A stretch of DNA of 64,000 nt from Bacteroidetes/Chlorobi group bacterium MS-B_bin-24 (GCA_003731685.1 RCNO01000005.1:980-64979), one strand, 5' to 3'; shown: positions 1-64,000, counted from the stretch's first letter. Notes: generated by a model not told the origin, from the sequence alone. Made by a program: numbers and translations.

Positions 1-853
1 GCGCCTTTTTCCCTTTGATTTCGTGGAGATATTTCAAAATTATCATAAAGATTCGGTGGGAGTCGATGAAATTGCCTTCGCTATCGACAACGCCAAGACG
101 GTCGGCATCGCCATCGGTTGCCAAACCAATGTCGTATTTCCCAAGTTTGATTTTATCTATAAGGGTGTGGAGGTTTTCTGGGACAGGTTCGGGATGATGT
201 AAATCCCCAAACGATGGATTGAACTCGTTATGGATTTCTTCGATGTTTGGCAATAAGGTCTTCAGAATTCCCATACCTGCGCCATACATCGGGTCGTATA
301 GGATTTTGTAATTCTTTGAACGAATTAAATCGATGTCGATTTTCTTTTTTACATAACGAATATATGGTTCCCGTGCATCGAATGGTCTGATTAACCGAGA
401 GCCAATGTAAACGTCCAATGGTTTGAATTTGAATTTTGGAACACGAGTAATTTTGTGAAGTTCGGCTTCGACTTTTTGAATTTCTTCGGGCGGGGCAGGA
501 CCACCGAACCGACCTTTAATCTTGTATCCGTTGTAATTTGGTGGATTGTGGGAGGCGGTAATAACAATGCCCAAATCGGAGCCCTTTTGCTTGGTGTGGA
601 ACGAAACAATTGGAGTAGCAGCAAAAGTATTTGTTAGGTGTGCAACAATTCCATTCGATGCAAGAATCAGAGCGGTTTCCAGTGCAAATTCTTTCGAAAG
701 GAAACGAGTATCGTAGCCAATCACGACGGAAATATTTGGCTTATTTAAGCTTTTAAGGTAGTTTACAGTTGCAAGGGCAACTTTGTAAAGGTTATCGAAT
801 GTAAAGTCGCGGGCGATTTCTCCCCGCCATCCATCGGTTCCAAAAACTATCAT
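1..853 (-). CDS. alpha-D-phosphohexomutase family protein (PGM/PMM type); its 3' part runs off the window start
   Basis: My own translation of the minus strand from the ATG at 851-853 gives MIVFGTDGWRGEIARDF... It has the phosphoserine loop GIVITASHNPPNYNGYK and the metal loop ATDGDADRLG. The frame stays open to base 1. It is missing from the ORF track because it is truncated. Confidence 0.85.
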   Translation of the reverse strand, partial: MIVFGTDGWRGEIARDFTFDNLYKVALATVNYLKSLNKPNISVVIGYDTRFLSKEFALETALILASNGIVAHLTNTFAATPIVSFHTKQKGSDLGIVITASHNPPNYNGYKIKGRFGGPAPPEEIQKVEAELHKITRVPKFKFKPLDVYIGSRLIRPFDAREPYIRYVKKKIDIDLIRSKNYKILYDPMYGAGMGILKTLLPNIEEIHNEFNPSFGDLHHPEPVPENLHTLIDKIKLGKYDIGLATDGDADRLGVVDSEGNFIDSHRIFMIILKYLHEIKGKKA

Positions 854-880
854 CTTTTCAACTTTATAAATTAAACAATT

Positions 881-2477
<1,597 letters not shown>

Positions 2478-2481
<4 letters not shown>

Positions 2482-2801
2482 AGAATTTTTGAAATTTGTT
2501 CAATAATTTTATTTTTGCCAACTGCACCAATAGTCATTCCAACAACTTTTCCGTCTTTGAAATAGAGCAAAGTCGGGATGGAACGGACGCCGTATGTGAT
2601 AGCAGTATTTGGATTACTATCAACATCAAGTTTGCAAACTTTAAGTTTGCCATCGTATTCTTTGGCAATTTCTTCTACTATTGGAGCGATAATTCGACAA
2701 GGGGCGCACCAAGTTGCCCAGAAATCAACAATTACAGGAACTGGAGAGTTCAAAACCTCCTGCTGAAATGTCTCGTCGGTTACGTGAATTACTTGTGCCA
2801 T
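2478..2801 (-). CDS. trxA: thioredoxin
   Basis: Active site DFWATWCAPCR, with typical thioredoxin length from MAQVIHVTDETF. The track ORF starts 25 codons earlier (2876) with an implausible hydrophobic extension that overlaps the end of asnS. Confidence 0.9.
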
Positions 2802-2865
2802 ATTCCTCAAATAAATTATTAATAAAAAATAAATTAGTAAAATCGAAAATAATAAAAAAATATTT

Positions 2866-4236
2866 TTATGGTACAATTCTGTAAATCATTCGCGGGAACG
2901 GGATAACTTCGCGAATATGTTTGGCGCCAGTAATCCATTTTACGGTTCTTTCGATTCCCAAACCGAAACCACTGTGGGGCACTGAACCATACTTGCGTAG
3001 GTCCAAGTACCATTGGAAAGCATCCAGCGGCAAGTTTTCATCGATAATTCTCTGTTTTAAAGCTTCGTAGTCGTCTTCTCGTTGGCTCCCGCCGATGATT
3101 TCACCGCCTTTTTCGGGGGCGAGCATATCCATTGCCAAAACGAGTTCGGGGTTTTCGGGGTCGCGCTTCATATAAAATGCTTTGACTTTTGCCGGGTAGT
3201 GGTGAATGATACAGGGTTTATCGAATTGTTCCATAATTGCTTCTTCTTGGACGGCTCCAAAATCTTCGCCCCAAGGGAAAGGCTCGGCAATTTCTTGTCC
3301 ACCCACTTTTCGTATCAATGGTATATTGTTTTTGTTCAGCCATTCAACTGCTTCGGTATAGGTCATTCGGTAAAAGGGACGGCGAACTTTTTCGAGTTTA
3401 GTTGTGTCTCGTTCCAGAGTTTGAAGTTCTTTCTGGCAAGTTTTCAAGACATAGTGAACAATGTATTCCACCAAATCTTCGGCAAGGTCCATATCATCTT
3501 CGAGGTCGAAGTATGCCATCTCGGGTTCAACCATCCAAAACTCCGTAAGGTGCTTGCGTGTTTTGGAAAGCTCGGCGCGAAAAACAGGACCGAAAGTATA
3601 AACTTTACCTAAAGCCATAGCCGAGGCTTCGGCGTAAAGCTGCCCCGATTGAGAAAGATAGGCTTTTCCAAGGTCGAAATATTGCGTTTCGAACAAAGTT
3701 GTGGTTCCTTCGCAAGCGTTTGGCGTCAAGATTGGGGAATCCATTAATTTAAAGCCATTACCGTCGAAGAAGTCCCGAATTGCTTTGACAACGGCGGCTC
3801 GAACACGCATTATTGCGTGCTGTTTCGACGAACGGAGCCAAAGATGGCGATGTTCGAGCAGAAAGCTATCGCCGTGTTCCTTCGGGGTTATTGGATAATC
3901 CTTCGTCAGCTGGACAAGCTTAATATCGGATACATCAATTTCGTACCCGCTTGGCGAACGCGGGTCTTCGCGAACGCTTCCTTTGATAATCACCGAGCTC
4001 TCTTGGGTTAAGTCTTTTGCAAGGTTAAAAACTTCTTCGCTGACATTCCCCTTGAAAACAACGCATTGAACAACTCCGGTGCCATCGCGAAGTTGTATGA
4101 ATTGCAATTTCCCTTTCCCAGTGCGATGGTAAACCCATCCGCGTAATGTAACCTCTTGCCCTACATACTGGGAAAGGTTTTCTATGTAGTGGTAAGTTTT
4201 GTATCGAGAGGTTACCGAAGGTTGAAATTCGCTCAT
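2866..4236 (-). CDS. asnS: asparagine--tRNA ligase
   Basis: 456 aa class IIb aaRS. Motifs FRAELSKTRKHLTEFWMVEPEMAY and C-terminal GFGLGIERTVKWITGAKHIREVIPFPR fit the AsnRS pattern rather than AspRS. Confidence 0.88.
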   Translation of the reverse strand: MSEFQPSVTSRYKTYHYIENLSQYVGQEVTLRGWVYHRTGKGKLQFIQLRDGTGVVQCVVFKGNVSEEVFNLAKDLTQESSVIIKGSVREDPRSPSGYEIDVSDIKLVQLTKDYPITPKEHGDSFLLEHRHLWLRSSKQHAIMRVRAAVVKAIRDFFDGNGFKLMDSPILTPNACEGTTTLFETQYFDLGKAYLSQSGQLYAEASAMALGKVYTFGPVFRAELSKTRKHLTEFWMVEPEMAYFDLEDDMDLAEDLVEYIVHYVLKTCQKELQTLERDTTKLEKVRRPFYRMTYTEAVEWLNKNNIPLIRKVGGQEIAEPFPWGEDFGAVQEEAIMEQFDKPCIIHHYPAKVKAFYMKRDPENPELVLAMDMLAPEKGGEIIGGSQREDDYEALKQRIIDENLPLDAFQWYLDLRKYGSVPHSGFGLGIERTVKWITGAKHIREVIPFPRMIYRIVP

Positions 4237-4895
4237 CTTCCACCAAAAATTACACCCAAAGTAACAGTTAGATAATTTTTATTTGGTTCTTCAGCCGTTT
4301 TACCAATCAAATTGACCCACCAATACTTTGCTTCCAAATTTAATGTTAGAATTTCAAGGTCGAAGTCAAGCCCGGCTCCAACTCCTGCTCCAAGCCTGCT
4401 GTATGTTTCGGAAGTAGCAATGGGAAGCTCCTGATTTAATTTCACTATGTCCAAAGTATTTACAATGTAATTGTAAGATAAATTAGCGGAAAGATAAGGA
4501 GAAATTACGCTCTTGAATACAAACAAATCTATCCCCGCCGAAATAGGGATAATATTCTGGGTAGATTTCAGCACAACTGTGTCAACCTGTTGTTCAGGGA
4601 AATAGATTTTTAATTCAGTTTGTGGGAATCGACACAATGCTATCCCACTTTTGAAAACGAAATTATTGGACAAAGGCAAGTTCGCGTTTATGCCAAATGT
4701 ATAGCCAATCTTTGCTGATTCGCGCAGGAAACGCCCAATATTACTATTCAAGTTAATCTTATCCGAATTGTAAACATTATTGATTTCGTTGTTTGGGGTT
4801 GCTAAGCCAAGATAAACCCCGAAACCAATTGGTGCGCTATTCGCTATGTTTAGAACAAAAATGAAAAGAAAACCAAATAAAAAATATTTTTTCAT
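4233..4895 (-). CDS. outer-membrane beta-barrel (porin-family) protein
   Basis: 220 aa with an N-terminal signal peptide (MKKYFLFGFLFIFVLNIANSA). It has alternating hydrophobic beta-strand periodicity and is rich in G, Y and N. The ATGA stop/start overlaps asnS. Confidence 0.6.
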   Translation of the reverse strand: MKKYFLFGFLFIFVLNIANSAPIGFGVYLGLATPNNEINNVYNSDKINLNSNIGRFLRESAKIGYTFGINANLPLSNNFVFKSGIALCRFPQTELKIYFPEQQVDTVVLKSTQNIIPISAGIDLFVFKSVISPYLSANLSYNYIVNTLDIVKLNQELPIATSETYSRLGAGVGAGLDFDLEILTLNLEAKYWWVNLIGKTAEEPNKNYLTVTLGVIFGGR

Positions 4896-4992
4896 ATCTA
4901 TTCAAAATTTAATTTTTATTTTTGATAACTTGTAAAATACAAATTTAAAAATTTCGTTTAACTTTTTTGTCAAATAAATTAGAGGTAGGTCT

Positions 4993-6939
4993 ATGCGTCG
5001 CTTTTTTGTTTTATATTTAGCCCTTCTTTTTTTATCTCTCACATTTGCCAATGGGCAAAAGCCAAACCCGCCATATCCATTGAACTTTGGGATTTGGGGC
5101 GCCTTGAAGGGAAATTTCCTTTCAACTGACGTAAAATTTTATTATTCCAATGGAACACTTGCCCGAAGCATTCCACAAAGTAGGTTTGGAGCAGGTTGGG
5201 GACTTGGCGGTATCATTAACATTCCCATTTCCAAAAACCTTGTGTTCACCGGGCGACTTGGCTACAATTCCTTATCACAAGATTTAAACTTTATCGATTA
5301 TAATTATGCAACTGATTCTTATACGACTTTTGAAGATGTTGTAAATGTTGACCTTGCATATTTAGAAATTACGCCGGGACTCTTATGGTACCCTATGCTA
5401 CAAAATTTAGAACAACTTTACTTCTTGGGTGCAATTGAATTTGGTTCATTTACCACTAAGAATATCTCGAATAGCTATTTGCAAGTAGCAGGGGAAATTC
5501 CAAATGTGAAATCTCGTTTTTCTCTTACTCTTGGAGCAGGTTGGACGTTCCCAATTAGTAGCAATATTTATTTGACTCCCGAAGTTTCTTTCCGATTGCC
5601 CCTGACAAAAGTTAGTGATGCAACATTCTCAAATAGTGTCGCATATCATAACGAAACGATATCGCTTAGCCAACTTCGATTTGGTTTAAACTTAACGTTC
5701 TCTATCCCTACAACGGAGAGATATCCAGAACCATACAAAGCCCCGACGGGGGAAGTTGGCTTTAAAGAGATTGTTGGGTTAGACCGTGATGGCAAATTGG
5801 TTCCGGTCGAAAAGATTCGTGTCGAAGACACACGCTATCAGGAATATTTCCCAATTGTGCCTTACGTATTTTTCCAAGAAAATCAAGCAGTTCTAGCCCC
5901 GGGCACTCAAGTGCTTTCGACTGTTGTCGAAACAGGGGAATTTACCCCCGAAAGGCTGCCGTTCGATGCTTTAGAAATCAATCGAAGGACACTCGACATT
6001 GTCGGTTGGCGACTGAAGAACAACCCAAGAGCCGATTTGACAGTCGCTGGAACCATAGACAATTCAAGAAAGGAAAAGGAGAACAAAAATCTTGCGATGG
6101 AGCGAGCCAATTTTGTTAAAAATTATTTGGTGAAGAACTGGAACATTAATCCGCAAAGAATAAATACTCGCGCAGGTGGTTTCCCCTCGAAACCATCGAC
6201 AACCGCAGTGCCCGAAGGGGTCGAAGAGAATCGTAGGGCAGAGCTATCAAGTTCGAATCCCGGCATACTTGCTCCACTACTTTTGGAAGGAGAAAACCAA
6301 CGAATTGCCGAACCTTGGCAAATCCAATTTATTCCCTATGCAAATGTCTACGATTCTATTGCATATTGGGAAATCGATGTCTACCAGGGAGATAATCTGT
6401 TGAAGAAATATAATGGCACTGGACAGCCGCAAACTCTGTTTTGGACGATAAAACCGAACGAGCTTACTTCGAGTAGTGTTCCAGTTGACTATTCTTTGCT
6501 GGTCGAAACCGCTGGCGGAAAGAAATACAAGGCGAACGGAAGCATACCAACGGAATACTTTTCGCAAAGGCGAAAGCAGGTCGAAGATTTGCCCGATAAA
6601 ACAATTACAAAGTTCAGCTTGGTTTTGTTCGACTTCGACAAGGCTGATATTTCGCCCCAAGACCAAGACATCATCAACAAACTAATAATTCCTGCGATTA
6701 AATATAATTCCACTGTGAAGATTTATGGCTATACAGACAGAATTGGAGATGATGATTACAATTTAAAACTTGCGACACGAAGAGCAGAGGCAGTAAAGTC
6801 GATTATTCAGAAAGCCCGAAAAGATGTAAAAATCGAAACTTACGGCGTCGGCGAACGCCAGTTGATTTTCGATAATGATATTCCCACGGGACGGCACCTT
6901 TCCCGAACTGTGCAAATTCTCATCGTCACTCCGAAATAA
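4993..6939 (+). CDS. OmpA-family outer-membrane protein
   Basis: 648 aa with a signal peptide and a beta-barrel-like N-terminal third. The C-terminal OmpA-like peptidoglycan-binding motif is GYTDRIGDDDYNLKLATRRAEAVKSI. An internal second OmpA-like stretch is NLAMERANFVKNYL...NRRAEL. Confidence 0.8.
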   Translation: MRRFFVLYLALLFLSLTFANGQKPNPPYPLNFGIWGALKGNFLSTDVKFYYSNGTLARSIPQSRFGAGWGLGGIINIPISKNLVFTGRLGYNSLSQDLNFIDYNYATDSYTTFEDVVNVDLAYLEITPGLLWYPMLQNLEQLYFLGAIEFGSFTTKNISNSYLQVAGEIPNVKSRFSLTLGAGWTFPISSNIYLTPEVSFRLPLTKVSDATFSNSVAYHNETISLSQLRFGLNLTFSIPTTERYPEPYKAPTGEVGFKEIVGLDRDGKLVPVEKIRVEDTRYQEYFPIVPYVFFQENQAVLAPGTQVLSTVVETGEFTPERLPFDALEINRRTLDIVGWRLKNNPRADLTVAGTIDNSRKEKENKNLAMERANFVKNYLVKNWNINPQRINTRAGGFPSKPSTTAVPEGVEENRRAELSSSNPGILAPLLLEGENQRIAEPWQIQFIPYANVYDSIAYWEIDVYQGDNLLKKYNGTGQPQTLFWTIKPNELTSSSVPVDYSLLVETAGGKKYKANGSIPTEYFSQRRKQVEDLPDKTITKFSLVLFDFDKADISPQDQDIINKLIIPAIKYNSTVKIYGYTDRIGDDDYNLKLATRRAEAVKSIIQKARKDVKIETYGVGERQLIFDNDIPTGRHLSRTVQILIVTPK

Positions 6940-6965
6940 TGCAAATTTTCACCTTAAACCAGCGG

Positions 6966-6998
6966 GGCTGTCTTGGAAAAAACAAGACAGCCTTTTTT
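6966..6998 (+). terminator. rho-independent terminator of the OmpA-family gene
   Basis: Stem GGCTGTCTTG, loop GAAAAAA, stem CAAGACAGCC, followed by TTTTTT. It lies 27 nt after the stop codon. Confidence 0.85.
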
Positions 6999-7074
6999 AT
7001 ACTAAAATATTAGTGAATATGCTTTGGGACTTGTCAACGCTTTGTTAATTAAGAACGATGATGACAATCTTGGA

Positions 7075-7107
7075 AGACATCGGATGTTTCGAAAACATCC
7101 GATGTCT
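7075..7107. repeat. 33-bp palindromic intergenic repeat, copy 1 (loop CGA)
   Basis: AGACATCGGATGTTT-CGA-AAACATCCGATGTCT. The 15-nt arms are perfectly complementary and identical to the other copies. Confidence 0.95.
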
Positions 7108-7320
7108 GGGGAAGTGAAGATATTTGGCATATGCGAAATATCGAATTTCTGCTAAGTCCAATATCTTGTTCTTATCTTTCTAAATTTTTGTGCATTTTCT
7201 GGTGCCCTATGCTTGTCTTTTGAAAGTAAAGAAGGCAACTCTTTTTCTGTTGAGCAATTTGGAATAAAATTATACTCAGATTTTTTAAATTTGTGTTTTC
7301 TAAATTTTTTAGGACCGGAT

Positions 7321-9126
7321 ATGCAAACTAAATTGAAGATATTTTTCTTGATTGCACTGCTTGTGGGGTGGAATAATTTATTAGCGGAAGATTATATATT
7401 AGTAAATGTTTCGGATTTATACGATGTTATGCCCGATGTAGCTAATTGCAACGAAGGAGTTCTGAAAAACTCCGAAAAGCAAAAGGCATTGGACGCTTTT
7501 AACTATATTCGCACAATTCACAACTTGAAGCCAGTTCAATATAACTCATCTTACGATAAAGAAGTTGCCAAAAGTGCTTTGATAACTGTTGCCAATGCTT
7601 TGCTCGACCATTTCCCCAAGTCTTCTTATTATTGCTACACTCAGGATGGATATAATGGAAGCTCAACCTCGAATCTATATATTTTTGCTTCGCCATCGCC
7701 TTCCTATGCTCCGGAGACAGAAAAGGGGATTCAAGGTTGGATTATCGATAAAAATGTTGCCGATGTTGGTCACCGACGCAGTATGCTGAACCCATTTTTG
7801 AAATACACTTCGTTTGGGCGTGTCGATGGTTGCTCCAAAACCCAAACTAATTATTTTATAACTGGTATGTCGCTAAAAGTTCATATGTTCCCCGATTATC
7901 ATAATCTTTCCGATTGGCAAGGCGATTTTGTTGCATATCCTGTAAACGATTATCCCACTGCATTTTTTGATGGCTCTTGGTACCTTTCGTTCACTGTTAT
8001 TGCCGATAAATCCTCGCCTTGGAATAATAATAACACAATAATCGATTTTTCTCAGGCAACTGTGAAAATAACCGACCCCGGGAACAATGCACTTTCGATT
8101 TCTGATTTAAAATACGATTATCTTGGCTATGGTGTTCCAAATTGTTTGTATTGGAAAGCTTCCACTATATTGAAGGAAGTGAAATATACCGTGACAATCT
8201 CGAATGTGAAAGTAAACGGCACCCCACGAACTTATACATATTGGTTCAGAATTACGGACACTCCACCAAATACAACTTTACAGCCACCAACGCCACTTTC
8301 GCCGCCCGACAATTCGAACGAACTTGTTCCACCTGTTACTTTAACTTGGACTTCCATTGTTGATGCTCAATACTATGCCCTACAAGTTTCAACAAATTCC
8401 AACTTTTCCACTTTGCTTGTTGATTTGAAAAATTTGACCAATAATCAATACACTTTAACTGAACTTTCGCCAAAAACCAAATATTACTGGCGAGTTGCAG
8501 TGATCAAAAATCAACAGCAAAGTGGATGGTCTACTACGTTTTCTTTTACAACAGCAGACCAACCCCTTGCCACTCCATTGTTGCTTGAGCCGAAAGATTC
8601 CACCGTTAGTGTGTCGATTCAACCTACTTTTGTCTGGAATTCTGTTCCCGGAGCGACCAAATACCACTTGCAAGCAAGTTTAGACCCTTCGTTCGACGAT
8701 TTCTCGCTTTTGCTTAATTTGGACGATATTTCGAATACCTCTTATACATCAACTGTGAAATTTTATCCGAAAACACAGTTTTATTGGAGAGTCCGAGCCT
8801 TGAACAATACCCAATCGAGTCCTTGGTCTGCCGTTCGAACATTTTGGACTCTCGACCCAGCTTTCGTTTCCGACATCTCGTTTTCTACCGAAGGCAATTT
8901 CGTAGTTGCCAGCAAACAAACATCCGCAATTAATCTTAGAGAATCGCTTTTTGCAAAGAAAATTGCTTTATACGACTTGTTTGGGAACGAAATGGTGTTA
9001 GCTTTATCTCCGCGTGAACTTGAAAAGATTGAAATTCCTTTTGAGCAAATAAATTCCGGAGTTTGGATTCTTGAAATAACAACATCTACCGAGGTAAAGC
9101 GTTTTAAACTTTTTATTATTATATGA
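7321..9126 (+). CDS. secreted CAP/SCP (YkwD-like) domain protein with two FN3-like modules and a T9SS C-terminal sorting domain
   Basis: The ATG at 7321 exposes the signal peptide MQTKLKIFFLIALLVGWNNLLA, whereas the track ORF starts at a TTG at 7213. It has the CAP-type motif GHRRSMLNPFLKYTSFG. Two ~90-aa repeats end YYWRV...WS..F.FTT and FYWRVRA...SPWS. The C-terminal beta-sandwich tail is ALYDLFGNEMV...GVWILEITT. Confidence 0.7.
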   Translation: MQTKLKIFFLIALLVGWNNLLAEDYILVNVSDLYDVMPDVANCNEGVLKNSEKQKALDAFNYIRTIHNLKPVQYNSSYDKEVAKSALITVANALLDHFPKSSYYCYTQDGYNGSSTSNLYIFASPSPSYAPETEKGIQGWIIDKNVADVGHRRSMLNPFLKYTSFGRVDGCSKTQTNYFITGMSLKVHMFPDYHNLSDWQGDFVAYPVNDYPTAFFDGSWYLSFTVIADKSSPWNNNNTIIDFSQATVKITDPGNNALSISDLKYDYLGYGVPNCLYWKASTILKEVKYTVTISNVKVNGTPRTYTYWFRITDTPPNTTLQPPTPLSPPDNSNELVPPVTLTWTSIVDAQYYALQVSTNSNFSTLLVDLKNLTNNQYTLTELSPKTKYYWRVAVIKNQQQSGWSTTFSFTTADQPLATPLLLEPKDSTVSVSIQPTFVWNSVPGATKYHLQASLDPSFDDFSLLLNLDDISNTSYTSTVKFYPKTQFYWRVRALNNTQSSPWSAVRTFWTLDPAFVSDISFSTEGNFVVASKQTSAINLRESLFAKKIALYDLFGNEMVLALSPRELEKIEIPFEQINSGVWILEITTSTEVKRFKLFIII

Positions 9127-9136
9127 TAGAGTAATT

Positions 9137-9802
9137 TTGGCTGAGCAAGAAAAAGATAGTTTAATTAAAATCCTCCAATCGCTGCGTAGAGATTATATTT
9201 CGGGCAAATTCGATGAATCGGTTGCCCACGAAAATCCTTTCGAGCAGTTCCGCCTGTGGTTTCTCGAAGTTCTTTCGAGCGACTTTGTCGAGCCAAACGC
9301 AATGGTGCTTTCAACTGCAAGCAAGGATGGAATACCATCGTCGAGAGTTGTCCTTTTGAAAAAATTCGACGATAAAGGTTTTGCGTTCTATACAAATTAC
9401 CAAAGCAAAAAAGGGAAAGATTTGGCGGAAAATCCTTATGCCTCTTTGCTATTCTATTGGGATAAACTCGAACGGCAAGTTCGTATTAATGGAAGAGTGG
9501 AAAAGACGAGTTTCGAGGAGTCGGAGGAGTATTTTAAATCTCGTCCTTATTTATCAAGGATTGGGGCTTGGGCTTCGAAGCAAAGTTCGCCGCTGCGCTC
9601 CCGCTTTACTTTGATGCGTGAAGTTGCACTTCTGACAATGAAATATCCTGTTGATGTTCCTTTGCCGCCTTTTTGGGGGGGATATCGGTTGATTCCCGAT
9701 TTCTTCGAGTTCTGGCAAGGGCGCCCCAGCCGTCTTCACGACCGAATCGCCTACATTTTGCAACCCGACGGCAAATGGAAGAAACAAAGGCTCTACCCAT
9801 AG
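9137..9802 (+). CDS. pdxH: pyridoxamine 5'-phosphate oxidase
   Basis: 221 aa with a TTG start. Motifs: NAMVLSTASKDGIPSSRVVLLK, FYTNYQSKKG, WGGYRLIPDFFEFWQGRPSRLHDR, and the classic C-terminus ...RLYP. Confidence 0.93.
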   Translation: MAEQEKDSLIKILQSLRRDYISGKFDESVAHENPFEQFRLWFLEVLSSDFVEPNAMVLSTASKDGIPSSRVVLLKKFDDKGFAFYTNYQSKKGKDLAENPYASLLFYWDKLERQVRINGRVEKTSFEESEEYFKSRPYLSRIGAWASKQSSPLRSRFTLMREVALLTMKYPVDVPLPPFWGGYRLIPDFFEFWQGRPSRLHDRIAYILQPDGKWKKQRLYP

Positions 9803-9837
9803 AATTTTTCTACCAACTTTACTTCTAACCTTAACAA

Positions 9838-9870
9838 AGACATCGGATGTTTTCAAAACATCCGATGTCT
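9838..9870. repeat. 33-bp palindromic intergenic repeat, copy 2 (loop TCA)
   Basis: AGACATCGGATGTTT-TCA-AAACATCCGATGTCT. It lies between the convergent pdxH and MBL-hydrolase genes. Confidence 0.95.
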
Positions 9871-9901
9871 GGAGAGAGTTACTTACGATGGAAAAGCATT
9901 T

Positions 9902-10681
9902 CTATGTGTAGAGTGTAAGCCCGTCGTAGGTTAGGTAGAAGCCTTCGGGCAGTTCCTTTTCGCATTGTGAATGAAGAATTTGGTGAGCAATATGGATGAA
10001 GTATGTTTTTCGGGCATTTATTTTTTGGGAGACTTCGATTGCCTTGTTTAGATTGAAGTGGGTAGAATGGGGTTCGTAGCGGAGTGCATCGAGAATGAGA
10101 ATTTCGAGCCCCTGCATTTTGTCAATCGTTGTTTCGGGAATGAAATTTGTATCAGTGCAATAAGCTAAGTTTCCGATACGGAATCCAAGCACTGGCATTT
10201 TGCCGTGAAGCAAAGGCAATGGCTCGAAAGTGATATCGCCAATCGTAAATGGTGCTTCGTCAATGATGTTGATGTCCAAAATGGGAATTCCGCCGCCAAT
10301 TTGTTCGGGTTCCTCGAAGATATAGAAAAAAGTACGTTTGATTCTTTCAATCGTTTGGAGATTTGCAAAGATGCGGACAGCTTTTTTGGTTGTATAATTA
10401 TAGGCTCTTAAATCATCGAGTCCGCCGATGTGGTCGAAATGGGCGTGGGTAAAAACGACTGCGTCGAGGCGGTCGATGTTGTACAAAAGCATTTGCTGAC
10501 GAAAGTCTGGTGTTGTATCAATCACAACATTTGTAGTTTCGGATTGCACAAGGAGCGAGGTCCGTAATCGCTTGTCCCTCTTATCTGTTGATATACACGT
10601 AGGACATTTGCAGGAAACTGTTGGAACACCCGAGGATGTTCCGCTCCCAAGCACGGTAAACTTAAGTCCATTAGACGACAT
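9902..10681 (-). CDS. MBL-fold metallo-hydrolase (PhnP/GPMB-like)
   Basis: Metal motif [15 protein letters not shown]. The start was moved to [20 protein letters not shown] (ATG 10681). The track extension to 10753 overlaps lipA. Confidence 0.8.
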
Positions 10682-11555
10682 GACTTTCGGCGTGGTATGA
10701 ACTTCGCACAAGTGGTCCGGATTCCACGTGACGGAATCCCAGCTCAATACCAATCAATTTGTATTGCTTAAATTCTTCGGGGGTGACGAAACGGTCGACA
10801 GGCAAATGGGCAGGCGTAGGTTGCAGATATTGTCCGATTGTAAAAATATCGACATCGATTTGCCGAAGGTCTTTCATCACTTGAACAACTTCGTCGAAAG
10901 TTTCGCCAATTCCCACCATAATCCCTGTTTTGGTAATAAATCCTTGTTCTTTTGAATATTGCAGAACTCTTAAGGAACGCTCGTATTTTGCCTGTGGTCG
11001 AACTGTTCGATATAAACGGGGGACAGTTTCAACGTTATGGTTCAGAATATTTGGTTTAGCGTCGAGCACTCTTTGCAAGCAATTCAAATCGCCTTTGAAA
11101 TCGGGAATTAGCACTTCAATCGAAACTTTTGGATTAAGCCTTCGAACTTCTACGATAGTTTTTGCCCAAATCGTTGAACCTTGGTCGGGAAGTTCATCCC
11201 GGTTTACAGAAGTAATGACCACGTGGGAAATTCCCATTTGCTGCACAGCCAGAGCAACTTTCAAAGGCTCCTCGGGGTCGACCGGCTGCGGTCGACCTGT
11301 TTTTATTGCACAAAATCCACAGGAGCGAGTGCAAATATCACCAAGAATAAGGAAAGTTGCGGTGCCTCGTCCCCAGCATTCCCCGATGTTAGGACAATGG
11401 GCTTCTTCGCAAACAGTGTGTAAAGTTTTCGAACGCATCATCTTTTTAAGATTGGCGTAAGTTTCGCCTCCAGGAGCGCGCACTTTAAGCCATTCAGGAC
11501 GAGGAGACTTCTGTCCTTGTTCTCGCGGGCGTTCAGGATAATCTATTTTATGCAT
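10671..11555 (-). CDS. lipA: lipoyl synthase
   Basis: 294 aa. The radical-SAM cluster is [13 protein letters not shown], with the second cluster motif [14 protein letters not shown]. Confidence 0.95.
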
Positions 11556-11558
11556 TTT

Positions 11559-12419
11559 TTAGCCTAAATATGCTTTCAATTTTTGACAGCGATTGGAGTG
11601 TCGTAGTTTCCGAATTGCTTTCTCTTTGATTTGCCGGACGCGTTCCCGTGTCAAGTTGAATTTTTCGCCGATTTCTTCCAAAGTTAATGCAGATGTGCCA
11701 ATTCCGTAAAAGAGCCTAATGACTTCGGCTTCTCGCTCCGGCAAAGTGGAAAGAAGTTCTTCTATCTCAATTCGTAAAGATTCTTGCATAAGATGCTGGT
11801 CTGGTGGTGGTTGTTGTTCGTTGGGCAAAACATCGAGAAGTCGATTGTCCTCGCCTTGAACAAACGGAGCATCAACCGAAAGATGCCTGCCGGCAATTCT
11901 TATAGTTTCGTGAATATCGGTAACAGACATATCGAGTTGTTCGGCGAGTTCGGAAGTGGTCGGTTCCCGTTCGAACTTTTGTTCGAGCTCGCTGAATTTC
12001 TTGCCAATCTTATTCAAAGCACCGACTCGGTTCAATGGAAGACGAACAATACGGGATTGCTCGGCAAGCGCTTGCAAAATCGATTGCCGTATCCACCACA
12101 CTGCATAAGAAATAAACTTGAAGCCTTTGGTTTCGTCGAATCGTGTTGCTGCTTTAATCAGCCCCAAGTTGCCTTCGTTAATTAGGTCACCAAGCGTTAG
12201 CCCTTGGTTCTGGTATTGCTTAGCAACAGAGACAACAAATCTCAAATTGGCTTTGACAAGCCTCTCCATTGCTTTTTGACCTTCGGGTCCGCCTTTCTTA
12301 ATCTTTTTTGCCAACTCGACTTCTTCTTCGGCAGTTAGCAATTCATATTTACCAATTTCTTGTAAATACTTATCTAAAGACTGACTTTCACGATTAGTAT
12401 ATTGTTTAGTTATCCTCAT
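11559..12419 (-). CDS. rpoD: RNA polymerase sigma-70 family primary-like sigma factor (short form, no region 1.1)
   Basis: 286 aa. Region 2 is [37 protein letters not shown]. Region 4 is [28 protein letters not shown]. The length is typical of Bacteroidetes/Chlorobi sigma-A. Confidence 0.85.
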
Positions 12420-12479
12420 AATTCATAACCAAAGTTTCACATTTATCAAAACTTTTAACGATTGTCTTTTTTTATTATT

Positions 12480-14336
12480 TTAATTAACTTTTCCAAGTAA
12501 CTGATTATATTTTCTTTTGTCCAATAGGACTTTTAATGCTTCTTTGAAATAAGGGTCTTTTTGTAAGAGAACGAATCTGCTTTCCTCGAACGAAGCCTTT
12601 CTACGGTAAATTTCGTATGTTAAAATTTCGTAAATCTTCTCTCCCTGTTCTTTAACATAATCATCAATTCCTCGATGGGACATTTTAATTAATGAAAGTA
12701 AAACTTTTTCGGCTTTTTTGTTCGAAGGCAAATAGCTTGAATATTTCATAAGTGAGTCGAGATATATCTCGAATGGATTTCGGTATATAATTCCCTTTTT
12801 TTTCAAATATATTGCAAAATCTTTCAAAAGCTTTTCCTTTGGCTGGTTTCCATATTCTTTCGATTGATTTGTATTTTCGAGGTACGAAACAAAGAGAAGG
12901 AATAAATTTTTGTCGAAAAGAAAATTTATGAAAGTATTTTCGGGGAGAGACTTAACAGGAATATCTGGTTGAATACCATCGGATTCTTTGACGATTCTGC
13001 CATTTTTTGTATGGAAAATTGTATCGGAAACGAAGATTTTGTTAATCAAATCGCTTGATTTGGAAGTAAATCGGTTCCGATGGATACTTCTTCCCGATGG
13101 CGTAAAGTATTTCGAGGTGGTTAACTTCAAAAAAGTATTGTAAGGAAGGGGAACAACGCTTTGAACAACGCCTTTCCCGTAGGTTTGTTCTCCAATGATG
13201 AGCCCGCGGTCGTTGTCTTGGATAGCCCCTGCAACAACTTCGCTGGCGCTTGCAGTTCCGTTGTTCACAAGAATAACCAAGGGGGTAACTGTATCAATTG
13301 GAGCCATAGTTGCCAGGTAAATAACCGAATCTTTCGTATTCCTTCCACGAGTGGAAACAATCAATGAGCCCGGAGGCAAAAACATCTCGGAAAGTTGGAT
13401 TGCCGATTCAAGCGTGCCGCCCGGATTGTCCCGCAAATCTATAATGATTCCTTTACGTTGTTCAATAGGCCGGCTGACAAAATTTTTTATAAGGCTTTTC
13501 AATTCTTCAATGGACTTCTCAAGAAAGTGCTCCAAACGGACATAACAGATTTTTCCACCATCGGCATCGAATATTTTGAAAAGCGATACATCGTGGAGTT
13601 CGATTTTCCTTCGAAATGTATTAACTACAATCGGTGTATCGATTCCCTCGCGTTTGACAAGAACGGTTACGGGTGTATTCTCTTTCCCAGAAGTAAATTT
13701 TCTCAAAGTATCTAAATTCGGAGGGATACGGACAGAATCAAACCCAATAATTTTGTCCCCGAGTTTCAATCCGCTTAAATGTTTTGCAAGCGAATCAATA
13801 TAATCGACAACAATCAATGATGAATCGGAAACCACAACAACGATGCCCAAGCCAACGAAGTCGTTGTTGCTGATTGCTTCGTTCAATTCACTTTCGGAAT
13901 CGAAAAAGTTTGTGTATGGGTCTAAATCATCTGTTATGCCTTTAATTGCGTCTTTGGCTAAATCTTCGGGGTCTAATTTAACAACATAGTTTTTCAAAAT
14001 CTCACCAAATGCTGCACCAAAGATATCGAAAGATTTCTTTATCTTTAAGTAAAGTGTGTCGGAATTAGGGTCGCCGGTGTAACTTTCTTTTCCAATGAGT
14101 TCATTGAGCAATTTGATTAATCCTTCGAGCGAAAGAGTATCCAGCGGAGAGTTCGGCTCATTATCATTTTCATCTTCTTCGTTATCTATTTCCTGTTGTG
14201 GTGGGTCATCGTCTCCAAGAATGGCAAGGCTTTGTGCGAATTTGTTGTTTTGGTTGTATGGGAATGTTGAACCATTCGGAAAGAACAAAAACAAAAAAAG
14301 AGCAACGAAAAATGAAAACAAAAAACTTTTTTTCAT
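12480..14336 (-). CDS. S41-family C-terminal processing (tail-specific) peptidase
   Basis: 618 aa with a signal peptide and a PDZ-like segment. The S41 catalytic region is LVNNGTASASEVVAGAIQDNDRGLIIGEQTYGKG. Confidence 0.85.
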   Translation of the reverse strand: MKKSFLFSFFVALFLFLFFPNGSTFPYNQNNKFAQSLAILGDDDPPQQEIDNEEDENDNEPNSPLDTLSLEGLIKLLNELIGKESYTGDPNSDTLYLKIKKSFDIFGAAFGEILKNYVVKLDPEDLAKDAIKGITDDLDPYTNFFDSESELNEAISNNDFVGLGIVVVVSDSSLIVVDYIDSLAKHLSGLKLGDKIIGFDSVRIPPNLDTLRKFTSGKENTPVTVLVKREGIDTPIVVNTFRRKIELHDVSLFKIFDADGGKICYVRLEHFLEKSIEELKSLIKNFVSRPIEQRKGIIIDLRDNPGGTLESAIQLSEMFLPPGSLIVSTRGRNTKDSVIYLATMAPIDTVTPLVILVNNGTASASEVVAGAIQDNDRGLIIGEQTYGKGVVQSVVPLPYNTFLKLTTSKYFTPSGRSIHRNRFTSKSSDLINKIFVSDTIFHTKNGRIVKESDGIQPDIPVKSLPENTFINFLFDKNLFLLFVSYLENTNQSKEYGNQPKEKLLKDFAIYLKKKGIIYRNPFEIYLDSLMKYSSYLPSNKKAEKVLLSLIKMSHRGIDDYVKEQGEKIYEILTYEIYRRKASFEESRFVLLQKDPYFKEALKVLLDKRKYNQLLGKVN

Positions 14337-14349
14337 TTAATTTATCCCG

Positions 14350-15771
14350 TTACAAGCTTAATTTTTCTTTCAAATATGGAACAATTTGGGAAATATTTAT
14401 TCTTTCTTGCAACATCGAGTCGCGGTCGCGAATAGTAACAGTCTCGTCTTGCAAAGTCTGACCATCGACGGTAATGCAAAATGGAGTTCCGATTTCGTCC
14501 TGCCGTCGATAACGTCGACCTATTGCCCCCGAGTCATCATACATCGACTTGAAATGCTTTTGAACATCCTGATGAATTTTTCGAGCCAGCTCGGGCATAC
14601 CATCTTTGTTGACCAGCGGGAAGACAGCAACCTTGATAGGAGCAATTCTTGGGGTAAATCGCAGAACTGTTCTTTTTTCCAGTGTTCCCTTTTCAGATGG
14701 TGCTTCGTCTTCGTCATAGGCGTTGCAAATCAATGCCATTGTGGTTCGAGTTACCCCACCACTTGTTTCGACCACGTAAGGTATGTAACGCTTGTTGGTT
14801 AGCGAGTCGAAATATTCCAACTTCTTGCCGCTGTAACTTTGGTGGTTACGCAAATCGAAGTCCGTTCGGGAGTGTATTCCTTCGATTTCGCCCCATCCAA
14901 AGGGGAAATTGAATTCTATATCGACGGCGCGGCTGGCGTAGTGGGCAAGCTTCTCGTGTTCTTTGAAACGCAAGCTTTCGGCTTTGAACCCTAACGATTG
15001 ATACCATTTCAGTCTTTCTTCCATCCAATATTCAAACCAGTGGTTTTCGGTTCCTGGTTCGACGAAGTATTGCATTTCCATCTGCTCGAATTCTCGAGTT
15101 CGGAACAAAAAGTTCTTCGTGTTTATTTCGTTGCGAAAGGCTTTGCCAATTTGAGCAATTCCGAAAGGAATTTTTTGCCGGGAACTATCCAAAACATTTT
15201 TGAAGTTCACGTAAATCCCTTGTGCAGTTTCGGGCCGAAGATATACTACACTCGAAGCATCTTCGACCGCACCAATGAATGTTTTGAACATCAAGTTGAA
15301 ATTTCGGACCTCGGTCCATTCTGTTGTTCCGCTAACAGGGTCAAGTATTTTATATTCAACAATAATGTCATAAAAATCTTTTGGTTCGGTGGCTTTGGAA
15401 AGTTTTTGTTCAATTTCGGTGGCGAGTTCAGTTTTGTTCTTCTTTTTCAACCGCTCGATGTATTCTTCGATTAAATTATCGGCTCGGTAGCGAGCTTTGC
15501 TAACTTTGTTGTCAATCATCGGGTCGGTAAATTGAGCCACGTGACCGCTGGCTTCCCACACTTTCGGGTGCATCAGGATTGATGAGTCCAGCCCCTCGAT
15601 GTCATCGCGGTAAGTCATTGCCTTCCACCATTCTTCTTTTAGATTGCGGAGTAGTTCCACGCCGAGGGGACCAAAGTCCCAGCATCCATTAAGACCGCCG
15701 TAAATTTCGGATGATTGAAAAACAAAGCCACGCCGCTTTGCCAATGAAATTATCGTGTCGAGTGTAACCAT
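14350..15771 (-). CDS. glyQS: glycine--tRNA ligase (dimeric GlyQS type)
   Basis: The conserved N-terminus MVTLDTIISLAKRRGFVFQSSEIYGGLNGCWDFGPLG begins at ATG 15771. The track ORF adds 20 unlikely codons up to 15831. Confidence 0.93.
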   Translation of the reverse strand: MVTLDTIISLAKRRGFVFQSSEIYGGLNGCWDFGPLGVELLRNLKEEWWKAMTYRDDIEGLDSSILMHPKVWEASGHVAQFTDPMIDNKVSKARYRADNLIEEYIERLKKKNKTELATEIEQKLSKATEPKDFYDIIVEYKILDPVSGTTEWTEVRNFNLMFKTFIGAVEDASSVVYLRPETAQGIYVNFKNVLDSSRQKIPFGIAQIGKAFRNEINTKNFLFRTREFEQMEMQYFVEPGTENHWFEYWMEERLKWYQSLGFKAESLRFKEHEKLAHYASRAVDIEFNFPFGWGEIEGIHSRTDFDLRNHQSYSGKKLEYFDSLTNKRYIPYVVETSGGVTRTTMALICNAYDEDEAPSEKGTLEKRTVLRFTPRIAPIKVAVFPLVNKDGMPELARKIHQDVQKHFKSMYDDSGAIGRRYRRQDEIGTPFCITVDGQTLQDETVTIRDRDSMLQERINISQIVPYLKEKLSL

Positions 15772-15886
15772 TTTGATATTTTTTAAAAATACAAAATTAC
15801 GAAAACGATAAATTGCCTTTTTGATTTTCATTGATTTAAATCTTTTATGAATTTTGTATTTTGAAAATCAATTTTTTGCTTATAAA

Positions 15887-16939
15887 ATGAATTTATCTCG
15901 AAGAGATTTTTTGGTTTTGACTGCTTTGAGCTCAGTTAACACAGCAATTTTAAAATCCCAAAACAAGCTGTCAATGAACAATTCAGCAAAAACAAAGATT
16001 AAACCGGCGAGGCTGAGGAAAAATGACCTTGTAGGTGTTGTTGCTCCCGGGACCGCGGTTCCCGACCCTGACGATATTCTTCGGGCACAGGAAATACTTG
16101 CAAACCTTGAACTTCGATGGAGATTTTCTGAAAGTATTACTCGCGGAACAAATTATCGTTCACGCTCGGTAGGCGAGCGGCTGGATGAACTAATGAAAAT
16201 GTTTACCGACCCTGAAATTCGAGGGATATTTTGTATTCGTGGTGGCTACGGAAGCGCTCAACTTCTCGACAAAATCGATTATTCAATCATTTCAAGCAAT
16301 CCGAAGATTTTTTTAGGTTACAGCGATATTACTGCGTTGCATATTGCAATCAACAAATTTACAGGCTTAATCACTTTTCACGGACCTGTTTTGCTTTCTC
16401 CTTTTACCCCGTATACATTTAACAATCTTAAAAATGTGTTATTTGGTATGTCTGCTGAACCATTAATTCGTAATCCTATTGAAACGAACGCAATTCGAGC
16501 GAGCCACCCCATTAGAACCATAAGAGAAGGAACTGCCGAAGGCATTGTGATTGGTGGAAATCTTTCGATTATTTGCTCTTTGCTTGGGACGCCCTATGAA
16601 TACGACTACAAGGATGCTTTGCTTTTGCTCGAAGATGTTCAAGAGGAACCTTATCGTATTGACAGAATGTTGAATCATCTACGATTGGCTGGCAAACTCA
16701 ACCAAGTTCGAGGAATTGCTTTTGGCGAGTGCAAAGATTGCCTGCCTTCGAGCCCAAGCGTTTGGGATTTTTCTCTTGGCGAAGTTCTGGATTACTACTT
16801 CAAACCTTTAAACGTTCCTTCGTTTTACGGTTTGTGTATTGGGCATACACCTGACCAAGCCACGATTGCTATCGGCGCCAGAGCCATTCTTGATGCAAAA
16901 ACTGGCACCCTCCAGTACCTTGAATCAGTTGTAGATTAA
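15887..16939 (+). CDS. LD-carboxypeptidase (peptidase S66) with a Tat-like signal
   Basis: S66 nucleophile motif FLGYSDITALH. The ATG at 15887 gives MNLSRRDFLVLTALSS, a twin-arginine-like leader. Confidence 0.8.
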   Translation: MNLSRRDFLVLTALSSVNTAILKSQNKLSMNNSAKTKIKPARLRKNDLVGVVAPGTAVPDPDDILRAQEILANLELRWRFSESITRGTNYRSRSVGERLDELMKMFTDPEIRGIFCIRGGYGSAQLLDKIDYSIISSNPKIFLGYSDITALHIAINKFTGLITFHGPVLLSPFTPYTFNNLKNVLFGMSAEPLIRNPIETNAIRASHPIRTIREGTAEGIVIGGNLSIICSLLGTPYEYDYKDALLLLEDVQEEPYRIDRMLNHLRLAGKLNQVRGIAFGECKDCLPSSPSVWDFSLGEVLDYYFKPLNVPSFYGLCIGHTPDQATIAIGARAILDAKTGTLQYLESVVD

Positions 16940-17236
16940 TCCTGACCAAAATTTTTTGTTAAAGGAAATTTTTATTGTGCAATAGTCCCTTGTGCACTGA
17001 CACTTTCACTGAAAGAGAAGTTGTTTATTTTTAAAAGCGATTGGCGATGTAAAGAGATTGCTCGAAATACTGTACCGAAAAATCCATTATAAACCTCCGT
17101 ATTCTCTGTGGTTAAATTTTTTCACCAAAGAGGGCAAAGAGATATGCAAAAATGCAATACTTTTTGAGTTTCAAAATCTTTTGAGTATTTGATTTCTTTT
17201 AGAAAATTTTAAATCCAGCTTCTTTTTGAATTTACC

Positions 17237-17269
17237 AGACATCGGATGTTTGAAAAACATCCGATGTCT
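17237..17269. repeat. 33-bp palindromic intergenic repeat, copy 3 (loop GAA)
   Basis: AGACATCGGATGTTT-GAA-AAACATCCGATGTCT. It lies 46 nt downstream of the fliO stop, between convergent genes. Confidence 0.95.
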
Positions 17270-17314
17270 TTCCAAAGTGAACAAGGGTTTGATAAATTGG
17301 TTACTTTACCTTAC

Positions 17315-17701
17315 TCAATTTTTGGAGCGTTTAAATGTTTCTTTCAGGAAGTTTTTGAAAGAAAGGTGAGGTTCGCCGAGTTCATCGGATTGAATTGAGG
17401 ATGTTTCGAAATTGCTGGATTGACTTCTTTGGGATGATGATTGCATTACCTTTGTTAAGTCGGCAATTGCAGTAACATTTTGGTCGCTCACACCAATCAA
17501 TATATAATGATTCCCTATCTGAATAATGTAGAGAGAAACCTTGTTTGAAAGTGGCAAACGAGAGACAATTTTAAAATTGACCCCGAGGGAGTGAATTTTT
17601 TTCTGCGTAAGATTTTTTTTAAGAAAATTAGAAAGGAGAAACACCCCGACCACGAACCCCACGACAATCAAGAGAGACTGAAGCAATTCCCCATTGGGCA
17701 T
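17315..17701 (-). CDS. fliO: flagellar biosynthesis protein FliO (tentative)
   Basis: 128 aa with a single N-terminal TM helix. The FliO-like core is KIVSRLPLSNKVSLYIIQIGNHYILIGVSDQNVTAI. It sits directly after fliN. Confidence 0.6.
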   Translation of the reverse strand: MPNGELLQSLLIVVGFVVGVFLLSNFLKKNLTQKKIHSLGVNFKIVSRLPLSNKVSLYIIQIGNHYILIGVSDQNVTAIADLTKVMQSSSQRSQSSNFETSSIQSDELGEPHLSFKNFLKETFKRSKN

Positions 17702-17705
17702 AGCT

Positions 17706-18131
17706 TTACCTTTTAATTGTCTTCAACCGCTCGGTGGGGTCGACAAGTGTTGTGATTCTAATGCCGAAATGTTTATCGATGACAACAACTTCGCCCTCGG
17801 CAATCTTCTTGCCATTAACAAGGACATCGACCGGTTCACTGACAAGTTTGTCGAATTCAATAACCGAGCCTCTACCAAGATAAAGAATATCGCGAATCAA
17901 CATATTTGTTCTACCTAATTCAATCGAAACAGGCAATTGCAAATCGTACAGCAATTCCAACTTGGGGTCGAGCGGGGAATATATTGTTTCGCCAGTACCT
18001 TCCATTTTAATGGCTGGGATAGTAGCACTTTCGGGAAATTGCGTTTCGGATGTTTCGGTTTTCTGTCCTTCGCCCGGTGGAATTCCACCGCTACTTATCA
18101 GAGCATCAATTTCTTCTTGGGTTAAGGACAT
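17706..18131 (-). CDS. fliN: flagellar motor switch protein FliN
   Basis: 141 aa. The SpoA/FliN C-terminal domain is LPVSIELGRTNMLIRDILYLGRGSVIEFDKLVSEPVDVLVNGKKIAEGEVVVIDKHFGIRIT. Confidence 0.9.
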   Translation of the reverse strand: MSLTQEEIDALISSGGIPPGEGQKTETSETQFPESATIPAIKMEGTGETIYSPLDPKLELLYDLQLPVSIELGRTNMLIRDILYLGRGSVIEFDKLVSEPVDVLVNGKKIAEGEVVVIDKHFGIRITTLVDPTERLKTIKR

Positions 18132-18133
18132 TG

Positions 18134-19165
18134 TTATTCCTCCTCTTTGTACAACAAATCATCTTCGACAAGGTCTTCGTCGCGCAAAGGTCGAATGATT
18201 TTCACAGCCTTTTTGCCATCGATTGTTCCGGGTCGACCTGCAAATTTTTTCTTTCCTGCAATTGAAATAATGGCTTCGTCTGTAATTTTATTTTTTAATT
18301 TAATTATGTCTCCAACTTTCAGCTCCAGAAGTTCTTTTACGGTAATAGTAGTTTTACCAAGTTCCGCAGTTACGGTCAAATATGTTTTAGCCATATGCCG
18401 TTTAATAGTTTCGATGTTCTCCCGAATTTTCTCGGGAGGCATTTTGACCGGACCAGCAGTAACTTGTTGTCGGGTAAGTTTGGTTAGAACTTCCTCCAGA
18501 GCGAAAGTTGGGAAGCAAAGGTTCATCAAATAGGTATGTAAACCAATATTTACATCGAAAGAAACAACGATAACTATTTCGGACGACGGGGCGATTTGAA
18601 CAAAGTCGGCTTCCATTTCGAGCCGCTGATATTTAAAGGAAAGTTCTGCAATCGACCGCCAAGCATTCTGCAAATCGTGAAGAGCATGCTCAATAACGCC
18701 TCGGATAACAGCCTGTTCAATAGGAGTGATTTGCCGTGGCTTTGGTTGCGTTTCGCCACTTCCACCGAGTAGCCGCTCGACAAGAATTAAAGCAAGTTGA
18801 GGGCTGATTTCCAATATTCCAGAACCATCGGTTCCTTTTATATCAAATACATACAGGCAACTTGGGTTCGACACCGAAAGTATGTATTCTGAATAAAACA
18901 GCTGGTCGACAGATGTTACCGAAATCGATACAACAGTTTGCAGTCTCGAAACAAGATAATATCCAAAGGATTCGGCGAAGTTTTCGTGGATACTTTGCAG
19001 TGTTCGAACCTGCGACTTCGAGATTCTATTAGGCCTTCGGAAATCATAATTGGTAATTTCGGCTCGTTTTAGACGCTCGCCAACGAAGTCCTCGACATCG
19101 AGGGCTCCGGTGGACATCTCCTGCAATAAACTATCTATTTCGTGTTGCGATAATACTTCGCTCAT
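18134..19165 (-). CDS. fliM: flagellar motor switch protein FliM
   Basis: 343 aa. The N-terminal CheY-P binding peptide is LSQHEIDSLL. The middle domain is CheC-like, and the C-terminus is a SpoA domain. Confidence 0.9.
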   Translation of the reverse strand: MSEVLSQHEIDSLLQEMSTGALDVEDFVGERLKRAEITNYDFRRPNRISKSQVRTLQSIHENFAESFGYYLVSRLQTVVSISVTSVDQLFYSEYILSVSNPSCLYVFDIKGTDGSGILEISPQLALILVERLLGGSGETQPKPRQITPIEQAVIRGVIEHALHDLQNAWRSIAELSFKYQRLEMEADFVQIAPSSEIVIVVSFDVNIGLHTYLMNLCFPTFALEEVLTKLTRQQVTAGPVKMPPEKIRENIETIKRHMAKTYLTVTAELGKTTITVKELLELKVGDIIKLKNKITDEAIISIAGKKKFAGRPGTIDGKKAVKIIRPLRDEDLVEDDLLYKEEE

Positions 19166-19180
19166 ATGCCAAATCTATAT

Positions 19181-19804
19181 TTATTGAATAATAAATTCTT
19201 GTAAATAAACTTCACCAAGCACCAGTTCGTGGCTCGAGAATATTGTTTTCAGGCTATCTTTGAACTCATTTGCGAGTTGGTTTCGTCTCTGCTGAAGTTC
19301 AGCAACCGTAAGTGAACCAAGAATTTGATTTACCTTGCCACGAAGCTGGCCCATTATTTCTGGGGGCAGTCCGGCGCCTTCCTTACCTTCGCCCATTAGT
19401 TCTTTTAGTACTTTTTCGTCGGTAGCATAGAACCGAAGCCCGAGATTAACAACTACGAATTGGTCGGAATTAAGGGGATTTGTCGTTATTCTTCCTGTTT
19501 CGATATACTTAATTAATTTTTTGTCGACCCCTGCAAAAGGTCCTTTTGCCTCAGTTTTTTTTTCAGTTTCTTTCACTTCGGTCGACTCGGCTTTTTTCCC
19601 TCCGCCACCCATATTTTCAACAATGTAAGGCAAGAAAAGAAAACGAGTTGCAAGTATCAAAATCAAAAGGGAACCAAAAACAATAGCAAGAATTGGAACA
19701 AGCCCCAACCCACCCGAAGCCTTCGGTTCCTTTTTGGTTTCAGTCTCTTGACTTTCGAGATTTTCGTTCTCTTCCGTTTTTGCCATAATTTCACCTTTAA
19801 TCAA
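19181..19804 (-). CDS. fliL: flagellar basal-body-associated protein FliL
   Basis: It has one TM helix (GLVPILAIVFGSLLILILATRFLF) and a FliL-type C-terminus ending LGEVYLQEFIIQ. The ATG at 19786 (MAKTEE) is an equally plausible start. Confidence 0.8.
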   Translation of the reverse strand: MIKGEIMAKTEENENLESQETETKKEPKASGGLGLVPILAIVFGSLLILILATRFLFLPYIVENMGGGGKKAESTEVKETEKKTEAKGPFAGVDKKLIKYIETGRITTNPLNSDQFVVVNLGLRFYATDEKVLKELMGEGKEGAGLPPEIMGQLRGKVNQILGSLTVAELQQRRNQLANEFKDSLKTIFSSHELVLGEVYLQEFIIQ

Positions 19805-19954
19805 AATTTACAAAATAAAAATTGTGCCAATGTAAAAGTTACTTTATTACTATATTTTTCAATACTTTCCAGCCATAAATGCAATTTCAATATTTGGCTA
19901 AAATTAACCAATCTTCATAATAATAATCGAAAAAAGTAAAAAAAATTGTAATTT

Positions 19955-21109
19955 TCACCACTTTTTCATTATCTCTCGTGCAATGACAAGGTGTTGAATT
20001 TCGGATGTTCCCTCGTATATTTCGGTAACTTTGGCATCGCGCATCATTCGTTCGACTTGGTATTCGCGGACGTAGCCATAGCCGCCGTGGATTTGGACTG
20101 CTTCGCGAGTTATTTCGTTTGCAATAGTAGTGGCAAATAGCTTTGCTTCCGAAGCTTCTTGAATATGGTCGTAGCCATTATCTCTTAGCCAAGCAACCTT
20201 GTAAATCAAAAGGCGTGCAGCGTTGATTTTCATCGACATCTGCGCCAGCTTTGCTTGAATCAATTGGTGCTCGATGATTGGTTTCCCAAAGGCTTTTCGT
20301 TCTTTGGCGTAGCGGACCGAAGCTTCGAATGCCCCTTGGGCAATTCCCAGCGCCTGAGCAGCAATTCCAATGCGTCCCCCATTTAATCCGCGCATAGCAA
20401 TGTAGAATCCTTCGCCAACTTTCCCAATGATATTTTCGTCGGGAACCTCGACGTTCGTCAAGCCGATAGAAGTAGTATCGCTTGAACGCAACCCCATTTT
20501 GTCCTCTTTCTTGCCCGGCTCAAAGCCCGGCGTCCCCTTTTCGACTGCAAAGCAAGTGATTCCTTTGTAGCCTAAATCGAAGTTGGTATTTGCAAAGACA
20601 ACATAAATATCGGCATTTTGTCCCGTGGTAATCCAATTTTTGGTTCCGTTCAGGATCCAACGGTCGCCTTTTCTTACTGCAAAAGTTTTGATTTGAGTTG
20701 CGTCGCTGCCGGCTTCGGGTTCACTCAGGCAGTATGCTCCGATTATCTCGCCAGCAGCAAGCCGACGAAGGTATTTCTCTTTCAAAAGGTCTGAGCCATA
20801 TTTCTCGAAAATCCAATTAACAAGAGAATTGTGGACAGAGAAAATAACTCCGACCGAAGCATCGACCTTGCTAATCTCCTCCATTGCAATAACGTAGCTA
20901 ATTGTGTCGAGGCCGCTTCCACCCCATTGTGGCGAAACCATCATACCCAAGAAACCAAGCTCGCCAAGTTTTTTGATTATCTCGCGAGGGAATTCGCCTG
21001 TGATATCGCGCTGTATTGCTGTCGGGGCAATCTCTTCGATGGCAAACTTGCGAATTGTGTCGCGAATCTGTTCGTGAATTTCATCAAGTTGGAACGAAAT
21101 CATTTCCAC
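19955..21109 (-). CDS. acyl-CoA dehydrogenase (short-chain/butyryl-CoA type)
   Basis: 384 aa. Motifs GAYCLSEPEAGSDA, QIHGGYGYVREYQVERMMRDAKVTEIYEGTSEIQ. Confidence 0.92.
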   Translation of the reverse strand: MEMISFQLDEIHEQIRDTIRKFAIEEIAPTAIQRDITGEFPREIIKKLGELGFLGMMVSPQWGGSGLDTISYVIAMEEISKVDASVGVIFSVHNSLVNWIFEKYGSDLLKEKYLRRLAAGEIIGAYCLSEPEAGSDATQIKTFAVRKGDRWILNGTKNWITTGQNADIYVVFANTNFDLGYKGITCFAVEKGTPGFEPGKKEDKMGLRSSDTTSIGLTNVEVPDENIIGKVGEGFYIAMRGLNGGRIGIAAQALGIAQGAFEASVRYAKERKAFGKPIIEHQLIQAKLAQMSMKINAARLLIYKVAWLRDNGYDHIQEASEAKLFATTIANEITREAVQIHGGYGYVREYQVERMMRDAKVTEIYEGTSEIQHLVIAREIMKKW

Positions 21110-21187
21110 CCATCAGATAAAATAACCCAATGCAAATTAAAAAATTTTTTGGTTTTTAAATCGTTTTTCTTTTTTGTTGGTTAATTT

Positions 21188-22465
21188 TTGGTGATGATTA
21201 ATAACGAAAGTTTACCCGAAAGAGCACTTTTAGTTGCAATTCCGAAGAAAGGGACATCGAAAGAAGTTATCGAAGAGCATCTCGAAGAGTTAGCCTCGCT
21301 GGTCGAAACAGCGGGGGGCAATGTTGTCGATACTGTTTACCAAGAAGTTATTTCGTTGAACCCTGCCACTGCAATTGGCAAAGGTAAAGTTGCCGAAATT
21401 AAGTCGATTATCCAAGAAAAAGAAGTTACTCTTGTTGTATTCGATGACGACCTCACACCTGTTCAAACTAAGAACCTCGAAAATGAATTTCAAGTGAAAG
21501 TAATCGACCGAACCACTTTGATACTTGCGATTTTTGCTCAACACGCACGGACATTGGAAGCGAAGACCCAAGTTGAACTTGCTCAACTGCAATATCTTTT
21601 GCCTCGGCTAACTCGGCTTTGGCTTCACCTTTCTAAACAATATGGTGGAATTGGTACCAAAGGACCCGGCGAAAAGCAAATCGAAACCGACCGACGGCTT
21701 GTTAAAGCAAGAATTCAAAGATTACAATCGAAATTGAAAGATATTGCAAAACAGAAAGAAATCGAACGAAAGCAACGGGAATCTTTCTTTAAATTTGCAC
21801 TCGTTGGTTATACGAATGCTGGCAAATCGACATTAATGCGGTTGCTAACAAATTCAGAAGTTTTGGTCGAAAATAAACTATTTGCGACTTTGGATACAAC
21901 AACGCGAGCATTACGTCTGCCAAACGAGAAGATTGTTTTGATTTCCGATACAGTTGGTTTTATACGGAAGTTGCCGACCCATCTTGTTGCATCTTTCAGA
22001 AGTACACTTTCAGAAGTTCGCTATGCTAATGCTTTGATACACGTTGCCGATGCCAGCCACAGATTCTTGAATGAACAAATTGCCGTTGTGAACGAGACTT
22101 TGGAAAGTATGAATTTACAACACAAGCCTGTAATACTTGTTTTGAACAAAATTGACTTACTCGAAGACAAAGAGTACATTCGATATTTACAGCGTGAATA
22201 CCCCGAAGCCATACTTATTTCTGCCGAAAGGGGAATTAACATCAATGCACTGCTCGAGAAGATGCAAAAAGTCATCGAAAACGAGTCGAAGTTTGTTAAA
22301 GTTTTCTTACCCTACGAAAAATTCGATATGGTTCCTTTGCTCTATCAATTTTCCAGTGTTGTTAAAAAAGAGGAAAAAACCGAAGGCGTTGAATTTTACA
22401 CCAAATTGCTCAAAAACAGGGAAGATTTCTTCCACAATCTTTTTAAACCATTCATAACAAATTGA
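21188..22465 (+). CDS. hflX: GTPase HflX
   Basis: 425 aa with an HflX N-domain (DRTTLILAIFAQHARTLEAKTQVELAQLQY). The G1 motif is LVGYTNAGKSTL and the G3 motif is DTVGF. Confidence 0.93.
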   Translation: MVMINNESLPERALLVAIPKKGTSKEVIEEHLEELASLVETAGGNVVDTVYQEVISLNPATAIGKGKVAEIKSIIQEKEVTLVVFDDDLTPVQTKNLENEFQVKVIDRTTLILAIFAQHARTLEAKTQVELAQLQYLLPRLTRLWLHLSKQYGGIGTKGPGEKQIETDRRLVKARIQRLQSKLKDIAKQKEIERKQRESFFKFALVGYTNAGKSTLMRLLTNSEVLVENKLFATLDTTTRALRLPNEKIVLISDTVGFIRKLPTHLVASFRSTLSEVRYANALIHVADASHRFLNEQIAVVNETLESMNLQHKPVILVLNKIDLLEDKEYIRYLQREYPEAILISAERGININALLEKMQKVIENESKFVKVFLPYEKFDMVPLLYQFSSVVKKEEKTEGVEFYTKLLKNREDFFHNLFKPFITN

Positions 22466-22466
22466 G

Positions 22467-22664
22467 TTGAAAATGGAAGACCAACAGAAGCAAAAAGTTG
22501 AAAACATTATGAGGGATACTCGCAAGAATGTCCGCTATATTATTCTTGCATCAAGGAAATTGACACGCAACGAAATGTTACAGGTAATTCGTTTGTTTAA
22601 TTACGACCCACAAAACCTTAAAGCAAAGCCAAATTCTACTATTGTTATTGAAAGCGATTTCTGA
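22467..22664 (+). CDS. hypothetical small protein (65 aa)
   Basis: The ORF exactly fills the hflX-mfd junction. I recognise no motif in it. Support comes from positional packing only. Confidence 0.3.
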   Translation: MKMEDQQKQKVENIMRDTRKNVRYIILASRKLTRNEMLQVIRLFNYDPQNLKAKPNSTIVIESDF

Positions 22665-25600
22665 ACTTGTGGACTTGAATGACGACATAAAATCACTGCT
22701 AAGCCGAATTAGTTCCACAGCCGAAGTCCATCGGTTGCTCGAAGTTGTAGAAAGCAAAAGCGAAATCTATTTGCGCCAACTTTACGGCTCCTCTAAATCT
22801 TTGCTTCTATATCTGATTCGGAACATTCAACCAAAAAGGAAAATTGTCGTTCTCGTCCCCGACGAAGAAACTTTGAGCAAGTATAATCTCGACTTGCAAG
22901 TTTTTTTCGGTCTGGACAATGTGTTTTCTTTTACCACATTTTTCTCTTCGAAATTCCGACAAATTCCAAACGAAAAACTTGAACTAAACATTTACGAAAA
23001 AGTATTTCAATACTTTTCAAATGAAGGTTCGATTTTAATTATCACTCCCGAAGTGCTTGGTCTTACACTACCAAAGCCAAACACTTTCCAAGAGGAACGG
23101 GCTCGTTTTTCAGTTGGTGAGGTTTATCCATATCAGGATTTCATTTCTTCCTTCCTTTTGAAAGGCTTTGAGCGAAAGGATTTTGTCGAAGAGCAAGGAG
23201 ATATTGCAGTTCGCGGGGCGATTGTCGATATTTTCCCACTCGGTATGGACAATCCATTAAGGATTGAGTTCTTTGGCGACGAGATTGAATCTATCCGCCA
23301 GTTCGATATTGAAACTCAAAGAAGTTTGAAGAAGCTCGAAAGCGTAGAAATTATTACTACATTGTTCCAGCAAAAATTCGAGACAACAGACATACGTGGA
23401 TACATAAATTCCGAGGACTTGCTAATAGTCGATAATCCTGAATTTATTCGCAATGCTTATCCCGAAATCAGTTTGCCTTCGGTTAAACAAGTTATTTGGT
23501 TGAATTCCGTGTTTAGTAATGCAATCGAGATTAAAACTGAACCTTTAAAATCGAATTTTGCATCAATTCGAAATTTTGTTAAGGAGTTTTTAGACTATTT
23601 TAATCAGGGATACAAGATTTACTTTACCGCCGATGGCGAACTTCTTTTGAACCGCTTGCGGGAAATCATTTTGAATGCTATTGAAGTTGAATACGAAGGC
23701 AAAAATGATGGGGAGGAAATCAACTATACGCCTGAACAGATAATCGAAAGTTGCTTGTGGTTGGATAGGCCTTTGAGCGAGGGCTTTGTTTTTCCAACAA
23801 CAGGCATAGCCTTGTTCGTTGAACATCAGATTTTTGGCAGGGAAAGACTTCGCGTTCCACAGCACACCAAAGGAAAAGGATTAACACTTCGCGAGCTTAA
23901 GGAATTGAACATAGGCGACTATGTTGTCCACGTTGACAAAGGAATTGCAAAGTTTGATGGGCTCGAAAGAGTTAAGTTCGGCGATAATTTCCAAGATTGC
24001 GTTCGCTTGATTTTTGCCGATAACGATATACTTTACCTAAATCTTAATTATCTATTTAAATTACAGAAGTTTAGAGCCGAAGAAGGAGTTGTTCCTCAAC
24101 TTTCCAAACTTGGAACGAATGAATGGGAAAGGAAGAAGCAACGAATCAAAGAGAAGCTGAAAAAGGATGCCAAAGAATTAATAAGGCTGTATGCCGAAAG
24201 GAAAATCAGGAAAGGTTTTGCGTTTCCGCCCGATACAGTTTGGCAAAAGGAGTTCGAAGCCGCGTTTGTGTTCGAAGATACAATTGACCAAGCAAAAGCC
24301 ACCGAAGAGGTTAAGCGGGATATGGAATCCGAAACACCGATGGACAGGCTGATTTGTGGAGATGTTGGCTTTGGCAAAACGGAGGTTGCGATTCGTGCAG
24401 CATTTAAGGCTGTTCAATCGGGCAAGCAGGTTGCCGTCCTTGTTCCTACCACAATTCTTGCTAGTCAACACGAGGTTACATTCAAGGAAAGATTAAAAAA
24501 CTATCCAGTTATAATTGAATCACTCTCCCGGTTCAAATCATCCAAAGAAACCGAGGAAATTCTGAAAAAGTTAGCGGAAGGTAGGATAGATATTATCATT
24601 GGAACGCATCGCCTTTTAAGCAAGGATGTGCAATTCAAGGACCTTGGTTTGCTAATTATTGACGAGGAGCACCGATTCGGCGTCGCTGCAAAGGAAAAAT
24701 TGCGGCAGCTCAAGGTAAACGTCGATACAATCACAATGACTGCGACTCCCATTCCAAGAACCTTGAAGTTTTCCTTGCTTGGGGTTCGGGATATGAGTTT
24801 GATGGAGACGCCTCCACGAAATCGCTTGCCAATTTATACCGAAATTATTTATTGGGAAGATGAAATCATACGCAAGGCAATTTTGCGCGAATTAGCTCGT
24901 AATGGTCAAGTGTTTTTCGTTGTTGACCAAATTTCGCGTATAGACAAAGTATACGAACGTTTGGTCCGAATTGTTCCCAATTCTAAAATTGGTGTTGCAC
25001 ACGGGCAAATGAAAAGTTCTGAACTCGAAAAAGTTATGTCCGATTTCATTCTTGGCAAATATGATATTCTTTTGACCACAAAAATTATCGAGTCGGGTTT
25101 GGACATTCCTCGCACAAACACGATATTCATCCACAATGCACAAAATTTCGGGCTTGCAGAATTGTACCAACTACGCGGTCGGGTAGGAAGGACAAATATC
25201 CAAGCTTATTGCTATCTAATTATTCCACCATTGGAGGCGTTGACAAAGAAGGCTTTGCGGCGGTTGCAGGCTCTCGAAGAATATACCGATTTGGGTAGTG
25301 GCTTGAAGCTTGCATTGCGGGATTTGGAAATTCGTGGTGCTGGCGATATTTTTGGCTACGAGCAAAGCGGTTTCATAAATGAAATTGGCTTCGAAATGTA
25401 CCAAAAGATACTCGACGAAGCGATTAGGGAACTGAAAACGACCGAGTTTAAAGAATTCTTTCCCGAAGCAGGGAAAGAGCGTTCACTTGAATTTCTCGAA
25501 AATAACGAGCTTCAAATCGAGGTTGATTTCGATGCCTTCATTCCCGAAACCTATATCCAAACCGAGTCTGAACGATTCCGCTATTACAAGGAACTTTACA

Positions 25601-25965
25601 ACATTCGCTATCCACAAGAAATAGCAAATCTGCGAAATGAAATGCGCGATAAATTTGGCGAAATTCCTCAAGAACTTGAAAATTTGTTCAAAATAGTTTC
25701 CCTTCGGATAAAGGCTCTCAATACGGGAATCCAAAAAATCATTTACAGGTTTAAACTTTTGACAATTGAATTTCCAGATGATAGCAACACAGAATTTTAC
25801 GATAAAATCCTCCCTGTAATTACAGATTTTTCAATTTCGTTCGATGGTGCCAAACTTTTGCAGAAAAAAAATAGACTTTGCTTGCAATCAAAAGTCGATT
25901 CTTTCGACAAGGCTGTCGAGATTGTTTGGAGGCTTGGTAAAACGATTCAAAGCGAGGTGGAATGA
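22642..25965 (+). CDS. mfd: transcription-repair coupling factor
   Basis: 1107 aa. The RNAP-interacting domain is DYVVHVDKGIAKFDG. Helicase motifs are GDVGFGKTEVA, DEEHRFG and QLRGRVGR. The true start may be a few codons downstream (GTG 22669). Confidence 0.95.
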   Translation: MLLKAISELVDLNDDIKSLLSRISSTAEVHRLLEVVESKSEIYLRQLYGSSKSLLLYLIRNIQPKRKIVVLVPDEETLSKYNLDLQVFFGLDNVFSFTTFFSSKFRQIPNEKLELNIYEKVFQYFSNEGSILIITPEVLGLTLPKPNTFQEERARFSVGEVYPYQDFISSFLLKGFERKDFVEEQGDIAVRGAIVDIFPLGMDNPLRIEFFGDEIESIRQFDIETQRSLKKLESVEIITTLFQQKFETTDIRGYINSEDLLIVDNPEFIRNAYPEISLPSVKQVIWLNSVFSNAIEIKTEPLKSNFASIRNFVKEFLDYFNQGYKIYFTADGELLLNRLREIILNAIEVEYEGKNDGEEINYTPEQIIESCLWLDRPLSEGFVFPTTGIALFVEHQIFGRERLRVPQHTKGKGLTLRELKELNIGDYVVHVDKGIAKFDGLERVKFGDNFQDCVRLIFADNDILYLNLNYLFKLQKFRAEEGVVPQLSKLGTNEWERKKQRIKEKLKKDAKELIRLYAERKIRKGFAFPPDTVWQKEFEAAFVFEDTIDQAKATEEVKRDMESETPMDRLICGDVGFGKTEVAIRAAFKAVQSGKQVAVLVPTTILASQHEVTFKERLKNYPVIIESLSRFKSSKETEEILKKLAEGRIDIIIGTHRLLSKDVQFKDLGLLIIDEEHRFGVAAKEKLRQLKVNVDTITMTATPIPRTLKFSLLGVRDMSLMETPPRNRLPIYTEIIYWEDEIIRKAILRELARNGQVFFVVDQISRIDKVYERLVRIVPNSKIGVAHGQMKSSELEKVMSDFILGKYDILLTTKIIESGLDIPRTNTIFIHNAQNFGLAELYQLRGRVGRTNIQAYCYLIIPPLEALTKKALRRLQALEEYTDLGSGLKLALRDLEIRGAGDIFGYEQSGFINEIGFEMYQKILDEAIRELKTTEFKEFFPEAGKERSLEFLENNELQIEVDFDAFIPETYIQTESERFRYYKELYNIRYPQEIANLRNEMRDKFGEIPQELENLFKIVSLRIKALNTGIQKIIYRFKLLTIEFPDDSNTEFYDKILPVITDFSISFDGAKLLQKKNRLCLQSKVDSFDKAVEIVWRLGKTIQSEVE

Positions 25966-26627
25966 ACGAGAATTATATTTTGGCTTTGGAAACTGCAACC
26001 AATGTTTGCTCTGTTTGCTTGGCAAATGGCGATTTTCCTTTGGTTGAACATACAATTTACATTCCTAATTCCGTAGACCAAATGTTGGCTCAAATTGCCA
26101 AAAGAATTCTTGATGATGTCTATTTAACTTTCGACAGACTCTTTGCAGTTGCGGTATCATCTGGACCGGGTTCGTTCACTGGTTTACGAATCGGAGCAGC
26201 ATTTGCCAAAGGTTTGTGTTTCGATGGCAAAACAAAATTAGTTCCTGTGCCAACGCTTTCTGCAATGGCTTACGCCTGCTTGGAACTTGCTCAAGTTGTC
26301 GATGCTGAACGAATTGTTGTCGTTCTGCATTCTCACAAGGATATTTATTATTTCCAGTTTTTCGATACCGAAGGCAAAGAAACGACACAGGTGAATTTGT
26401 GCACAATAGATGAGCTTCGTGAAGTTGTTAAAGATAATGATTTTTTATACTCTCCGAGTACTGTTGATATTCAACGAGTAAAGAAACTTGATAAGACAAA
26501 TTTGCTAACAGCGAAACACATTGCCCAACTCGGGTGGAAATTGTTCACTGTTGGAACAACAGTAGACCCTGCGGAATTTGTTCCAAGCTACCACCAACAA
26601 TTCACGCCGAAACTGAAAGGGAAATAA
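25962..26627 (+). CDS. tsaB: tRNA t6A biosynthesis protein TsaB (YeaZ)
   Basis: 221 aa. Sequence ILALETATNVCSVCL ... SSGPGSFTGLRIGAAFAKGL. It has a 4-nt overlap with mfd. Confidence 0.85.
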   Translation: MNENYILALETATNVCSVCLANGDFPLVEHTIYIPNSVDQMLAQIAKRILDDVYLTFDRLFAVAVSSGPGSFTGLRIGAAFAKGLCFDGKTKLVPVPTLSAMAYACLELAQVVDAERIVVVLHSHKDIYYFQFFDTEGKETTQVNLCTIDELREVVKDNDFLYSPSTVDIQRVKKLDKTNLLTAKHIAQLGWKLFTVGTTVDPAEFVPSYHQQFTPKLKGK

Positions 26628-26634
26628 CCCTAAT

Positions 26635-26659
26635 AAAGTTTCGGCATATTTGAAACTTT
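26635..26659. terminator. possible weak bidirectional hairpin between the convergent tsaB and TPR genes
   Basis: AAAGTTTC-GGCATATTT-GAAACTTT, an 8-bp AT-rich stem flanked by A/T runs. It would be weak thermodynamically. Confidence 0.3.
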
Positions 26660-26677
26660 AACCGAGCTGGATAATAA

Positions 26678-27373
26678 TCAAAAAGTAACATCCTTGAATT
26701 CGTCGAGCATTTCCAATGCTCGCTGGGCTTTTCGGTCTTCGGGGTCGAGTTCCAAAGCCTTTCGGTAAGCCATTTTTGCTTCATATTTTTTGCCTAGATA
26801 AAGATATGCATCGCCCAGAAGTGCATAAGCTGCTGCTGAATCAGGATTTTTCTCGATTATCTTTTTGAAATTTTGGACTGCTTCCTCGTAATTACCCAAT
26901 CTTAGGTTTGTAACTCCAAGATGATGATAGGCAATATAAAAATTTGGATTTTTTTCAATGACTTGAAGATAATGTTGACGCGCTTCGCGAATATGACCAT
27001 AATGGTAATTCAAAATACCAAGCCAATAGCGAGCCATCAAAAAGTTAGGGTCGAGCTCCAACACTGTTTGCATCGTGTTAATTGCTTTTCTTATCCTGAC
27101 CTGACGATAATAAGCGAGTGCAAGCTCGTAACGAGCAGTTGGGAACCGAGGCAGTAGCTCGACAGCTTTTTCTAAATATTCCACAGCTTTGTCCAAATCG
27201 CCAATCCGGTAATAAACATTCCCGCAGTGTTTATACACGATACCGCGCGAGGGGTCGCGGGCAATCACTTTGTTGTAGTATTCTATTGCTTTGAAGTATT
27301 CGCCGTTTGTCTCGGCTTGATAGGCAGCAAGAATATCTGGGTCATCAGAATCAAATTTTCTTACTTCGTTCAT
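26678..27373 (-). CDS. tetratricopeptide (TPR) repeat protein
   Basis: 231 aa with six or so 34-residue repeats showing the A..Y...G.Y..A...Y.KALELDP pattern. Confidence 0.8.
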   Translation of the reverse strand: MNEVRKFDSDDPDILAAYQAETNGEYFKAIEYYNKVIARDPSRGIVYKHCGNVYYRIGDLDKAVEYLEKAVELLPRFPTARYELALAYYRQVRIRKAINTMQTVLELDPNFLMARYWLGILNYHYGHIREARQHYLQVIEKNPNFYIAYHHLGVTNLRLGNYEEAVQNFKKIIEKNPDSAAAYALLGDAYLYLGKKYEAKMAYRKALELDPEDRKAQRALEMLDEFKDVTF

Positions 27374-27380
27374 AGTCCAC

Positions 27381-28259
27381 CTAAAAAGTTAATGGAACAG
27401 GTTTTTCTCCTGAATAATCATAAAATCCACGACCACTTTTGCGTCCCAAATGTCCAGCAGCCACAAGTTTCTTCAACAGCGGGGCTGGGCGGAATCTTGG
27501 GTCTCCTAAGTCTTGATGAAGGACATTCATAATAGCCAAAGTGGTGTCCAATCCGATCAAGTCGGCAAGGGCGAGTGGACCCATCGGATGCGAAAAGCCT
27601 AATTTTGCAACTTCATCGATGGCATCGACTGTTCCAATGTGCTCCATTACAGCCCAAATAGCTTCGTTGATGAAAGGCATTAAGATTCTGTTTGCAATGA
27701 AGCCCGGATAGTCGTTGGCAAGGACAGGCACTTTCCCCAGCTTTTCGGCAAGGGTTTTAACAGTCTCGTATGTTTCGTCGCTTGTAGCAAGCCCGCGAAT
27801 AACTTCGACCAGACGCATCATTGGGACAGGATTCATAAAATGCATACCAATAACTTTGTCGGGTCGTTTGGTTTTGGCTGCGATTTCGGTGATGGAGATT
27901 GTCGAAGTGTTTGTTGCCAGAATAACTTCGGGGCGAACCAACTGGTCAAGCCCGGCAAAGATTTTGAACTTAAGTTCTTTGTTTTCGCTTACAGCCTCGA
28001 CAACGAAATCGCAATCGGCGCCATCGTTGAAATTGGTTGTTGGGGAAATCCGAGAAAGGGTTTCGGTCATTTGTTGCTCTGTGATTGTGCCTTTTTTCAC
28101 TTGCCTACCCAGATTTTTTTCGATAGTAGCCATTCCGTTTTTTAAAGCGTTTTCGTAAGCATCGCAAAGAACAACATTAAAGCCGAATTGGGCAAAAGTG
28201 TGGGCAATACCATTTCCCATTGTTCCTGCCCCAAGAACCAAAACTTTTTGAATAGCCAT
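27381..28259 (-). CDS. hbd: 3-hydroxybutyryl-CoA dehydrogenase
   Basis: The Rossmann N-terminus [23 protein letters not shown] starts at ATG 28259. Further motifs are [15 protein letters not shown] and [15 protein letters not shown]. Confidence 0.92.
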
Positions 28260-28400
28260 TTTTAAACCTTTTTGTAAAACAAACAATTTCAAAATAGTAA
28301 AAGTATGAAAAAAAACAAAAATAAAAGAAAAACATTTTCAATACAGAATAAATTTTCTAATTTTAAATGTGATTTTTGTGGAAAAATAAGAATCTGCTTA

Positions 28401-28428
28401 GTAGGGGCGAATAATTATTCACCCCTAC
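28401..28428. other. GC-clamped hairpin in a long non-coding region
   Basis: GTAGGGG-C-GAATAATTATTC-A-CCCCTAC. The outer stem is 7 bp and the inner 12-nt segment is self-complementary. There is a single copy in this window. Confidence 0.6.
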
Positions 28429-28498
28429 GAGATATTAAATTATTTGGTGTTTAAACCGCAAATCCTATTTCCTGACCCATACGGAGTTTATTACAAAA

Positions 28499-28531
28499 AG
28501 ACATCGAATGTTTTCGAAACATCCGATGTCT
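28499..28531. repeat. 33-bp palindromic intergenic repeat, copy 4 (loop TCG, one arm mismatch)
   Basis: AGACATCGAATGTTT-TCG-AAACATCCGATGTCT. It lies in the divergent hbd/pheT intergenic region. Confidence 0.9.
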
Positions 28532-28930
28532 GAAAAAATTTCAAATTATGACAAATTTTTAAAGTTCAAATATAGGATGGATTGTGTTGAGCAATTTCCT
28601 AATTTTATTTTTATCTTAATTTCATTAAGTTAAATTAACAAACACTTTCAGCATAAAATTTAGTTTTTGTAATTTTTTCCTTTGTGCATTAGATTTTCGT
28701 TTCGGGTTATGAGAATGTGTGTTTTACTGGAAAAATGTAATTAAGTGGGTTTGGGGGCAAATGTAAATTGGCATTTGGTGTTTCTTTGTCTATTTTAAAA
28801 ATTTGAAGTAAGAATTAAAAATAGAATGGTGTTTTTTGTGTAATTTACTGCTTGGTTGAAATTGATGATTATCAATCACATTAAATTTGTTTAATTTGCA
28901 TATTTTTAAATTACTTAATTCGTTAGGGAA

Positions 28931-31348
28931 ATGAAAATTTCGTTAAATCTTTTGAGACAATTCGTTGATATACCGACGGATTCGACGGAAATCTCCAATG
29001 TTTTGACCTCGCTTGGCTTCGAGGTTGAAGAAATTTTCGATTTGAACGAGAAATATAAAAATTTTGTTGTCGGGGAAGTTAAATCCTGCGAAAAAGTTAC
29101 CGAAAAGCTATCTTTTTGCCGAGTTACCGACGGGGCGAATGTTGTTGATGTTATCTGTGGTGCTCCTAACGTTGCCCAAGGGCAAAAGGTTGTGCTTGCT
29201 CTTCCTGGGGCAGTTATTCCAAAAAATAAATTGGAAATAAAACCAACCGTTATACGGGGTATAAATTCGACGGGAATGATTTGCAGTGAAGATGAGTTGG
29301 AAATTGGGGATTGTGCCGATAAGATTTTGGTTCTGCCTTTGGATGCACCGGTTGGAATCCCGTTTGCGAATTACTTTGAGCTGAACGATGTTGTGTATGA
29401 AATTGCAATTACACCAAATCGAGGCGATTGTTTAAGTCATTTGGGCATCGCTCGCGAGCTTTCGGCGTATTATCATCGACCTTTGAAAGTTCCAGCAATA
29501 GATTTTGAGGAAGATGAAAAAAGCAATATCGGCGAGTTTGTAGAAGTTGAAGTTCTGGACAGCGAAAAGTGTCCTCGCTATTCTGCTCGGGTAGTTTGCG
29601 ATGTAGAAGTGGTCGAATCTCCGCAATGGATGAAATCAAAACTTATTGCACTGGGGCTAAGACCAATTAACGCTGTGGTAGATGTAACGAATTATGTAAT
29701 GATGGAGTTGGGGCAGCCATTGCACGCATTTGACTACGATAGGCTGACAGGGAAGAAAATCATTGTTCGGACAGCAAGCGAGGGCGAAAAATTTGTAACT
29801 TTGGATGGCAAAGAAAGGGAATTGGATTCGACGATGCTAATGATTTGCGATGCCAACCGACCTGTGGCAATTGGTGGAGTGATGGGCGGCGAAAATAGCG
29901 AAATCACCAAAGAAACGAGGAATGTGTTTCTGGAATCTGCTTTCTTTAGCCCTACATCAATTAGAAGAACCTCGAAGAAATTGGGTTTGGTAAGCGAATC
30001 ATCATATAGATTCGAGCGTGGAGTCGATTATGGCAATGTCGTTTTTGCTTTAAACAGAGCAGCGCAACTTATCGCTCGCCTTACAAATGGTAAAATCGTT
30101 AAAGATTATATTGATGTTTATCCTAAAAAGATTGAAAATAAATATATTCCTTTGAGATTTCAAAGAGTGAATTGGGTGCTGGGAATTGATATAGAAAAGG
30201 AAAGAATTGTCAACATATTGACTGGATTGGGGTTTAAAATTTTTGAACAGGATGGAGATAAGGTTGTATTCCAAGTTCCCACCCACCGATTCGATGTTGA
30301 ACAGGAAATTGATTTAATTGAAGAAATCGCTCGTTTCGTTGGTTACGATAATATTCCCGAAGACCGAAGTTACTCGATAACATTTTCGGGAGAGAAACAA
30401 AAGACACCGCTCGATGTTCCCGAAGTTAGGCAGGAAATTAAAAATTACTTTGTTTTCAATGGTTTTCAAGAGATTCTGACCCAAAATTTGTATAACCCGA
30501 ATAAGATGCGTTTGTTTTGCGATGGAGAGTTTATAGAAATTGCGAATCCTTTGGGCGAAGAATACTCAATTGTTCGGGCGAGTTCGTTGGCACCAGTGCT
30601 CGAAGTTGCGAAATATAACATCAACATTGGGCGAAAAGATTTCAGAATCTTTGAAATTGGTAAAGAATTTCGCAAGAACAACACAAGTCAGGGATTTATA
30701 GAAGGCATCGAAGAAAAAGAAGTCCTGTCGATTGCAGTTAGTGGCTTGTCCTCCCCATTACAATGGGGGGAAACAACACGACTTGTCGATTTCTACGACA
30801 TTAAAGGCATATTTGAACATTTCCTCTCTACTTTTTCGGTGGTAAATTTTGAAATCGAACCTACAAAGCATCCCAATAGCATATTTGGAAGCGAAGCAGG
30901 TATAATTAAAATCGATGGCGGAGTGGAAGGGGAATTCGGCGTGGTTTCGAAGGAGCTTAAAAAGGTTTTCGACATTGACCAAAACTTGTATTTTGGCTAT
31001 TTGAATCTGAGATGGTTGTATTCCTTCACAAGGAAATTGTCGAAATATGCAAAGATTTCGCCTTTCCCTGTTGTTCGCCGAGACCTTGCATTTGTGGTTG
31101 ACGAGGGAATTCCCGCAGGCGAGATTTTGGAACTCATTTGGAAAACTGGTGGCGACTTCCTTCGCAATGTCGTTATTTTTGATGTTTACAAAGGTAAAAA
31201 TATTGGCTCGGGCAAAAAGAATCTTGCCTTTGCACTGTTTTTCAACTCAAACGAGAGAACATTGACCGAAGAGGAAGTTAACGCTTGGATACAGCGGATT
31301 GTCGAAACAATCCAAACCCTGAAGGGCGCCGAACTACGCGTATTTTGA
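28931..31348 (+). CDS. pheT: phenylalanine--tRNA ligase beta subunit
   Basis: 805 aa. The N-terminus is MKISLNLLRQFVDI. It has a tRNA-binding domain, B3/4 and B5 domains, and the C-terminal FDX-ACB motif ISPFPVVRRDLAFVV. Confidence 0.95.
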   Translation: MKISLNLLRQFVDIPTDSTEISNVLTSLGFEVEEIFDLNEKYKNFVVGEVKSCEKVTEKLSFCRVTDGANVVDVICGAPNVAQGQKVVLALPGAVIPKNKLEIKPTVIRGINSTGMICSEDELEIGDCADKILVLPLDAPVGIPFANYFELNDVVYEIAITPNRGDCLSHLGIARELSAYYHRPLKVPAIDFEEDEKSNIGEFVEVEVLDSEKCPRYSARVVCDVEVVESPQWMKSKLIALGLRPINAVVDVTNYVMMELGQPLHAFDYDRLTGKKIIVRTASEGEKFVTLDGKERELDSTMLMICDANRPVAIGGVMGGENSEITKETRNVFLESAFFSPTSIRRTSKKLGLVSESSYRFERGVDYGNVVFALNRAAQLIARLTNGKIVKDYIDVYPKKIENKYIPLRFQRVNWVLGIDIEKERIVNILTGLGFKIFEQDGDKVVFQVPTHRFDVEQEIDLIEEIARFVGYDNIPEDRSYSITFSGEKQKTPLDVPEVRQEIKNYFVFNGFQEILTQNLYNPNKMRLFCDGEFIEIANPLGEEYSIVRASSLAPVLEVAKYNINIGRKDFRIFEIGKEFRKNNTSQGFIEGIEEKEVLSIAVSGLSSPLQWGETTRLVDFYDIKGIFEHFLSTFSVVNFEIEPTKHPNSIFGSEAGIIKIDGGVEGEFGVVSKELKKVFDIDQNLYFGYLNLRWLYSFTRKLSKYAKISPFPVVRRDLAFVVDEGIPAGEILELIWKTGGDFLRNVVIFDVYKGKNIGSGKKNLAFALFFNSNERTLTEEEVNAWIQRIVETIQTLKGAELRVF

Positions 31349-31378
31349 TTTCGATTATAATTAAAATTTGTCATAAAA

Positions 31379-33187
31379 ATGGAAGAACTCAATTTCGAAG
31401 AATACCAAACCAAGCCCAGTCCAACACTTCAAATTGTCGTCGATAACTTATGGAACGCAATTCGGGGCTTTGTCGATAAATATCAAAGGCAAATAGAACA
31501 AAATCGCACACTTGCAAGCGAAAATGCTGAACTACAAGATGAACTTGAGAAGTTAAAAGCAAGAACCCAAGAATTAGAATTCCGCCTGCAAGAGCAAGAA
31601 CAGCAAGCGAACCAAGAAATTTTGCAGGAGTTAAGGTTCAAAATCCAAGAGTTGGAAGATGATAACATAAGACTGAAAATCCAGTGCGATGAATACAAAA
31701 GGGAAAAAGAATATTTCGAAGGCAGTATTTTCGGCACCGCGGTCGACAAGACCCGCTACGGCGAATTGGAAAAGGAAGTCGAATCTTTGCGTCAGGAATT
31801 AAGCCAGAAAGAAAACATTATCGAAGAGTTGAAAAATGAACTCGGGAGTAGAGATACTCGTATTAATGAACTTATCGCAACAATTGATTCATTGGAAAAA
31901 GAAAAAGAGAGAATTCAGGCGCTCGAAGAAAAAATCAGTGGATTGCAGAAAATTAATGCTGAACTTAATGAGCAAATTGTTCATTTGAATGAACAAGTTA
32001 ATGACTTAAGTGTTCAAAACAGCAACTTACGAAAAGAAAAGGAGGAATTGGAACTGCTCAAAGTGAATATTTCGGAGTTGGAAAGGAATCTCGAAGCTAC
32101 TGCTGTTGCAAAGATTGAAAGGGAAAGAGAAATCGAAAGGCTACTGAACGAAGTTGCCAACTTGAAGAACAAAATTGCTTTTGCCGAAGAAAAAGAGAAG
32201 TTGTTTTTTAATTCTATACGTAACTTTTTTGAACAGGAGACCTTGCCCGAAATTTTTTCAATTGATATCGAGCCAGCAACATTCGAAAACATACAAAAGG
32301 TAATCAAACAAATTGTTGATAAATCGATAGAAATTCATCGGGAAATTGTAACATATGCAGATGAGAATCGTCGATTAAAATCTGTTATCGATGATTTGGA
32401 AAAGGAACACATTCAAAAGATAAAAGAATTGGAAGAGGAAATAACTTTCCACAAGAACAGAATTGCTGGCTTGGAAAATGAATTGACACAAAAAGAGAAG
32501 GAGCGTTTTCAACTGGATAAAAAACTGAATGAATTTTTGACTACAAAAGAAGATAATATCAATGAATTAAAGGATTTGAAGATAGAAAATGAAAAATTGA
32601 GGACGAACTACGAGAAGCTCCAAAATGAATTATTGGAAAAGCAAAAGAAATTGGAAAATGTTGTCAGCCAGATAGAGATATACCGAAAATCCATAGACGA
32701 TTTGAATTCTCAGATTGAACTTTTAAATGCAGAATACGCTGAGAACAAGAAGGAAACGGAGAGATTAAACCAAGAAATTCAATCTTTAAAAGAGGAATTA
32801 AAGAAAAAGGAAGAAAGCATCAAAGAGCTTCTTCAATATAAAAACGAGTTTTATAGAGTTCAGAGCGAAGTTAATTCTATCCGACAGATTAACAAGGAAA
32901 TTAAAGAGTTGAACAAGCAAATTAACGATGAGAAAATTGAATTACAGAGAAAAGTTTTTGCCTTGAATAAAGAGAAAAATGAACTCGAGGATAAATTATT
33001 GCTTGCCACCCGCGAAAAAGAGAAGATTGAATTTCTTTACAACGAAAAGATACTTGAGTTCAAAAATTTGAACGAGGAATTTACAAAGCTAAAAATTATG
33101 TTACAGGAAAAAGAAAAAGTGAAATCCATTCTTGTGGAAAAAATTGAAACTCTGCTGGGTGAAATTGATAAAATGATTGGTAATTGA
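31379..33187 (+). CDS. long coiled-coil protein (function unknown)
   Basis: 602 aa, almost entirely E/K/L/Q/N heptad-like sequence after a ~40-aa N-terminal segment. The ATGA overlaps alr. Confidence 0.6.
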   Translation: MEELNFEEYQTKPSPTLQIVVDNLWNAIRGFVDKYQRQIEQNRTLASENAELQDELEKLKARTQELEFRLQEQEQQANQEILQELRFKIQELEDDNIRLKIQCDEYKREKEYFEGSIFGTAVDKTRYGELEKEVESLRQELSQKENIIEELKNELGSRDTRINELIATIDSLEKEKERIQALEEKISGLQKINAELNEQIVHLNEQVNDLSVQNSNLRKEKEELELLKVNISELERNLEATAVAKIEREREIERLLNEVANLKNKIAFAEEKEKLFFNSIRNFFEQETLPEIFSIDIEPATFENIQKVIKQIVDKSIEIHREIVTYADENRRLKSVIDDLEKEHIQKIKELEEEITFHKNRIAGLENELTQKEKERFQLDKKLNEFLTTKEDNINELKDLKIENEKLRTNYEKLQNELLEKQKKLENVVSQIEIYRKSIDDLNSQIELLNAEYAENKKETERLNQEIQSLKEELKKKEESIKELLQYKNEFYRVQSEVNSIRQINKEIKELNKQINDEKIELQRKVFALNKEKNELEDKLLLATREKEKIEFLYNEKILEFKNLNEEFTKLKIMLQEKEKVKSILVEKIETLLGEIDKMIGN

Positions 33188-34296
33188 TGAGAGCAACATT
33201 TGCTAAAATAAATATCGACAATCTTTACACGAATTACCAGACTTTGCGAGAAATTGTCGGGAAGGCCAAAGTTATTGGTGTTGTTAAATCGAATGCCTAT
33301 GGGCACGGGTTGATCGAAGTTTCTCGATACCTACAGGAATTTGGAATTGACTATCTTGCTGTTGCGTTTGTGAACGAGGGAATAGAATTGCGTCGGGCTG
33401 GAATAGAAGTTCCAATTTTGGTGCTTGTGCCCGAAAACGATTTATCCATCGAGGCTTCTGTTGAATACAATCTTGATTATGCTGTTGAAAATTACGAAGT
33501 TGCTAAAAAGATTTCGGATTATGCGAAAGCGAATTCGAAAAGGGCGAGGATACATTTCTATGTTGATACAGGAATGGGACGCGACGGAATGCCTTATAAA
33601 AATGCAGTTGAAATAATTAAGGAATGTATGAAATTGCCTAATCTGGATTTCGTTGGGCTGATGTCCCATTTCGCCAACTCCGAAAGTGATGGAACTTATA
33701 CAAAACATCAACTGGACATTTTCAAGAAAGTAATCAGCGACTTAAAATACGAAAGGATTGAGTTCGAGCTTGTCCATATTGCGAATACTGGTGCAATTGC
33801 AAATTTTCCAGAGTCGATATTTGATGGTGTTCGACCCGGAATTGCTCTTTATGGTTATGTAAGGAATGGGAACAGCTTCGATATGCGGTTCAAACCTGTT
33901 ATGGAGGTGCATTCCAAAGTCATTTCCCTTCGCAAAGTTTTACCGGGCGAAAGCGTTGGCTATGGGCGGGCGTTTATTGCAACTCATCCAACGACCATTG
34001 CTACCGTTCCGATCGGCTACGGAGATGGCTTGAAAAGAATACTCTCGGATGCTCTTTTTTGCTTGATTCGTGGCAGAAGATATAAAGTAGTCGGCGGAAT
34101 TTGTATGGATGAGATAATGGTTGATGTAGGTATGGATGGAATTAAATTAGGCGACGAAGTAGTTCTGCTCGGTCAACAGGAGAACGAAACAATAACTGGA
34201 TGGGAATTGGCAAACAAATCGAACACAATAGTTTACGAAATCCTTACCTCGATTTCGAATAGAGTACCAAGAATTTATGTTAGAAACAGACAGTGA
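33184..34296 (+). CDS. alr: alanine racemase
   Basis: 370 aa. The PLP-lysine motif is VVKSNAYGHG. The C-terminal domain contains SVGYGRAF and VPIGYGDG. Confidence 0.93.
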   Translation: MMRATFAKINIDNLYTNYQTLREIVGKAKVIGVVKSNAYGHGLIEVSRYLQEFGIDYLAVAFVNEGIELRRAGIEVPILVLVPENDLSIEASVEYNLDYAVENYEVAKKISDYAKANSKRARIHFYVDTGMGRDGMPYKNAVEIIKECMKLPNLDFVGLMSHFANSESDGTYTKHQLDIFKKVISDLKYERIEFELVHIANTGAIANFPESIFDGVRPGIALYGYVRNGNSFDMRFKPVMEVHSKVISLRKVLPGESVGYGRAFIATHPTTIATVPIGYGDGLKRILSDALFCLIRGRRYKVVGGICMDEIMVDVGMDGIKLGDEVVLLGQQENETITGWELANKSNTIVYEILTSISNRVPRIYVRNRQ

Positions 34297-35167
34297 AATG
34301 GAAAACACAGAAACAAAAGAGAAAAAAGAAAAAAGATACGGAACCTTGTATATAGTTTCTACTCCAATTGGGAACGATGACGATATAACAATTCGAGCAT
34401 TAAAGGTTCTAAAATCTGTGGATATTGTGGTTTGTGAAGAGCCAAAGATAGGGGCGAGAACTCTCCATAAATACAACCTTTCGCAAAAAATGGAATTGTT
34501 GAACGAACAGAATGAGCAAGTCAAAACGCCCCAACTTGTAGAGTTGCTGGAAAAGGGAAAAAGTTTGGCTTTGATATGCGATGGAGGAACGCCTGTGTTT
34601 GCCGACCCGGGCTTGCTACTTGTTCAAGCTTGTTTGAAGCGGGAAATCCCTGTGAAAGTGATTCCCGGGGTTTCGAGTTTGATGACGGCAATAGTTCGAA
34701 GCGGTTTCCCCATCGACCAGTTCCTTTATGCTGGGTTTCTGAGCCGAAAGAAAGAAGAAAGGATTTTGCAACTCCGTCGTTTAAGCACCGAAAAGCGGAC
34801 AGTTGTATTGCTCGAAACACCATATCGCCTTGTCCCGCTTTTGGAAACAGCTGCACAAATTATGCCCGAGCGGAGGGCATACATTGGCTGCAATTTGACA
34901 ATGCCTTTCGAAACACATCATTATGGAACTTTCAAAGAACTTTACGACAAGTTCAAAAACACAAAGTTCAAAGGTGAATTCGTAATTTGCTTCGATGGTT
35001 CTCCCACCTTTACAATCGAGAAGGATGAGAAAGAGGATAGCGGAAAGGACAAAAATGCAAGTTTCCAGAGGTCGGCAAAGCCATCTTTCAGCAAACAAAA
35101 ACAAAAACAAAACAGAAACAAGGAAACAAAATTCAAAGATAGGAAGGAAAAGAAAAGGAGAAGATAA
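34277..35167 (+). CDS. rsmI: 16S rRNA (cytidine1402-2'-O)-methyltransferase RsmI with a polybasic C-terminal tail
   Basis: Tetrapyrrole-methylase fold: GTLYIVSTPIGNDDDITIRALKVLKSVDIVVCE, CDGGTPVFADPG. The last ~50 aa are rich in K, R, Q and E. Confidence 0.88.
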   Translation: MLETDSEMENTETKEKKEKRYGTLYIVSTPIGNDDDITIRALKVLKSVDIVVCEEPKIGARTLHKYNLSQKMELLNEQNEQVKTPQLVELLEKGKSLALICDGGTPVFADPGLLLVQACLKREIPVKVIPGVSSLMTAIVRSGFPIDQFLYAGFLSRKKEERILQLRRLSTEKRTVVLLETPYRLVPLLETAAQIMPERRAYIGCNLTMPFETHHYGTFKELYDKFKNTKFKGEFVICFDGSPTFTIEKDEKEDSGKDKNASFQRSAKPSFSKQKQKQNRNKETKFKDRKEKKRRR

Positions 35168-35273
35168 CCGGTTGCTTTGGAATTTTGCTTGATTATTGCA
35201 GGTGAATTGTGTATTTTACTTTTTTTCTTATTTTGCAATTGTTTTTTGTAAAAAGAAACTAATTTGAGTAACA

Positions 35274-38189
35274 ATGATTGCTAATTTGAACAGATTTTTG
35301 AGCTCTTTGCTAACATTTCTTCTCTTCTTTTTTAGCGAATTAATTTGTCAAACACAAGTGGCGAGTCCTGCTGTCTGGCTTTTTCCGAATGGAACTCCAC
35401 AAGGCACGCGCTATCAGTCAATTCTGTCATATCCCCAAGATTTGAAAAATTTCATTGTAAAATGGAAAAACAATTCCATTGCTGGCGATGTTCAAATACT
35501 TGTTGGGAACATCATTAATGATGCGAAAATTGATGAAGACTTTCCTTACGCGCCAAATGAAATTGTTGCCGTTGTCGGGGGGAAAATCGTAGTGGTCGAC
35601 GGCAAAGGTTTCGCTCACAAATCCAATTCATTTGGTTTTCCATATATCAGGAACGTCTCCGTTCTTTTTGATACTCTTTCGAATACTTTTTATCCCAATC
35701 CCACTTCAAGTTTGCTGATAGGGCTGGAAACAATCGAATTCGAAAACCCCAAAGACATGCTTCTTTATACATACATTGCTGGCTACGACAGCAAAGCCGA
35801 TACCGTTGCCCTTATCAAAAGGCTAATTCTGGATATGCGGGAATACAAACCAAATGTTTATGGTTCTATCAAGCCTTTCTTTGGTCGCCGCTATGGGAAA
35901 GACTTTTTGGTTTTTGCAGCGGTAAATACAATTCGTCCCGAAGCCAAAGAAACCGACCCAGTTCGGGCTCCTTTCCTGCGAGGTCTTGCTCTTTTCCCCT
36001 CGAATAATGTCGTTTACACTTTCCCTATGCCCGACATAACAGATAATCCAAACTTTCGAGTAACGCTCGGTCCTGAAATTTCTTTTACTTCGCCATCTTT
36101 ATTCTATTCTTCTGGAAACTTTTTGTGTGCAGTGCCAAATTATCCCACACCGAATTTGAATTGCAATATTCCAAGCATTGTTTCTTTGGAACGAACGAAC
36201 ACTGCCAAATCTTACCTTTTGTCTTATACTTTTGTCAACGACCAAATTCGGCAAACTTTCCCTCCGTTGGAACTTAATTCAATTTTGGACAATAATGGCA
36301 CCAGGCAAAGAATCAAACCAATTTTTGTTACTTTGAACAATTCTTACAATTCCGATTCGGTTTACATTCTTGTTGCCGAAGAATACTCGGGGATTGACTC
36401 GTCGATGGGAATTTCCCGCCTACATCTTTTCGACAGCAAGGGCAATGCTGTAACTTTGCCGAACGATTCCCTTTCGCCTTCTTTTGTTGGGCTATCAAAT
36501 CATCACTGGTCTATTGCGGTTGGCAATGTCGACGGAAAATCCACAAACAACTTCCTGCCATATTATCCTAATAATCCCGGAAACGAAATCGTTGCAACTT
36601 ACAGCTCAAAATTCCGAATGGTTCCGGGCAATAAACTGCTTGTTCTTCGTTATCGCGAGGGCAATCCAATTCCCAAGACAAGCCCGCCGTATTCTTATCT
36701 TTTCCCATTCGATACGATTTGCACCTTCAGCATTAGTGGATGGGTCGCTGCGGTTAACGATTTGGATAAGGACACGAGCGGGAAAGATGAAATTGTGCTC
36801 GTTAATGGCTCGCAGCTACTTGTTCTTCGATTACGCGACTATAATTCTTTTGAATTTAAAATTGGGAAGCCGTTCGATACTTTATTTGCCAAAGAATTCC
36901 CTTCGGAAACGATTTTCGACGCCTTAATTGCCGATGTAGATGGCGATGCCAAAAACGATATAGTCGTTTTGACAAATAATTATTTATATCTTATTGGCAG
37001 TCCATTGCCAAAATTGATTGAGGTTCAAACTCCAAAATATTCTGATAATATTGTTCAAGAGTTTTGCTTTGGCGACACAATTGCAGTTGTGCTAAATTCC
37101 AAAATAAAAACCACAACGAACATTAATCTTAGGTTCATACCCGAGCGGAACGGCTTATTTGATTACAAGGCATCATTCTTTGTGGCAAACAACATAGCCA
37201 TTAGTTCCAAAGTTGTTCAGGTGCCAATTGTTGCCGATAATCGACTGGTGGGTAAAACAGGGTTGATTTATGTTGAAAATTCTCTTGATTCATCGGAAGT
37301 TTTCGATTCAACAGCAATAATTAGAATAAATCCACCGAGCGCCGCTGTCGATAGTTCTTACCTGCAACAATGGTTTTATTTGGACAATATTCAAATTGGT
37401 TGTTTTGCAAAGTGTATCGACACTCTTTATCTTGAATACTTAAACACAAATAATAAATGGGAACTTGTTGATAAAAGGATAAATCCAAGCCCGAGCGAAA
37501 TGTTTTTGGTTTCCCTGCCTTGTATGCAAATTTTCGATTACAACGGACAGGAAATCAATGGCAAGGTCGATTTTCGTTTTGTTTCAACAAAAGATGGATT
37601 TCGGGACACTTCATTGCCTTTTAATGTTCGAGTTAAACCACGAAACTTTTTGGTTTATTACGATTCATCGAACACTATTTGCTGCTCGAAGATATTCCGC
37701 TGGGAACGATTGACCGGATGCGATACGATTGAGATACACTTAAATCTTGGTGCCCAATATTTTAAAATTGCAGCTTTGCCTATTGAGCAAAGCCAATTTG
37801 TTTTAGAACAAAAGCGAAACTACCCCGACCTTCTGCCTTTGCGATTCATTTGCAGAAAAAATTGTTTAGCAGTCGATACTCTTATTTACATTTCTAAGCC
37901 CAGCATAATTAATACAGTTGCGCCTAATCCTTTCAACCCTAAGACTGATGTCTTGGAGATAAGTTATATCCTAACCAATGACGCAAGAGTGTCGGTCAAG
38001 ATTCTCGATGCCGCCAATAGGTTGGTCAAGGAATTAATTAGCTCCGTGCAGCGTCAGTCGAATACCTATTATTGCGAATATTGGGATGGTCGGAACTACG
38101 ACGGTTCGTTAGTCGACCCGGGACTTTATTACATTTTCCTACAACTTTCCGACGGCAATCAAGAAATTTTTCCTATATTCGTAAAATAG
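35274..38189 (+). CDS. large secreted FG-GAP/VCBS-like repeat protein with a T9SS C-terminal sorting domain
   Basis: 971 aa with a signal peptide. It has Ca-binding-like repeats (DVDGDAKNDIVV, DLDKDTSGKDEIVLVNG, VGNVDGKSTNNF). The C-terminal FlgD-Ig/Por-tail is NPFNPKTDVLEISYILTNDARVSVKILDAANRLV...YWDGRNYDGSLVDPGLYY. Confidence 0.7.
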   Translation: MIANLNRFLSSLLTFLLFFFSELICQTQVASPAVWLFPNGTPQGTRYQSILSYPQDLKNFIVKWKNNSIAGDVQILVGNIINDAKIDEDFPYAPNEIVAVVGGKIVVVDGKGFAHKSNSFGFPYIRNVSVLFDTLSNTFYPNPTSSLLIGLETIEFENPKDMLLYTYIAGYDSKADTVALIKRLILDMREYKPNVYGSIKPFFGRRYGKDFLVFAAVNTIRPEAKETDPVRAPFLRGLALFPSNNVVYTFPMPDITDNPNFRVTLGPEISFTSPSLFYSSGNFLCAVPNYPTPNLNCNIPSIVSLERTNTAKSYLLSYTFVNDQIRQTFPPLELNSILDNNGTRQRIKPIFVTLNNSYNSDSVYILVAEEYSGIDSSMGISRLHLFDSKGNAVTLPNDSLSPSFVGLSNHHWSIAVGNVDGKSTNNFLPYYPNNPGNEIVATYSSKFRMVPGNKLLVLRYREGNPIPKTSPPYSYLFPFDTICTFSISGWVAAVNDLDKDTSGKDEIVLVNGSQLLVLRLRDYNSFEFKIGKPFDTLFAKEFPSETIFDALIADVDGDAKNDIVVLTNNYLYLIGSPLPKLIEVQTPKYSDNIVQEFCFGDTIAVVLNSKIKTTTNINLRFIPERNGLFDYKASFFVANNIAISSKVVQVPIVADNRLVGKTGLIYVENSLDSSEVFDSTAIIRINPPSAAVDSSYLQQWFYLDNIQIGCFAKCIDTLYLEYLNTNNKWELVDKRINPSPSEMFLVSLPCMQIFDYNGQEINGKVDFRFVSTKDGFRDTSLPFNVRVKPRNFLVYYDSSNTICCSKIFRWERLTGCDTIEIHLNLGAQYFKIAALPIEQSQFVLEQKRNYPDLLPLRFICRKNCLAVDTLIYISKPSIINTVAPNPFNPKTDVLEISYILTNDARVSVKILDAANRLVKELISSVQRQSNTYYCEYWDGRNYDGSLVDPGLYYIFLQLSDGNQEIFPIFVK

Positions 38190-38214
38190 TTTTGTTGTTT
38201 AAAGGCTGAGGGTT

Positions 38215-38913
38215 ATGAGAATATTGGTAGTTGAGGACGAGAAGAAGCTTGCAAATTTTATTAAGCATGGATTAGAAGAGGAACGGTACATCGTCGAAAT
38301 TGCTTATAATGGGGAGCAGGGGCTCGAGATGGCGATGAATAATGAATACGATGCCATCTTGCTCGATGTTATGCTTCCCGGTCGCGATGGCTTCTCGATT
38401 CTTCAAGAGTTGCGAAAGGCTGGCATCAAGGTTCCCATAATGATGTTGACCGCTCGTGGTGCAACCGAGGACAGAGTAATGGGATTAGACCTTGGAGCCG
38501 ATGACTATTTGCCCAAACCTTTTAGTTTCGAGGAATTAGCTGCACGCTTGCGTTCTATTCTTCGTCGCTCGGCTCCAGAAAAAACAACCAAACTGCAATG
38601 CGGAGACCTGATACTCGACACTATAACCCATTTTGCCTACCGCGGTGGGAAAGAAATTGAATTGACCACGAAGGAGTACGCTTTGCTGGAATATCTTATG
38701 CGGAATAAAAATCGAATCGTCAGCCGTAGCAATATCTTGCAACACGTCTGGCGTCATTCATTCGACCCCGAGTCGAACATTATCGATGTCTACATCAAAC
38801 GGTTGCGTGAAAAAATTGAGTTCGACCCGTCGCAACCCCAACTAATTCAAAGCATTCGAGGCGTTGGATACAGAATTCGCGAAGTCGAGGAGAATAAATC
38901 AAATGAAAGCTGA
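38215..38913 (+). CDS. OmpR-family response regulator (winged-helix)
   Basis: 232 aa. The receiver domain is RILVVEDE...ILLDVMLPGRDGF...LTARG. The effector domain is LTTKEYALLEYLMRN...IDVYIKRLREKI...IQSIRGVGYRI. Confidence 0.92.
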   Translation: MRILVVEDEKKLANFIKHGLEEERYIVEIAYNGEQGLEMAMNNEYDAILLDVMLPGRDGFSILQELRKAGIKVPIMMLTARGATEDRVMGLDLGADDYLPKPFSFEELAARLRSILRRSAPEKTTKLQCGDLILDTITHFAYRGGKEIELTTKEYALLEYLMRNKNRIVSRSNILQHVWRHSFDPESNIIDVYIKRLREKIEFDPSQPQLIQSIRGVGYRIREVEENKSNES

Positions 38914-39259
38914 AAATCCCGTGTTCAATAAATTGTTGGAAGCAATTGATAGTTCACTTTCCGATGTTCAAAAGTTGTTTGATGAATATCAGAAGAATTA
39001 CTTTACCTATCGTCCGCCGGAGTTCTTTTGTTTGGAACTAAATGGCGAAGCAGGTGAACTTGCGAATCTCGAAAAGAAACTTTGGAAAGGGAAGGCAGTC
39101 GATAAATCTTCCCTTGCAGATGAAACTGCCGATGTCTTCATTGCGTTATTCAACTACGCAAATTCACGGCAAATAGATATTAAATCTGCTTTGATAAATA
39201 AATTGAGAAAAATCGAAAAAACTCGAATTGAGTTAGCCCAAAGAAACCAGAACTATTAA
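38903..39259 (+). CDS. MazG-like nucleotide pyrophosphohydrolase domain protein
   Basis: 118 aa from ATG 38903. The EEXXE-type motifs are LNGEAGELANLEKK and LADETADVFIALFNYA. It overlaps the regulator's stop codon. Confidence 0.6.
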   Translation: MKAENPVFNKLLEAIDSSLSDVQKLFDEYQKNYFTYRPPEFFCLELNGEAGELANLEKKLWKGKAVDKSSLADETADVFIALFNYANSRQIDIKSALINKLRKIEKTRIELAQRNQNY

Positions 39260-39273
39260 GCCTCAAAAACTAC

Positions 39274-40194
39274 TCACCCAGAAATAGCAAGCAACACAAT
39301 TATTAGCGTAATCGTTGGGTAAACAAATAAGATGCTGTCGAATCGGTCTAAAACGCCGCCGTGCCCCGGAAGCAAAGCTGAACTATCTTTTACATTGAAT
39401 TCCCTTTTGATTTTCGACTCCGCAAGGTCGCCAATCTGACCAATTATCCCGATGACGGAGGCAAAAAGAAATTGAAAGCCCAGCGGCAAATCGAGATTAA
39501 ACAAAATTGTTAAAACCAAAAAGCCAAGAATTGCTCCAACATAACCAGCAATAGCACCTTCCCAAGTCTTTTTGGGGCTTACTTTGGGAGCCAGTTTGTG
39601 TTTGCCGTAGGCTTTCCCGATGAAATATGCGAAACTATCGCAAATCCAAATACTTCCAAGTATTACAATAAAAAGTTTTATTGCCCAATTGTTGTCGATT
39701 GGATAATTTATTCCAAAAATTAGATGTGCTTCATTAATTTGCCCGAAATTGCGAAGGAAATGGAAGAACTCGGGCAGAAATCGAATCGTTAGCAAAGAAA
39801 GAAAAGAAATTCCAAGCCAATAAATTCCCAAAACTGTTACGGCGGTATTTTGTGTTGTATTAGCACGTTTCGACCAAACTTGAACGAATACCAAAAGGGC
39901 AGGTGTGGCTAAAAGAACCAGGCAGAAAATAATCGAAACATCCAACGGGTCAATATTTACCTTTGTTTGCAAAAGCAAATAGAACAAAGTTTGTAGCAAT
40001 GTTGAAACAATTAATCCAAAGGTTCCCGCTGGCTTCAGATTTGAACCAGAAAAAAGTGAGTAAAATTCCCATAATGCTAAATTCGAAAAGCATACAACGA
40101 CAAGGAAAAACACAAATCCGCCCAGATAAACAATTCCAACTGCAACGGGAATACCTATTGCCGCTACCAGCACCCTTTTGGTTAATTCGCTCAT
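39274..40194 (-). CDS. cdsA: phosphatidate cytidylyltransferase
   Basis: 306 aa polytopic membrane protein. The CTP-transferase-1 signature is SKIKREFNVKDSSALLPGHGGVLDRFDS. Confidence 0.9.
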   Translation of the reverse strand: MSELTKRVLVAAIGIPVAVGIVYLGGFVFFLVVVCFSNLALWEFYSLFSGSNLKPAGTFGLIVSTLLQTLFYLLLQTKVNIDPLDVSIIFCLVLLATPALLVFVQVWSKRANTTQNTAVTVLGIYWLGISFLSLLTIRFLPEFFHFLRNFGQINEAHLIFGINYPIDNNWAIKLFIVILGSIWICDSFAYFIGKAYGKHKLAPKVSPKKTWEGAIAGYVGAILGFLVLTILFNLDLPLGFQFLFASVIGIIGQIGDLAESKIKREFNVKDSSALLPGHGGVLDRFDSILFVYPTITLIIVLLAISG

Positions 40195-40244
40195 ATTTCT
40201 AAAATTTATCTTTTAACAAAAAATAGAATTCAGTTGCTTTACAA

Positions 40245-43200
40245 CTAATCTTCGATTTTCGGAATACGACCGGGCGTCCATGGCGAGCCGAGCCGGTCAA
40301 GTTCCTTTTCGAATTCGGGAATGTCAACTTCAACAATTCGTTTAAGAGCATTCAGAACTTGCTTCAATTCGTCTTTCGCAATTTCATAAGACTTCTTTTG
40401 TGTTTCAGTTGGTTCCTGTGTGGTAGCCCATAAGCCCCAAAGGATATAATTCAATCGGTCGATAATGGAAGGTGGTTGATTTTCGTTCAAGCGTGCAAGT
40501 GTTTGATTGCCCGAGAGCCGGATTTTCAGAATGTCGAGTGCATACCCAATATCCCGCAATCGATTTAACATTGCATCATCATATTTCAAAGACGAAAGGA
40601 ACGCATTTTTCAAAATTTGGATTTTCTTTGAAGTTTCGTTGAGCAAAGAATTAGTTCCCATAACGGCGTTTTGAAGTTTTGCAGTCTTTTGGCGAAAAGC
40701 TTCCAATTGTGCTAAATCTTTTGGCGGCAAGGTAAGGTTATTTAGCAATTTGCATTCAAATTCAACTGGTGCTGTTAGGGGAGAGATTTTCCCATCCACA
40801 CTCTTAAAGATTTGGACTTTGTATTTTCCGGGAACGACTGCCATTCCCGAATTCTTGTTCAAATTGGTTGTATCCGAAATGGGCTCGGTATTGGGATACC
40901 TTAAATCCCAAGTAATTCTATTAAAACCACGAGAAGGTGGAGCGGTAAGTGTGCGAACAATGTTCCCTTCGGAGTCGTAAATTTTGAACAACAATTGCGG
41001 CTTTTGCTCTAAATCCTCGGCAGTTAGTTCTTCGAAAGGTGGATAGTAAACAGGCTTGCCCGATTTTTCGAGTTCCTTTTCCCTTTCTTTGCGAATTTGC
41101 TTTCGTGTCTTGATTTCATCTTTAAGGTAGAAAGTAAAAGTTGCACCGAAGGGTGGATTTTCCGCTCTCCAAAATGAGCTACCAAGGTCTTCTTTCTTCT
41201 TCGATTCGTCTTCATTATAAATCAAAGCAGGTTTGATTGGGAAAATAATCGCTTCTTTTGCCAAAACACTGTCGGAGAGATTTCGAAGGAAAGAAATGTC
41301 ATCCAGAATATATATTCCTCGTCCAAAAGTGCCCACAATAAGGTCGTTTTCACGCTTCTGAATATCAAGGTCTCGTACTGCAATTGTTGGGAAATTACCT
41401 GTAACCTTGTTCCATTGCCTCCCTTGATTTGTGGAAACGAAAAGCCCGAACTCGGTTCCAACGAAAAGAAGATTTGGGTCGACAAAGTCTTCGATAATGG
41501 TATACACAGAGCCATTCTGCGGGAGATTTGAACTAATTGATTCCCAAGTTTGACCCAAATCTGTTGATTTAAGGACATAGGGTTTGAAGTCGGCGTTTTT
41601 GTGGTTATCGAAAGTTGCATAGATTACATTTGGATTATGGTTAGAAGTATAAACATCGCTAACGTAAGTAGTTTCGGGCACGGTTGGGAACTTCTCTATT
41701 TTTCTCCAAGTGTTCCCTCCATCGGTAGTAATTTGAATTAAGCCATCATCGGTGCCAACAACGAGCAAATTCTCGTTGATTGGAGATTCAGAAAGTGCAA
41801 CAATATTCCCATAGAATGAAGTCGAAGCATTTTTTGCAACAGCATCGGGACCCCAAACCTTGCCCATAACTGGTAGTTTGTTCCTATCGATTTGCCGGGT
41901 CAGGTCGCCGCTGATTGCTCGCCAACTTTGGCCACGGTCGTCGCTACGGAAAACTTTGTTTGCGGCTATGTATAATCTTGTAGGAGAATGTTTACTTAAA
42001 AGGAGAGGAGTATCCCAGTTCCAGCGTAAAGCTTCGTTTTTTTCGGGCTGTGGTTGAATATAGAACACTTCGCCACTTTTTCTGTCGTAGCGAATTAGAT
42101 TCCCATATTGCCACATTGCGTAAACGATATTTGGATTTTCGGGGTCGACTTTAGCTTGGTAGCCATCGCCTCCGACAACGAGGAACCAGTCTTCGTTTGT
42201 GATTCCGCCACTCGAAGTAGTTCGCGATGGACCTCCCCAAGTATTATTATCCTGTGTTCCACCGTAAACAAAATAAAATGGCTGTGAATTATCGCAAGAA
42301 ATTCGATAGAATTGTCCAGTTGGCAAATTTGCAAAGAAACGCCAAGTGGAGCCATTGTCGAATGTTTCGTATAAGCCACCGTCGCCGCCAACCATAAAGT
42401 GGCGAGTATTGTCCGGGTCAATCCAAACGACGTGGTCATCAACGTGCCGGTTGTTGTTTGGAACAATCTTTAATGTTTTACCACCATCTTCGGTAACTCG
42501 AAGGTAAGTGTCGATAAAGAAAACTCTGTCGGGGTTTTGGGGGTCGCAAAAAACTTCGTGGTAATATTGAGCAGAGCCCGAGAACCAAGAGTTTCGCTTT
42601 TCCCAAGAAGCTCCGCGGTCTGTTGAGCGATAAATTCCACCTTTGCCTTCGTTACCTTCGATAATTGCATAGATGTAGTCGGGATTGGCTGGGGAAATGC
42701 CCAAGCCTATTCGACCAAGGTCGCCGCTTGGGAGTCCGTTTGGCAACTTTTCCCAGTTCTTGCCACCATCGGTTGTTTTGTAAATTGCAGCCTCGGGTCC
42801 GCCATTAATCAATGTCCAAACGTGCCTTCGCCTTTGATACGAAGCGCAGTAGAGGACATCGGGATTCCGGGGGTCCATCACGACGTCGGTTACCCCTGTG
42901 TTTTCGCTGATTTTAAGAACAGCTTCCCAAGTTTTCCCGCCGTCGGTGGTTTTGTATAAGCCACGGTCTCCACCGGGTCCCCAGAGTGGACCTTGCGCAG
43001 CAACATAAACAATGTCGGAATTAGTTGGGTGTATTACGATTTTCCCGATGTGTTCGGAATTTTTCAGCCCGACATTTTTCCAAGTTTTGCCACCATCGGT
43101 GGATTTATAAACACCATCGCCCCAAGACACGCTCCTTTGGCTATTATTTTCGCCAGTGCCAACCCAAACAACGAATGGGTTGTTTGGGTCCAAAGCAATA

Positions 43201-43511
43201 CAACCAATCGAGAATGAACCTTCTTTGTCGAAAATAGGTGTGAAAGTTGTGCCAGCGTTTGTGGTTTTCCAAACACCACCCGAAGCAAAAGTTACATAAA
43301 ATTCTTGTTTGTTCTTTGGATTAACTGCAAGGTCGGAAACTCTTCCGCCGAAAACTGCGGGTCCGAGAAGCCGAAGTTTGATGTTGCTTAAATCGAGTTC
43401 GGTTGGCTTGGTTTCTTGTTGATTTTTCTTTTCAGGAGTTTTGCCAAAAGAAATTGAGACAAAAGCAAAACAAAGCAGAAAAATTCCTAAAAAAAACTTA
43501 ATCTTTGTCAT
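40245..43511 (-). CDS. BNR/Asp-box repeat, sortilin (VPS10)-like beta-propeller protein
   Basis: 1088 aa with a signal peptide. Many S-x-D-x-G-x-T-W boxes are present (KSTDGGKTW, KTTDGGKTW, KTTDGGKNW, RSTDRGASW, TEDGGKTL, TTDGGNTW, KSTDLGQTW). Confidence 0.8.
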   Translation of the reverse strand: MTKIKFFLGIFLLCFAFVSISFGKTPEKKNQQETKPTELDLSNIKLRLLGPAVFGGRVSDLAVNPKNKQEFYVTFASGGVWKTTNAGTTFTPIFDKEGSFSIGCIALDPNNPFVVWVGTGENNSQRSVSWGDGVYKSTDGGKTWKNVGLKNSEHIGKIVIHPTNSDIVYVAAQGPLWGPGGDRGLYKTTDGGKTWEAVLKISENTGVTDVVMDPRNPDVLYCASYQRRRHVWTLINGGPEAAIYKTTDGGKNWEKLPNGLPSGDLGRIGLGISPANPDYIYAIIEGNEGKGGIYRSTDRGASWEKRNSWFSGSAQYYHEVFCDPQNPDRVFFIDTYLRVTEDGGKTLKIVPNNNRHVDDHVVWIDPDNTRHFMVGGDGGLYETFDNGSTWRFFANLPTGQFYRISCDNSQPFYFVYGGTQDNNTWGGPSRTTSSGGITNEDWFLVVGGDGYQAKVDPENPNIVYAMWQYGNLIRYDRKSGEVFYIQPQPEKNEALRWNWDTPLLLSKHSPTRLYIAANKVFRSDDRGQSWRAISGDLTRQIDRNKLPVMGKVWGPDAVAKNASTSFYGNIVALSESPINENLLVVGTDDGLIQITTDGGNTWRKIEKFPTVPETTYVSDVYTSNHNPNVIYATFDNHKNADFKPYVLKSTDLGQTWESISSNLPQNGSVYTIIEDFVDPNLLFVGTEFGLFVSTNQGRQWNKVTGNFPTIAVRDLDIQKRENDLIVGTFGRGIYILDDISFLRNLSDSVLAKEAIIFPIKPALIYNEDESKKKEDLGSSFWRAENPPFGATFTFYLKDEIKTRKQIRKEREKELEKSGKPVYYPPFEELTAEDLEQKPQLLFKIYDSEGNIVRTLTAPPSRGFNRITWDLRYPNTEPISDTTNLNKNSGMAVVPGKYKVQIFKSVDGKISPLTAPVEFECKLLNNLTLPPKDLAQLEAFRQKTAKLQNAVMGTNSLLNETSKKIQILKNAFLSSLKYDDAMLNRLRDIGYALDILKIRLSGNQTLARLNENQPPSIIDRLNYILWGLWATTQEPTETQKKSYEIAKDELKQVLNALKRIVEVDIPEFEKELDRLGSPWTPGRIPKIED

Positions 43512-43591
43512 ATTTCCCTAAAATTTTGTTAAATAAAATAATTAAATTATAATTTTTCCGTTTATTTTTATACATATTTTTTAAGAAAGAA

Positions 43592-45205
43592 GTGGCGTCG
43601 AGATTACCATTAAGAACGAAGCTATCATTTTGGTATGGAATTATTGTTGCCTTAACACTTTTAGCCTATGGTTCCTATACCTACTTTTCTGTGTACAATG
43701 AACTTCACAGGAGCCTCGACGCTTCGATTTCCAAGGTTGTTGCCTCGCTCGATGTCATAATTTCGAAAAGCCAATCCGATTTGAAAAATATCAAAAGCCG
43801 TCCTTTCCAAAGAAATTACCAAGACAAGCTTGCTTTGCTCAAAGAATTGGAAGAGATGAGATTTGTTGGTCCAATTAGGCCAACAGTGCAAAGGGAAAAA
43901 CTTGTCGAAGAAGACCTTGGGGAAATATGGTCTGCTGTTTACGAGCATATATTGTTGAATCCCAAGAATTTCTTTGTGCAGATTGCCGATACGAACAACA
44001 ACATTATCTGGCGGTCTCAAAATCTTCAAAACGACACACTTCCAACTTTCTTGGGGTTTTCGACCCTGACCCACTTCGATACAATTTATGTTCCAATGAA
44101 ATCCCAAACCCAAGATTCAGTGCTTAGATTGGCTTTGGAACAGCCGCCTGTCTTCAAACTCGATTCAATTTTGATTACAACGAAGGTATTGAACACAGAC
44201 ATTCGTTTGATGATTAAACGGACAAGCCGAGCAGTAATTTCCGTTGGTTATGTTCTAAACGATTTGCGGTTGACCTTGAACAGATTGTTTATGATTCAAC
44301 TTGTAGCCCTGCCGTTTATCCTTGTTATCTCGATTGCTGGGGGATGGATTCTTTCATCAATTTCCTTGAAACCAATTGACCAGATTGCAAAAACTGCGGA
44401 CGAAATAACGGCGAAGAACCTAAGCCTTCGCCTTCCTACAATCCCGACCAACGATGAAGTTGGACACTTAACACGAACTTTGAACAGGATGATTGAGCGG
44501 CTGGAGCAGGCATTCAACCAAGTGAAAAAGTTTGCTTCCGATGCTTCGCACGAACTACGTACCCCGTTAACGATTTTGCAGGGGGAATTGGAAATTGCTC
44601 TGCATTCGCGTCGTACTCCCGAAGAATACGAAGAAATCCTAATTAGTGCACTCGAAGAAGTAGGCAGACTTTCCAACATTGTTGAATCGATTTTGGAGCT
44701 TTCGCGTGCAGAAACTGGTCAAATCCCATTGAACCTAAAATTGGAGAACATTTCGAAAATTGCCGAAGAAGTTGCACAAGATATTTCAATAATTGCTGAA
44801 CAAAAGAACATTACCATCACCAAGAGCATAGAGCCCGATATTATTGTTCCAATCGACCCGCCACGCATCCACCAAGTTCTGTTGAATTTGCTCGACAATG
44901 CGACAAAATACACCCCAAAAGGTGGGAACATCAAACTTGTCGTTCAGAAAAATACCGATTTCGTCGAGATGGTTGTCGAAGACAATGGAATTGGAATTCC
45001 AAAGGACGAGCTCGAACATATATTCGACCGAATGTATCGTGCGAGCAAAACCGAAACCAATGGCATTAAGGGATTTGGACTGGGCTTGTCCATAGTGAAA
45101 TGGATTGTCGAAGCCCATCACGGCGAAATTGAAGTCGAAAGCGAAGTCAACAAATTCACCCGCTTCACCATCAAACTCCCCCTCGAACCCGAAACCGAAG
45201 AGTAA
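43592..45205 (+). CDS. sensor histidine kinase (two TM segments, HAMP, HisKA, HATPase_c)
   Basis: 537 aa with a GTG start. The H-box is FASDASHELRTPLT, the N-box is LLNLLDNATKYTP, and the G-boxes are DNGIGIP and GFGLGLSIV. Confidence 0.92.
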   Translation: MASRLPLRTKLSFWYGIIVALTLLAYGSYTYFSVYNELHRSLDASISKVVASLDVIISKSQSDLKNIKSRPFQRNYQDKLALLKELEEMRFVGPIRPTVQREKLVEEDLGEIWSAVYEHILLNPKNFFVQIADTNNNIIWRSQNLQNDTLPTFLGFSTLTHFDTIYVPMKSQTQDSVLRLALEQPPVFKLDSILITTKVLNTDIRLMIKRTSRAVISVGYVLNDLRLTLNRLFMIQLVALPFILVISIAGGWILSSISLKPIDQIAKTADEITAKNLSLRLPTIPTNDEVGHLTRTLNRMIERLEQAFNQVKKFASDASHELRTPLTILQGELEIALHSRRTPEEYEEILISALEEVGRLSNIVESILELSRAETGQIPLNLKLENISKIAEEVAQDISIIAEQKNITITKSIEPDIIVPIDPPRIHQVLLNLLDNATKYTPKGGNIKLVVQKNTDFVEMVVEDNGIGIPKDELEHIFDRMYRASKTETNGIKGFGLGLSIVKWIVEAHHGEIEVESEVNKFTRFTIKLPLEPETEE

Positions 45206-45305
45206 GCCACCCCCAGTGGAAAGAACAGAGGGAGCAAAGCGGGAAAGGGTAAAAAAATGAAACAAAGGTAAAAATTAACTTTCCTCCGCCCTTGCTTTTG
45301 CCATC

Positions 45306-46109
45306 CTACGGAATACGCTTTTTAAACTCTTGGTATTTTTGGGAAAAGAGATTGTCTTCGGTGGGTGGGGGGAGTTTGTCGGCGGAAATCTTGGCGTTCA
45401 ACTTGTCGATTCTGTCTTGGCTCAATGGGTGGGTGGATAGCAAAACTTGGAGGAATGAACTGCCCTCGTTCTGTTTTATCTTATCGAAAAAGAAAATCAG
45501 GGCACCAGGATACCACTTTGTGGATTTTAAATACTCGTAGGCGTAGCTATCGGCTTCGTATTCGTCGTCGCGGCTATTTTTCAGGAATGCCAAGCCGGTG
45601 AGCAGATTTGCAGCAATTTCAACTGTTTTGTCGGGGTTTTTGCCCAACACAATGTCCAGCAATATTCCGACCCCGTAGGCTTTTGTCAGCCGTTGGGTGG
45701 CGTGGCGGCGTTCGCAGTGGGCTATTTCGTGGGCAAGCACCCCTGCCAAAGTTGCTTCGTTGTCGATGAATTTGAGCAAGCCAGTATAAACATAAATATA
45801 GCCGCCAGGAACTGCAAAGGCATTCACTTCATTATCGTTCCGAATGACTGTAACTTGATATTTGAATGTGTTACGGTACTTGATTTTGGGCGAAAGAATT
45901 ATCTGGTCGACAATTCCCTGACAGTAACTTGTTACGTCCGGGTTGTTCAAAATAGGATAGTCTTTCGGGTTGCTCGCAATTTGAGATTGTAATTGCAAAC
46001 CAAGCTGGACATCATCTTCGGGAGTGAAAAGATTGACGCCATCTTCGCAACCCAGAAGAAATACAATACTAAACAAAAATATGCCTAAAAAATAACGAAC
46101 CTTTCCCAT
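45306..46109 (-). CDS. M48-family zinc metallopeptidase lipoprotein
   Basis: HEIAHCERRH (HExxH). The lipobox is FLLGC after MGKVRYFLGIFLFSIV. An alternative GTG start lies at 46133. Confidence 0.8.
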   Translation of the reverse strand: MGKVRYFLGIFLFSIVFLLGCEDGVNLFTPEDDVQLGLQLQSQIASNPKDYPILNNPDVTSYCQGIVDQIILSPKIKYRNTFKYQVTVIRNDNEVNAFAVPGGYIYVYTGLLKFIDNEATLAGVLAHEIAHCERRHATQRLTKAYGVGILLDIVLGKNPDKTVEIAANLLTGLAFLKNSRDDEYEADSYAYEYLKSTKWYPGALIFFFDKIKQNEGSSFLQVLLSTHPLSQDRIDKLNAKISADKLPPPTEDNLFSQKYQEFKKRIP

Positions 46110-46272
46110 TGGATTAAAAAATTTACCCACCACAAAAAGAAAATTAATAAAATTTTGAAAAAAATAGATTATAAGTTCGTTATTAGTAAAAAAGAAATCA
46201 AAAAAAGTCGAGCACCGAGCGAAATAAAATCAAAGCGAAGAAAATTCGTAAATACTTTTTTCTGAATGTAAA

Positions 46273-46866
46273 ATGATAGAATACGTTACTTGCTTTTGTG
46301 CATCGAGCAACAGGGTCGATAAATATTATCTTGACTCGGCATATGAACTTGGGGAGATTCTTGCCCGCAACCACAAGACCGTATTCTACGGCGGTGGTAA
46401 AGTTGGATTGATGGGTCGCCTTGCTCAAGGTGTTCTGGATAACAAAGGACAAATCATAGGTGTCATCCCAAAGTTTATGCAAAAATACGAACTCGGTCAT
46501 AATGGAATCACCCGCCTGATTGAAGTCGAAACAATGCACCAGCGTGAAGAGATTATGATTTCCCGTGCCGATTGTATTGTTGCATTGCCCGGTGGTTGCG
46601 GAACTTTCGAGGAACTTCTTCAAGCAATAACTTGGAAGCGGTTGAAAATTATTTCTGCTCCGATTATTATTGTTAATTTGAAAAAGTATTACAACCCCTT
46701 GATACAACAATTGAACAAAGCAGTGGACGAGAATTTTATGCGAACCGAACACCGCCAACTTTGGGAAGTTGCCGAAAGCATTCCCGAAGTTTACGATTTA
46801 ATTCGTGCATACGATAGCAATTCACGGCAAATTCGGATAATCGATGTCCAGCCAAATGTAACTTGA
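46273..46866 (+). CDS. LOG-family (TIGR00730) nucleotide phosphoribohydrolase
   Basis: 197 aa. Motifs YGGGKVGLMG and ALPGGCGTFEEL. Confidence 0.88.
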   Translation: MIEYVTCFCASSNRVDKYYLDSAYELGEILARNHKTVFYGGGKVGLMGRLAQGVLDNKGQIIGVIPKFMQKYELGHNGITRLIEVETMHQREEIMISRADCIVALPGGCGTFEELLQAITWKRLKIISAPIIIVNLKKYYNPLIQQLNKAVDENFMRTEHRQLWEVAESIPEVYDLIRAYDSNSRQIRIIDVQPNVT

Positions 46867-46923
46867 TTGCAACTTGTTGCCTTCCGTTTCGTAATTTTGC
46901 TTTGGCTTTCTTATTCGAATAGG

Positions 46924-49707
46924 ATGAATCAGATTTCTGCGAAACATTTTCGCTGGATACTTATTGCAATTTCAACTGCTTTTGCATTCGCAGGCATTTC
47001 TTATCAAATTCAAAAATATAAATTCACAAAAGATGAAAAAATCTTGGTCGACCCACCTTCGAAGATAATGGTTTTGGATTCGATAAGTAGTGTGTTCCCA
47101 CAAAAGGAAGACCCAATCCCCAAAGGAAGTTTAATTATCGAAATAGATAAAAAAATTATTCAAGATTCAGAGTCAATAGAATCTGTTTTATCGACAGACA
47201 AAAGCGTCCTTGAAGTAAAATTTTTCGATTGCAAGAAAAATTTAACCCGAACTATACTTGCCAATATTGGCGAACTCAAAAAAGCAAGATTTTATCGTTT
47301 GAAGTCCTGTGCAATTGTCTATCGTTTCGGCAAAGATGAACGAAGCAATGTTGAAATTCTAGCATCGGGGGACTTGTTGGTAAAAATCAATGGAAAAGAA
47401 TTTGGGAGTTCACGCGATGCAGAATTGCTGATTGAAAATGCCCCTGCGAATGTTCCACTGGAGATTGAATTTCTCCGCTGTGGAAACCTGCAAAAATCGG
47501 TAATTTACCCCACTAAATATCAAATTGGTTTTTCGACCTCGCTTCGCTATTTTACTGCCATTCTTTTCTTTGTGTTCGGATTGTTCTTTGGTTTGCGATA
47601 CTCAAATCACTTTCCTGTAAAATTAATTAGCCTTGCTTTTGTGTTTCTGTCCTTTGTTTTTCTCGACCCTTCTACAAGTAGAACGGATTCGACCCTGTTA
47701 AACAAAATCTGGACGATTGTCGTTGCATTTTCGAGTGCTTTTGGAGCAGGATTGTTTTCCCATTTCTGTTTTTACTTCCCTGTTCGGCAGAAAAACATAC
47801 TTTCCCGCCGATGGGTTTTTCTTTCGAATTATGCACTTTCGGGAGTGCTTTTAATATTATTCCTTGAATTGTCTGTTAAAAATTCTTTCCATTTCAAAAG
47901 CTTTTATGCCTATGCTACATTCATTGCTATTTTTGTCTATCATTATGCTATCAGATTGGCTTTTTGGAAACAATTTAACAGGGATAAGTCGAAAAGTTTT
48001 AGATTTTTCTTCTATTACATAAATTTACTTTTGCTTTTGCTTATTCTCAATCTTTTCTACAGCGAATTCTTTCATATTCAAAGAATTAACATTAACGCAT
48101 TGCTCTATTTATTTTGTGTCTTACTTCCCTTTGTTTTGTCCTATTATCTTCTCAAGTATAGGTATTACGATATTGTCATTAGTGTTAGGCGAAATTATCT
48201 TTATCTTACTACAAAATTCCTTCTCGATTTGGTTTTGTTTCTTGCCGTAGCAGGCTTGCTTTATCTTTCGACAATTATTTCAATAAAGTTTCCAAACTTA
48301 CATCTTGTTGGAACGACTATCGAAGTATTGAATCGCCCTTTGCCTATGGACAAAAATTTTCAATACGAGAAGTTGGCGATAACAATCGGATTCACTTTGT
48401 GTCTTTTTCTGCTACTATCCATCAGAAAGTATTTTGGAAATTACTTGAAGAAGAAGTTTTACCATTCTCAATTCGATTATCGTCGCACCGCTTCGGAACT
48501 TTCGGAACTAATCGTTAGCAACATCGAATTGGAATTATTAGCCAAAAATGTTTTGAGTCAATTAGAAAAGACATTGTTCCCTAAAAAGGCTTTGTTGCTT
48601 ATTTTCAAAAACGGGAGTATATATTTTCAAGATTATTATGGGGATATTGATTCACAAGAAATTGAAAATTTCGTCAAAAATGTTCAATGGTTCGATGCAC
48701 TGAAAAACGTGGACAATTCTTTGGTATATGCCGAAGCCTTGCCCGAGCAATTGAAGGGGCTGCTAATAAGTTGTGGATTCAACATAATTGTTTCAATACG
48801 ACACGGGAATGAATTAGTCGGGGCATTATTCGTTGGCGAAAAGCTTTCGGAGGCAAAATTTACAATCGATGACATCGAATACTTAAACATAATTTGCAAA
48901 AATATTGCAATTGCTATTGTTAATGCTTTCTACGCAGAAGAACTTGCCCGACGTGAACGCTACAAGAAGGAAATCGAAATTGCCCAGAGAATACAATTTG
49001 CACTCCTTCCCAAAGAGATGCCCCAAATTGAATCGATGGAAATATCGGCAGTAACAATTCCAGCACTGGAAGTTGGCGGTGATTTCTTCGATTTCCTGAA
49101 TTCTGATAAAAACCAGTTTCGTGTTGTGGTAGGAGATGTTAGTGGCAAAGGAGTTTCCGCTGCATTTTATATGTCCCAAATTCAAGGCATACTTCGGACA
49201 TTAAGCGGATTCGATTTTTCGTTGAAAGAATTGCTTGCCCGAGCCAACGATATGCTTTGTAGGTCGATTGAAAAGGGTTATTTTATCTCTGCAATTGTGT
49301 GTAACTTCGACTTGAAAAATTCGGTAGTTTCTTTGGCTCGGGCAGGGCATTTGGGTTTATACTATTTTAACAATATGGAAAACAAATCAACGAAAATAGT
49401 ACCAAAAGGAATTGCATTAGGAATTGTTCAAAACGAGATGTTCGAAAAGAATACAGAGGAAGTTGCTTTCCCTTACAACTCGGGCGATATTTTCCTTTTT
49501 GTTAGCGATGGCGTAGTCGAGAAAATTAAAGATGGAAAAGTTGATTTTGCAGAAAATAAAATATTGAGCGTTCTGGAACAATATCATCATTTAACCGCTG
49601 ATGAGATTAAGGAAAAGATTCTTACAGAAATCTGCTTTCCGTTCGAAACAACTTATCTTCGCGATGACATAACAATTTTAGTTGTTAAACCTACTAAAAA
49701 TGGATAA
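46924..49707 (+). CDS. multi-domain membrane sensor phosphatase (periplasmic PDZ-like region, polytopic membrane block, GAF, PP2C/SpoIIE)
   Basis: There are about 10 hydrophobic helices in the middle. The C-terminal SpoIIE-type motifs are VGGDFFDF, VVGDVSGKGVSAAFYMS and FVSDGVVE. ATG 46924 is preferred over TTG 46867. Confidence 0.8.
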   Translation: MNQISAKHFRWILIAISTAFAFAGISYQIQKYKFTKDEKILVDPPSKIMVLDSISSVFPQKEDPIPKGSLIIEIDKKIIQDSESIESVLSTDKSVLEVKFFDCKKNLTRTILANIGELKKARFYRLKSCAIVYRFGKDERSNVEILASGDLLVKINGKEFGSSRDAELLIENAPANVPLEIEFLRCGNLQKSVIYPTKYQIGFSTSLRYFTAILFFVFGLFFGLRYSNHFPVKLISLAFVFLSFVFLDPSTSRTDSTLLNKIWTIVVAFSSAFGAGLFSHFCFYFPVRQKNILSRRWVFLSNYALSGVLLILFLELSVKNSFHFKSFYAYATFIAIFVYHYAIRLAFWKQFNRDKSKSFRFFFYYINLLLLLLILNLFYSEFFHIQRININALLYLFCVLLPFVLSYYLLKYRYYDIVISVRRNYLYLTTKFLLDLVLFLAVAGLLYLSTIISIKFPNLHLVGTTIEVLNRPLPMDKNFQYEKLAITIGFTLCLFLLLSIRKYFGNYLKKKFYHSQFDYRRTASELSELIVSNIELELLAKNVLSQLEKTLFPKKALLLIFKNGSIYFQDYYGDIDSQEIENFVKNVQWFDALKNVDNSLVYAEALPEQLKGLLISCGFNIIVSIRHGNELVGALFVGEKLSEAKFTIDDIEYLNIICKNIAIAIVNAFYAEELARRERYKKEIEIAQRIQFALLPKEMPQIESMEISAVTIPALEVGGDFFDFLNSDKNQFRVVVGDVSGKGVSAAFYMSQIQGILRTLSGFDFSLKELLARANDMLCRSIEKGYFISAIVCNFDLKNSVVSLARAGHLGLYYFNNMENKSTKIVPKGIALGIVQNEMFEKNTEEVAFPYNSGDIFLFVSDGVVEKIKDGKVDFAENKILSVLEQYHHLTADEIKEKILTEICFPFETTYLRDDITILVVKPTKNG

Positions 49708-50056
49708 AAAGGATTTGTATCAAAGAATATTCGACATAGTTAAACAGATACCCGCAGGGAAAGTTACAACCTATGGGCACATTGCCCGAGCGATTGGGGT
49801 CGGTATGTCGGCAAGAATGGTAGGATGGGCGTTGAATTCATTGGCATTCAAAAACACCGAAATTCCTGCCCACAGAGTTGTAAACCGTTTAGGGCTCTTA
49901 ACGGGGAAAAGGTATTTCCCCACACCAGAATATATGAAAGAGCGGCTCGAGTCCGAAGGGGTAACATTTGTTGGCGAGGCTGTTGATTTGGACAAGCACT
50001 TATGGATACCAAAAATTTGCCCCGACGAGGGAAAATTTTCGTTTAAAAAGGAATAA
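49700..50056 (+). CDS. alkyltransferase-like (ATL) protein, MGMT DNA-binding domain without the catalytic Cys
   Basis: VTTYGHIARAIG...SARMVGWAL...IPAHRVVNRLGLLTG. The PCHR active site reads PAHR. The size and the HRVVNR motif resemble E. coli YbaZ. ATG 49700 overlaps the upstream stop. Confidence 0.8.
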   Translation: MDKKDLYQRIFDIVKQIPAGKVTTYGHIARAIGVGMSARMVGWALNSLAFKNTEIPAHRVVNRLGLLTGKRYFPTPEYMKERLESEGVTFVGEAVDLDKHLWIPKICPDEGKFSFKKE

Positions 50057-50149
50057 AGCCATAAACTTGTGAACAATCAGATGTCGAATGTTCCAGATGA
50101 ATTTGACAAATGAAGAATGAAGGGAATGTGGCTCCATTGATAGGTTTAA

Positions 50150-50183
50150 AGAAATTGGATGTTTCGAAAAATCGATTGTTTCT
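50150..50183. repeat. degenerate copy of the 33-bp palindromic repeat
   Basis: AGAaATtGGATGTTT-CGA-AAAaATCGATTGTTTCT. The left arm has 2 mismatches and the right arm has an indel and substitutions. Confidence 0.6.
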
Positions 50184-50191
50184 GTTTCGCC

Positions 50192-50224
50192 AGACATCCG
50201 ATGTTTCGCAAACGCCCGATTTCT
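50192..50224. repeat. degenerate copy of the 33-bp palindromic repeat
   Basis: AGACATCcGATGTTT-CGC-AAACgcCCGATtTCT. It has the same 15-3-15 layout with 4 substitutions. Confidence 0.7.
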
Positions 50225-50335
50225 TTCAAGATAAAGTAAGGGATGGTAACTTCAGATGGAAAATGTATGGTAGATAGTTGCACATTGGACTGTTACTCTT
50301 TGACAAAGCAATTAAGATAACATCCCTGCCGAAAA

Positions 50336-50368
50336 TTGCATCGGATGTTTCGTGCACATCCAATGCCT
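50336..50368. repeat. degenerate copy of the 33-bp palindromic repeat
   Basis: ttgCATCGGATGTTT-CGT-gcACATCCaATGcCT. The core CATCGGATGTTT / ACATCC is retained. Confidence 0.55.
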
Positions 50369-50418
50369 GACAACCCCCTCCAAACCTATAAATATAATTT
50401 GGTCGATTAACTTTTGAT

Positions 50419-50450
50419 AAAGAAAAAGGCAAGGGAGGTTGTCCCTTGCC
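50419..50450 (-). terminator. rho-independent terminator of the Lys/Glu-rich protein gene
   Basis: The minus strand reads GGCAAGGGA-CAACC-TCCCTTGCC followed by TTTTTCTTT. It lies 26 nt after the stop codon. Confidence 0.85.
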
Positions 50451-50476
50451 GGAGTGAAGAAATTTTTATCTGCCGA

Positions 50477-50821
50477 TTAGTTCTTCTTTGGCTTGGTTTT
50501 GGTTTCTTTCTTCTCTGTCTTCTTAGCTTCTTTCTTTGGTTTTTCTTTCTTTTCTGCTTTTGCTTCTTTCTTTTCCTTTGTTCCGGTCTTCTTCATTTCT
50601 TTGGCTTCTTTCTTTGGTTTTTCCTTCTTCTCAACTTTTGCTTCTTTCTTTTCCTTGGCTTCGGTCTTCTTCATCTCTTTAACTTCCTTCTTCTCTTCGG
50701 TTTTCTTTTCGACTTTTTGCTTCGGTTTTGCTTCTTTAGTCTTTGCTGCGGGGGCTTGTGCGAAAACGCTTGTAGCAATAAATGCTACTGCTACAAAAAC
50801 TGCAATGATGGCTCGTTTCAT
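50477..50821 (-). CDS. secreted Lys/Glu-rich repeat protein (114 aa)
   Basis: ATG 50821 gives the signal peptide MKRAIIAVFVAVAFIATSVFA-QAP. By my count the mature 93 aa contain 41 Lys and 20 Glu. It has its own canonical terminator. The track ORF (to 50896) adds 25 unlikely codons. Confidence 0.65.
   Translation of the reverse strand: MKRAIIAVFVAVAFIATSVFAQAPAAKTKEAKPKQKVEKKTEEKKEVKEMKKTEAKEKKEAKVEKKEKPKKEAKEMKKTGTKEKKEAKAEKKEKPKKEAKKTEKKETKTKPKKN
50525..50680. repeat. 78-bp tandem duplication (2 units) inside the Lys/Glu-rich gene
   Basis: It encodes KEMKKTEAKEKKEAKVEKKEKPKKEA and KEMKKTGTKEKKEAKAEKKEKPKKEA, which differ at 3 of 26 residues. The DNA offset is exactly 78 nt. Confidence 0.85.
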
Positions 50822-50969
50822 AAAAAACTCCAAAAAAGTTAAACATACATCTTTTTGGCAATACAAAATTATGTTAAATTTTTTTTCGTTATTCAACCCA
50901 ATGCAAATTTTTTTTAAAAAACTTATATTTTTTTGTAATTTTATATTTTTAGTGTTAAAAATTACTTAT

Positions 50970-51911
50970 ATGTTTAAAAATTTTGTCATATTCTCTTTTT
51001 CACTTATTGTTTTGTTGAGTTTTTCTATTGTTCGCTTAAATTCTCAATGTGGGTGTTCTTCGGGACAGCAGTTTTCTCCGCCACTGCATTGGCTTGGAAC
51101 TTCCGAAACTGCTTTGAGCGAAAGAAAACGCTTGCGAATTGAATTCCTTTACCGATTCTTCTCTTCGAATCGCCTTTACAATGCTGATTCCTACAAGTCC
51201 GGTTTAGTCGATTTCAAAAGCCATTTTTTGAATCTATTTGCTTCCTATGGACTGGATGCATATACATCTTTTGATTTCGACATTTCCTATTCAGTTCGGT
51301 CACTCTACCAGTATGGCTTCCGAAGCAAAGGCTACGGATTTTCCTCTGCATCTTTAGGGCTCCGGCGTAATATTTACGAAACAGAAACTTCCGATTTTAT
51401 CTCTAATCTTGGGCTTGGATTTCGCTTCCCTTTGATGAAGTTCCAAGATATTGAAAACCATCCCGTTGTTATTCAACCATCGGATGGTTCGTTCGGGCTT
51501 TACGCAATGGCTTTTGCACAGAAATCCTTTCCGCAAGCAAATCTGAACCTTCTTCTCTTTGTCCGTTTCGATTACCAATTCGAGAATTCATTGAATTACT
51601 TTTTTGGACCAAATCTTTTGACTTCATTCCTTCTTTCCAAAAGATTTTCCGACAACTTTTATTCAATTGTGGAACTTCGCAACCAAATACATTTTAAGGA
51701 TAAATTCAATGATTCAACCTATACTAACTCTGGAGCCAAAGTTCTTGAATTAGTTCCAAGAATAACTTTCCTAACTGATGAGTTTTCGGTTTCCCCATTC
51801 TTCGAACTTCCCATTTATCAGTTTTACGAAGGTGAACAAATCGGGAAGAATTTTGCTCTTGGCATAAATTTTAATTATATTCTCAACTTTGCACGAAGAA
51901 AAATTGAATAA
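50970..51911 (+). CDS. putative outer-membrane beta-barrel protein
   Basis: In-frame ATG 50970 gives the signal peptide MFKNFVIFSFSLIVLLSFSIVRLNSQ. The sequence has beta-strand periodicity and many aromatic residues. The upstream 159 codons of the 472-aa track ORF are the antisense of the Lys-rich gene. Confidence 0.55.
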   Translation: MFKNFVIFSFSLIVLLSFSIVRLNSQCGCSSGQQFSPPLHWLGTSETALSERKRLRIEFLYRFFSSNRLYNADSYKSGLVDFKSHFLNLFASYGLDAYTSFDFDISYSVRSLYQYGFRSKGYGFSSASLGLRRNIYETETSDFISNLGLGFRFPLMKFQDIENHPVVIQPSDGSFGLYAMAFAQKSFPQANLNLLLFVRFDYQFENSLNYFFGPNLLTSFLLSKRFSDNFYSIVELRNQIHFKDKFNDSTYTNSGAKVLELVPRITFLTDEFSVSPFFELPIYQFYEGEQIGKNFALGINFNYILNFARRKIE

Positions 51912-51951
51912 TTTGCAATGTTGTAAATGTATTAAAAATTATGGGTTGGTT

Positions 51952-52512
51952 ATGAAACAATCAACTTTTCTATTGATCCTTTCTTTGCTTTTAATATTTG
52001 CATTTGAACCAATGGCTTATTCCCAATCGCGGAAGAAAGCCAAAGAAAGCAAACTTGTGCAGAATGATGACACGATTAAATATTCCCGAGGCAAAAAGAT
52101 TAGAAAGGAAAAGCCTTTGGCAAACAAAGATTCTCTTTCATCCTATGCATTAATCCGAAAGTCGCAAAAAGAAGCTTCGGAAAAAGTTCGGCAAGCCAAA
52201 ATGGAAATGCGACAAAAACTTAATGGAGCCAAAGAGGAGATGCGGAGAAAAGTTGCTATTGCAAAAGAAAAAGCACGAATCGAGGTCGAAAAAGCCAAAC
52301 TCAAAGCAAAGGAAGAGGTGGATAAAGTAATTGAACAGGAAAGGAAGCGAATCGTAAAACTCCAAAAAGAATTACAGCAGAAAGTAGAGCAAGTAAGACT
52401 CGAAGCCTATAAGAATTTCTCGAAAACGATTAATTCAAAGCCAAAAAATCCAACGACTAATTCCACGAAAAGAAAAAAATCAAAGTCAATAGACTCCACT
52501 GAAACCAAATAA
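51952..52512 (+). CDS. secreted Lys/Glu/Arg-rich coiled-coil protein
   Basis: ATG 51952 gives the signal peptide MKQSTFLLILSLLLIFAFEPMAYSQ. The remainder is charged helical repeat (AKMEMRQKL, AKEEMRRKV, AKEKARIEVEKAKLKAKEEV). Confidence 0.55.
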   Translation: MKQSTFLLILSLLLIFAFEPMAYSQSRKKAKESKLVQNDDTIKYSRGKKIRKEKPLANKDSLSSYALIRKSQKEASEKVRQAKMEMRQKLNGAKEEMRRKVAIAKEKARIEVEKAKLKAKEEVDKVIEQERKRIVKLQKELQQKVEQVRLEAYKNFSKTINSKPKNPTTNSTKRKKSKSIDSTETK

Positions 52513-52520
52513 AATGGCTA

Positions 52521-53015
52521 ATGCTTGATTTTATCAAAAAGTTTCAGAACTTTTTCAGGAACAACCTTTATTTTACCAAGCAAGAGATAATATTTGTCTT
52601 TCTTTTGTTCGTTGCTTTGTTAGCTAGCAACATTGGGAAGCTTACTAATGTTAATGAAACCAACGATAACGCAGTCGAGAAAATTTCTCGGATGATAGAC
52701 AGCCTTGCACGGGAGGAAAGTAAAACCTATACGGGAACAGATATTCACGGGAACCCTGTCGATACCTCGAATTCCAATTACAAGGGAAACAGAAACTTGT
52801 TTGCCAAGCTTAAACCGGGCGACACCGTAAAAATCAATATCAACACAGCATCCAGAGTTGAATTGATGAGGCTACCCGGGATAGGCGAAAAAACTGCTCA
52901 ACAGATTATAGAGTTTCGTAAGCAAAATAAGTTTAAAAGCAAAGAAGATTTGTTGAAAATCAAAGGTTTTGGGAAAAAGAAATTACAGCGTATCGAAATG
53001 TTTATTACTTACTAA
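52521..53015 (+). CDS. comEA: ComEA-family helix-hairpin-helix DNA-binding protein
   Basis: 164 aa with an N-terminal TM helix. The C-terminal HhH pair is [27 protein letters not shown]...[15 protein letters not shown]. Confidence 0.8.
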
Positions 53016-53046
53016 ATTGCAAATTTTAACATAGAAAGGTTGAAAA

Positions 53047-54135
53047 ATGAAGTTAACAATTTTCAATGCAATCCACAAGGAACTCGGGGCCAAAATGGTT
53101 GAATTTGCTGGATTTGAAATGCCAATCCAGTATAAAAACGGAATAATTTTCGAGCATAAGGCTGTTCGAACCAGTGTCGGTGTTTTCGATGTTTCGCATA
53201 TGGGCGAATTTGAAATTTCCGGTCCCGACGCACTTGCTTTTGTACAGAAAGTTACCACAAACGATGCAAGTAAACTTTTCCCGGGCAAAGTTCAATATTC
53301 CGCAATGTGTTATCATCACGGCGGAATTGTCGACGATTTACTCGTTTACCGCTTGGATGAAAACAAATTTATGTTTGTGGTCAATGCTGCAAATATTGAA
53401 AAGGATTTCAATTGGTGTTTGGAAAATGCCAAAGATTTTGATGTACAACTGAAAAATATCAGCGATGAAATTAATCTTTTGGCTGTGCAAGGACCGAATT
53501 CGCTTAAAACATTGCAAAAGTTGACCGATACGGATTTGAATTCGATGAAGTATTACACTTTTCAAAATGGTAAACTTGCCGATGTCGATATGATTATCTC
53601 CCGAACAGGTTACACAGGTGAATTGGGATTTGAATTGTACTTCCGAGGCGTTTTTTCCGTAGCCAAACACGTTTGGGATGCAATATTCGAGGCTGGTAAG
53701 GAGTTCAACATTGAGCCAGTGGGACTTGGTTGTCGCGATACTTTGAGGTTGGAAAAAGGATATTGCCTTTATGGGAATGATATTGATGAGACAACGAATC
53801 CAATCGAGGCTGGTTTGGGCTGGATTACTAAGCTGGAAAAAGGACCTTTCAACGGTTCCGAAGTCATTGCAAAAGTAAAAGAAGAAGGACCACGCCGCCG
53901 TCTTGTCGGTTTTGTATCGGATGAAAACCGCTTCATTCCCAGACATAACTACAAGATATATTCTCAAGGTAAGGAAATCGGCTATGTTACGAGCGGGAAC
54001 ATTTCGCCGATGCTCGAAAAACCAATTGGTATGGGTTATGTGCAAACGGAATTTTCGAACGAAGGCACCGAAATTCAGATAGAATCCCGAGGCAAACTCT
54101 TTGCCGCAAAAGTTGTTAAACTGCCTTTTGTTTAA
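53047..54135 (+). CDS. gcvT: glycine cleavage system aminomethyltransferase (T protein)
   Basis: 362 aa. Motifs [41 protein letters not shown]. Confidence 0.95.
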
Positions 54136-54277
54136 TTTTTGAACAAATTGTTCGAGTTTAATTTCGTTTGATATAAAAAAAGTATATTGTAAGCAAATTA
54201 GGCGATAACAAAGTTTTGAAAGACAACATAGATTTGCCTAATTATTTAAAATTTATTAATTTTGCAATTGATTATAT

Positions 54278-54351
54278 GGCGAGCTTAGCTCAGTTGGGAG
54301 AGCATCAGATTGTGGCTCTGAGGGTCACGGGTTCGAGCCCCGTAGCTCGCC
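54278..54351 (+). tRNA. tRNA-His (anticodon GTG) with a genome-encoded G-1
   Basis: Hand-folded cloverleaf. G-1 pairs with C73. The acceptor stem is GCGAGCT/AGCTCGC and the D stem is GCTC/GAGC. The anticodon stem is TCAGA/TCTGA with loop TTGTGGC. The T stem is ACGGG/CCCGT with loop TTCGAGC. The 3' CCA is not encoded (the sequence continues CAAAA). Confidence 0.9.
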
Positions 54352-54418
54352 CAAAATCCCACTTTTAATTTCAAACATTTCTTAATTTTGTAATTCTTTA
54401 AATAATTGGGTTAGGATT

Positions 54419-56458
54419 ATGAAAAAATATTTTGTTTTTCTGGTAGCTTCTATTTTCTTTTTTACTTTTTGCTCAACAAACAAAGAAGAAGAAATGAAAA
54501 AATTTATCGACAGAAGCACAGTTCAAAAGACTATCAAAGCCCTAATTGAAAAGTATGGGGAAAACGAGCGTCCACGAGTTGAAAAAAGTATTAATCAAAT
54601 GGCGAATTTTTGGACAGAAGAGGATGGCAGCAAAAAGGACTTTTTCGAATTCTGCTTGAATAATTTCGTTCCCTCTGGCGATACTTTAGACACGATTTTC
54701 ACTCGAATTTCTAATTACTTCGAAGTGATTGGAGGACATTTCAACAAGATAACTTTGGAACTCAATCGGCAATTGCATCTCGACCTTGGCGAAATTTATC
54801 CCATCGATTTGATGTTTGCTGGATACGACCCCTCGGCAAATTTGACCAACGATTTCTTCAAGAACAAAATTGCTTTCTATGTGATTTTGAACTTCCCAAA
54901 TTACTCTTTGAAAGAAAAGAACGAGTTGGGATTGAAATGGTCTCGGAAACAATGGGCTTATGCACGAATGGGCGATATCTTCACTTCGCGTGTCCCCAGC
55001 GAATATTTGCAGAAGATTTCGGAAGTAACCACCAAAGCCGATTCATACATCTCGCAATATAACATTTATGTTGGAAATCTTGTTGACGACAACTTCAAAA
55101 CTTATTTCCCCAAAGATAAAAAGCTAATTTCCCACTGGAACTTGCGGGATGAGATAAAATCGCAATATGGCAAAGAGGATGGCTTATTCAAGCAGAAGAT
55201 GATTTACGAGGTAATGAAACATATCGTTGCCCAGAGTATTCCCGAGCAGGTAATCAATAATCCTGAATATCAGTGGAATCCATTTAAGAACAAATTGTAT
55301 AAGGATAATAAAGAAGTTCCATTTAAACCAGAGCCCGATACTCGCTACAAGCATTTGTTGGATAATTTCTTGGTGCGAAAAGCGGTCGATAAATTCTATC
55401 CTGAATATCCAACATACATTAGTCGGAAATTTGACCTTGAATTCGAGATTTCGGAAAGCGAAATCGAGAAGCTTTTTGTGGAGTTGCTTTCCTCGCCAGC
55501 GGTGAAGAAAGTGGCGGACTTAATCCAGAAGCGGTTGAATAGACCGCTCGAGCCGTTCGACATTTGGTACGATGGTTTCAAAGCCCGAAGCACGTTGGAC
55601 GAAAACCAGTTAACCGAAATTACACGCAAGAAGTATCCAAATAACCAAGCCTTTGCAGCAGATTTGCCGAATATTTTGATGAAATTAGGCTTTTCGAGCG
55701 AACTTGCTGATTTCATTGCTTCGCGTGTGGAAGTCGATCCTGCTCGTGGGGCTGGCCACGCTTGGGGACCACAAATGAGAAGCGAAAAGGCACATCTACG
55801 AACTCGAATCGGCAAAGAAGGAATGGATTACAAGGGATATAATATCGCTATCCACGAGTTTGGACATAATGTTGAGCAAACGCTCACGTTGCAAAAGGTT
55901 GATTACTATATGCTTTCGGGAGTGCCGAACACGGCTTTCACCGAAGCTATGGCATTCATTTTCCAAAAGCGAGACCTCGACCTGCTCGGGATTAAGAATC
56001 CTGACCCGTTAAGCAAATATATGACCGCATTGGACAATTTCTGGTCTGCCTACGAAATTATGGGCGTTGCACTTGTCGATATGTATGTTTGGAATTGGAT
56101 GTATAAAAATCCCAACGCTACTCCTTCGGAATTGAAAGAGGCTGTAATCAAAATCGCAAAAGAAGTTTGGAATAAATATTATGCTCCTGTTATTGGTAAA
56201 AAAGATGAACCAATTCTTGCAATATATTCCCATATGATTGATTATCCATTGTATTTGCCAGCTTATCCACTTGGACATTTGATTGAATTCCAAATTGAAA
56301 AATATCTCGAAGGGAAAGACTTTGCAAGCGAACTCTATCGAATATTGACGCAGGGAAGGCTGACGCCACAAGTTTGGATGCAGAATGCTGTTGGCTCGAA
56401 TATTTCGCCTAAACCGCTTATCGAAGCAGCCGAAGAAGCACTTAAATATGTCAATTGA
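54419..56458 (+). CDS. zinc metallopeptidase-like lipoprotein (HExxH; M3-like)
   Basis: 679 aa with a lipoprotein signal (FFFTFC). The only clear catalytic signature is IAIHEFGHNVEQ. The family assignment is tentative. Confidence 0.55.
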   Translation: MKKYFVFLVASIFFFTFCSTNKEEEMKKFIDRSTVQKTIKALIEKYGENERPRVEKSINQMANFWTEEDGSKKDFFEFCLNNFVPSGDTLDTIFTRISNYFEVIGGHFNKITLELNRQLHLDLGEIYPIDLMFAGYDPSANLTNDFFKNKIAFYVILNFPNYSLKEKNELGLKWSRKQWAYARMGDIFTSRVPSEYLQKISEVTTKADSYISQYNIYVGNLVDDNFKTYFPKDKKLISHWNLRDEIKSQYGKEDGLFKQKMIYEVMKHIVAQSIPEQVINNPEYQWNPFKNKLYKDNKEVPFKPEPDTRYKHLLDNFLVRKAVDKFYPEYPTYISRKFDLEFEISESEIEKLFVELLSSPAVKKVADLIQKRLNRPLEPFDIWYDGFKARSTLDENQLTEITRKKYPNNQAFAADLPNILMKLGFSSELADFIASRVEVDPARGAGHAWGPQMRSEKAHLRTRIGKEGMDYKGYNIAIHEFGHNVEQTLTLQKVDYYMLSGVPNTAFTEAMAFIFQKRDLDLLGIKNPDPLSKYMTALDNFWSAYEIMGVALVDMYVWNWMYKNPNATPSELKEAVIKIAKEVWNKYYAPVIGKKDEPILAIYSHMIDYPLYLPAYPLGHLIEFQIEKYLEGKDFASELYRILTQGRLTPQVWMQNAVGSNISPKPLIEAAEEALKYVN

Positions 56459-56462
56459 TTAT

Positions 56463-57149
56463 ATGACTGCGATTAAAAAAAGTTTAGTTCTTCTTTTCTT
56501 GCCCTTTTATATTCTTTTCGGGGAAGTTGACTCATTGTCGACTTCCCCAAGTTCTTTTTTTATTTCCATTTCTGCTTATGGTAGCGGTGGATTGAATATC
56601 GTAACCGCACCATCACGGGAAAATGTGCTCTCATTTAATCCGATTCCATCTGTATTTGCAGCATTTCAGAAAATACTTAATGATACTTCGCATACTACAT
56701 TGGGAGTTCAAGCGGGATTTCTTTCACAGGTCTTCAAAATAAAATCGCAAAATTTGGCTACTGAATTCTTATCTTCGAGCAATTCATTCGATTTTACGAT
56801 TAATTACTTGTCGCTTGATGTTCTTTTCAGCACTTTTGGCATCACTTTCGGTTTTGGATACAAGTATCCTGTTGGTGGCAAGTTCAAGAGTGAAATCCCT
56901 ACTGAAAATCTTGCTTCGGTGTTCGATTGCTTGCTGGGGTATTCTTTCAATCTTTACTCCGATGAAGAAAATTCAATTTGTGCGAGTTTCCTTTTACGCT
57001 ATCCTTTGAAAAAGATTTACAAAAACTATCCTGAAAGCGACCCAGTGCTTTCTTTCGAAAATGTCGCACAGAAACAAAATATAGCGAACAAGCATAATCC
57101 TGCTATTCTTTGGTTTGGCTTTGGAATTATTTACAGATATAGTTTCTGA
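56463..57149 (+). CDS. hypothetical outer-membrane beta-barrel-like protein
   Basis: ATG 56463 gives MTAIKKSLVLLFLPFYILFG. The sequence has amphipathic beta periodicity and ends in aromatic residues (...IIYRYSF). The ATGA overlaps the next gene. Confidence 0.45.
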   Translation: MTAIKKSLVLLFLPFYILFGEVDSLSTSPSSFFISISAYGSGGLNIVTAPSRENVLSFNPIPSVFAAFQKILNDTSHTTLGVQAGFLSQVFKIKSQNLATEFLSSSNSFDFTINYLSLDVLFSTFGITFGFGYKYPVGGKFKSEIPTENLASVFDCLLGYSFNLYSDEENSICASFLLRYPLKKIYKNYPESDPVLSFENVAQKQNIANKHNPAILWFGFGIIYRYSF

Positions 57150-58480
57150 TGAGATTGCATTTCCTTCTTTTGCTTTTATTTCCCCATTTTTCTTGGGTTT
57201 TAGCACAGGAAAATAAAGCCAGCCTTTCGTCCCTTCCCGATTTTTCGAAACCTGTTATAAGATTTATCAGAGTTTATGGTGAGAAAAGCGAACTCGACCC
57301 ACCAGTAATTGTCGTTGGCGATGAGAGAACCGCAGTTTCCACAGGATTGAGAAGCGACAAAATCGTTATTGAATTCGACGTTGCGAGCAAAGTTCCGCCA
57401 AGCCTCTTTGCACGTTTTGTGCATTGCTCTTACGATTGGAAAGAGGATGAAAACATCTTTATCAACGAGGCAACTGCGTACCGAACAAGCAATATTTTCT
57501 GGGAGTCAGCCCCGATTAGTTCAAAATATTACAACTTTCGTGGAAAAATTATCATTCCAAACGAGCAGGTGAAATTTAAATACTCGGGCAACTGGAAGGT
57601 AAAATTGTTCGATTATTCCGAGCCCGATGTAGTTTTGGCAGAAGCCCGCTTCTTTGTTGTCAATCCAATCGCAAATGTAGAAATGCGTTTCTATTCCGAC
57701 TTTTACAAGCCCGAACGAAACGTAACAGCATCGGCATACGATATCGAAGTTCTGGTTACCGCCGCAGGTCGTGCCAAGCTAATCGAAAGCTACTTGCATT
57801 CCGTCGTTCTCTACCGAAATCACCGATGGTATGAACCTATTGTTATTTCGATGAATGCTCCATCGACAGATTACTTTAAATATAAATTTTCTACCTCTGT
57901 TTTTGGTTTTGTGTCGAATGGCAAGGTTTTCCGAATCGATGGTGTGCCTGCTGAAAATGGCTATCGTGTTATCGATCTGACGAATCTTGCGTTGTATCCT
58001 TCGATGAATGCACCTGTTCGCCTTCCAATTTCCGATATTCGCCGAAGAGGAAGCTACTTCGAACCGCACGACGATGGTGCGATGATTACAAGTTTTGTAA
58101 GTCCTAATTATGATGATTATGTTTATGTTGAATTTGTTCTGGACCCCGAAGGATGGGAAACAAACGAGGAAGTTTTCCTTGTCGGTTCATTCAACAACTG
58201 GAGACCTTCGAGGGATTGGAGGATGTATTACGACGAGAACGAAAGGATTTTTAAGTTGAGGCAGTGGGTTCGTCGTGCTCGTCATAATTATTTGTATGCA
58301 ACCGGCAGTTTGGGCGACGATGGCAATGTTATTCGTGTGTCCTACGATGAATTCGAAGGGAACACGGTAACAAGTTCCCAAACATTTCTCGCATTTGTGT
58401 ACTACCGCAACCCGGGTTTTGGCGGCTTCGATGAAATCGTAGGTTTTGCCAATGCCTCCTATTTTACTTCCGGGAGGTAA
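57149..58480 (+). CDS. DUF5103 / T9SS plug-protein-like protein (tentative)
   Basis: 443 aa with a signal peptide. The recalled family pattern I..I.vy...PVI...FD....HC..DW...S...Y...PN...SGNW is present (FVHCSYDWKEDE, IPNEQVKFKYSGNWKVKLFD). The length fits the family, and there is a C-terminal CBM48-like segment. It needs HMM confirmation. Confidence 0.45.
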   Translation: MRLHFLLLLLFPHFSWVLAQENKASLSSLPDFSKPVIRFIRVYGEKSELDPPVIVVGDERTAVSTGLRSDKIVIEFDVASKVPPSLFARFVHCSYDWKEDENIFINEATAYRTSNIFWESAPISSKYYNFRGKIIIPNEQVKFKYSGNWKVKLFDYSEPDVVLAEARFFVVNPIANVEMRFYSDFYKPERNVTASAYDIEVLVTAAGRAKLIESYLHSVVLYRNHRWYEPIVISMNAPSTDYFKYKFSTSVFGFVSNGKVFRIDGVPAENGYRVIDLTNLALYPSMNAPVRLPISDIRRRGSYFEPHDDGAMITSFVSPNYDDYVYVEFVLDPEGWETNEEVFLVGSFNNWRPSRDWRMYYDENERIFKLRQWVRRARHNYLYATGSLGDDGNVIRVSYDEFEGNTVTSSQTFLAFVYYRNPGFGGFDEIVGFANASYFTSGR

Positions 58481-58584
58481 GTTTTATGAAATTTTGTAAG
58501 TCAAAATTTTTATTTTTGTATTTTTGATAATTCTATTAATCTTTTGTGCAAAACTTATTTTCAAAACAAAGGAGGGATGAAGAA

Positions 58585-59934
58585 GTGAAAAAAATATTTG
58601 TTCACAGCATTTTGTTTTTCCTTCTTTTAGCGTCGTTTACTGGTTGCAATTTTGAAAGAATGATTAATAAGCTTGCAATGAAAAAAATGGCGCCCCGCAA
58701 GTTATCCATTGAAAATCTACAACTGGAGAAAACGATTTCTAAATGTATTGCTTTGGATACGATTTTAAATACAAACTTTAGAATATCTTTATTGGAAGGG
58801 CTAAATACGTTTATTCCAAGGCCTTTCCCCCTTTGCAAAAAATTTTACTTTGCGGTAAAGGATTCTAATTGTTATCAACTTTTTTTCTATGACCTAACTG
58901 AAAAAACTTTAAGCAAAATCCCACTACTGATAGATTCAAGTGATTTTCAAGAAGATAAAAATACAAAGACTGGGACCGTGGTAGATATTGCTTTAAATGA
59001 AAAATATCTTGTGCTTGCAACCGAAAAAATTGCTTTTGTCTTTTCTCGAAATGATGATAGAACCTTCCGTTATAGGTTTGGCTTTGAAATACCAAGCTCA
59101 ATAAACGGATTCTTTGTAAAAGATGAATATCTCTATCTCGTAGATTTGAGATATTCAAGTAAGGCCAAAAACTCTGAAGGAACGAGGCTCATTATTATTA
59201 ATTTGGTTGAAAAAAAGTTAGTGGGGATTTTACCAATTCCAATAGAACATTTGGAGTTTCTAATCTATGCCCCCAACAAATATTGGGCAGTTAACCTGTC
59301 TCGCAACTTATTTTTGTTAGCAAATCCTTTGAAATTAGAATTTCACATTTATAAATTGAACAATTTTGATTTGGCCTATAGAATCACTGATACAGCGAAT
59401 ATATACTGGAAAGATTTTAAATCTGAATACTACGATACCCTTTGCAAAACAAATAAAGAACTATTGCGTAAAGACACTACAAGAGTACAACCAGCTTCTT
59501 TTATTTACAAACTTGGTAATGTGTTCGATGAAGCTGAAGGTTCGAAAATTGTTTTTGTCGATTTCGTTGATGACACCACTTTTTGGGTAACATACACGAG
59601 CGAAAATCCTAAAATGAAAAAAAATAAAGTTTTCTATTGCGACATTTGGCGGTATGATTTAAGAAGAAATAGTTGGTTTAAACTCGATACAGGCCTTGTT
59701 GATGCACCTCCTGTTGGCAAATTAAAGGCTACAAAGGAAAACTTTTATTTATTGAGCTGGTCATTTCCCCCTTCCTTTTCAGATAAATATATTGCAAATT
59801 TCCAACTTTCTGCCCCTATGGAAATAATGTTACCAAAAGATAACGAAACTTACGAAGAAATTTTTAAGAAACGTGACCAATTTTTCTCGGATAAAGAACC
59901 TTTATGGCAACTTTATATTTACAAGTGGAAATAA
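58585..59934 (+). CDS. hypothetical lipoprotein (beta-propeller-like?)
   Basis: GTG 58585 is preceded by AGGAGG (58570-58575) and gives VKKIFVHSILFFLLLASFTGC, a lipobox. I recognise no catalytic motif. The gene has low G+C. Confidence 0.5.
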   Translation: MKKIFVHSILFFLLLASFTGCNFERMINKLAMKKMAPRKLSIENLQLEKTISKCIALDTILNTNFRISLLEGLNTFIPRPFPLCKKFYFAVKDSNCYQLFFYDLTEKTLSKIPLLIDSSDFQEDKNTKTGTVVDIALNEKYLVLATEKIAFVFSRNDDRTFRYRFGFEIPSSINGFFVKDEYLYLVDLRYSSKAKNSEGTRLIIINLVEKKLVGILPIPIEHLEFLIYAPNKYWAVNLSRNLFLLANPLKLEFHIYKLNNFDLAYRITDTANIYWKDFKSEYYDTLCKTNKELLRKDTTRVQPASFIYKLGNVFDEAEGSKIVFVDFVDDTTFWVTYTSENPKMKKNKVFYCDIWRYDLRRNSWFKLDTGLVDAPPVGKLKATKENFYLLSWSFPPSFSDKYIANFQLSAPMEIMLPKDNETYEEIFKKRDQFFSDKEPLWQLYIYKWK

Positions 59935-59957
59935 CTATTAAAGATTTTTAAAGAATT

Positions 59958-60476
59958 ATGAAATACATAAATTTAGTTTTTCTAGTTTTGCTACTGATAG
60001 GCTGTAAAAGTAATGATTATTTTATTTATGACCTTTCTGGGACAGCCTTTAATGTAAATGATATTTACCAGGAAAGTAACGAATTAATTTTTGTTGTTGT
60101 AGATTTCGTTTCCTGTCACGAATGTTTCATTAATTTATCAAAGTTTTTATCGGACTCTTCATATTTTTTTGAAAGGTCAAAGGTTGTTTTGATTGGGCTA
60201 ACTTCAAATAATTCCGTAGCTGAAAAAAAATTTTATTTGAGAACATTTGAAAAATATTTAGAAAAATATGCACAGAACGCTTTCTTTGTTGCTCGAGATA
60301 ATAATTTTGTAAAAAGTATTATTCCCTGCAATTTGGGTTCACCCAGTTTATTGATTTGGCAAAGAAAGGAAAATAAATTTACATATTTACCCTACAAAGA
60401 ATTATTTGATAGCAACAATTCTAAAATTACAGAATATGCAATAAGAAAATTAAAGAAGATTTTATTAAAAAGCTAA
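59958..60476 (+). CDS. hypothetical lipoprotein with a thioredoxin-fold-like CxxC
   Basis: The lipobox is LLLIGC. The sequence LIFVVVDFVSCHECFINLSKFL matches the beta-strand-CxxC-helix arrangement of TlpA/redoxin proteins. The gene has very low G+C. Confidence 0.4.
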   Translation: MKYINLVFLVLLLIGCKSNDYFIYDLSGTAFNVNDIYQESNELIFVVVDFVSCHECFINLSKFLSDSSYFFERSKVVLIGLTSNNSVAEKKFYLRTFEKYLEKYAQNAFFVARDNNFVKSIIPCNLGSPSLLIWQRKENKFTYLPYKELFDSNNSKITEYAIRKLKKILLKS

Positions 60477-60581
60477 ATTTTTAGTATTTGCACTTTGAAA
60501 TTTGCGTATTAACTGAATTTTTTAATTAAAATAATTCCTCCATATATTCGACAAACAACAATTTGGTTACATTTAGAGAGG

Positions 60582-61055
60582 ATGAAGATGAGTCCGTCGA
60601 TTGCGGAATTAATTCAAACAATGCTTGCCCCAGGGGTAATGGTTTCGGCTTGCTCACTGATGTTGCTTGTTACCAACAATAAGTATTCTGCTGTTGTAGA
60701 TAGGATACGACAATTGAACGAGGAAAAACGAGATTTATCGGAAGGCGTTAGGTCGAATTTGACTAATGAGCAGGTGATTTCTCGCTTGGAGTCCGTAAAA
60801 CAGCAATTGGATTTATTCGAGCGAAGAATCCCATTCATTGTTAGAGCAGTTCTTTCATATACTATTGCCATTGCTCTGTATGTTTTAACATCACTTTTGA
60901 TTGGCTTCAGTTATGCTTTCCATCTTGACCTACGGGCTGAGACCTTTGTTATCTTCCTATTAGGAATGTTTGCTGTGGTAATTGGTAGCATTTACCTGGC
61001 GCGTGAAATCATCTGGGGCTACAAGATTGCTCTGGTCGAAATTAAAAGCTCATAG
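60582..61055 (+). CDS. DUF2721-like membrane protein
   Basis: 157 aa. It has an N-terminal helix LAPGVMVSACSLMLLVTNNKYSAVVDRIRQLNEE, then a charged linker, then two C-terminal TM helices. This is the layout I recall for DUF2721. Confidence 0.5.
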   Translation: MKMSPSIAELIQTMLAPGVMVSACSLMLLVTNNKYSAVVDRIRQLNEEKRDLSEGVRSNLTNEQVISRLESVKQQLDLFERRIPFIVRAVLSYTIAIALYVLTSLLIGFSYAFHLDLRAETFVIFLLGMFAVVIGSIYLAREIIWGYKIALVEIKSS

Positions 61056-61091
61056 ACAACGAAACTCGAAGTGCTTTGGAACAATTTGGAT

Positions 61092-61124
61092 AGACATCGG
61101 ATGTTTGCTAAACATCCGATGTCT
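61092..61124. repeat. 33-bp palindromic intergenic repeat, copy 5 (loop GCT)
   Basis: AGACATCGGATGTTT-GCT-AAACATCCGATGTCT. It lies between the convergent DUF2721 and purD genes. Confidence 0.95.
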
Positions 61125-61218
61125 TTATCGAACTAAGGAACAACTTGTTAAATAACTTTATTTTTAAATGGATTTCATATGTCCTTTGGATGCAATTCTA
61201 AACCTTTTCCACTGCGAG

Positions 61219-62505
61219 CTATTTGATATACCTTAAGCCTTTTTTACCGATATCGGTTCGGTAGTATTTGTTTTGGAAATTGATGAGTTTGGCTCCTTCG
61301 TATGCTTTGGCTATGGAAGCTTCGAGGGAATGGGAGATTCCTACAACACCGAGAACCCTTCCACCATCGGTTACGATTTTTCCATTGAGTTTTTTCGTGC
61401 CCGAGTGGAATACGATGCAGCCAGAATTCTCCGCATTTTCTATTCCAGTGATTTCAAAGCCTTTTTCGTAGCTATCGGGATAGCCCTTCGAAGCCAAAAT
61501 GACACAGCAGGCAAATTTATTTTCGTAACCAGCATAATAAGATTTGTTTAATTTCCCCTCGGCAATTGAGTAGAGCAGGGAAGAGAAATCCCCTTGCAAT
61601 AAAGGCAACACGGCTTGGGTTTCGGGGTCTCCAAATCGGCAATTGAATTCAACCACCTTTGGCTTGTTTTGGTGAATCATCAACCCAGCATACAAGCAAC
61701 CTGCGAAGGGACATCCTTCGTCTGCCATTCCCTTTATTGCTGGGCGGATAATACTTGCTTCGATTTCGGCAATCAAGTCGTTCGATATAAGTGGAGTTGG
61801 GGCGTAAGAGCCCATCCCACCAGTGTTTTTGCCTTGGTCGTTATCGAAAATACGCTTATGGTCTTGAGCTGTTGGAAGGATTATATAATCACTACCATCG
61901 GTTAAGGCAAGAATCGAAGCCTCGTCGCCTTCGAGGTATTCTTCGATTACAACTTTCTTGCCCGCTTCCTTGAAAATTCCTGAAAACATCGATTTAACTG
62001 TGCTTCGGGCTTCGTCGTGGGAATTGCAAATAACAACGCCTTTCCCAGCAGCGAGTCCATCGGCTTTGACTACAATCGGTGGATTTAGCGTGGATATGTA
62101 TTCCATTGCTTTCGTTTCTTGGGAACTATCGAACGAGGCAAAACTTGCCGTTGGGATGTTGTGTCGAATCATAAATTCTTTGGCAAAAGATTTTGAAGAT
62201 TCGATTCTCGCTGCTTCTTTTGTGGGTCCAAAAGCAGGTATGCTCTCTTTTTTCAATTCATTTACCAGACCTCTTGAAAGCGGTGCTTCGGGACCGACAA
62301 CAACAAGGTCGATTTTCTGAGTTGTGCAAAACTTTGCGATTTCGGTGAAATTGTTTTCATCGAGCTGAACATAATCGGCAAGACTTAGAATTCCTGCGTT
62401 AGTTCCAGCGGAAAAAAGCTTGGCTTGGGGCGTGGATTGTTTTATTTTCCAAGCCAGAGCGTGTTCTCGTCCTCCATTGCCAACAAGAAGAATATTCATA
62501 AGCAT
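61219..62505 (-). CDS. purD: phosphoribosylamine--glycine ligase
   Basis: 428 aa. The N-terminus is NILLVGNGGREHALAWK. It has an ATP-grasp core and RFGDPETQ. Confidence 0.95.
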   Translation of the reverse strand: MLMNILLVGNGGREHALAWKIKQSTPQAKLFSAGTNAGILSLADYVQLDENNFTEIAKFCTTQKIDLVVVGPEAPLSRGLVNELKKESIPAFGPTKEAARIESSKSFAKEFMIRHNIPTASFASFDSSQETKAMEYISTLNPPIVVKADGLAAGKGVVICNSHDEARSTVKSMFSGIFKEAGKKVVIEEYLEGDEASILALTDGSDYIILPTAQDHKRIFDNDQGKNTGGMGSYAPTPLISNDLIAEIEASIIRPAIKGMADEGCPFAGCLYAGLMIHQNKPKVVEFNCRFGDPETQAVLPLLQGDFSSLLYSIAEGKLNKSYYAGYENKFACCVILASKGYPDSYEKGFEITGIENAENSGCIVFHSGTKKLNGKIVTDGGRVLGVVGISHSLEASIAKAYEGAKLINFQNKYYRTDIGKKGLRYIK

Positions 62506-62556
62506 CCATAAATTTTTTGAAAAAACGAAATTACTATTTGAAATTTTAAACAGAGA

Positions 62557-62982
62557 TTAAAACTCATTTTCTATGTTTTCAAGGGTGCTATTGGAAATTT
62601 GTTCGTTAATGTATGCAGAAATCGACCTCGCTTTGAATAAAGTTTCTTTACCGAACTTAAATGGGATTTCAAGAGTATTGCTTTCAGTAACAGCATTATT
62701 TTTCGTGTTTGCGAATGGTGTATCGATAATCTTGCCTAATGATTTTAACCTAATTATTAGCTTTCTCGAAAAGATAGAGCTTTTAACTTCTGCATTAATA
62801 ATTTCCGAGAAATCAATTTTAATCGTTTTGAGGTCGGATTTTAACAAACCAACAACACTGTCTTTTGTATAATATTCAATTATAACAGAATCTTTTGTCA
62901 GAAAGAGTATGCCCTCGCAAATAGCAAAGCCAAAGTAAATATCTTTTAGTCTAAAATTCAAGACTGTATCGGGCAAAAGCAT
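62557..62982 (-). CDS. hypothetical protein (141 aa)
   Basis: An ORF with no recognised motif. The spacing to purD is compact (51 nt). It may have a small beta-rich (PH-like) fold. Confidence 0.4.
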   Translation of the reverse strand: MLLPDTVLNFRLKDIYFGFAICEGILFLTKDSVIIEYYTKDSVVGLLKSDLKTIKIDFSEIINAEVKSSIFSRKLIIRLKSLGKIIDTPFANTKNNAVTESNTLEIPFKFGKETLFKARSISAYINEQISNSTLENIENEF

Positions 62983-63134
62983 ATATTTCGATATATTTTT
63001 AATTCAATAAAATTTATCTGCTTATTTCAATTAACCTTTCGCTTTACTTACTTTAATTAGCAAAATCCAAACATTTCCAAAAAAGCTTCATCGTATTATC
63101 CTCAAAAAACACAACTTACTAACTCTTCCTCATT

Positions 63135-64000
63135 CTATTCCTTAATGACGAGAACAGGGAAAGCGATGTGGGTTTTTCCATTCTGGAACAGAATCCAGTA
63201 GCAACCCGAATCGTAACTCTTCAAGTCGATTTCAACTCTACCATTCGCATAGTTCAATTTTTCCATTTTTAATAATTTGCCAAGAATATTGTAAATCGAA
63301 ATCGTAGTGTTTGCAAAAGCCGAGCCATCGATGTTAAATTCAAAAACATTATTATTGCTTTTTGCTAATTCAACAAACAAGTTGTCCGATTCGTTCTGCA
63401 CAAAGTTTTCCGAAACAACGTTTGCACGAACAGGTATTGTTACAACAGGATTCTTTTTGTCATTCGTATAAAAGGTTAAACTTGTCGAAACTTTGCCTGT
63501 CTTTTTGGGTGTCAATGTAATGTAAACAACAAGCGAATCGCCAAAGGACAAGTCCCATTTTCCGCTTTGATTTGCAGGAGGTTCGAATTTAGTTATTGCG
63601 AATCCTTTGCTTTCGCCAAGAACCAAATCGAAATTCCAAACAGAAATGCCTTTTAGATTTTTTGGTTTGATGATAGCTTTGCAAGTCGTAGTTTGGTTCA
63701 GCGATACGTCACCGAAAAGCAAAGTATCGGGCGAATATTGAACTGCTGGCTGGTCTTCGGTGTAAAAGAAGAAATGCAAAGATTTACCAAAATCGACATT
63801 CGGTTGATAAAGTGTTAAGTTATCGCTATTAATTTGCAATAACCCGTTGTTTAATCCAAAGTTCCTTTGGTAAAACCAAAATCCCAATCCACATTCAAAT
63901 TCATTGAAAAAGCTGAATTCATAGCATCCATCCTCAAGATAAACACTATCGATATAGGTCGAAGATGGAAGGAAGTCGTTTTTTGCGATAATTACATCAT
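63135..64000 (-). CDS. secreted protein with a T9SS C-terminal sorting domain; its 5' part lies beyond the window end
   Basis: My own translation shows the frame stays open from 63887 to 64000 (...DVIIAKNDFLPSSTYIDSVYLEDGCYEFSFFNEFECG-L-GFWFYQ). The track start is therefore an internal TTG. The C-terminal tail is TTISIYNILGKLLKMEKLNYANGRVEIDLKSYDSGCYWILFQNG. Confidence 0.7.
   Translation of the reverse strand, partial: DVIIAKNDFLPSSTYIDSVYLEDGCYEFSFFNEFECGLGFWFYQRNFGLNNGLLQINSDNLTLYQPNVDFGKSLHFFFYTEDQPAVQYSPDTLLFGDVSLNQTTTCKAIIKPKNLKGISVWNFDLVLGESKGFAITKFEPPANQSGKWDLSFGDSLVVYITLTPKKTGKVSTSLTFYTNDKKNPVVTIPVRANVVSENFVQNESDNLFVELAKSNNNVFEFNIDGSAFANTTISIYNILGKLLKMEKLNYANGRVEIDLKSYDSGCYWILFQNGKTHIAFPVLVIKE

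Follow-up and report, generated by a model that had tools for sequence, protein, structure and literature searches.

Among the closest described systems is the 'REPtron' of E. coli, in which short, hairpin-forming extragenic repeats (REP/BIME) occur in multiple copies and the gene of a Y1/HUH transposase, TnpA-REP, lies within arrays of its own repeat, the repeat types being lineage-specific (PMC3479197; PMC6006769). The same features are found in the family of 33-bp palindromes analyzed here, which is represented in a 64-kb stretch of DNA (hereafter, the window). Binding, cleavage and rejoining of the single-stranded repeat have been shown only for TnpA-REP of E. coli (PMC3479197), and the predicted fold of the transposase that accompanies the palindromes, RayT, is nearest to its structure, 4ER8. 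Unlike E. coli REPs, the family has no 5' GTAG guide but a C at -1, T/A at +1 and a T-rich 5' flank; its 15-bp stem pairs perfectly around a 3-nt loop, whereas that of E. coli is imperfect with a bulge; and both strands yield the same hairpin, with arms that have internal dyad symmetry.

Among Y1 transposases, TnpA-Y1 subclass 2.6 (Quentin et al. 2018), which equals RAYT group 5 (Bertels et al. 2017), occurs mostly in Bacteroidetes and is 'flanked by atypical secondary structures' (PMC6006769, PMC5581495). According to Quentin et al. (PMC6006769), GT[AG]G is missing from subclasses 2.6 and 3 as well. RayT resembles subclass 2.6 in length (184 aa versus a mean of 179), in its YIHQNP motif (YIH[QN]NP in the subclass), in the SS motif conserved after the core, in flanking structures without GT[AG]G that have copies elsewhere in the genome, and in a host from the FCB group. 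It departs from the subclass in the HuH motif (T-H-F-H instead of N-H-[LIV]-H), in the W motif (F-Q instead of W-Q) and in a strong, perfect stem where a 'weaker secondary structure' was described (PMC6006769). Judged by motifs, length and flanks, the family appears to fit this 'atypical' subclass 2.6 (group 5); the hairpin sequence itself was not found in the text or supplements of PMC6006769 that were searched.

The REPIN-RAYT system of Pseudomonas (PMC3116915, PMC3337134) likewise ties non-autonomous repeats to a RAYT gene, which is single-copy there, and shares with our family decayed members in the repeat population and copy numbers that vary between strains. Its mobile unit is an inverted REP doublet, whereas no such doublet occurs among the 37 neighbor pairs at most 400 bp apart in our set. 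All of these have the same flank-defined orientation (37:0, direct and never inverted), and many copies are singletons. In IS200/IS605 elements (IS608, ISDra2), a hairpin is recognized on ssDNA by an HUH/Y1 enzyme, as may by analogy apply to RayT; target-site duplications are absent and a short specific flank lies beside the hairpin foot in both cases. Yet our palindromes have no distinct left and right ends and no gene carried between ends as a transposable unit, and RayT is closer to TnpA-REP. We consider it very probable that the palindromes are a REP family, namely the cognate hairpins of a Y1 (HUH) ssDNA transposase of the RayT/TnpA-REP type.

Hairpin Copies in the Window

With up to three mismatches allowed, the 33-mer AGACATCGGATGTTT-N3-AAACATCCGATGTCT has exactly five matches in the window, against a chance expectation of 0 (0 matches in 100 dinucleotide-preserving shuffles). 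This pattern search reproduced the five copies, with their five loops, that had been noticed in a sequence-only reading of the DNA, and located the single G>A by which their arms differ (Table 1). The gene settings given in that reading also stand: three copies lie between convergent genes, one between divergent genes and one after a terminator. Its remark that each arm carries GGATG/CATCC concerns an incidental feature; roughly 12% of the copies have C-G in place of G-C as the center pair. The loop is less free than had been supposed: over at least 185 non-redundant copies, base 1 is almost never A and base 3 almost never T. Including the decayed copies, which share one intergenic region (50057-50413), the 64-kb window has five intact and three decayed hairpins, every one intergenic; those outside the decayed cluster are singletons. 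Each intact copy folds into a 15-bp stem closed by a 3-nt loop, at -15 to -26 kcal/mol (z-score -3.4 to -6.9), and the 33-bp unit falls within the size of short palindromic REP hairpins (about 20-40 bp). Since the flanks of the window copies are not conserved, the repeat unit is the 33-mer. A second, GTAG-headed family (GTAGGGGCGACCGG..CGCCCCTAC, with a variant whose loop is AT) is usually located at a distance of 37-105 bp from the 33-bp hairpins (18 loci); in contig L061, it flanks a different Y1_Tnp-like ORF.

Table 1. Repeat copies in the window, with strand, loop and setting.
Feature	Position	Strand	Loop	Setting and remarks
Hairpin copy, intact	7075-7107	-	CGA (+ strand reading)	C at -1 and T at +1 on - strand (flank rule); between tandem + ORFs 4993-6939 and 7213-9126, ~77 nt past canonical terminator 6964-6994
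Hairpin copy, intact	9838-9870	-	TCA	Between convergent ORFs 9137-9802 (+) and 9902-10753 (-)
Hairpin copy, intact	17237-17269	+	GAA	Between convergent ORFs 15854-16939 (+) and fliO 17315-17701 (-)
Classical GTAG-headed REP copy, GTAGGGGCGAATAATTATTCACCCCTAC	28401-28428			70 nt from the 28499 hairpin
Hairpin copy, one stem mismatch (G>A at 28507)	28499-28531	-	TCG	Between divergent ORFs 27381-28292 (-) and pheT 28931-31348 (+)
Decayed copy, AGAAATTGGATGTTT-CGA-AAAATCGATTGTTTCT	50150-50183		CGA	First of three degenerate copies
Decayed copy, AGACATCCGATGTTT-CGC-AAACGCCCGATTTCT	50192-50224	+	CGC	Folding lost (z-score 0.06)
Decayed copy, TTGCATCGGATGTTT-CGT-GCACATCCAATGCCT	50336-50368		CGT	Third degenerate copy
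Hairpin copy, intact	61092-61124		GCT	Flank orientation ambiguous (T..T); between convergent ORFs 60582-61055 (+) and purD 61219-62505 (-)

Distribution and Gene Setting

The motif extends beyond the window: at least 185 non-redundant copies, counted across contigs, lie on further contigs from metagenomes and MAGs, nearly all in intergenic DNA. The genes next to the copies have unrelated housekeeping functions, and no gene family is enriched among them. Copies can be dense (14 in 20.5 kb in contig L159) or arranged in tandem, as in L089, where a 147-bp unit is repeated with 92% identity, and a hairpin variant with four concerted changes occurs in L123. The identical hairpin is also present in Chloroflexota. 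In a crude ORF setting, 46 oriented copies are convergent, 38 tandem and 16 divergent, while three lie inside an ORF.

This enrichment of convergent settings (46 of the 100 oriented copies that lie outside ORFs, and three of the five in the window) would also suit intrinsic, possibly bidirectional terminators or mRNA 3'-end stabilizers that were recruited or selected, their similarity being due to duplication. The hairpins are stable, one to five T come after the stem when it is read on the strand that the flanks define, and REPs of E. coli affect mRNA stability. However, a consensus terminator scan called none of the palindrome copies but did call the canonical terminator at 6964-6994, a G+C-rich hairpin ending in a T-run, 77 nt before the copy at 7075; one to five T after the stem are too short for a call. 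The earlier statement that no copy is followed by a T-run holds with the slight reservation of these few T. Orientation is neutral in tandem gene pairs (sense 18, antisense 20), and 16 of the 100 copies, the one at 28499 among them, lie between divergent genes, which upholds the view that these are not simple terminators. Moreover, the 30-nt hairpin sequence is common to two phyla, which independent terminators would not share, and the hairpins around a transposase gene (see below) would be left unexplained. The palindrome copies are not terminators, and we regard the reading as terminators or stabilizers as unlikely.

Stem, Loop and Flank Constraint

Of the stem cells, 96.6% are paired. Changes on both sides of a pair amount to 49 cells, compared to 7.7 +/- 2.3 in shuffles (0 of 500 as high) and 3-15 in slid controls. 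The arms show compensatory co-variation at three pairs: 8/26 (G-C 155, C-G 21), 14/20 (T-A 153, C-G 27) and 2/32 (G-C 159, A-T 10, C-G 5). The two arms are held complementary via compensatory changes. The stems of the copies are identical but their loops vary. Simple recent copying would not be expected to give this pattern, for which selection on the stem, or else some process by which the loop is made anew, is needed. The bases immediately beyond the stem are anti-paired and conserved (C at -1, T/A at +1), the 5' flank is rich in T, and with its flank consensus (5'-TTTYC before the hairpin, TT after it) the element is not fully symmetric. No GT[AG]G tetranucleotide was found at the 5' foot, and G is almost missing at -1 and -2 of the flank logo.

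The symmetry is nested, every arm being itself a near-palindrome, ACATC-S-GATGT, with six of seven pairs. The palindromes could accordingly be read as duplex sites for a dimeric DNA-binding protein, with the arm ACATC-N-GATGT as an operator-like dyad and the 33-mer as two such sites at a spacing of 18 bp. Besides the palindromic arm, an array in contig L006 agrees with such sites, as five 15-mer arms follow one another there every 22 bp, the center base being free to vary (G, G, C, T, C). Independent dyads do not require complementary arm centers, yet 176 of the 185 copies have complementary bases there, and pairs 2/32 and 14/20 co-vary between arms. The majority of copies lie at gene 3' ends, the L006 array also sits between convergent genes, and transcription-factor genes are not enriched nearby. 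Protein-binding duplex sites are therefore highly improbable.

Differences between Strains

A comparison of orthologous sites, as suggested in the sequence-only reading, revealed that two of them differ in copy number, one versus three, between close strains. The site at 9838 has one hairpin in the window, and three hairpins with about 280 extra bp in contigs L055 and L152, from strains about 98% identical to the window where measured. At the 61092 site, six contigs have one hairpin, whereas a seventh, L168, has three and is 186 bp longer. The 17237 copy is identical in three strain contigs representing 23 contigs, and the 28499 copy has the same mutated form in five strain contigs (L034-L038). 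Tandem amplification of hairpin units and an 18-bp deletion of one arm were also seen among copies, and old copies decay.

A RayT Transposase Flanked by the Hairpin

No RayT gene was found in the window, as had been noted before, but a search for a Y1 transposase flanked by copies was positive on other contigs. Positions 3397-3951 of contig L069 encode a 184-aa Y1/HUH transposase (98%-identical cluster representative, P0001) that matches Pfam Y1_Tnp with 28 bits (cut-off 23 bits). It has an HuH motif (H54-F-H56) and a tyrosine motif (Y125-IHQNP); H54, H56, Y125, H127, Q128, N129, P130, S145 and S146 are invariant in 42 homologs, for which the JGI label is 'REP element-mobilizing transposase RayT'. 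The top PDB match of its AlphaFold model (pLDDT 91.5) in Foldseek is 4ER8, E. coli TnpA-REP with a REP hairpin (E 2.2e-8, TM 0.62/0.69), followed by TnpA structures of ISDra2, IS608 and IS200. RayT and TnpA-REP are 17% identical over the structural alignment. The exact hairpin lies on both sides of the RayT gene in L069, L159, L160 and L161 (one to two copies upstream, two to four downstream), while L162, cut upstream of RayT, has two copies downstream. A RayT gene with this exact hairpin at its flanks is thus present in five independent contigs, in L162 on the downstream side only. This supports the earlier proposal of REP/BIME-like, protein-recognized hairpins, with RayT as the predicted recognizing protein.

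The P0001 RayT contig and the window are linked only by co-occurrence of the window organism and RayT contigs in two metagenomes (Ga0078972 and 3300060608) and by similar tetranucleotide usage (r 0.976-0.979). The PheT protein of the window is closest to Ca. Kapaibacterium and Ignavibacteria, as are the RayT homologs, and the host is, as far as sequence similarity indicates, a hot-spring Kapaibacteriota-like bacterium. Homologs that are 66-72% identical (P0007, P0009, P0011, P0012 and P0004) are flanked by related but distinct palindromes with 15-nt arms (AGATGGACTCCACCT.., ATTCATCGGATGACT.., AGATGTCCAACACTT..) and loops of 1-18 nt; each RayT lineage carries its own cognate repeat (co-evolution). 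The homolog RayT genes contain an in-frame copy of their own palindrome.

Dispersed repeats, decayed copies and tandem arrays in some genomes would also be expected of remnants or ends of another mobile element, such as MITE or IS terminal repeats, IS200/IS605-derived PATEs, solitary CRISPR repeats or excision footprints. Yet the flanks are unrelated right outside the 33-mer, and the Y1 RayT is the sole transposase that recurs nearby; the copies do not form the termini of an IS or MITE. No copy occurs in 2.9 million viral contigs, and Rfam has no family for the hairpin. We deem such an origin very unlikely. A CRISPR array was rejected, given the 2.7-33 kb between intact window copies and the 'spacers' of L089, which are themselves repeated.

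Implications for the Probable REP Family and Its Host

Some observations speak against the RayT explanation: no RayT gene lies in the window, the GT[AG]G tag is absent, the stem is perfect instead of imperfect, neighboring copies are direct instead of inverted, and loops vary over identical stems. Likewise, targeting of the lagging strand would predict an orientation bias with respect to GC skew, and none was found among the copies. Under the RayT explanation, the genome would hold, outside the window, a single gene for the transposase, set in a 'REPtron' between arrays of this hairpin. By analogy with E. coli TnpA-REP and the TnpA of IS200/IS605 (PMC3479197, PMC6006769), the 15-bp stem would extrude when the DNA becomes single-stranded. 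RayT would then bind the foot of the extruded stem, cut beside it via a 5'-phosphotyrosine and rejoin the strands. Candidate marks of the cleavage or guide site are the conserved unpaired bases, C at -1 and T at +1, and the foot, AG...CT. The hairpin family was previously unlisted, while the kind of system, REP plus RayT, is already known. Cutting and rejoining could multiply, delete or move hairpin-bounded segments, and the host would tolerate the resulting copies mainly at gene 3' ends.

Copies in the window and anatomy of the hairpin

A pattern search (<=3 mismatches) for AGACATCGGATGTTT-N3-AAACATCCGATGTCT returned exactly five matches in the window, at 7075, 9838, 17237, 28499 and 61092, the same five palindromes that had been claimed in the sequence-only reading, and 0 matches in 100 shuffles. 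Their gene contexts are also as described there, with three copies between convergent genes and the copy at 28499, which deviates by a single G>A at 28507, in a divergent promoter region. Each of the five forms a 15-bp stem closed by a 3-nt loop (fold z-scores -3.4 to -6.9), and beyond the 33-mer the flanks are unconserved among these copies (flank alignment). No Rfam family was returned at any hairpin copy, at gathering and permissive thresholds alike. Three decayed copies share the intergenic region 50057-50413, all inside 220 bp; this region resembles what is left of an old hairpin cluster.

The anatomy of the hairpin was assessed on 185 non-redundant copies, taken from the window together with other contigs. 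Its stem varies hardly at all, save at three pairs that change in a compensatory fashion: the centre pair 8/26 is G-C (n = 155) or C-G (n = 21), pair 14/20 is T-A (n = 153) or C-G (n = 27), and pair 2/32 is G-C (n = 159), A-T (n = 10) or C-G (n = 5). In an alignment of 105 sequences, 96.6% of the stem cells are paired, and both sides have changed in 49 cells, compared to 7.7 +/- 2.3 in shuffles (0/500) and only 3-15 in a control with the partners slid. As the varying stem positions were wildcards in the searches, complementarity at these positions was not imposed by the search. The loop had been considered free to vary. It is not: only 2 of the 185 copies have A as the first base, and 7 have T as the third. 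The bases that directly border the stem are anti-paired, with 16 Watson-Crick pairs compared to 68 expected, which defines an orientation, 5'-TTTYC-hairpin-T(T), obeyed by five out of six scorable window copies. G is almost absent at positions -1 and -2.

A single arm is itself near-palindromic (AGACATC-G-GATGTTT, 6/7 pairs), and because of this the two arms match each other as direct repeats too, at 12/15 positions and 18 bp apart. On contig L006 (7399-7501), from a soil Bacteroidetes MAG, five 15-mers AAACATC[G/G/C/T/C]GATGTTT follow one another every 22 bp between convergent genes; here, the repeat unit seems to be the single self-palindromic arm.

Coordinates and sequences of features in the window and on other contigs or loci (L-numbers, from metagenomes or MAGs)
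Feature	Location	Remark
Decayed hairpin copy	window 50150-50183	relaxed one-arm search
Decayed hairpin copy	window 50192-50224	relaxed one-arm search
Decayed hairpin copy	window 50336-50368	relaxed one-arm search
GTAG family copies	window 28401-28428; L061 2978-3003, 3789-3816; L076 293-320	sole copy in the window
Sibling RayT palindromes		AGATGGACTCCACCT, ATTCATCGGATGACT, AGATGTCCAACACTT; AAATGGACTCCACCT with 18-nt loop
Variant palindrome arrays	L123 850-1000 and 1810-2040	
In-frame palindromes	L163 3197-3229; L157 10197-10229; L166 323-355; L155 10213-10245; L165 2383-2415; L159 about 10026-10049	
Insertion examples in RayT ORFs		NSSDDSKSSDEY, KMDITFEVESI, DEPHLEGGVHL
Polymorphic site	window 9838-9870	versus L055 275-583 and L152
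Polymorphic site	window 61092-61124	versus L168 2011-2229
Identical 33-mer in intergenic Chloroflexota DNA	L013 2000-2032; L020 4137-4169; L032 2052-2084; L030 3780-3812	
L004 features	L004 2956-2992, 3207-3230, 3925-3955	

A probable cognate RayT

A phmmer search, seeded with sequences of IS200, IS608 and the E. coli RAYT, found an ORF between two hairpins at L069:3397-3951. It encodes a Y1_Tnp protein (Pfam) with H54-F-H56 and Y125-IHQNP. Its 98% identical cluster representative, P0001, occurs on four more contigs (L159-L162). The exact hairpin flanks the P0001 gene on L159, L160 and L161, with two copies upstream and two to four downstream, varying by contig; L162 ends upstream of the gene and carries two hairpins downstream. 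A RAYT flanked by hairpin copies, which the sequence-only reading had proposed to search for, is present on L069, L159, L160 and L161, and the absence of any RayT homologue from the 64-kb window itself holds. JGI labels the homologues RayT; they originate from MAGs of Kapabacteria and Ignavibacteria. Across an alignment of 42 sequences, there is no variation in the HuH histidines, the tyrosine motif or the SS motif. The best structure match of the AlphaFold model of RayT (pLDDT 91.5) is 4ER8, the E. coli TnpA-REP with its REP hairpin (E 2.2e-8, TM 0.62/0.69), followed by IS200/IS605 transposases. The RayT contigs and the window organism, which are found together in two metagenomes and are similar in tetranucleotide usage, may share one genome.

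The palindromes very probably form a REP family that has its own RayT; the REP-type interpretation first given to them was right in kind, and they belong to an already known kind of system. By analogy with E. coli and IS200/IS605, the hairpin would be extruded on single-stranded DNA, RayT would recognize the foot of the stem, and cleavage and rejoining would proceed via Y125.

Sibling RayTs that are 66-72% identical to that of L069 are flanked by other, similarly built palindromes, the 15-nt arms of which are mostly AGA...TCT. A more distant, split (possibly frameshifted) RayT on L123 is flanked on both sides by arrays of AGAAATCCGATTTTT-ttc-AAAAATCGGATTTCT, which corresponds to the AGACATC hairpin with four concerted changes and the same build. 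Each RayT ORF of the lineage also carries its own palindrome in frame, within a hypervariable insertion right after ...HFHFLVRVK (the HuH strand). In P0001 this internal palindrome is shortened to AGACATCGG-gtcttt-CGGATGTCT (QTSGLSDVS). The insertion is absent from more distant RayT homologues.

A second palindromic family and spurious ORFs

A second palindromic family has a classical GTAG head, GTAGGGGCGACCGGCCGGTCGCCCCTAC, and an AT-loop variant, GTAGGGGCGAATAATTATTCGCCCCTAC. Its 24 copies at 18 loci form mosaic, BIME-like clusters with AGACATC hairpins, mostly at a distance of 37-105 bp from them, and copies of the family flank a Y1_Tnp-like ORF of their own at L061:3029-3778 (-). Spurious ORFs of 100-130 aa overlie hairpin clusters on L076 (175-555, 4213-4587), L044, L119, L122 and others, and group as 'protein families' in all-against-all BLAST. 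In MAG annotation, such cluster ORFs are likely to give rise to false hypothetical proteins.

Strain polymorphism

Differences in hairpin number at orthologous sites, for which a comparison of relatives had been suggested, are seen at two of the window sites. At 9838, the strains represented by L055 and L152 (~98% identical) carry three hairpins and ~280 extra bp. At 61092, L168 carries three hairpins and 186 extra bp, and six other contigs are the same as the window. At both sites, the extra segment of 186-280 bp is bounded on either side by the resident hairpin with its loop unchanged, and midway it contains a centre-swapped (C..G) hairpin; no donor copies of the two segments were present among the fetched loci. 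No polymorphism occurs at 28499 among six strain contigs, nor at 17237 among three. There are two other events. In the comparison of L044 1907-1939 with L043 (~8540) and L052 (~976), one strain has the full hairpin and another, through an exact 18-bp deletion, just a solo arm; this fits slippage between the arms, with their 12/15 direct repeats. Upstream of a gidA-like gene, a hairpin-bearing unit of 147 bp is repeated 3.9 times in tandem with 92% identity (L089 1542-2105).

Orientation and alternative functions

Orientation was deduced from the flanks. Between tandem genes, 18 copies are in sense and 20 in antisense, and a further 46 lie between convergent and 16 between divergent genes. There is no orientation bias relative to transcription, nor a signal relative to local GC skew as a measure of replication strand (59:61). 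Copies at most 400 bp apart are always co-oriented (37:0).

An operator, in which the arms are dyads bound by a protein on double-stranded DNA, would agree with the symmetry within each arm as well as with the array of five 15-mers on L006. This reading is contradicted by the arm centres, which are complementary to each other, and by the position of the copies at gene 3' ends. A role as terminator is rejected given the equal numbers of sense and antisense copies in tandem contexts; moreover, the terminator scan calls none of the palindromes, yet it does call the canonical terminator noted earlier upstream of the 7075 copy, now placed at 6964-6994. Finally, a restriction-modification site in GGATG/CATCC is dismissed, as the centre pair flips in ~12% of the copies, reversing the direction of the site.

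Distribution outside the window

The metagenome scan gave at least 114 loci with the hairpin, and viral contigs contain no copies. The window organism has flagellar genes, and its PheT shares 66% identity with the Candidatus Kapaibacterium protein. It is present in hot-spring-type JGI metagenomes, and the JGI data sets that contain it include 3300033886, 3300005452, 3300031783 and Ga0078972. In the species-representative genome collection, the same hairpin occurs in several Bacteroidota-type MAGs (Sphingobacteriales TSM_CSS/CSM, Chitinophagales, others) and on four contigs from two MAGs of Chloroflexota, JBFMFT01 and JAHDGV01, whose G+C is 54-60%. Named relatives of the SppA on L013, one of these four contigs, are solely Chloroflexi/Anaerolineae, by which the contig is genuinely Chloroflexota. 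No RayT was seen on the four contigs (L013, L020, L032 and L030). A Pfam scan of 145 ORFs neighbouring hairpins yielded housekeeping families only. In Patescibacteria, Saccharibacteria and Bradyrhizobium, matches whose loops differ in length share a 12-mer arm and were taken as unrelated or chance hairpins; those of Bradyrhizobium look like one orthologous site. On the Patescibacteria contig L004, a Y1 transposase has another hairpin, TGTTAAAAGC-TCG-GCTTTTAACA, at its flanks, and 260 bp upstream there is a palindrome of the ACATCGGATGT type, the loop of which is longer (~6-8 nt).

Comparison with known systems and significance

REPs are palindromes of 20-40 bp that mostly end in GTAG, although families without this tag are known (PMC3733652). 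The E. coli TnpA-REP, as a monomer, binds the hairpin and GTAG, and it cuts at CT dinucleotides (PMC3479197). Subclass 2.6 of TnpA-Y1 (Bertels group 5) comprises mainly Bacteroidetes proteins of ~179 aa with YIH[QN]NP and an SS motif; its flanks have 'atypical secondary structures' that lack GT[AG]G and recur at other places in the genome (Quentin et al. 2018, PMC6006769). The 16-mers flanking group 5 are just moderately repeated (Bertels et al., PMC5581495). Compared by motifs, the RayT of the P0001 lineage shares with subclass 2.6 the Y motif, the length, the SS motif and repeats without GTAG, but differs in its HuH motif (THFH) and its W motif (FQ). Sequences of the arm and of the GTAG family match unrelated primers only in the full-text literature and are absent from the supplements of Quentin 2018.

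It is a tentative and rather doubtful proposition that the system combines a distinct REP architecture (perfect 15-bp stem, AGA...TCT foot, dyad arms, no GTAG), its own hairpin in frame at a fixed hypervariable site of the transposase gene, and an inter-phylum REP-RAYT move in hot-spring mats. If true, the in-frame hairpin would imply self-targeting or autoregulation. In the prevailing picture, REP-RAYT systems are inherited mostly vertically; the 33-mer in Chloroflexota with 54-60% G+C would, if true, mean that one moved between phyla in these mats, against that picture.

To our knowledge, REP-RAYT systems are well studied in Proteobacteria only, and we know of no characterization of the repeats of the 'atypical' Bacteroidetes-type subclass, which itself has been noticed before. 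For annotation, the family accounts for a recurrent intergenic palindrome in Kapaibacteriota/Ignavibacteriota bins and for the spurious small ORFs on clusters. The finding leaves the general picture of REPs unchanged. The 'atypical' subclass gains a clean, easily recognized repeat with a defined flank signature and a matched enzyme with a high-confidence predicted structure. Together with sibling enzyme-repeat pairs that differ at few stem positions and natural indel polymorphisms, this is a good system for learning how a RayT reads a hairpin without a GTAG guide.
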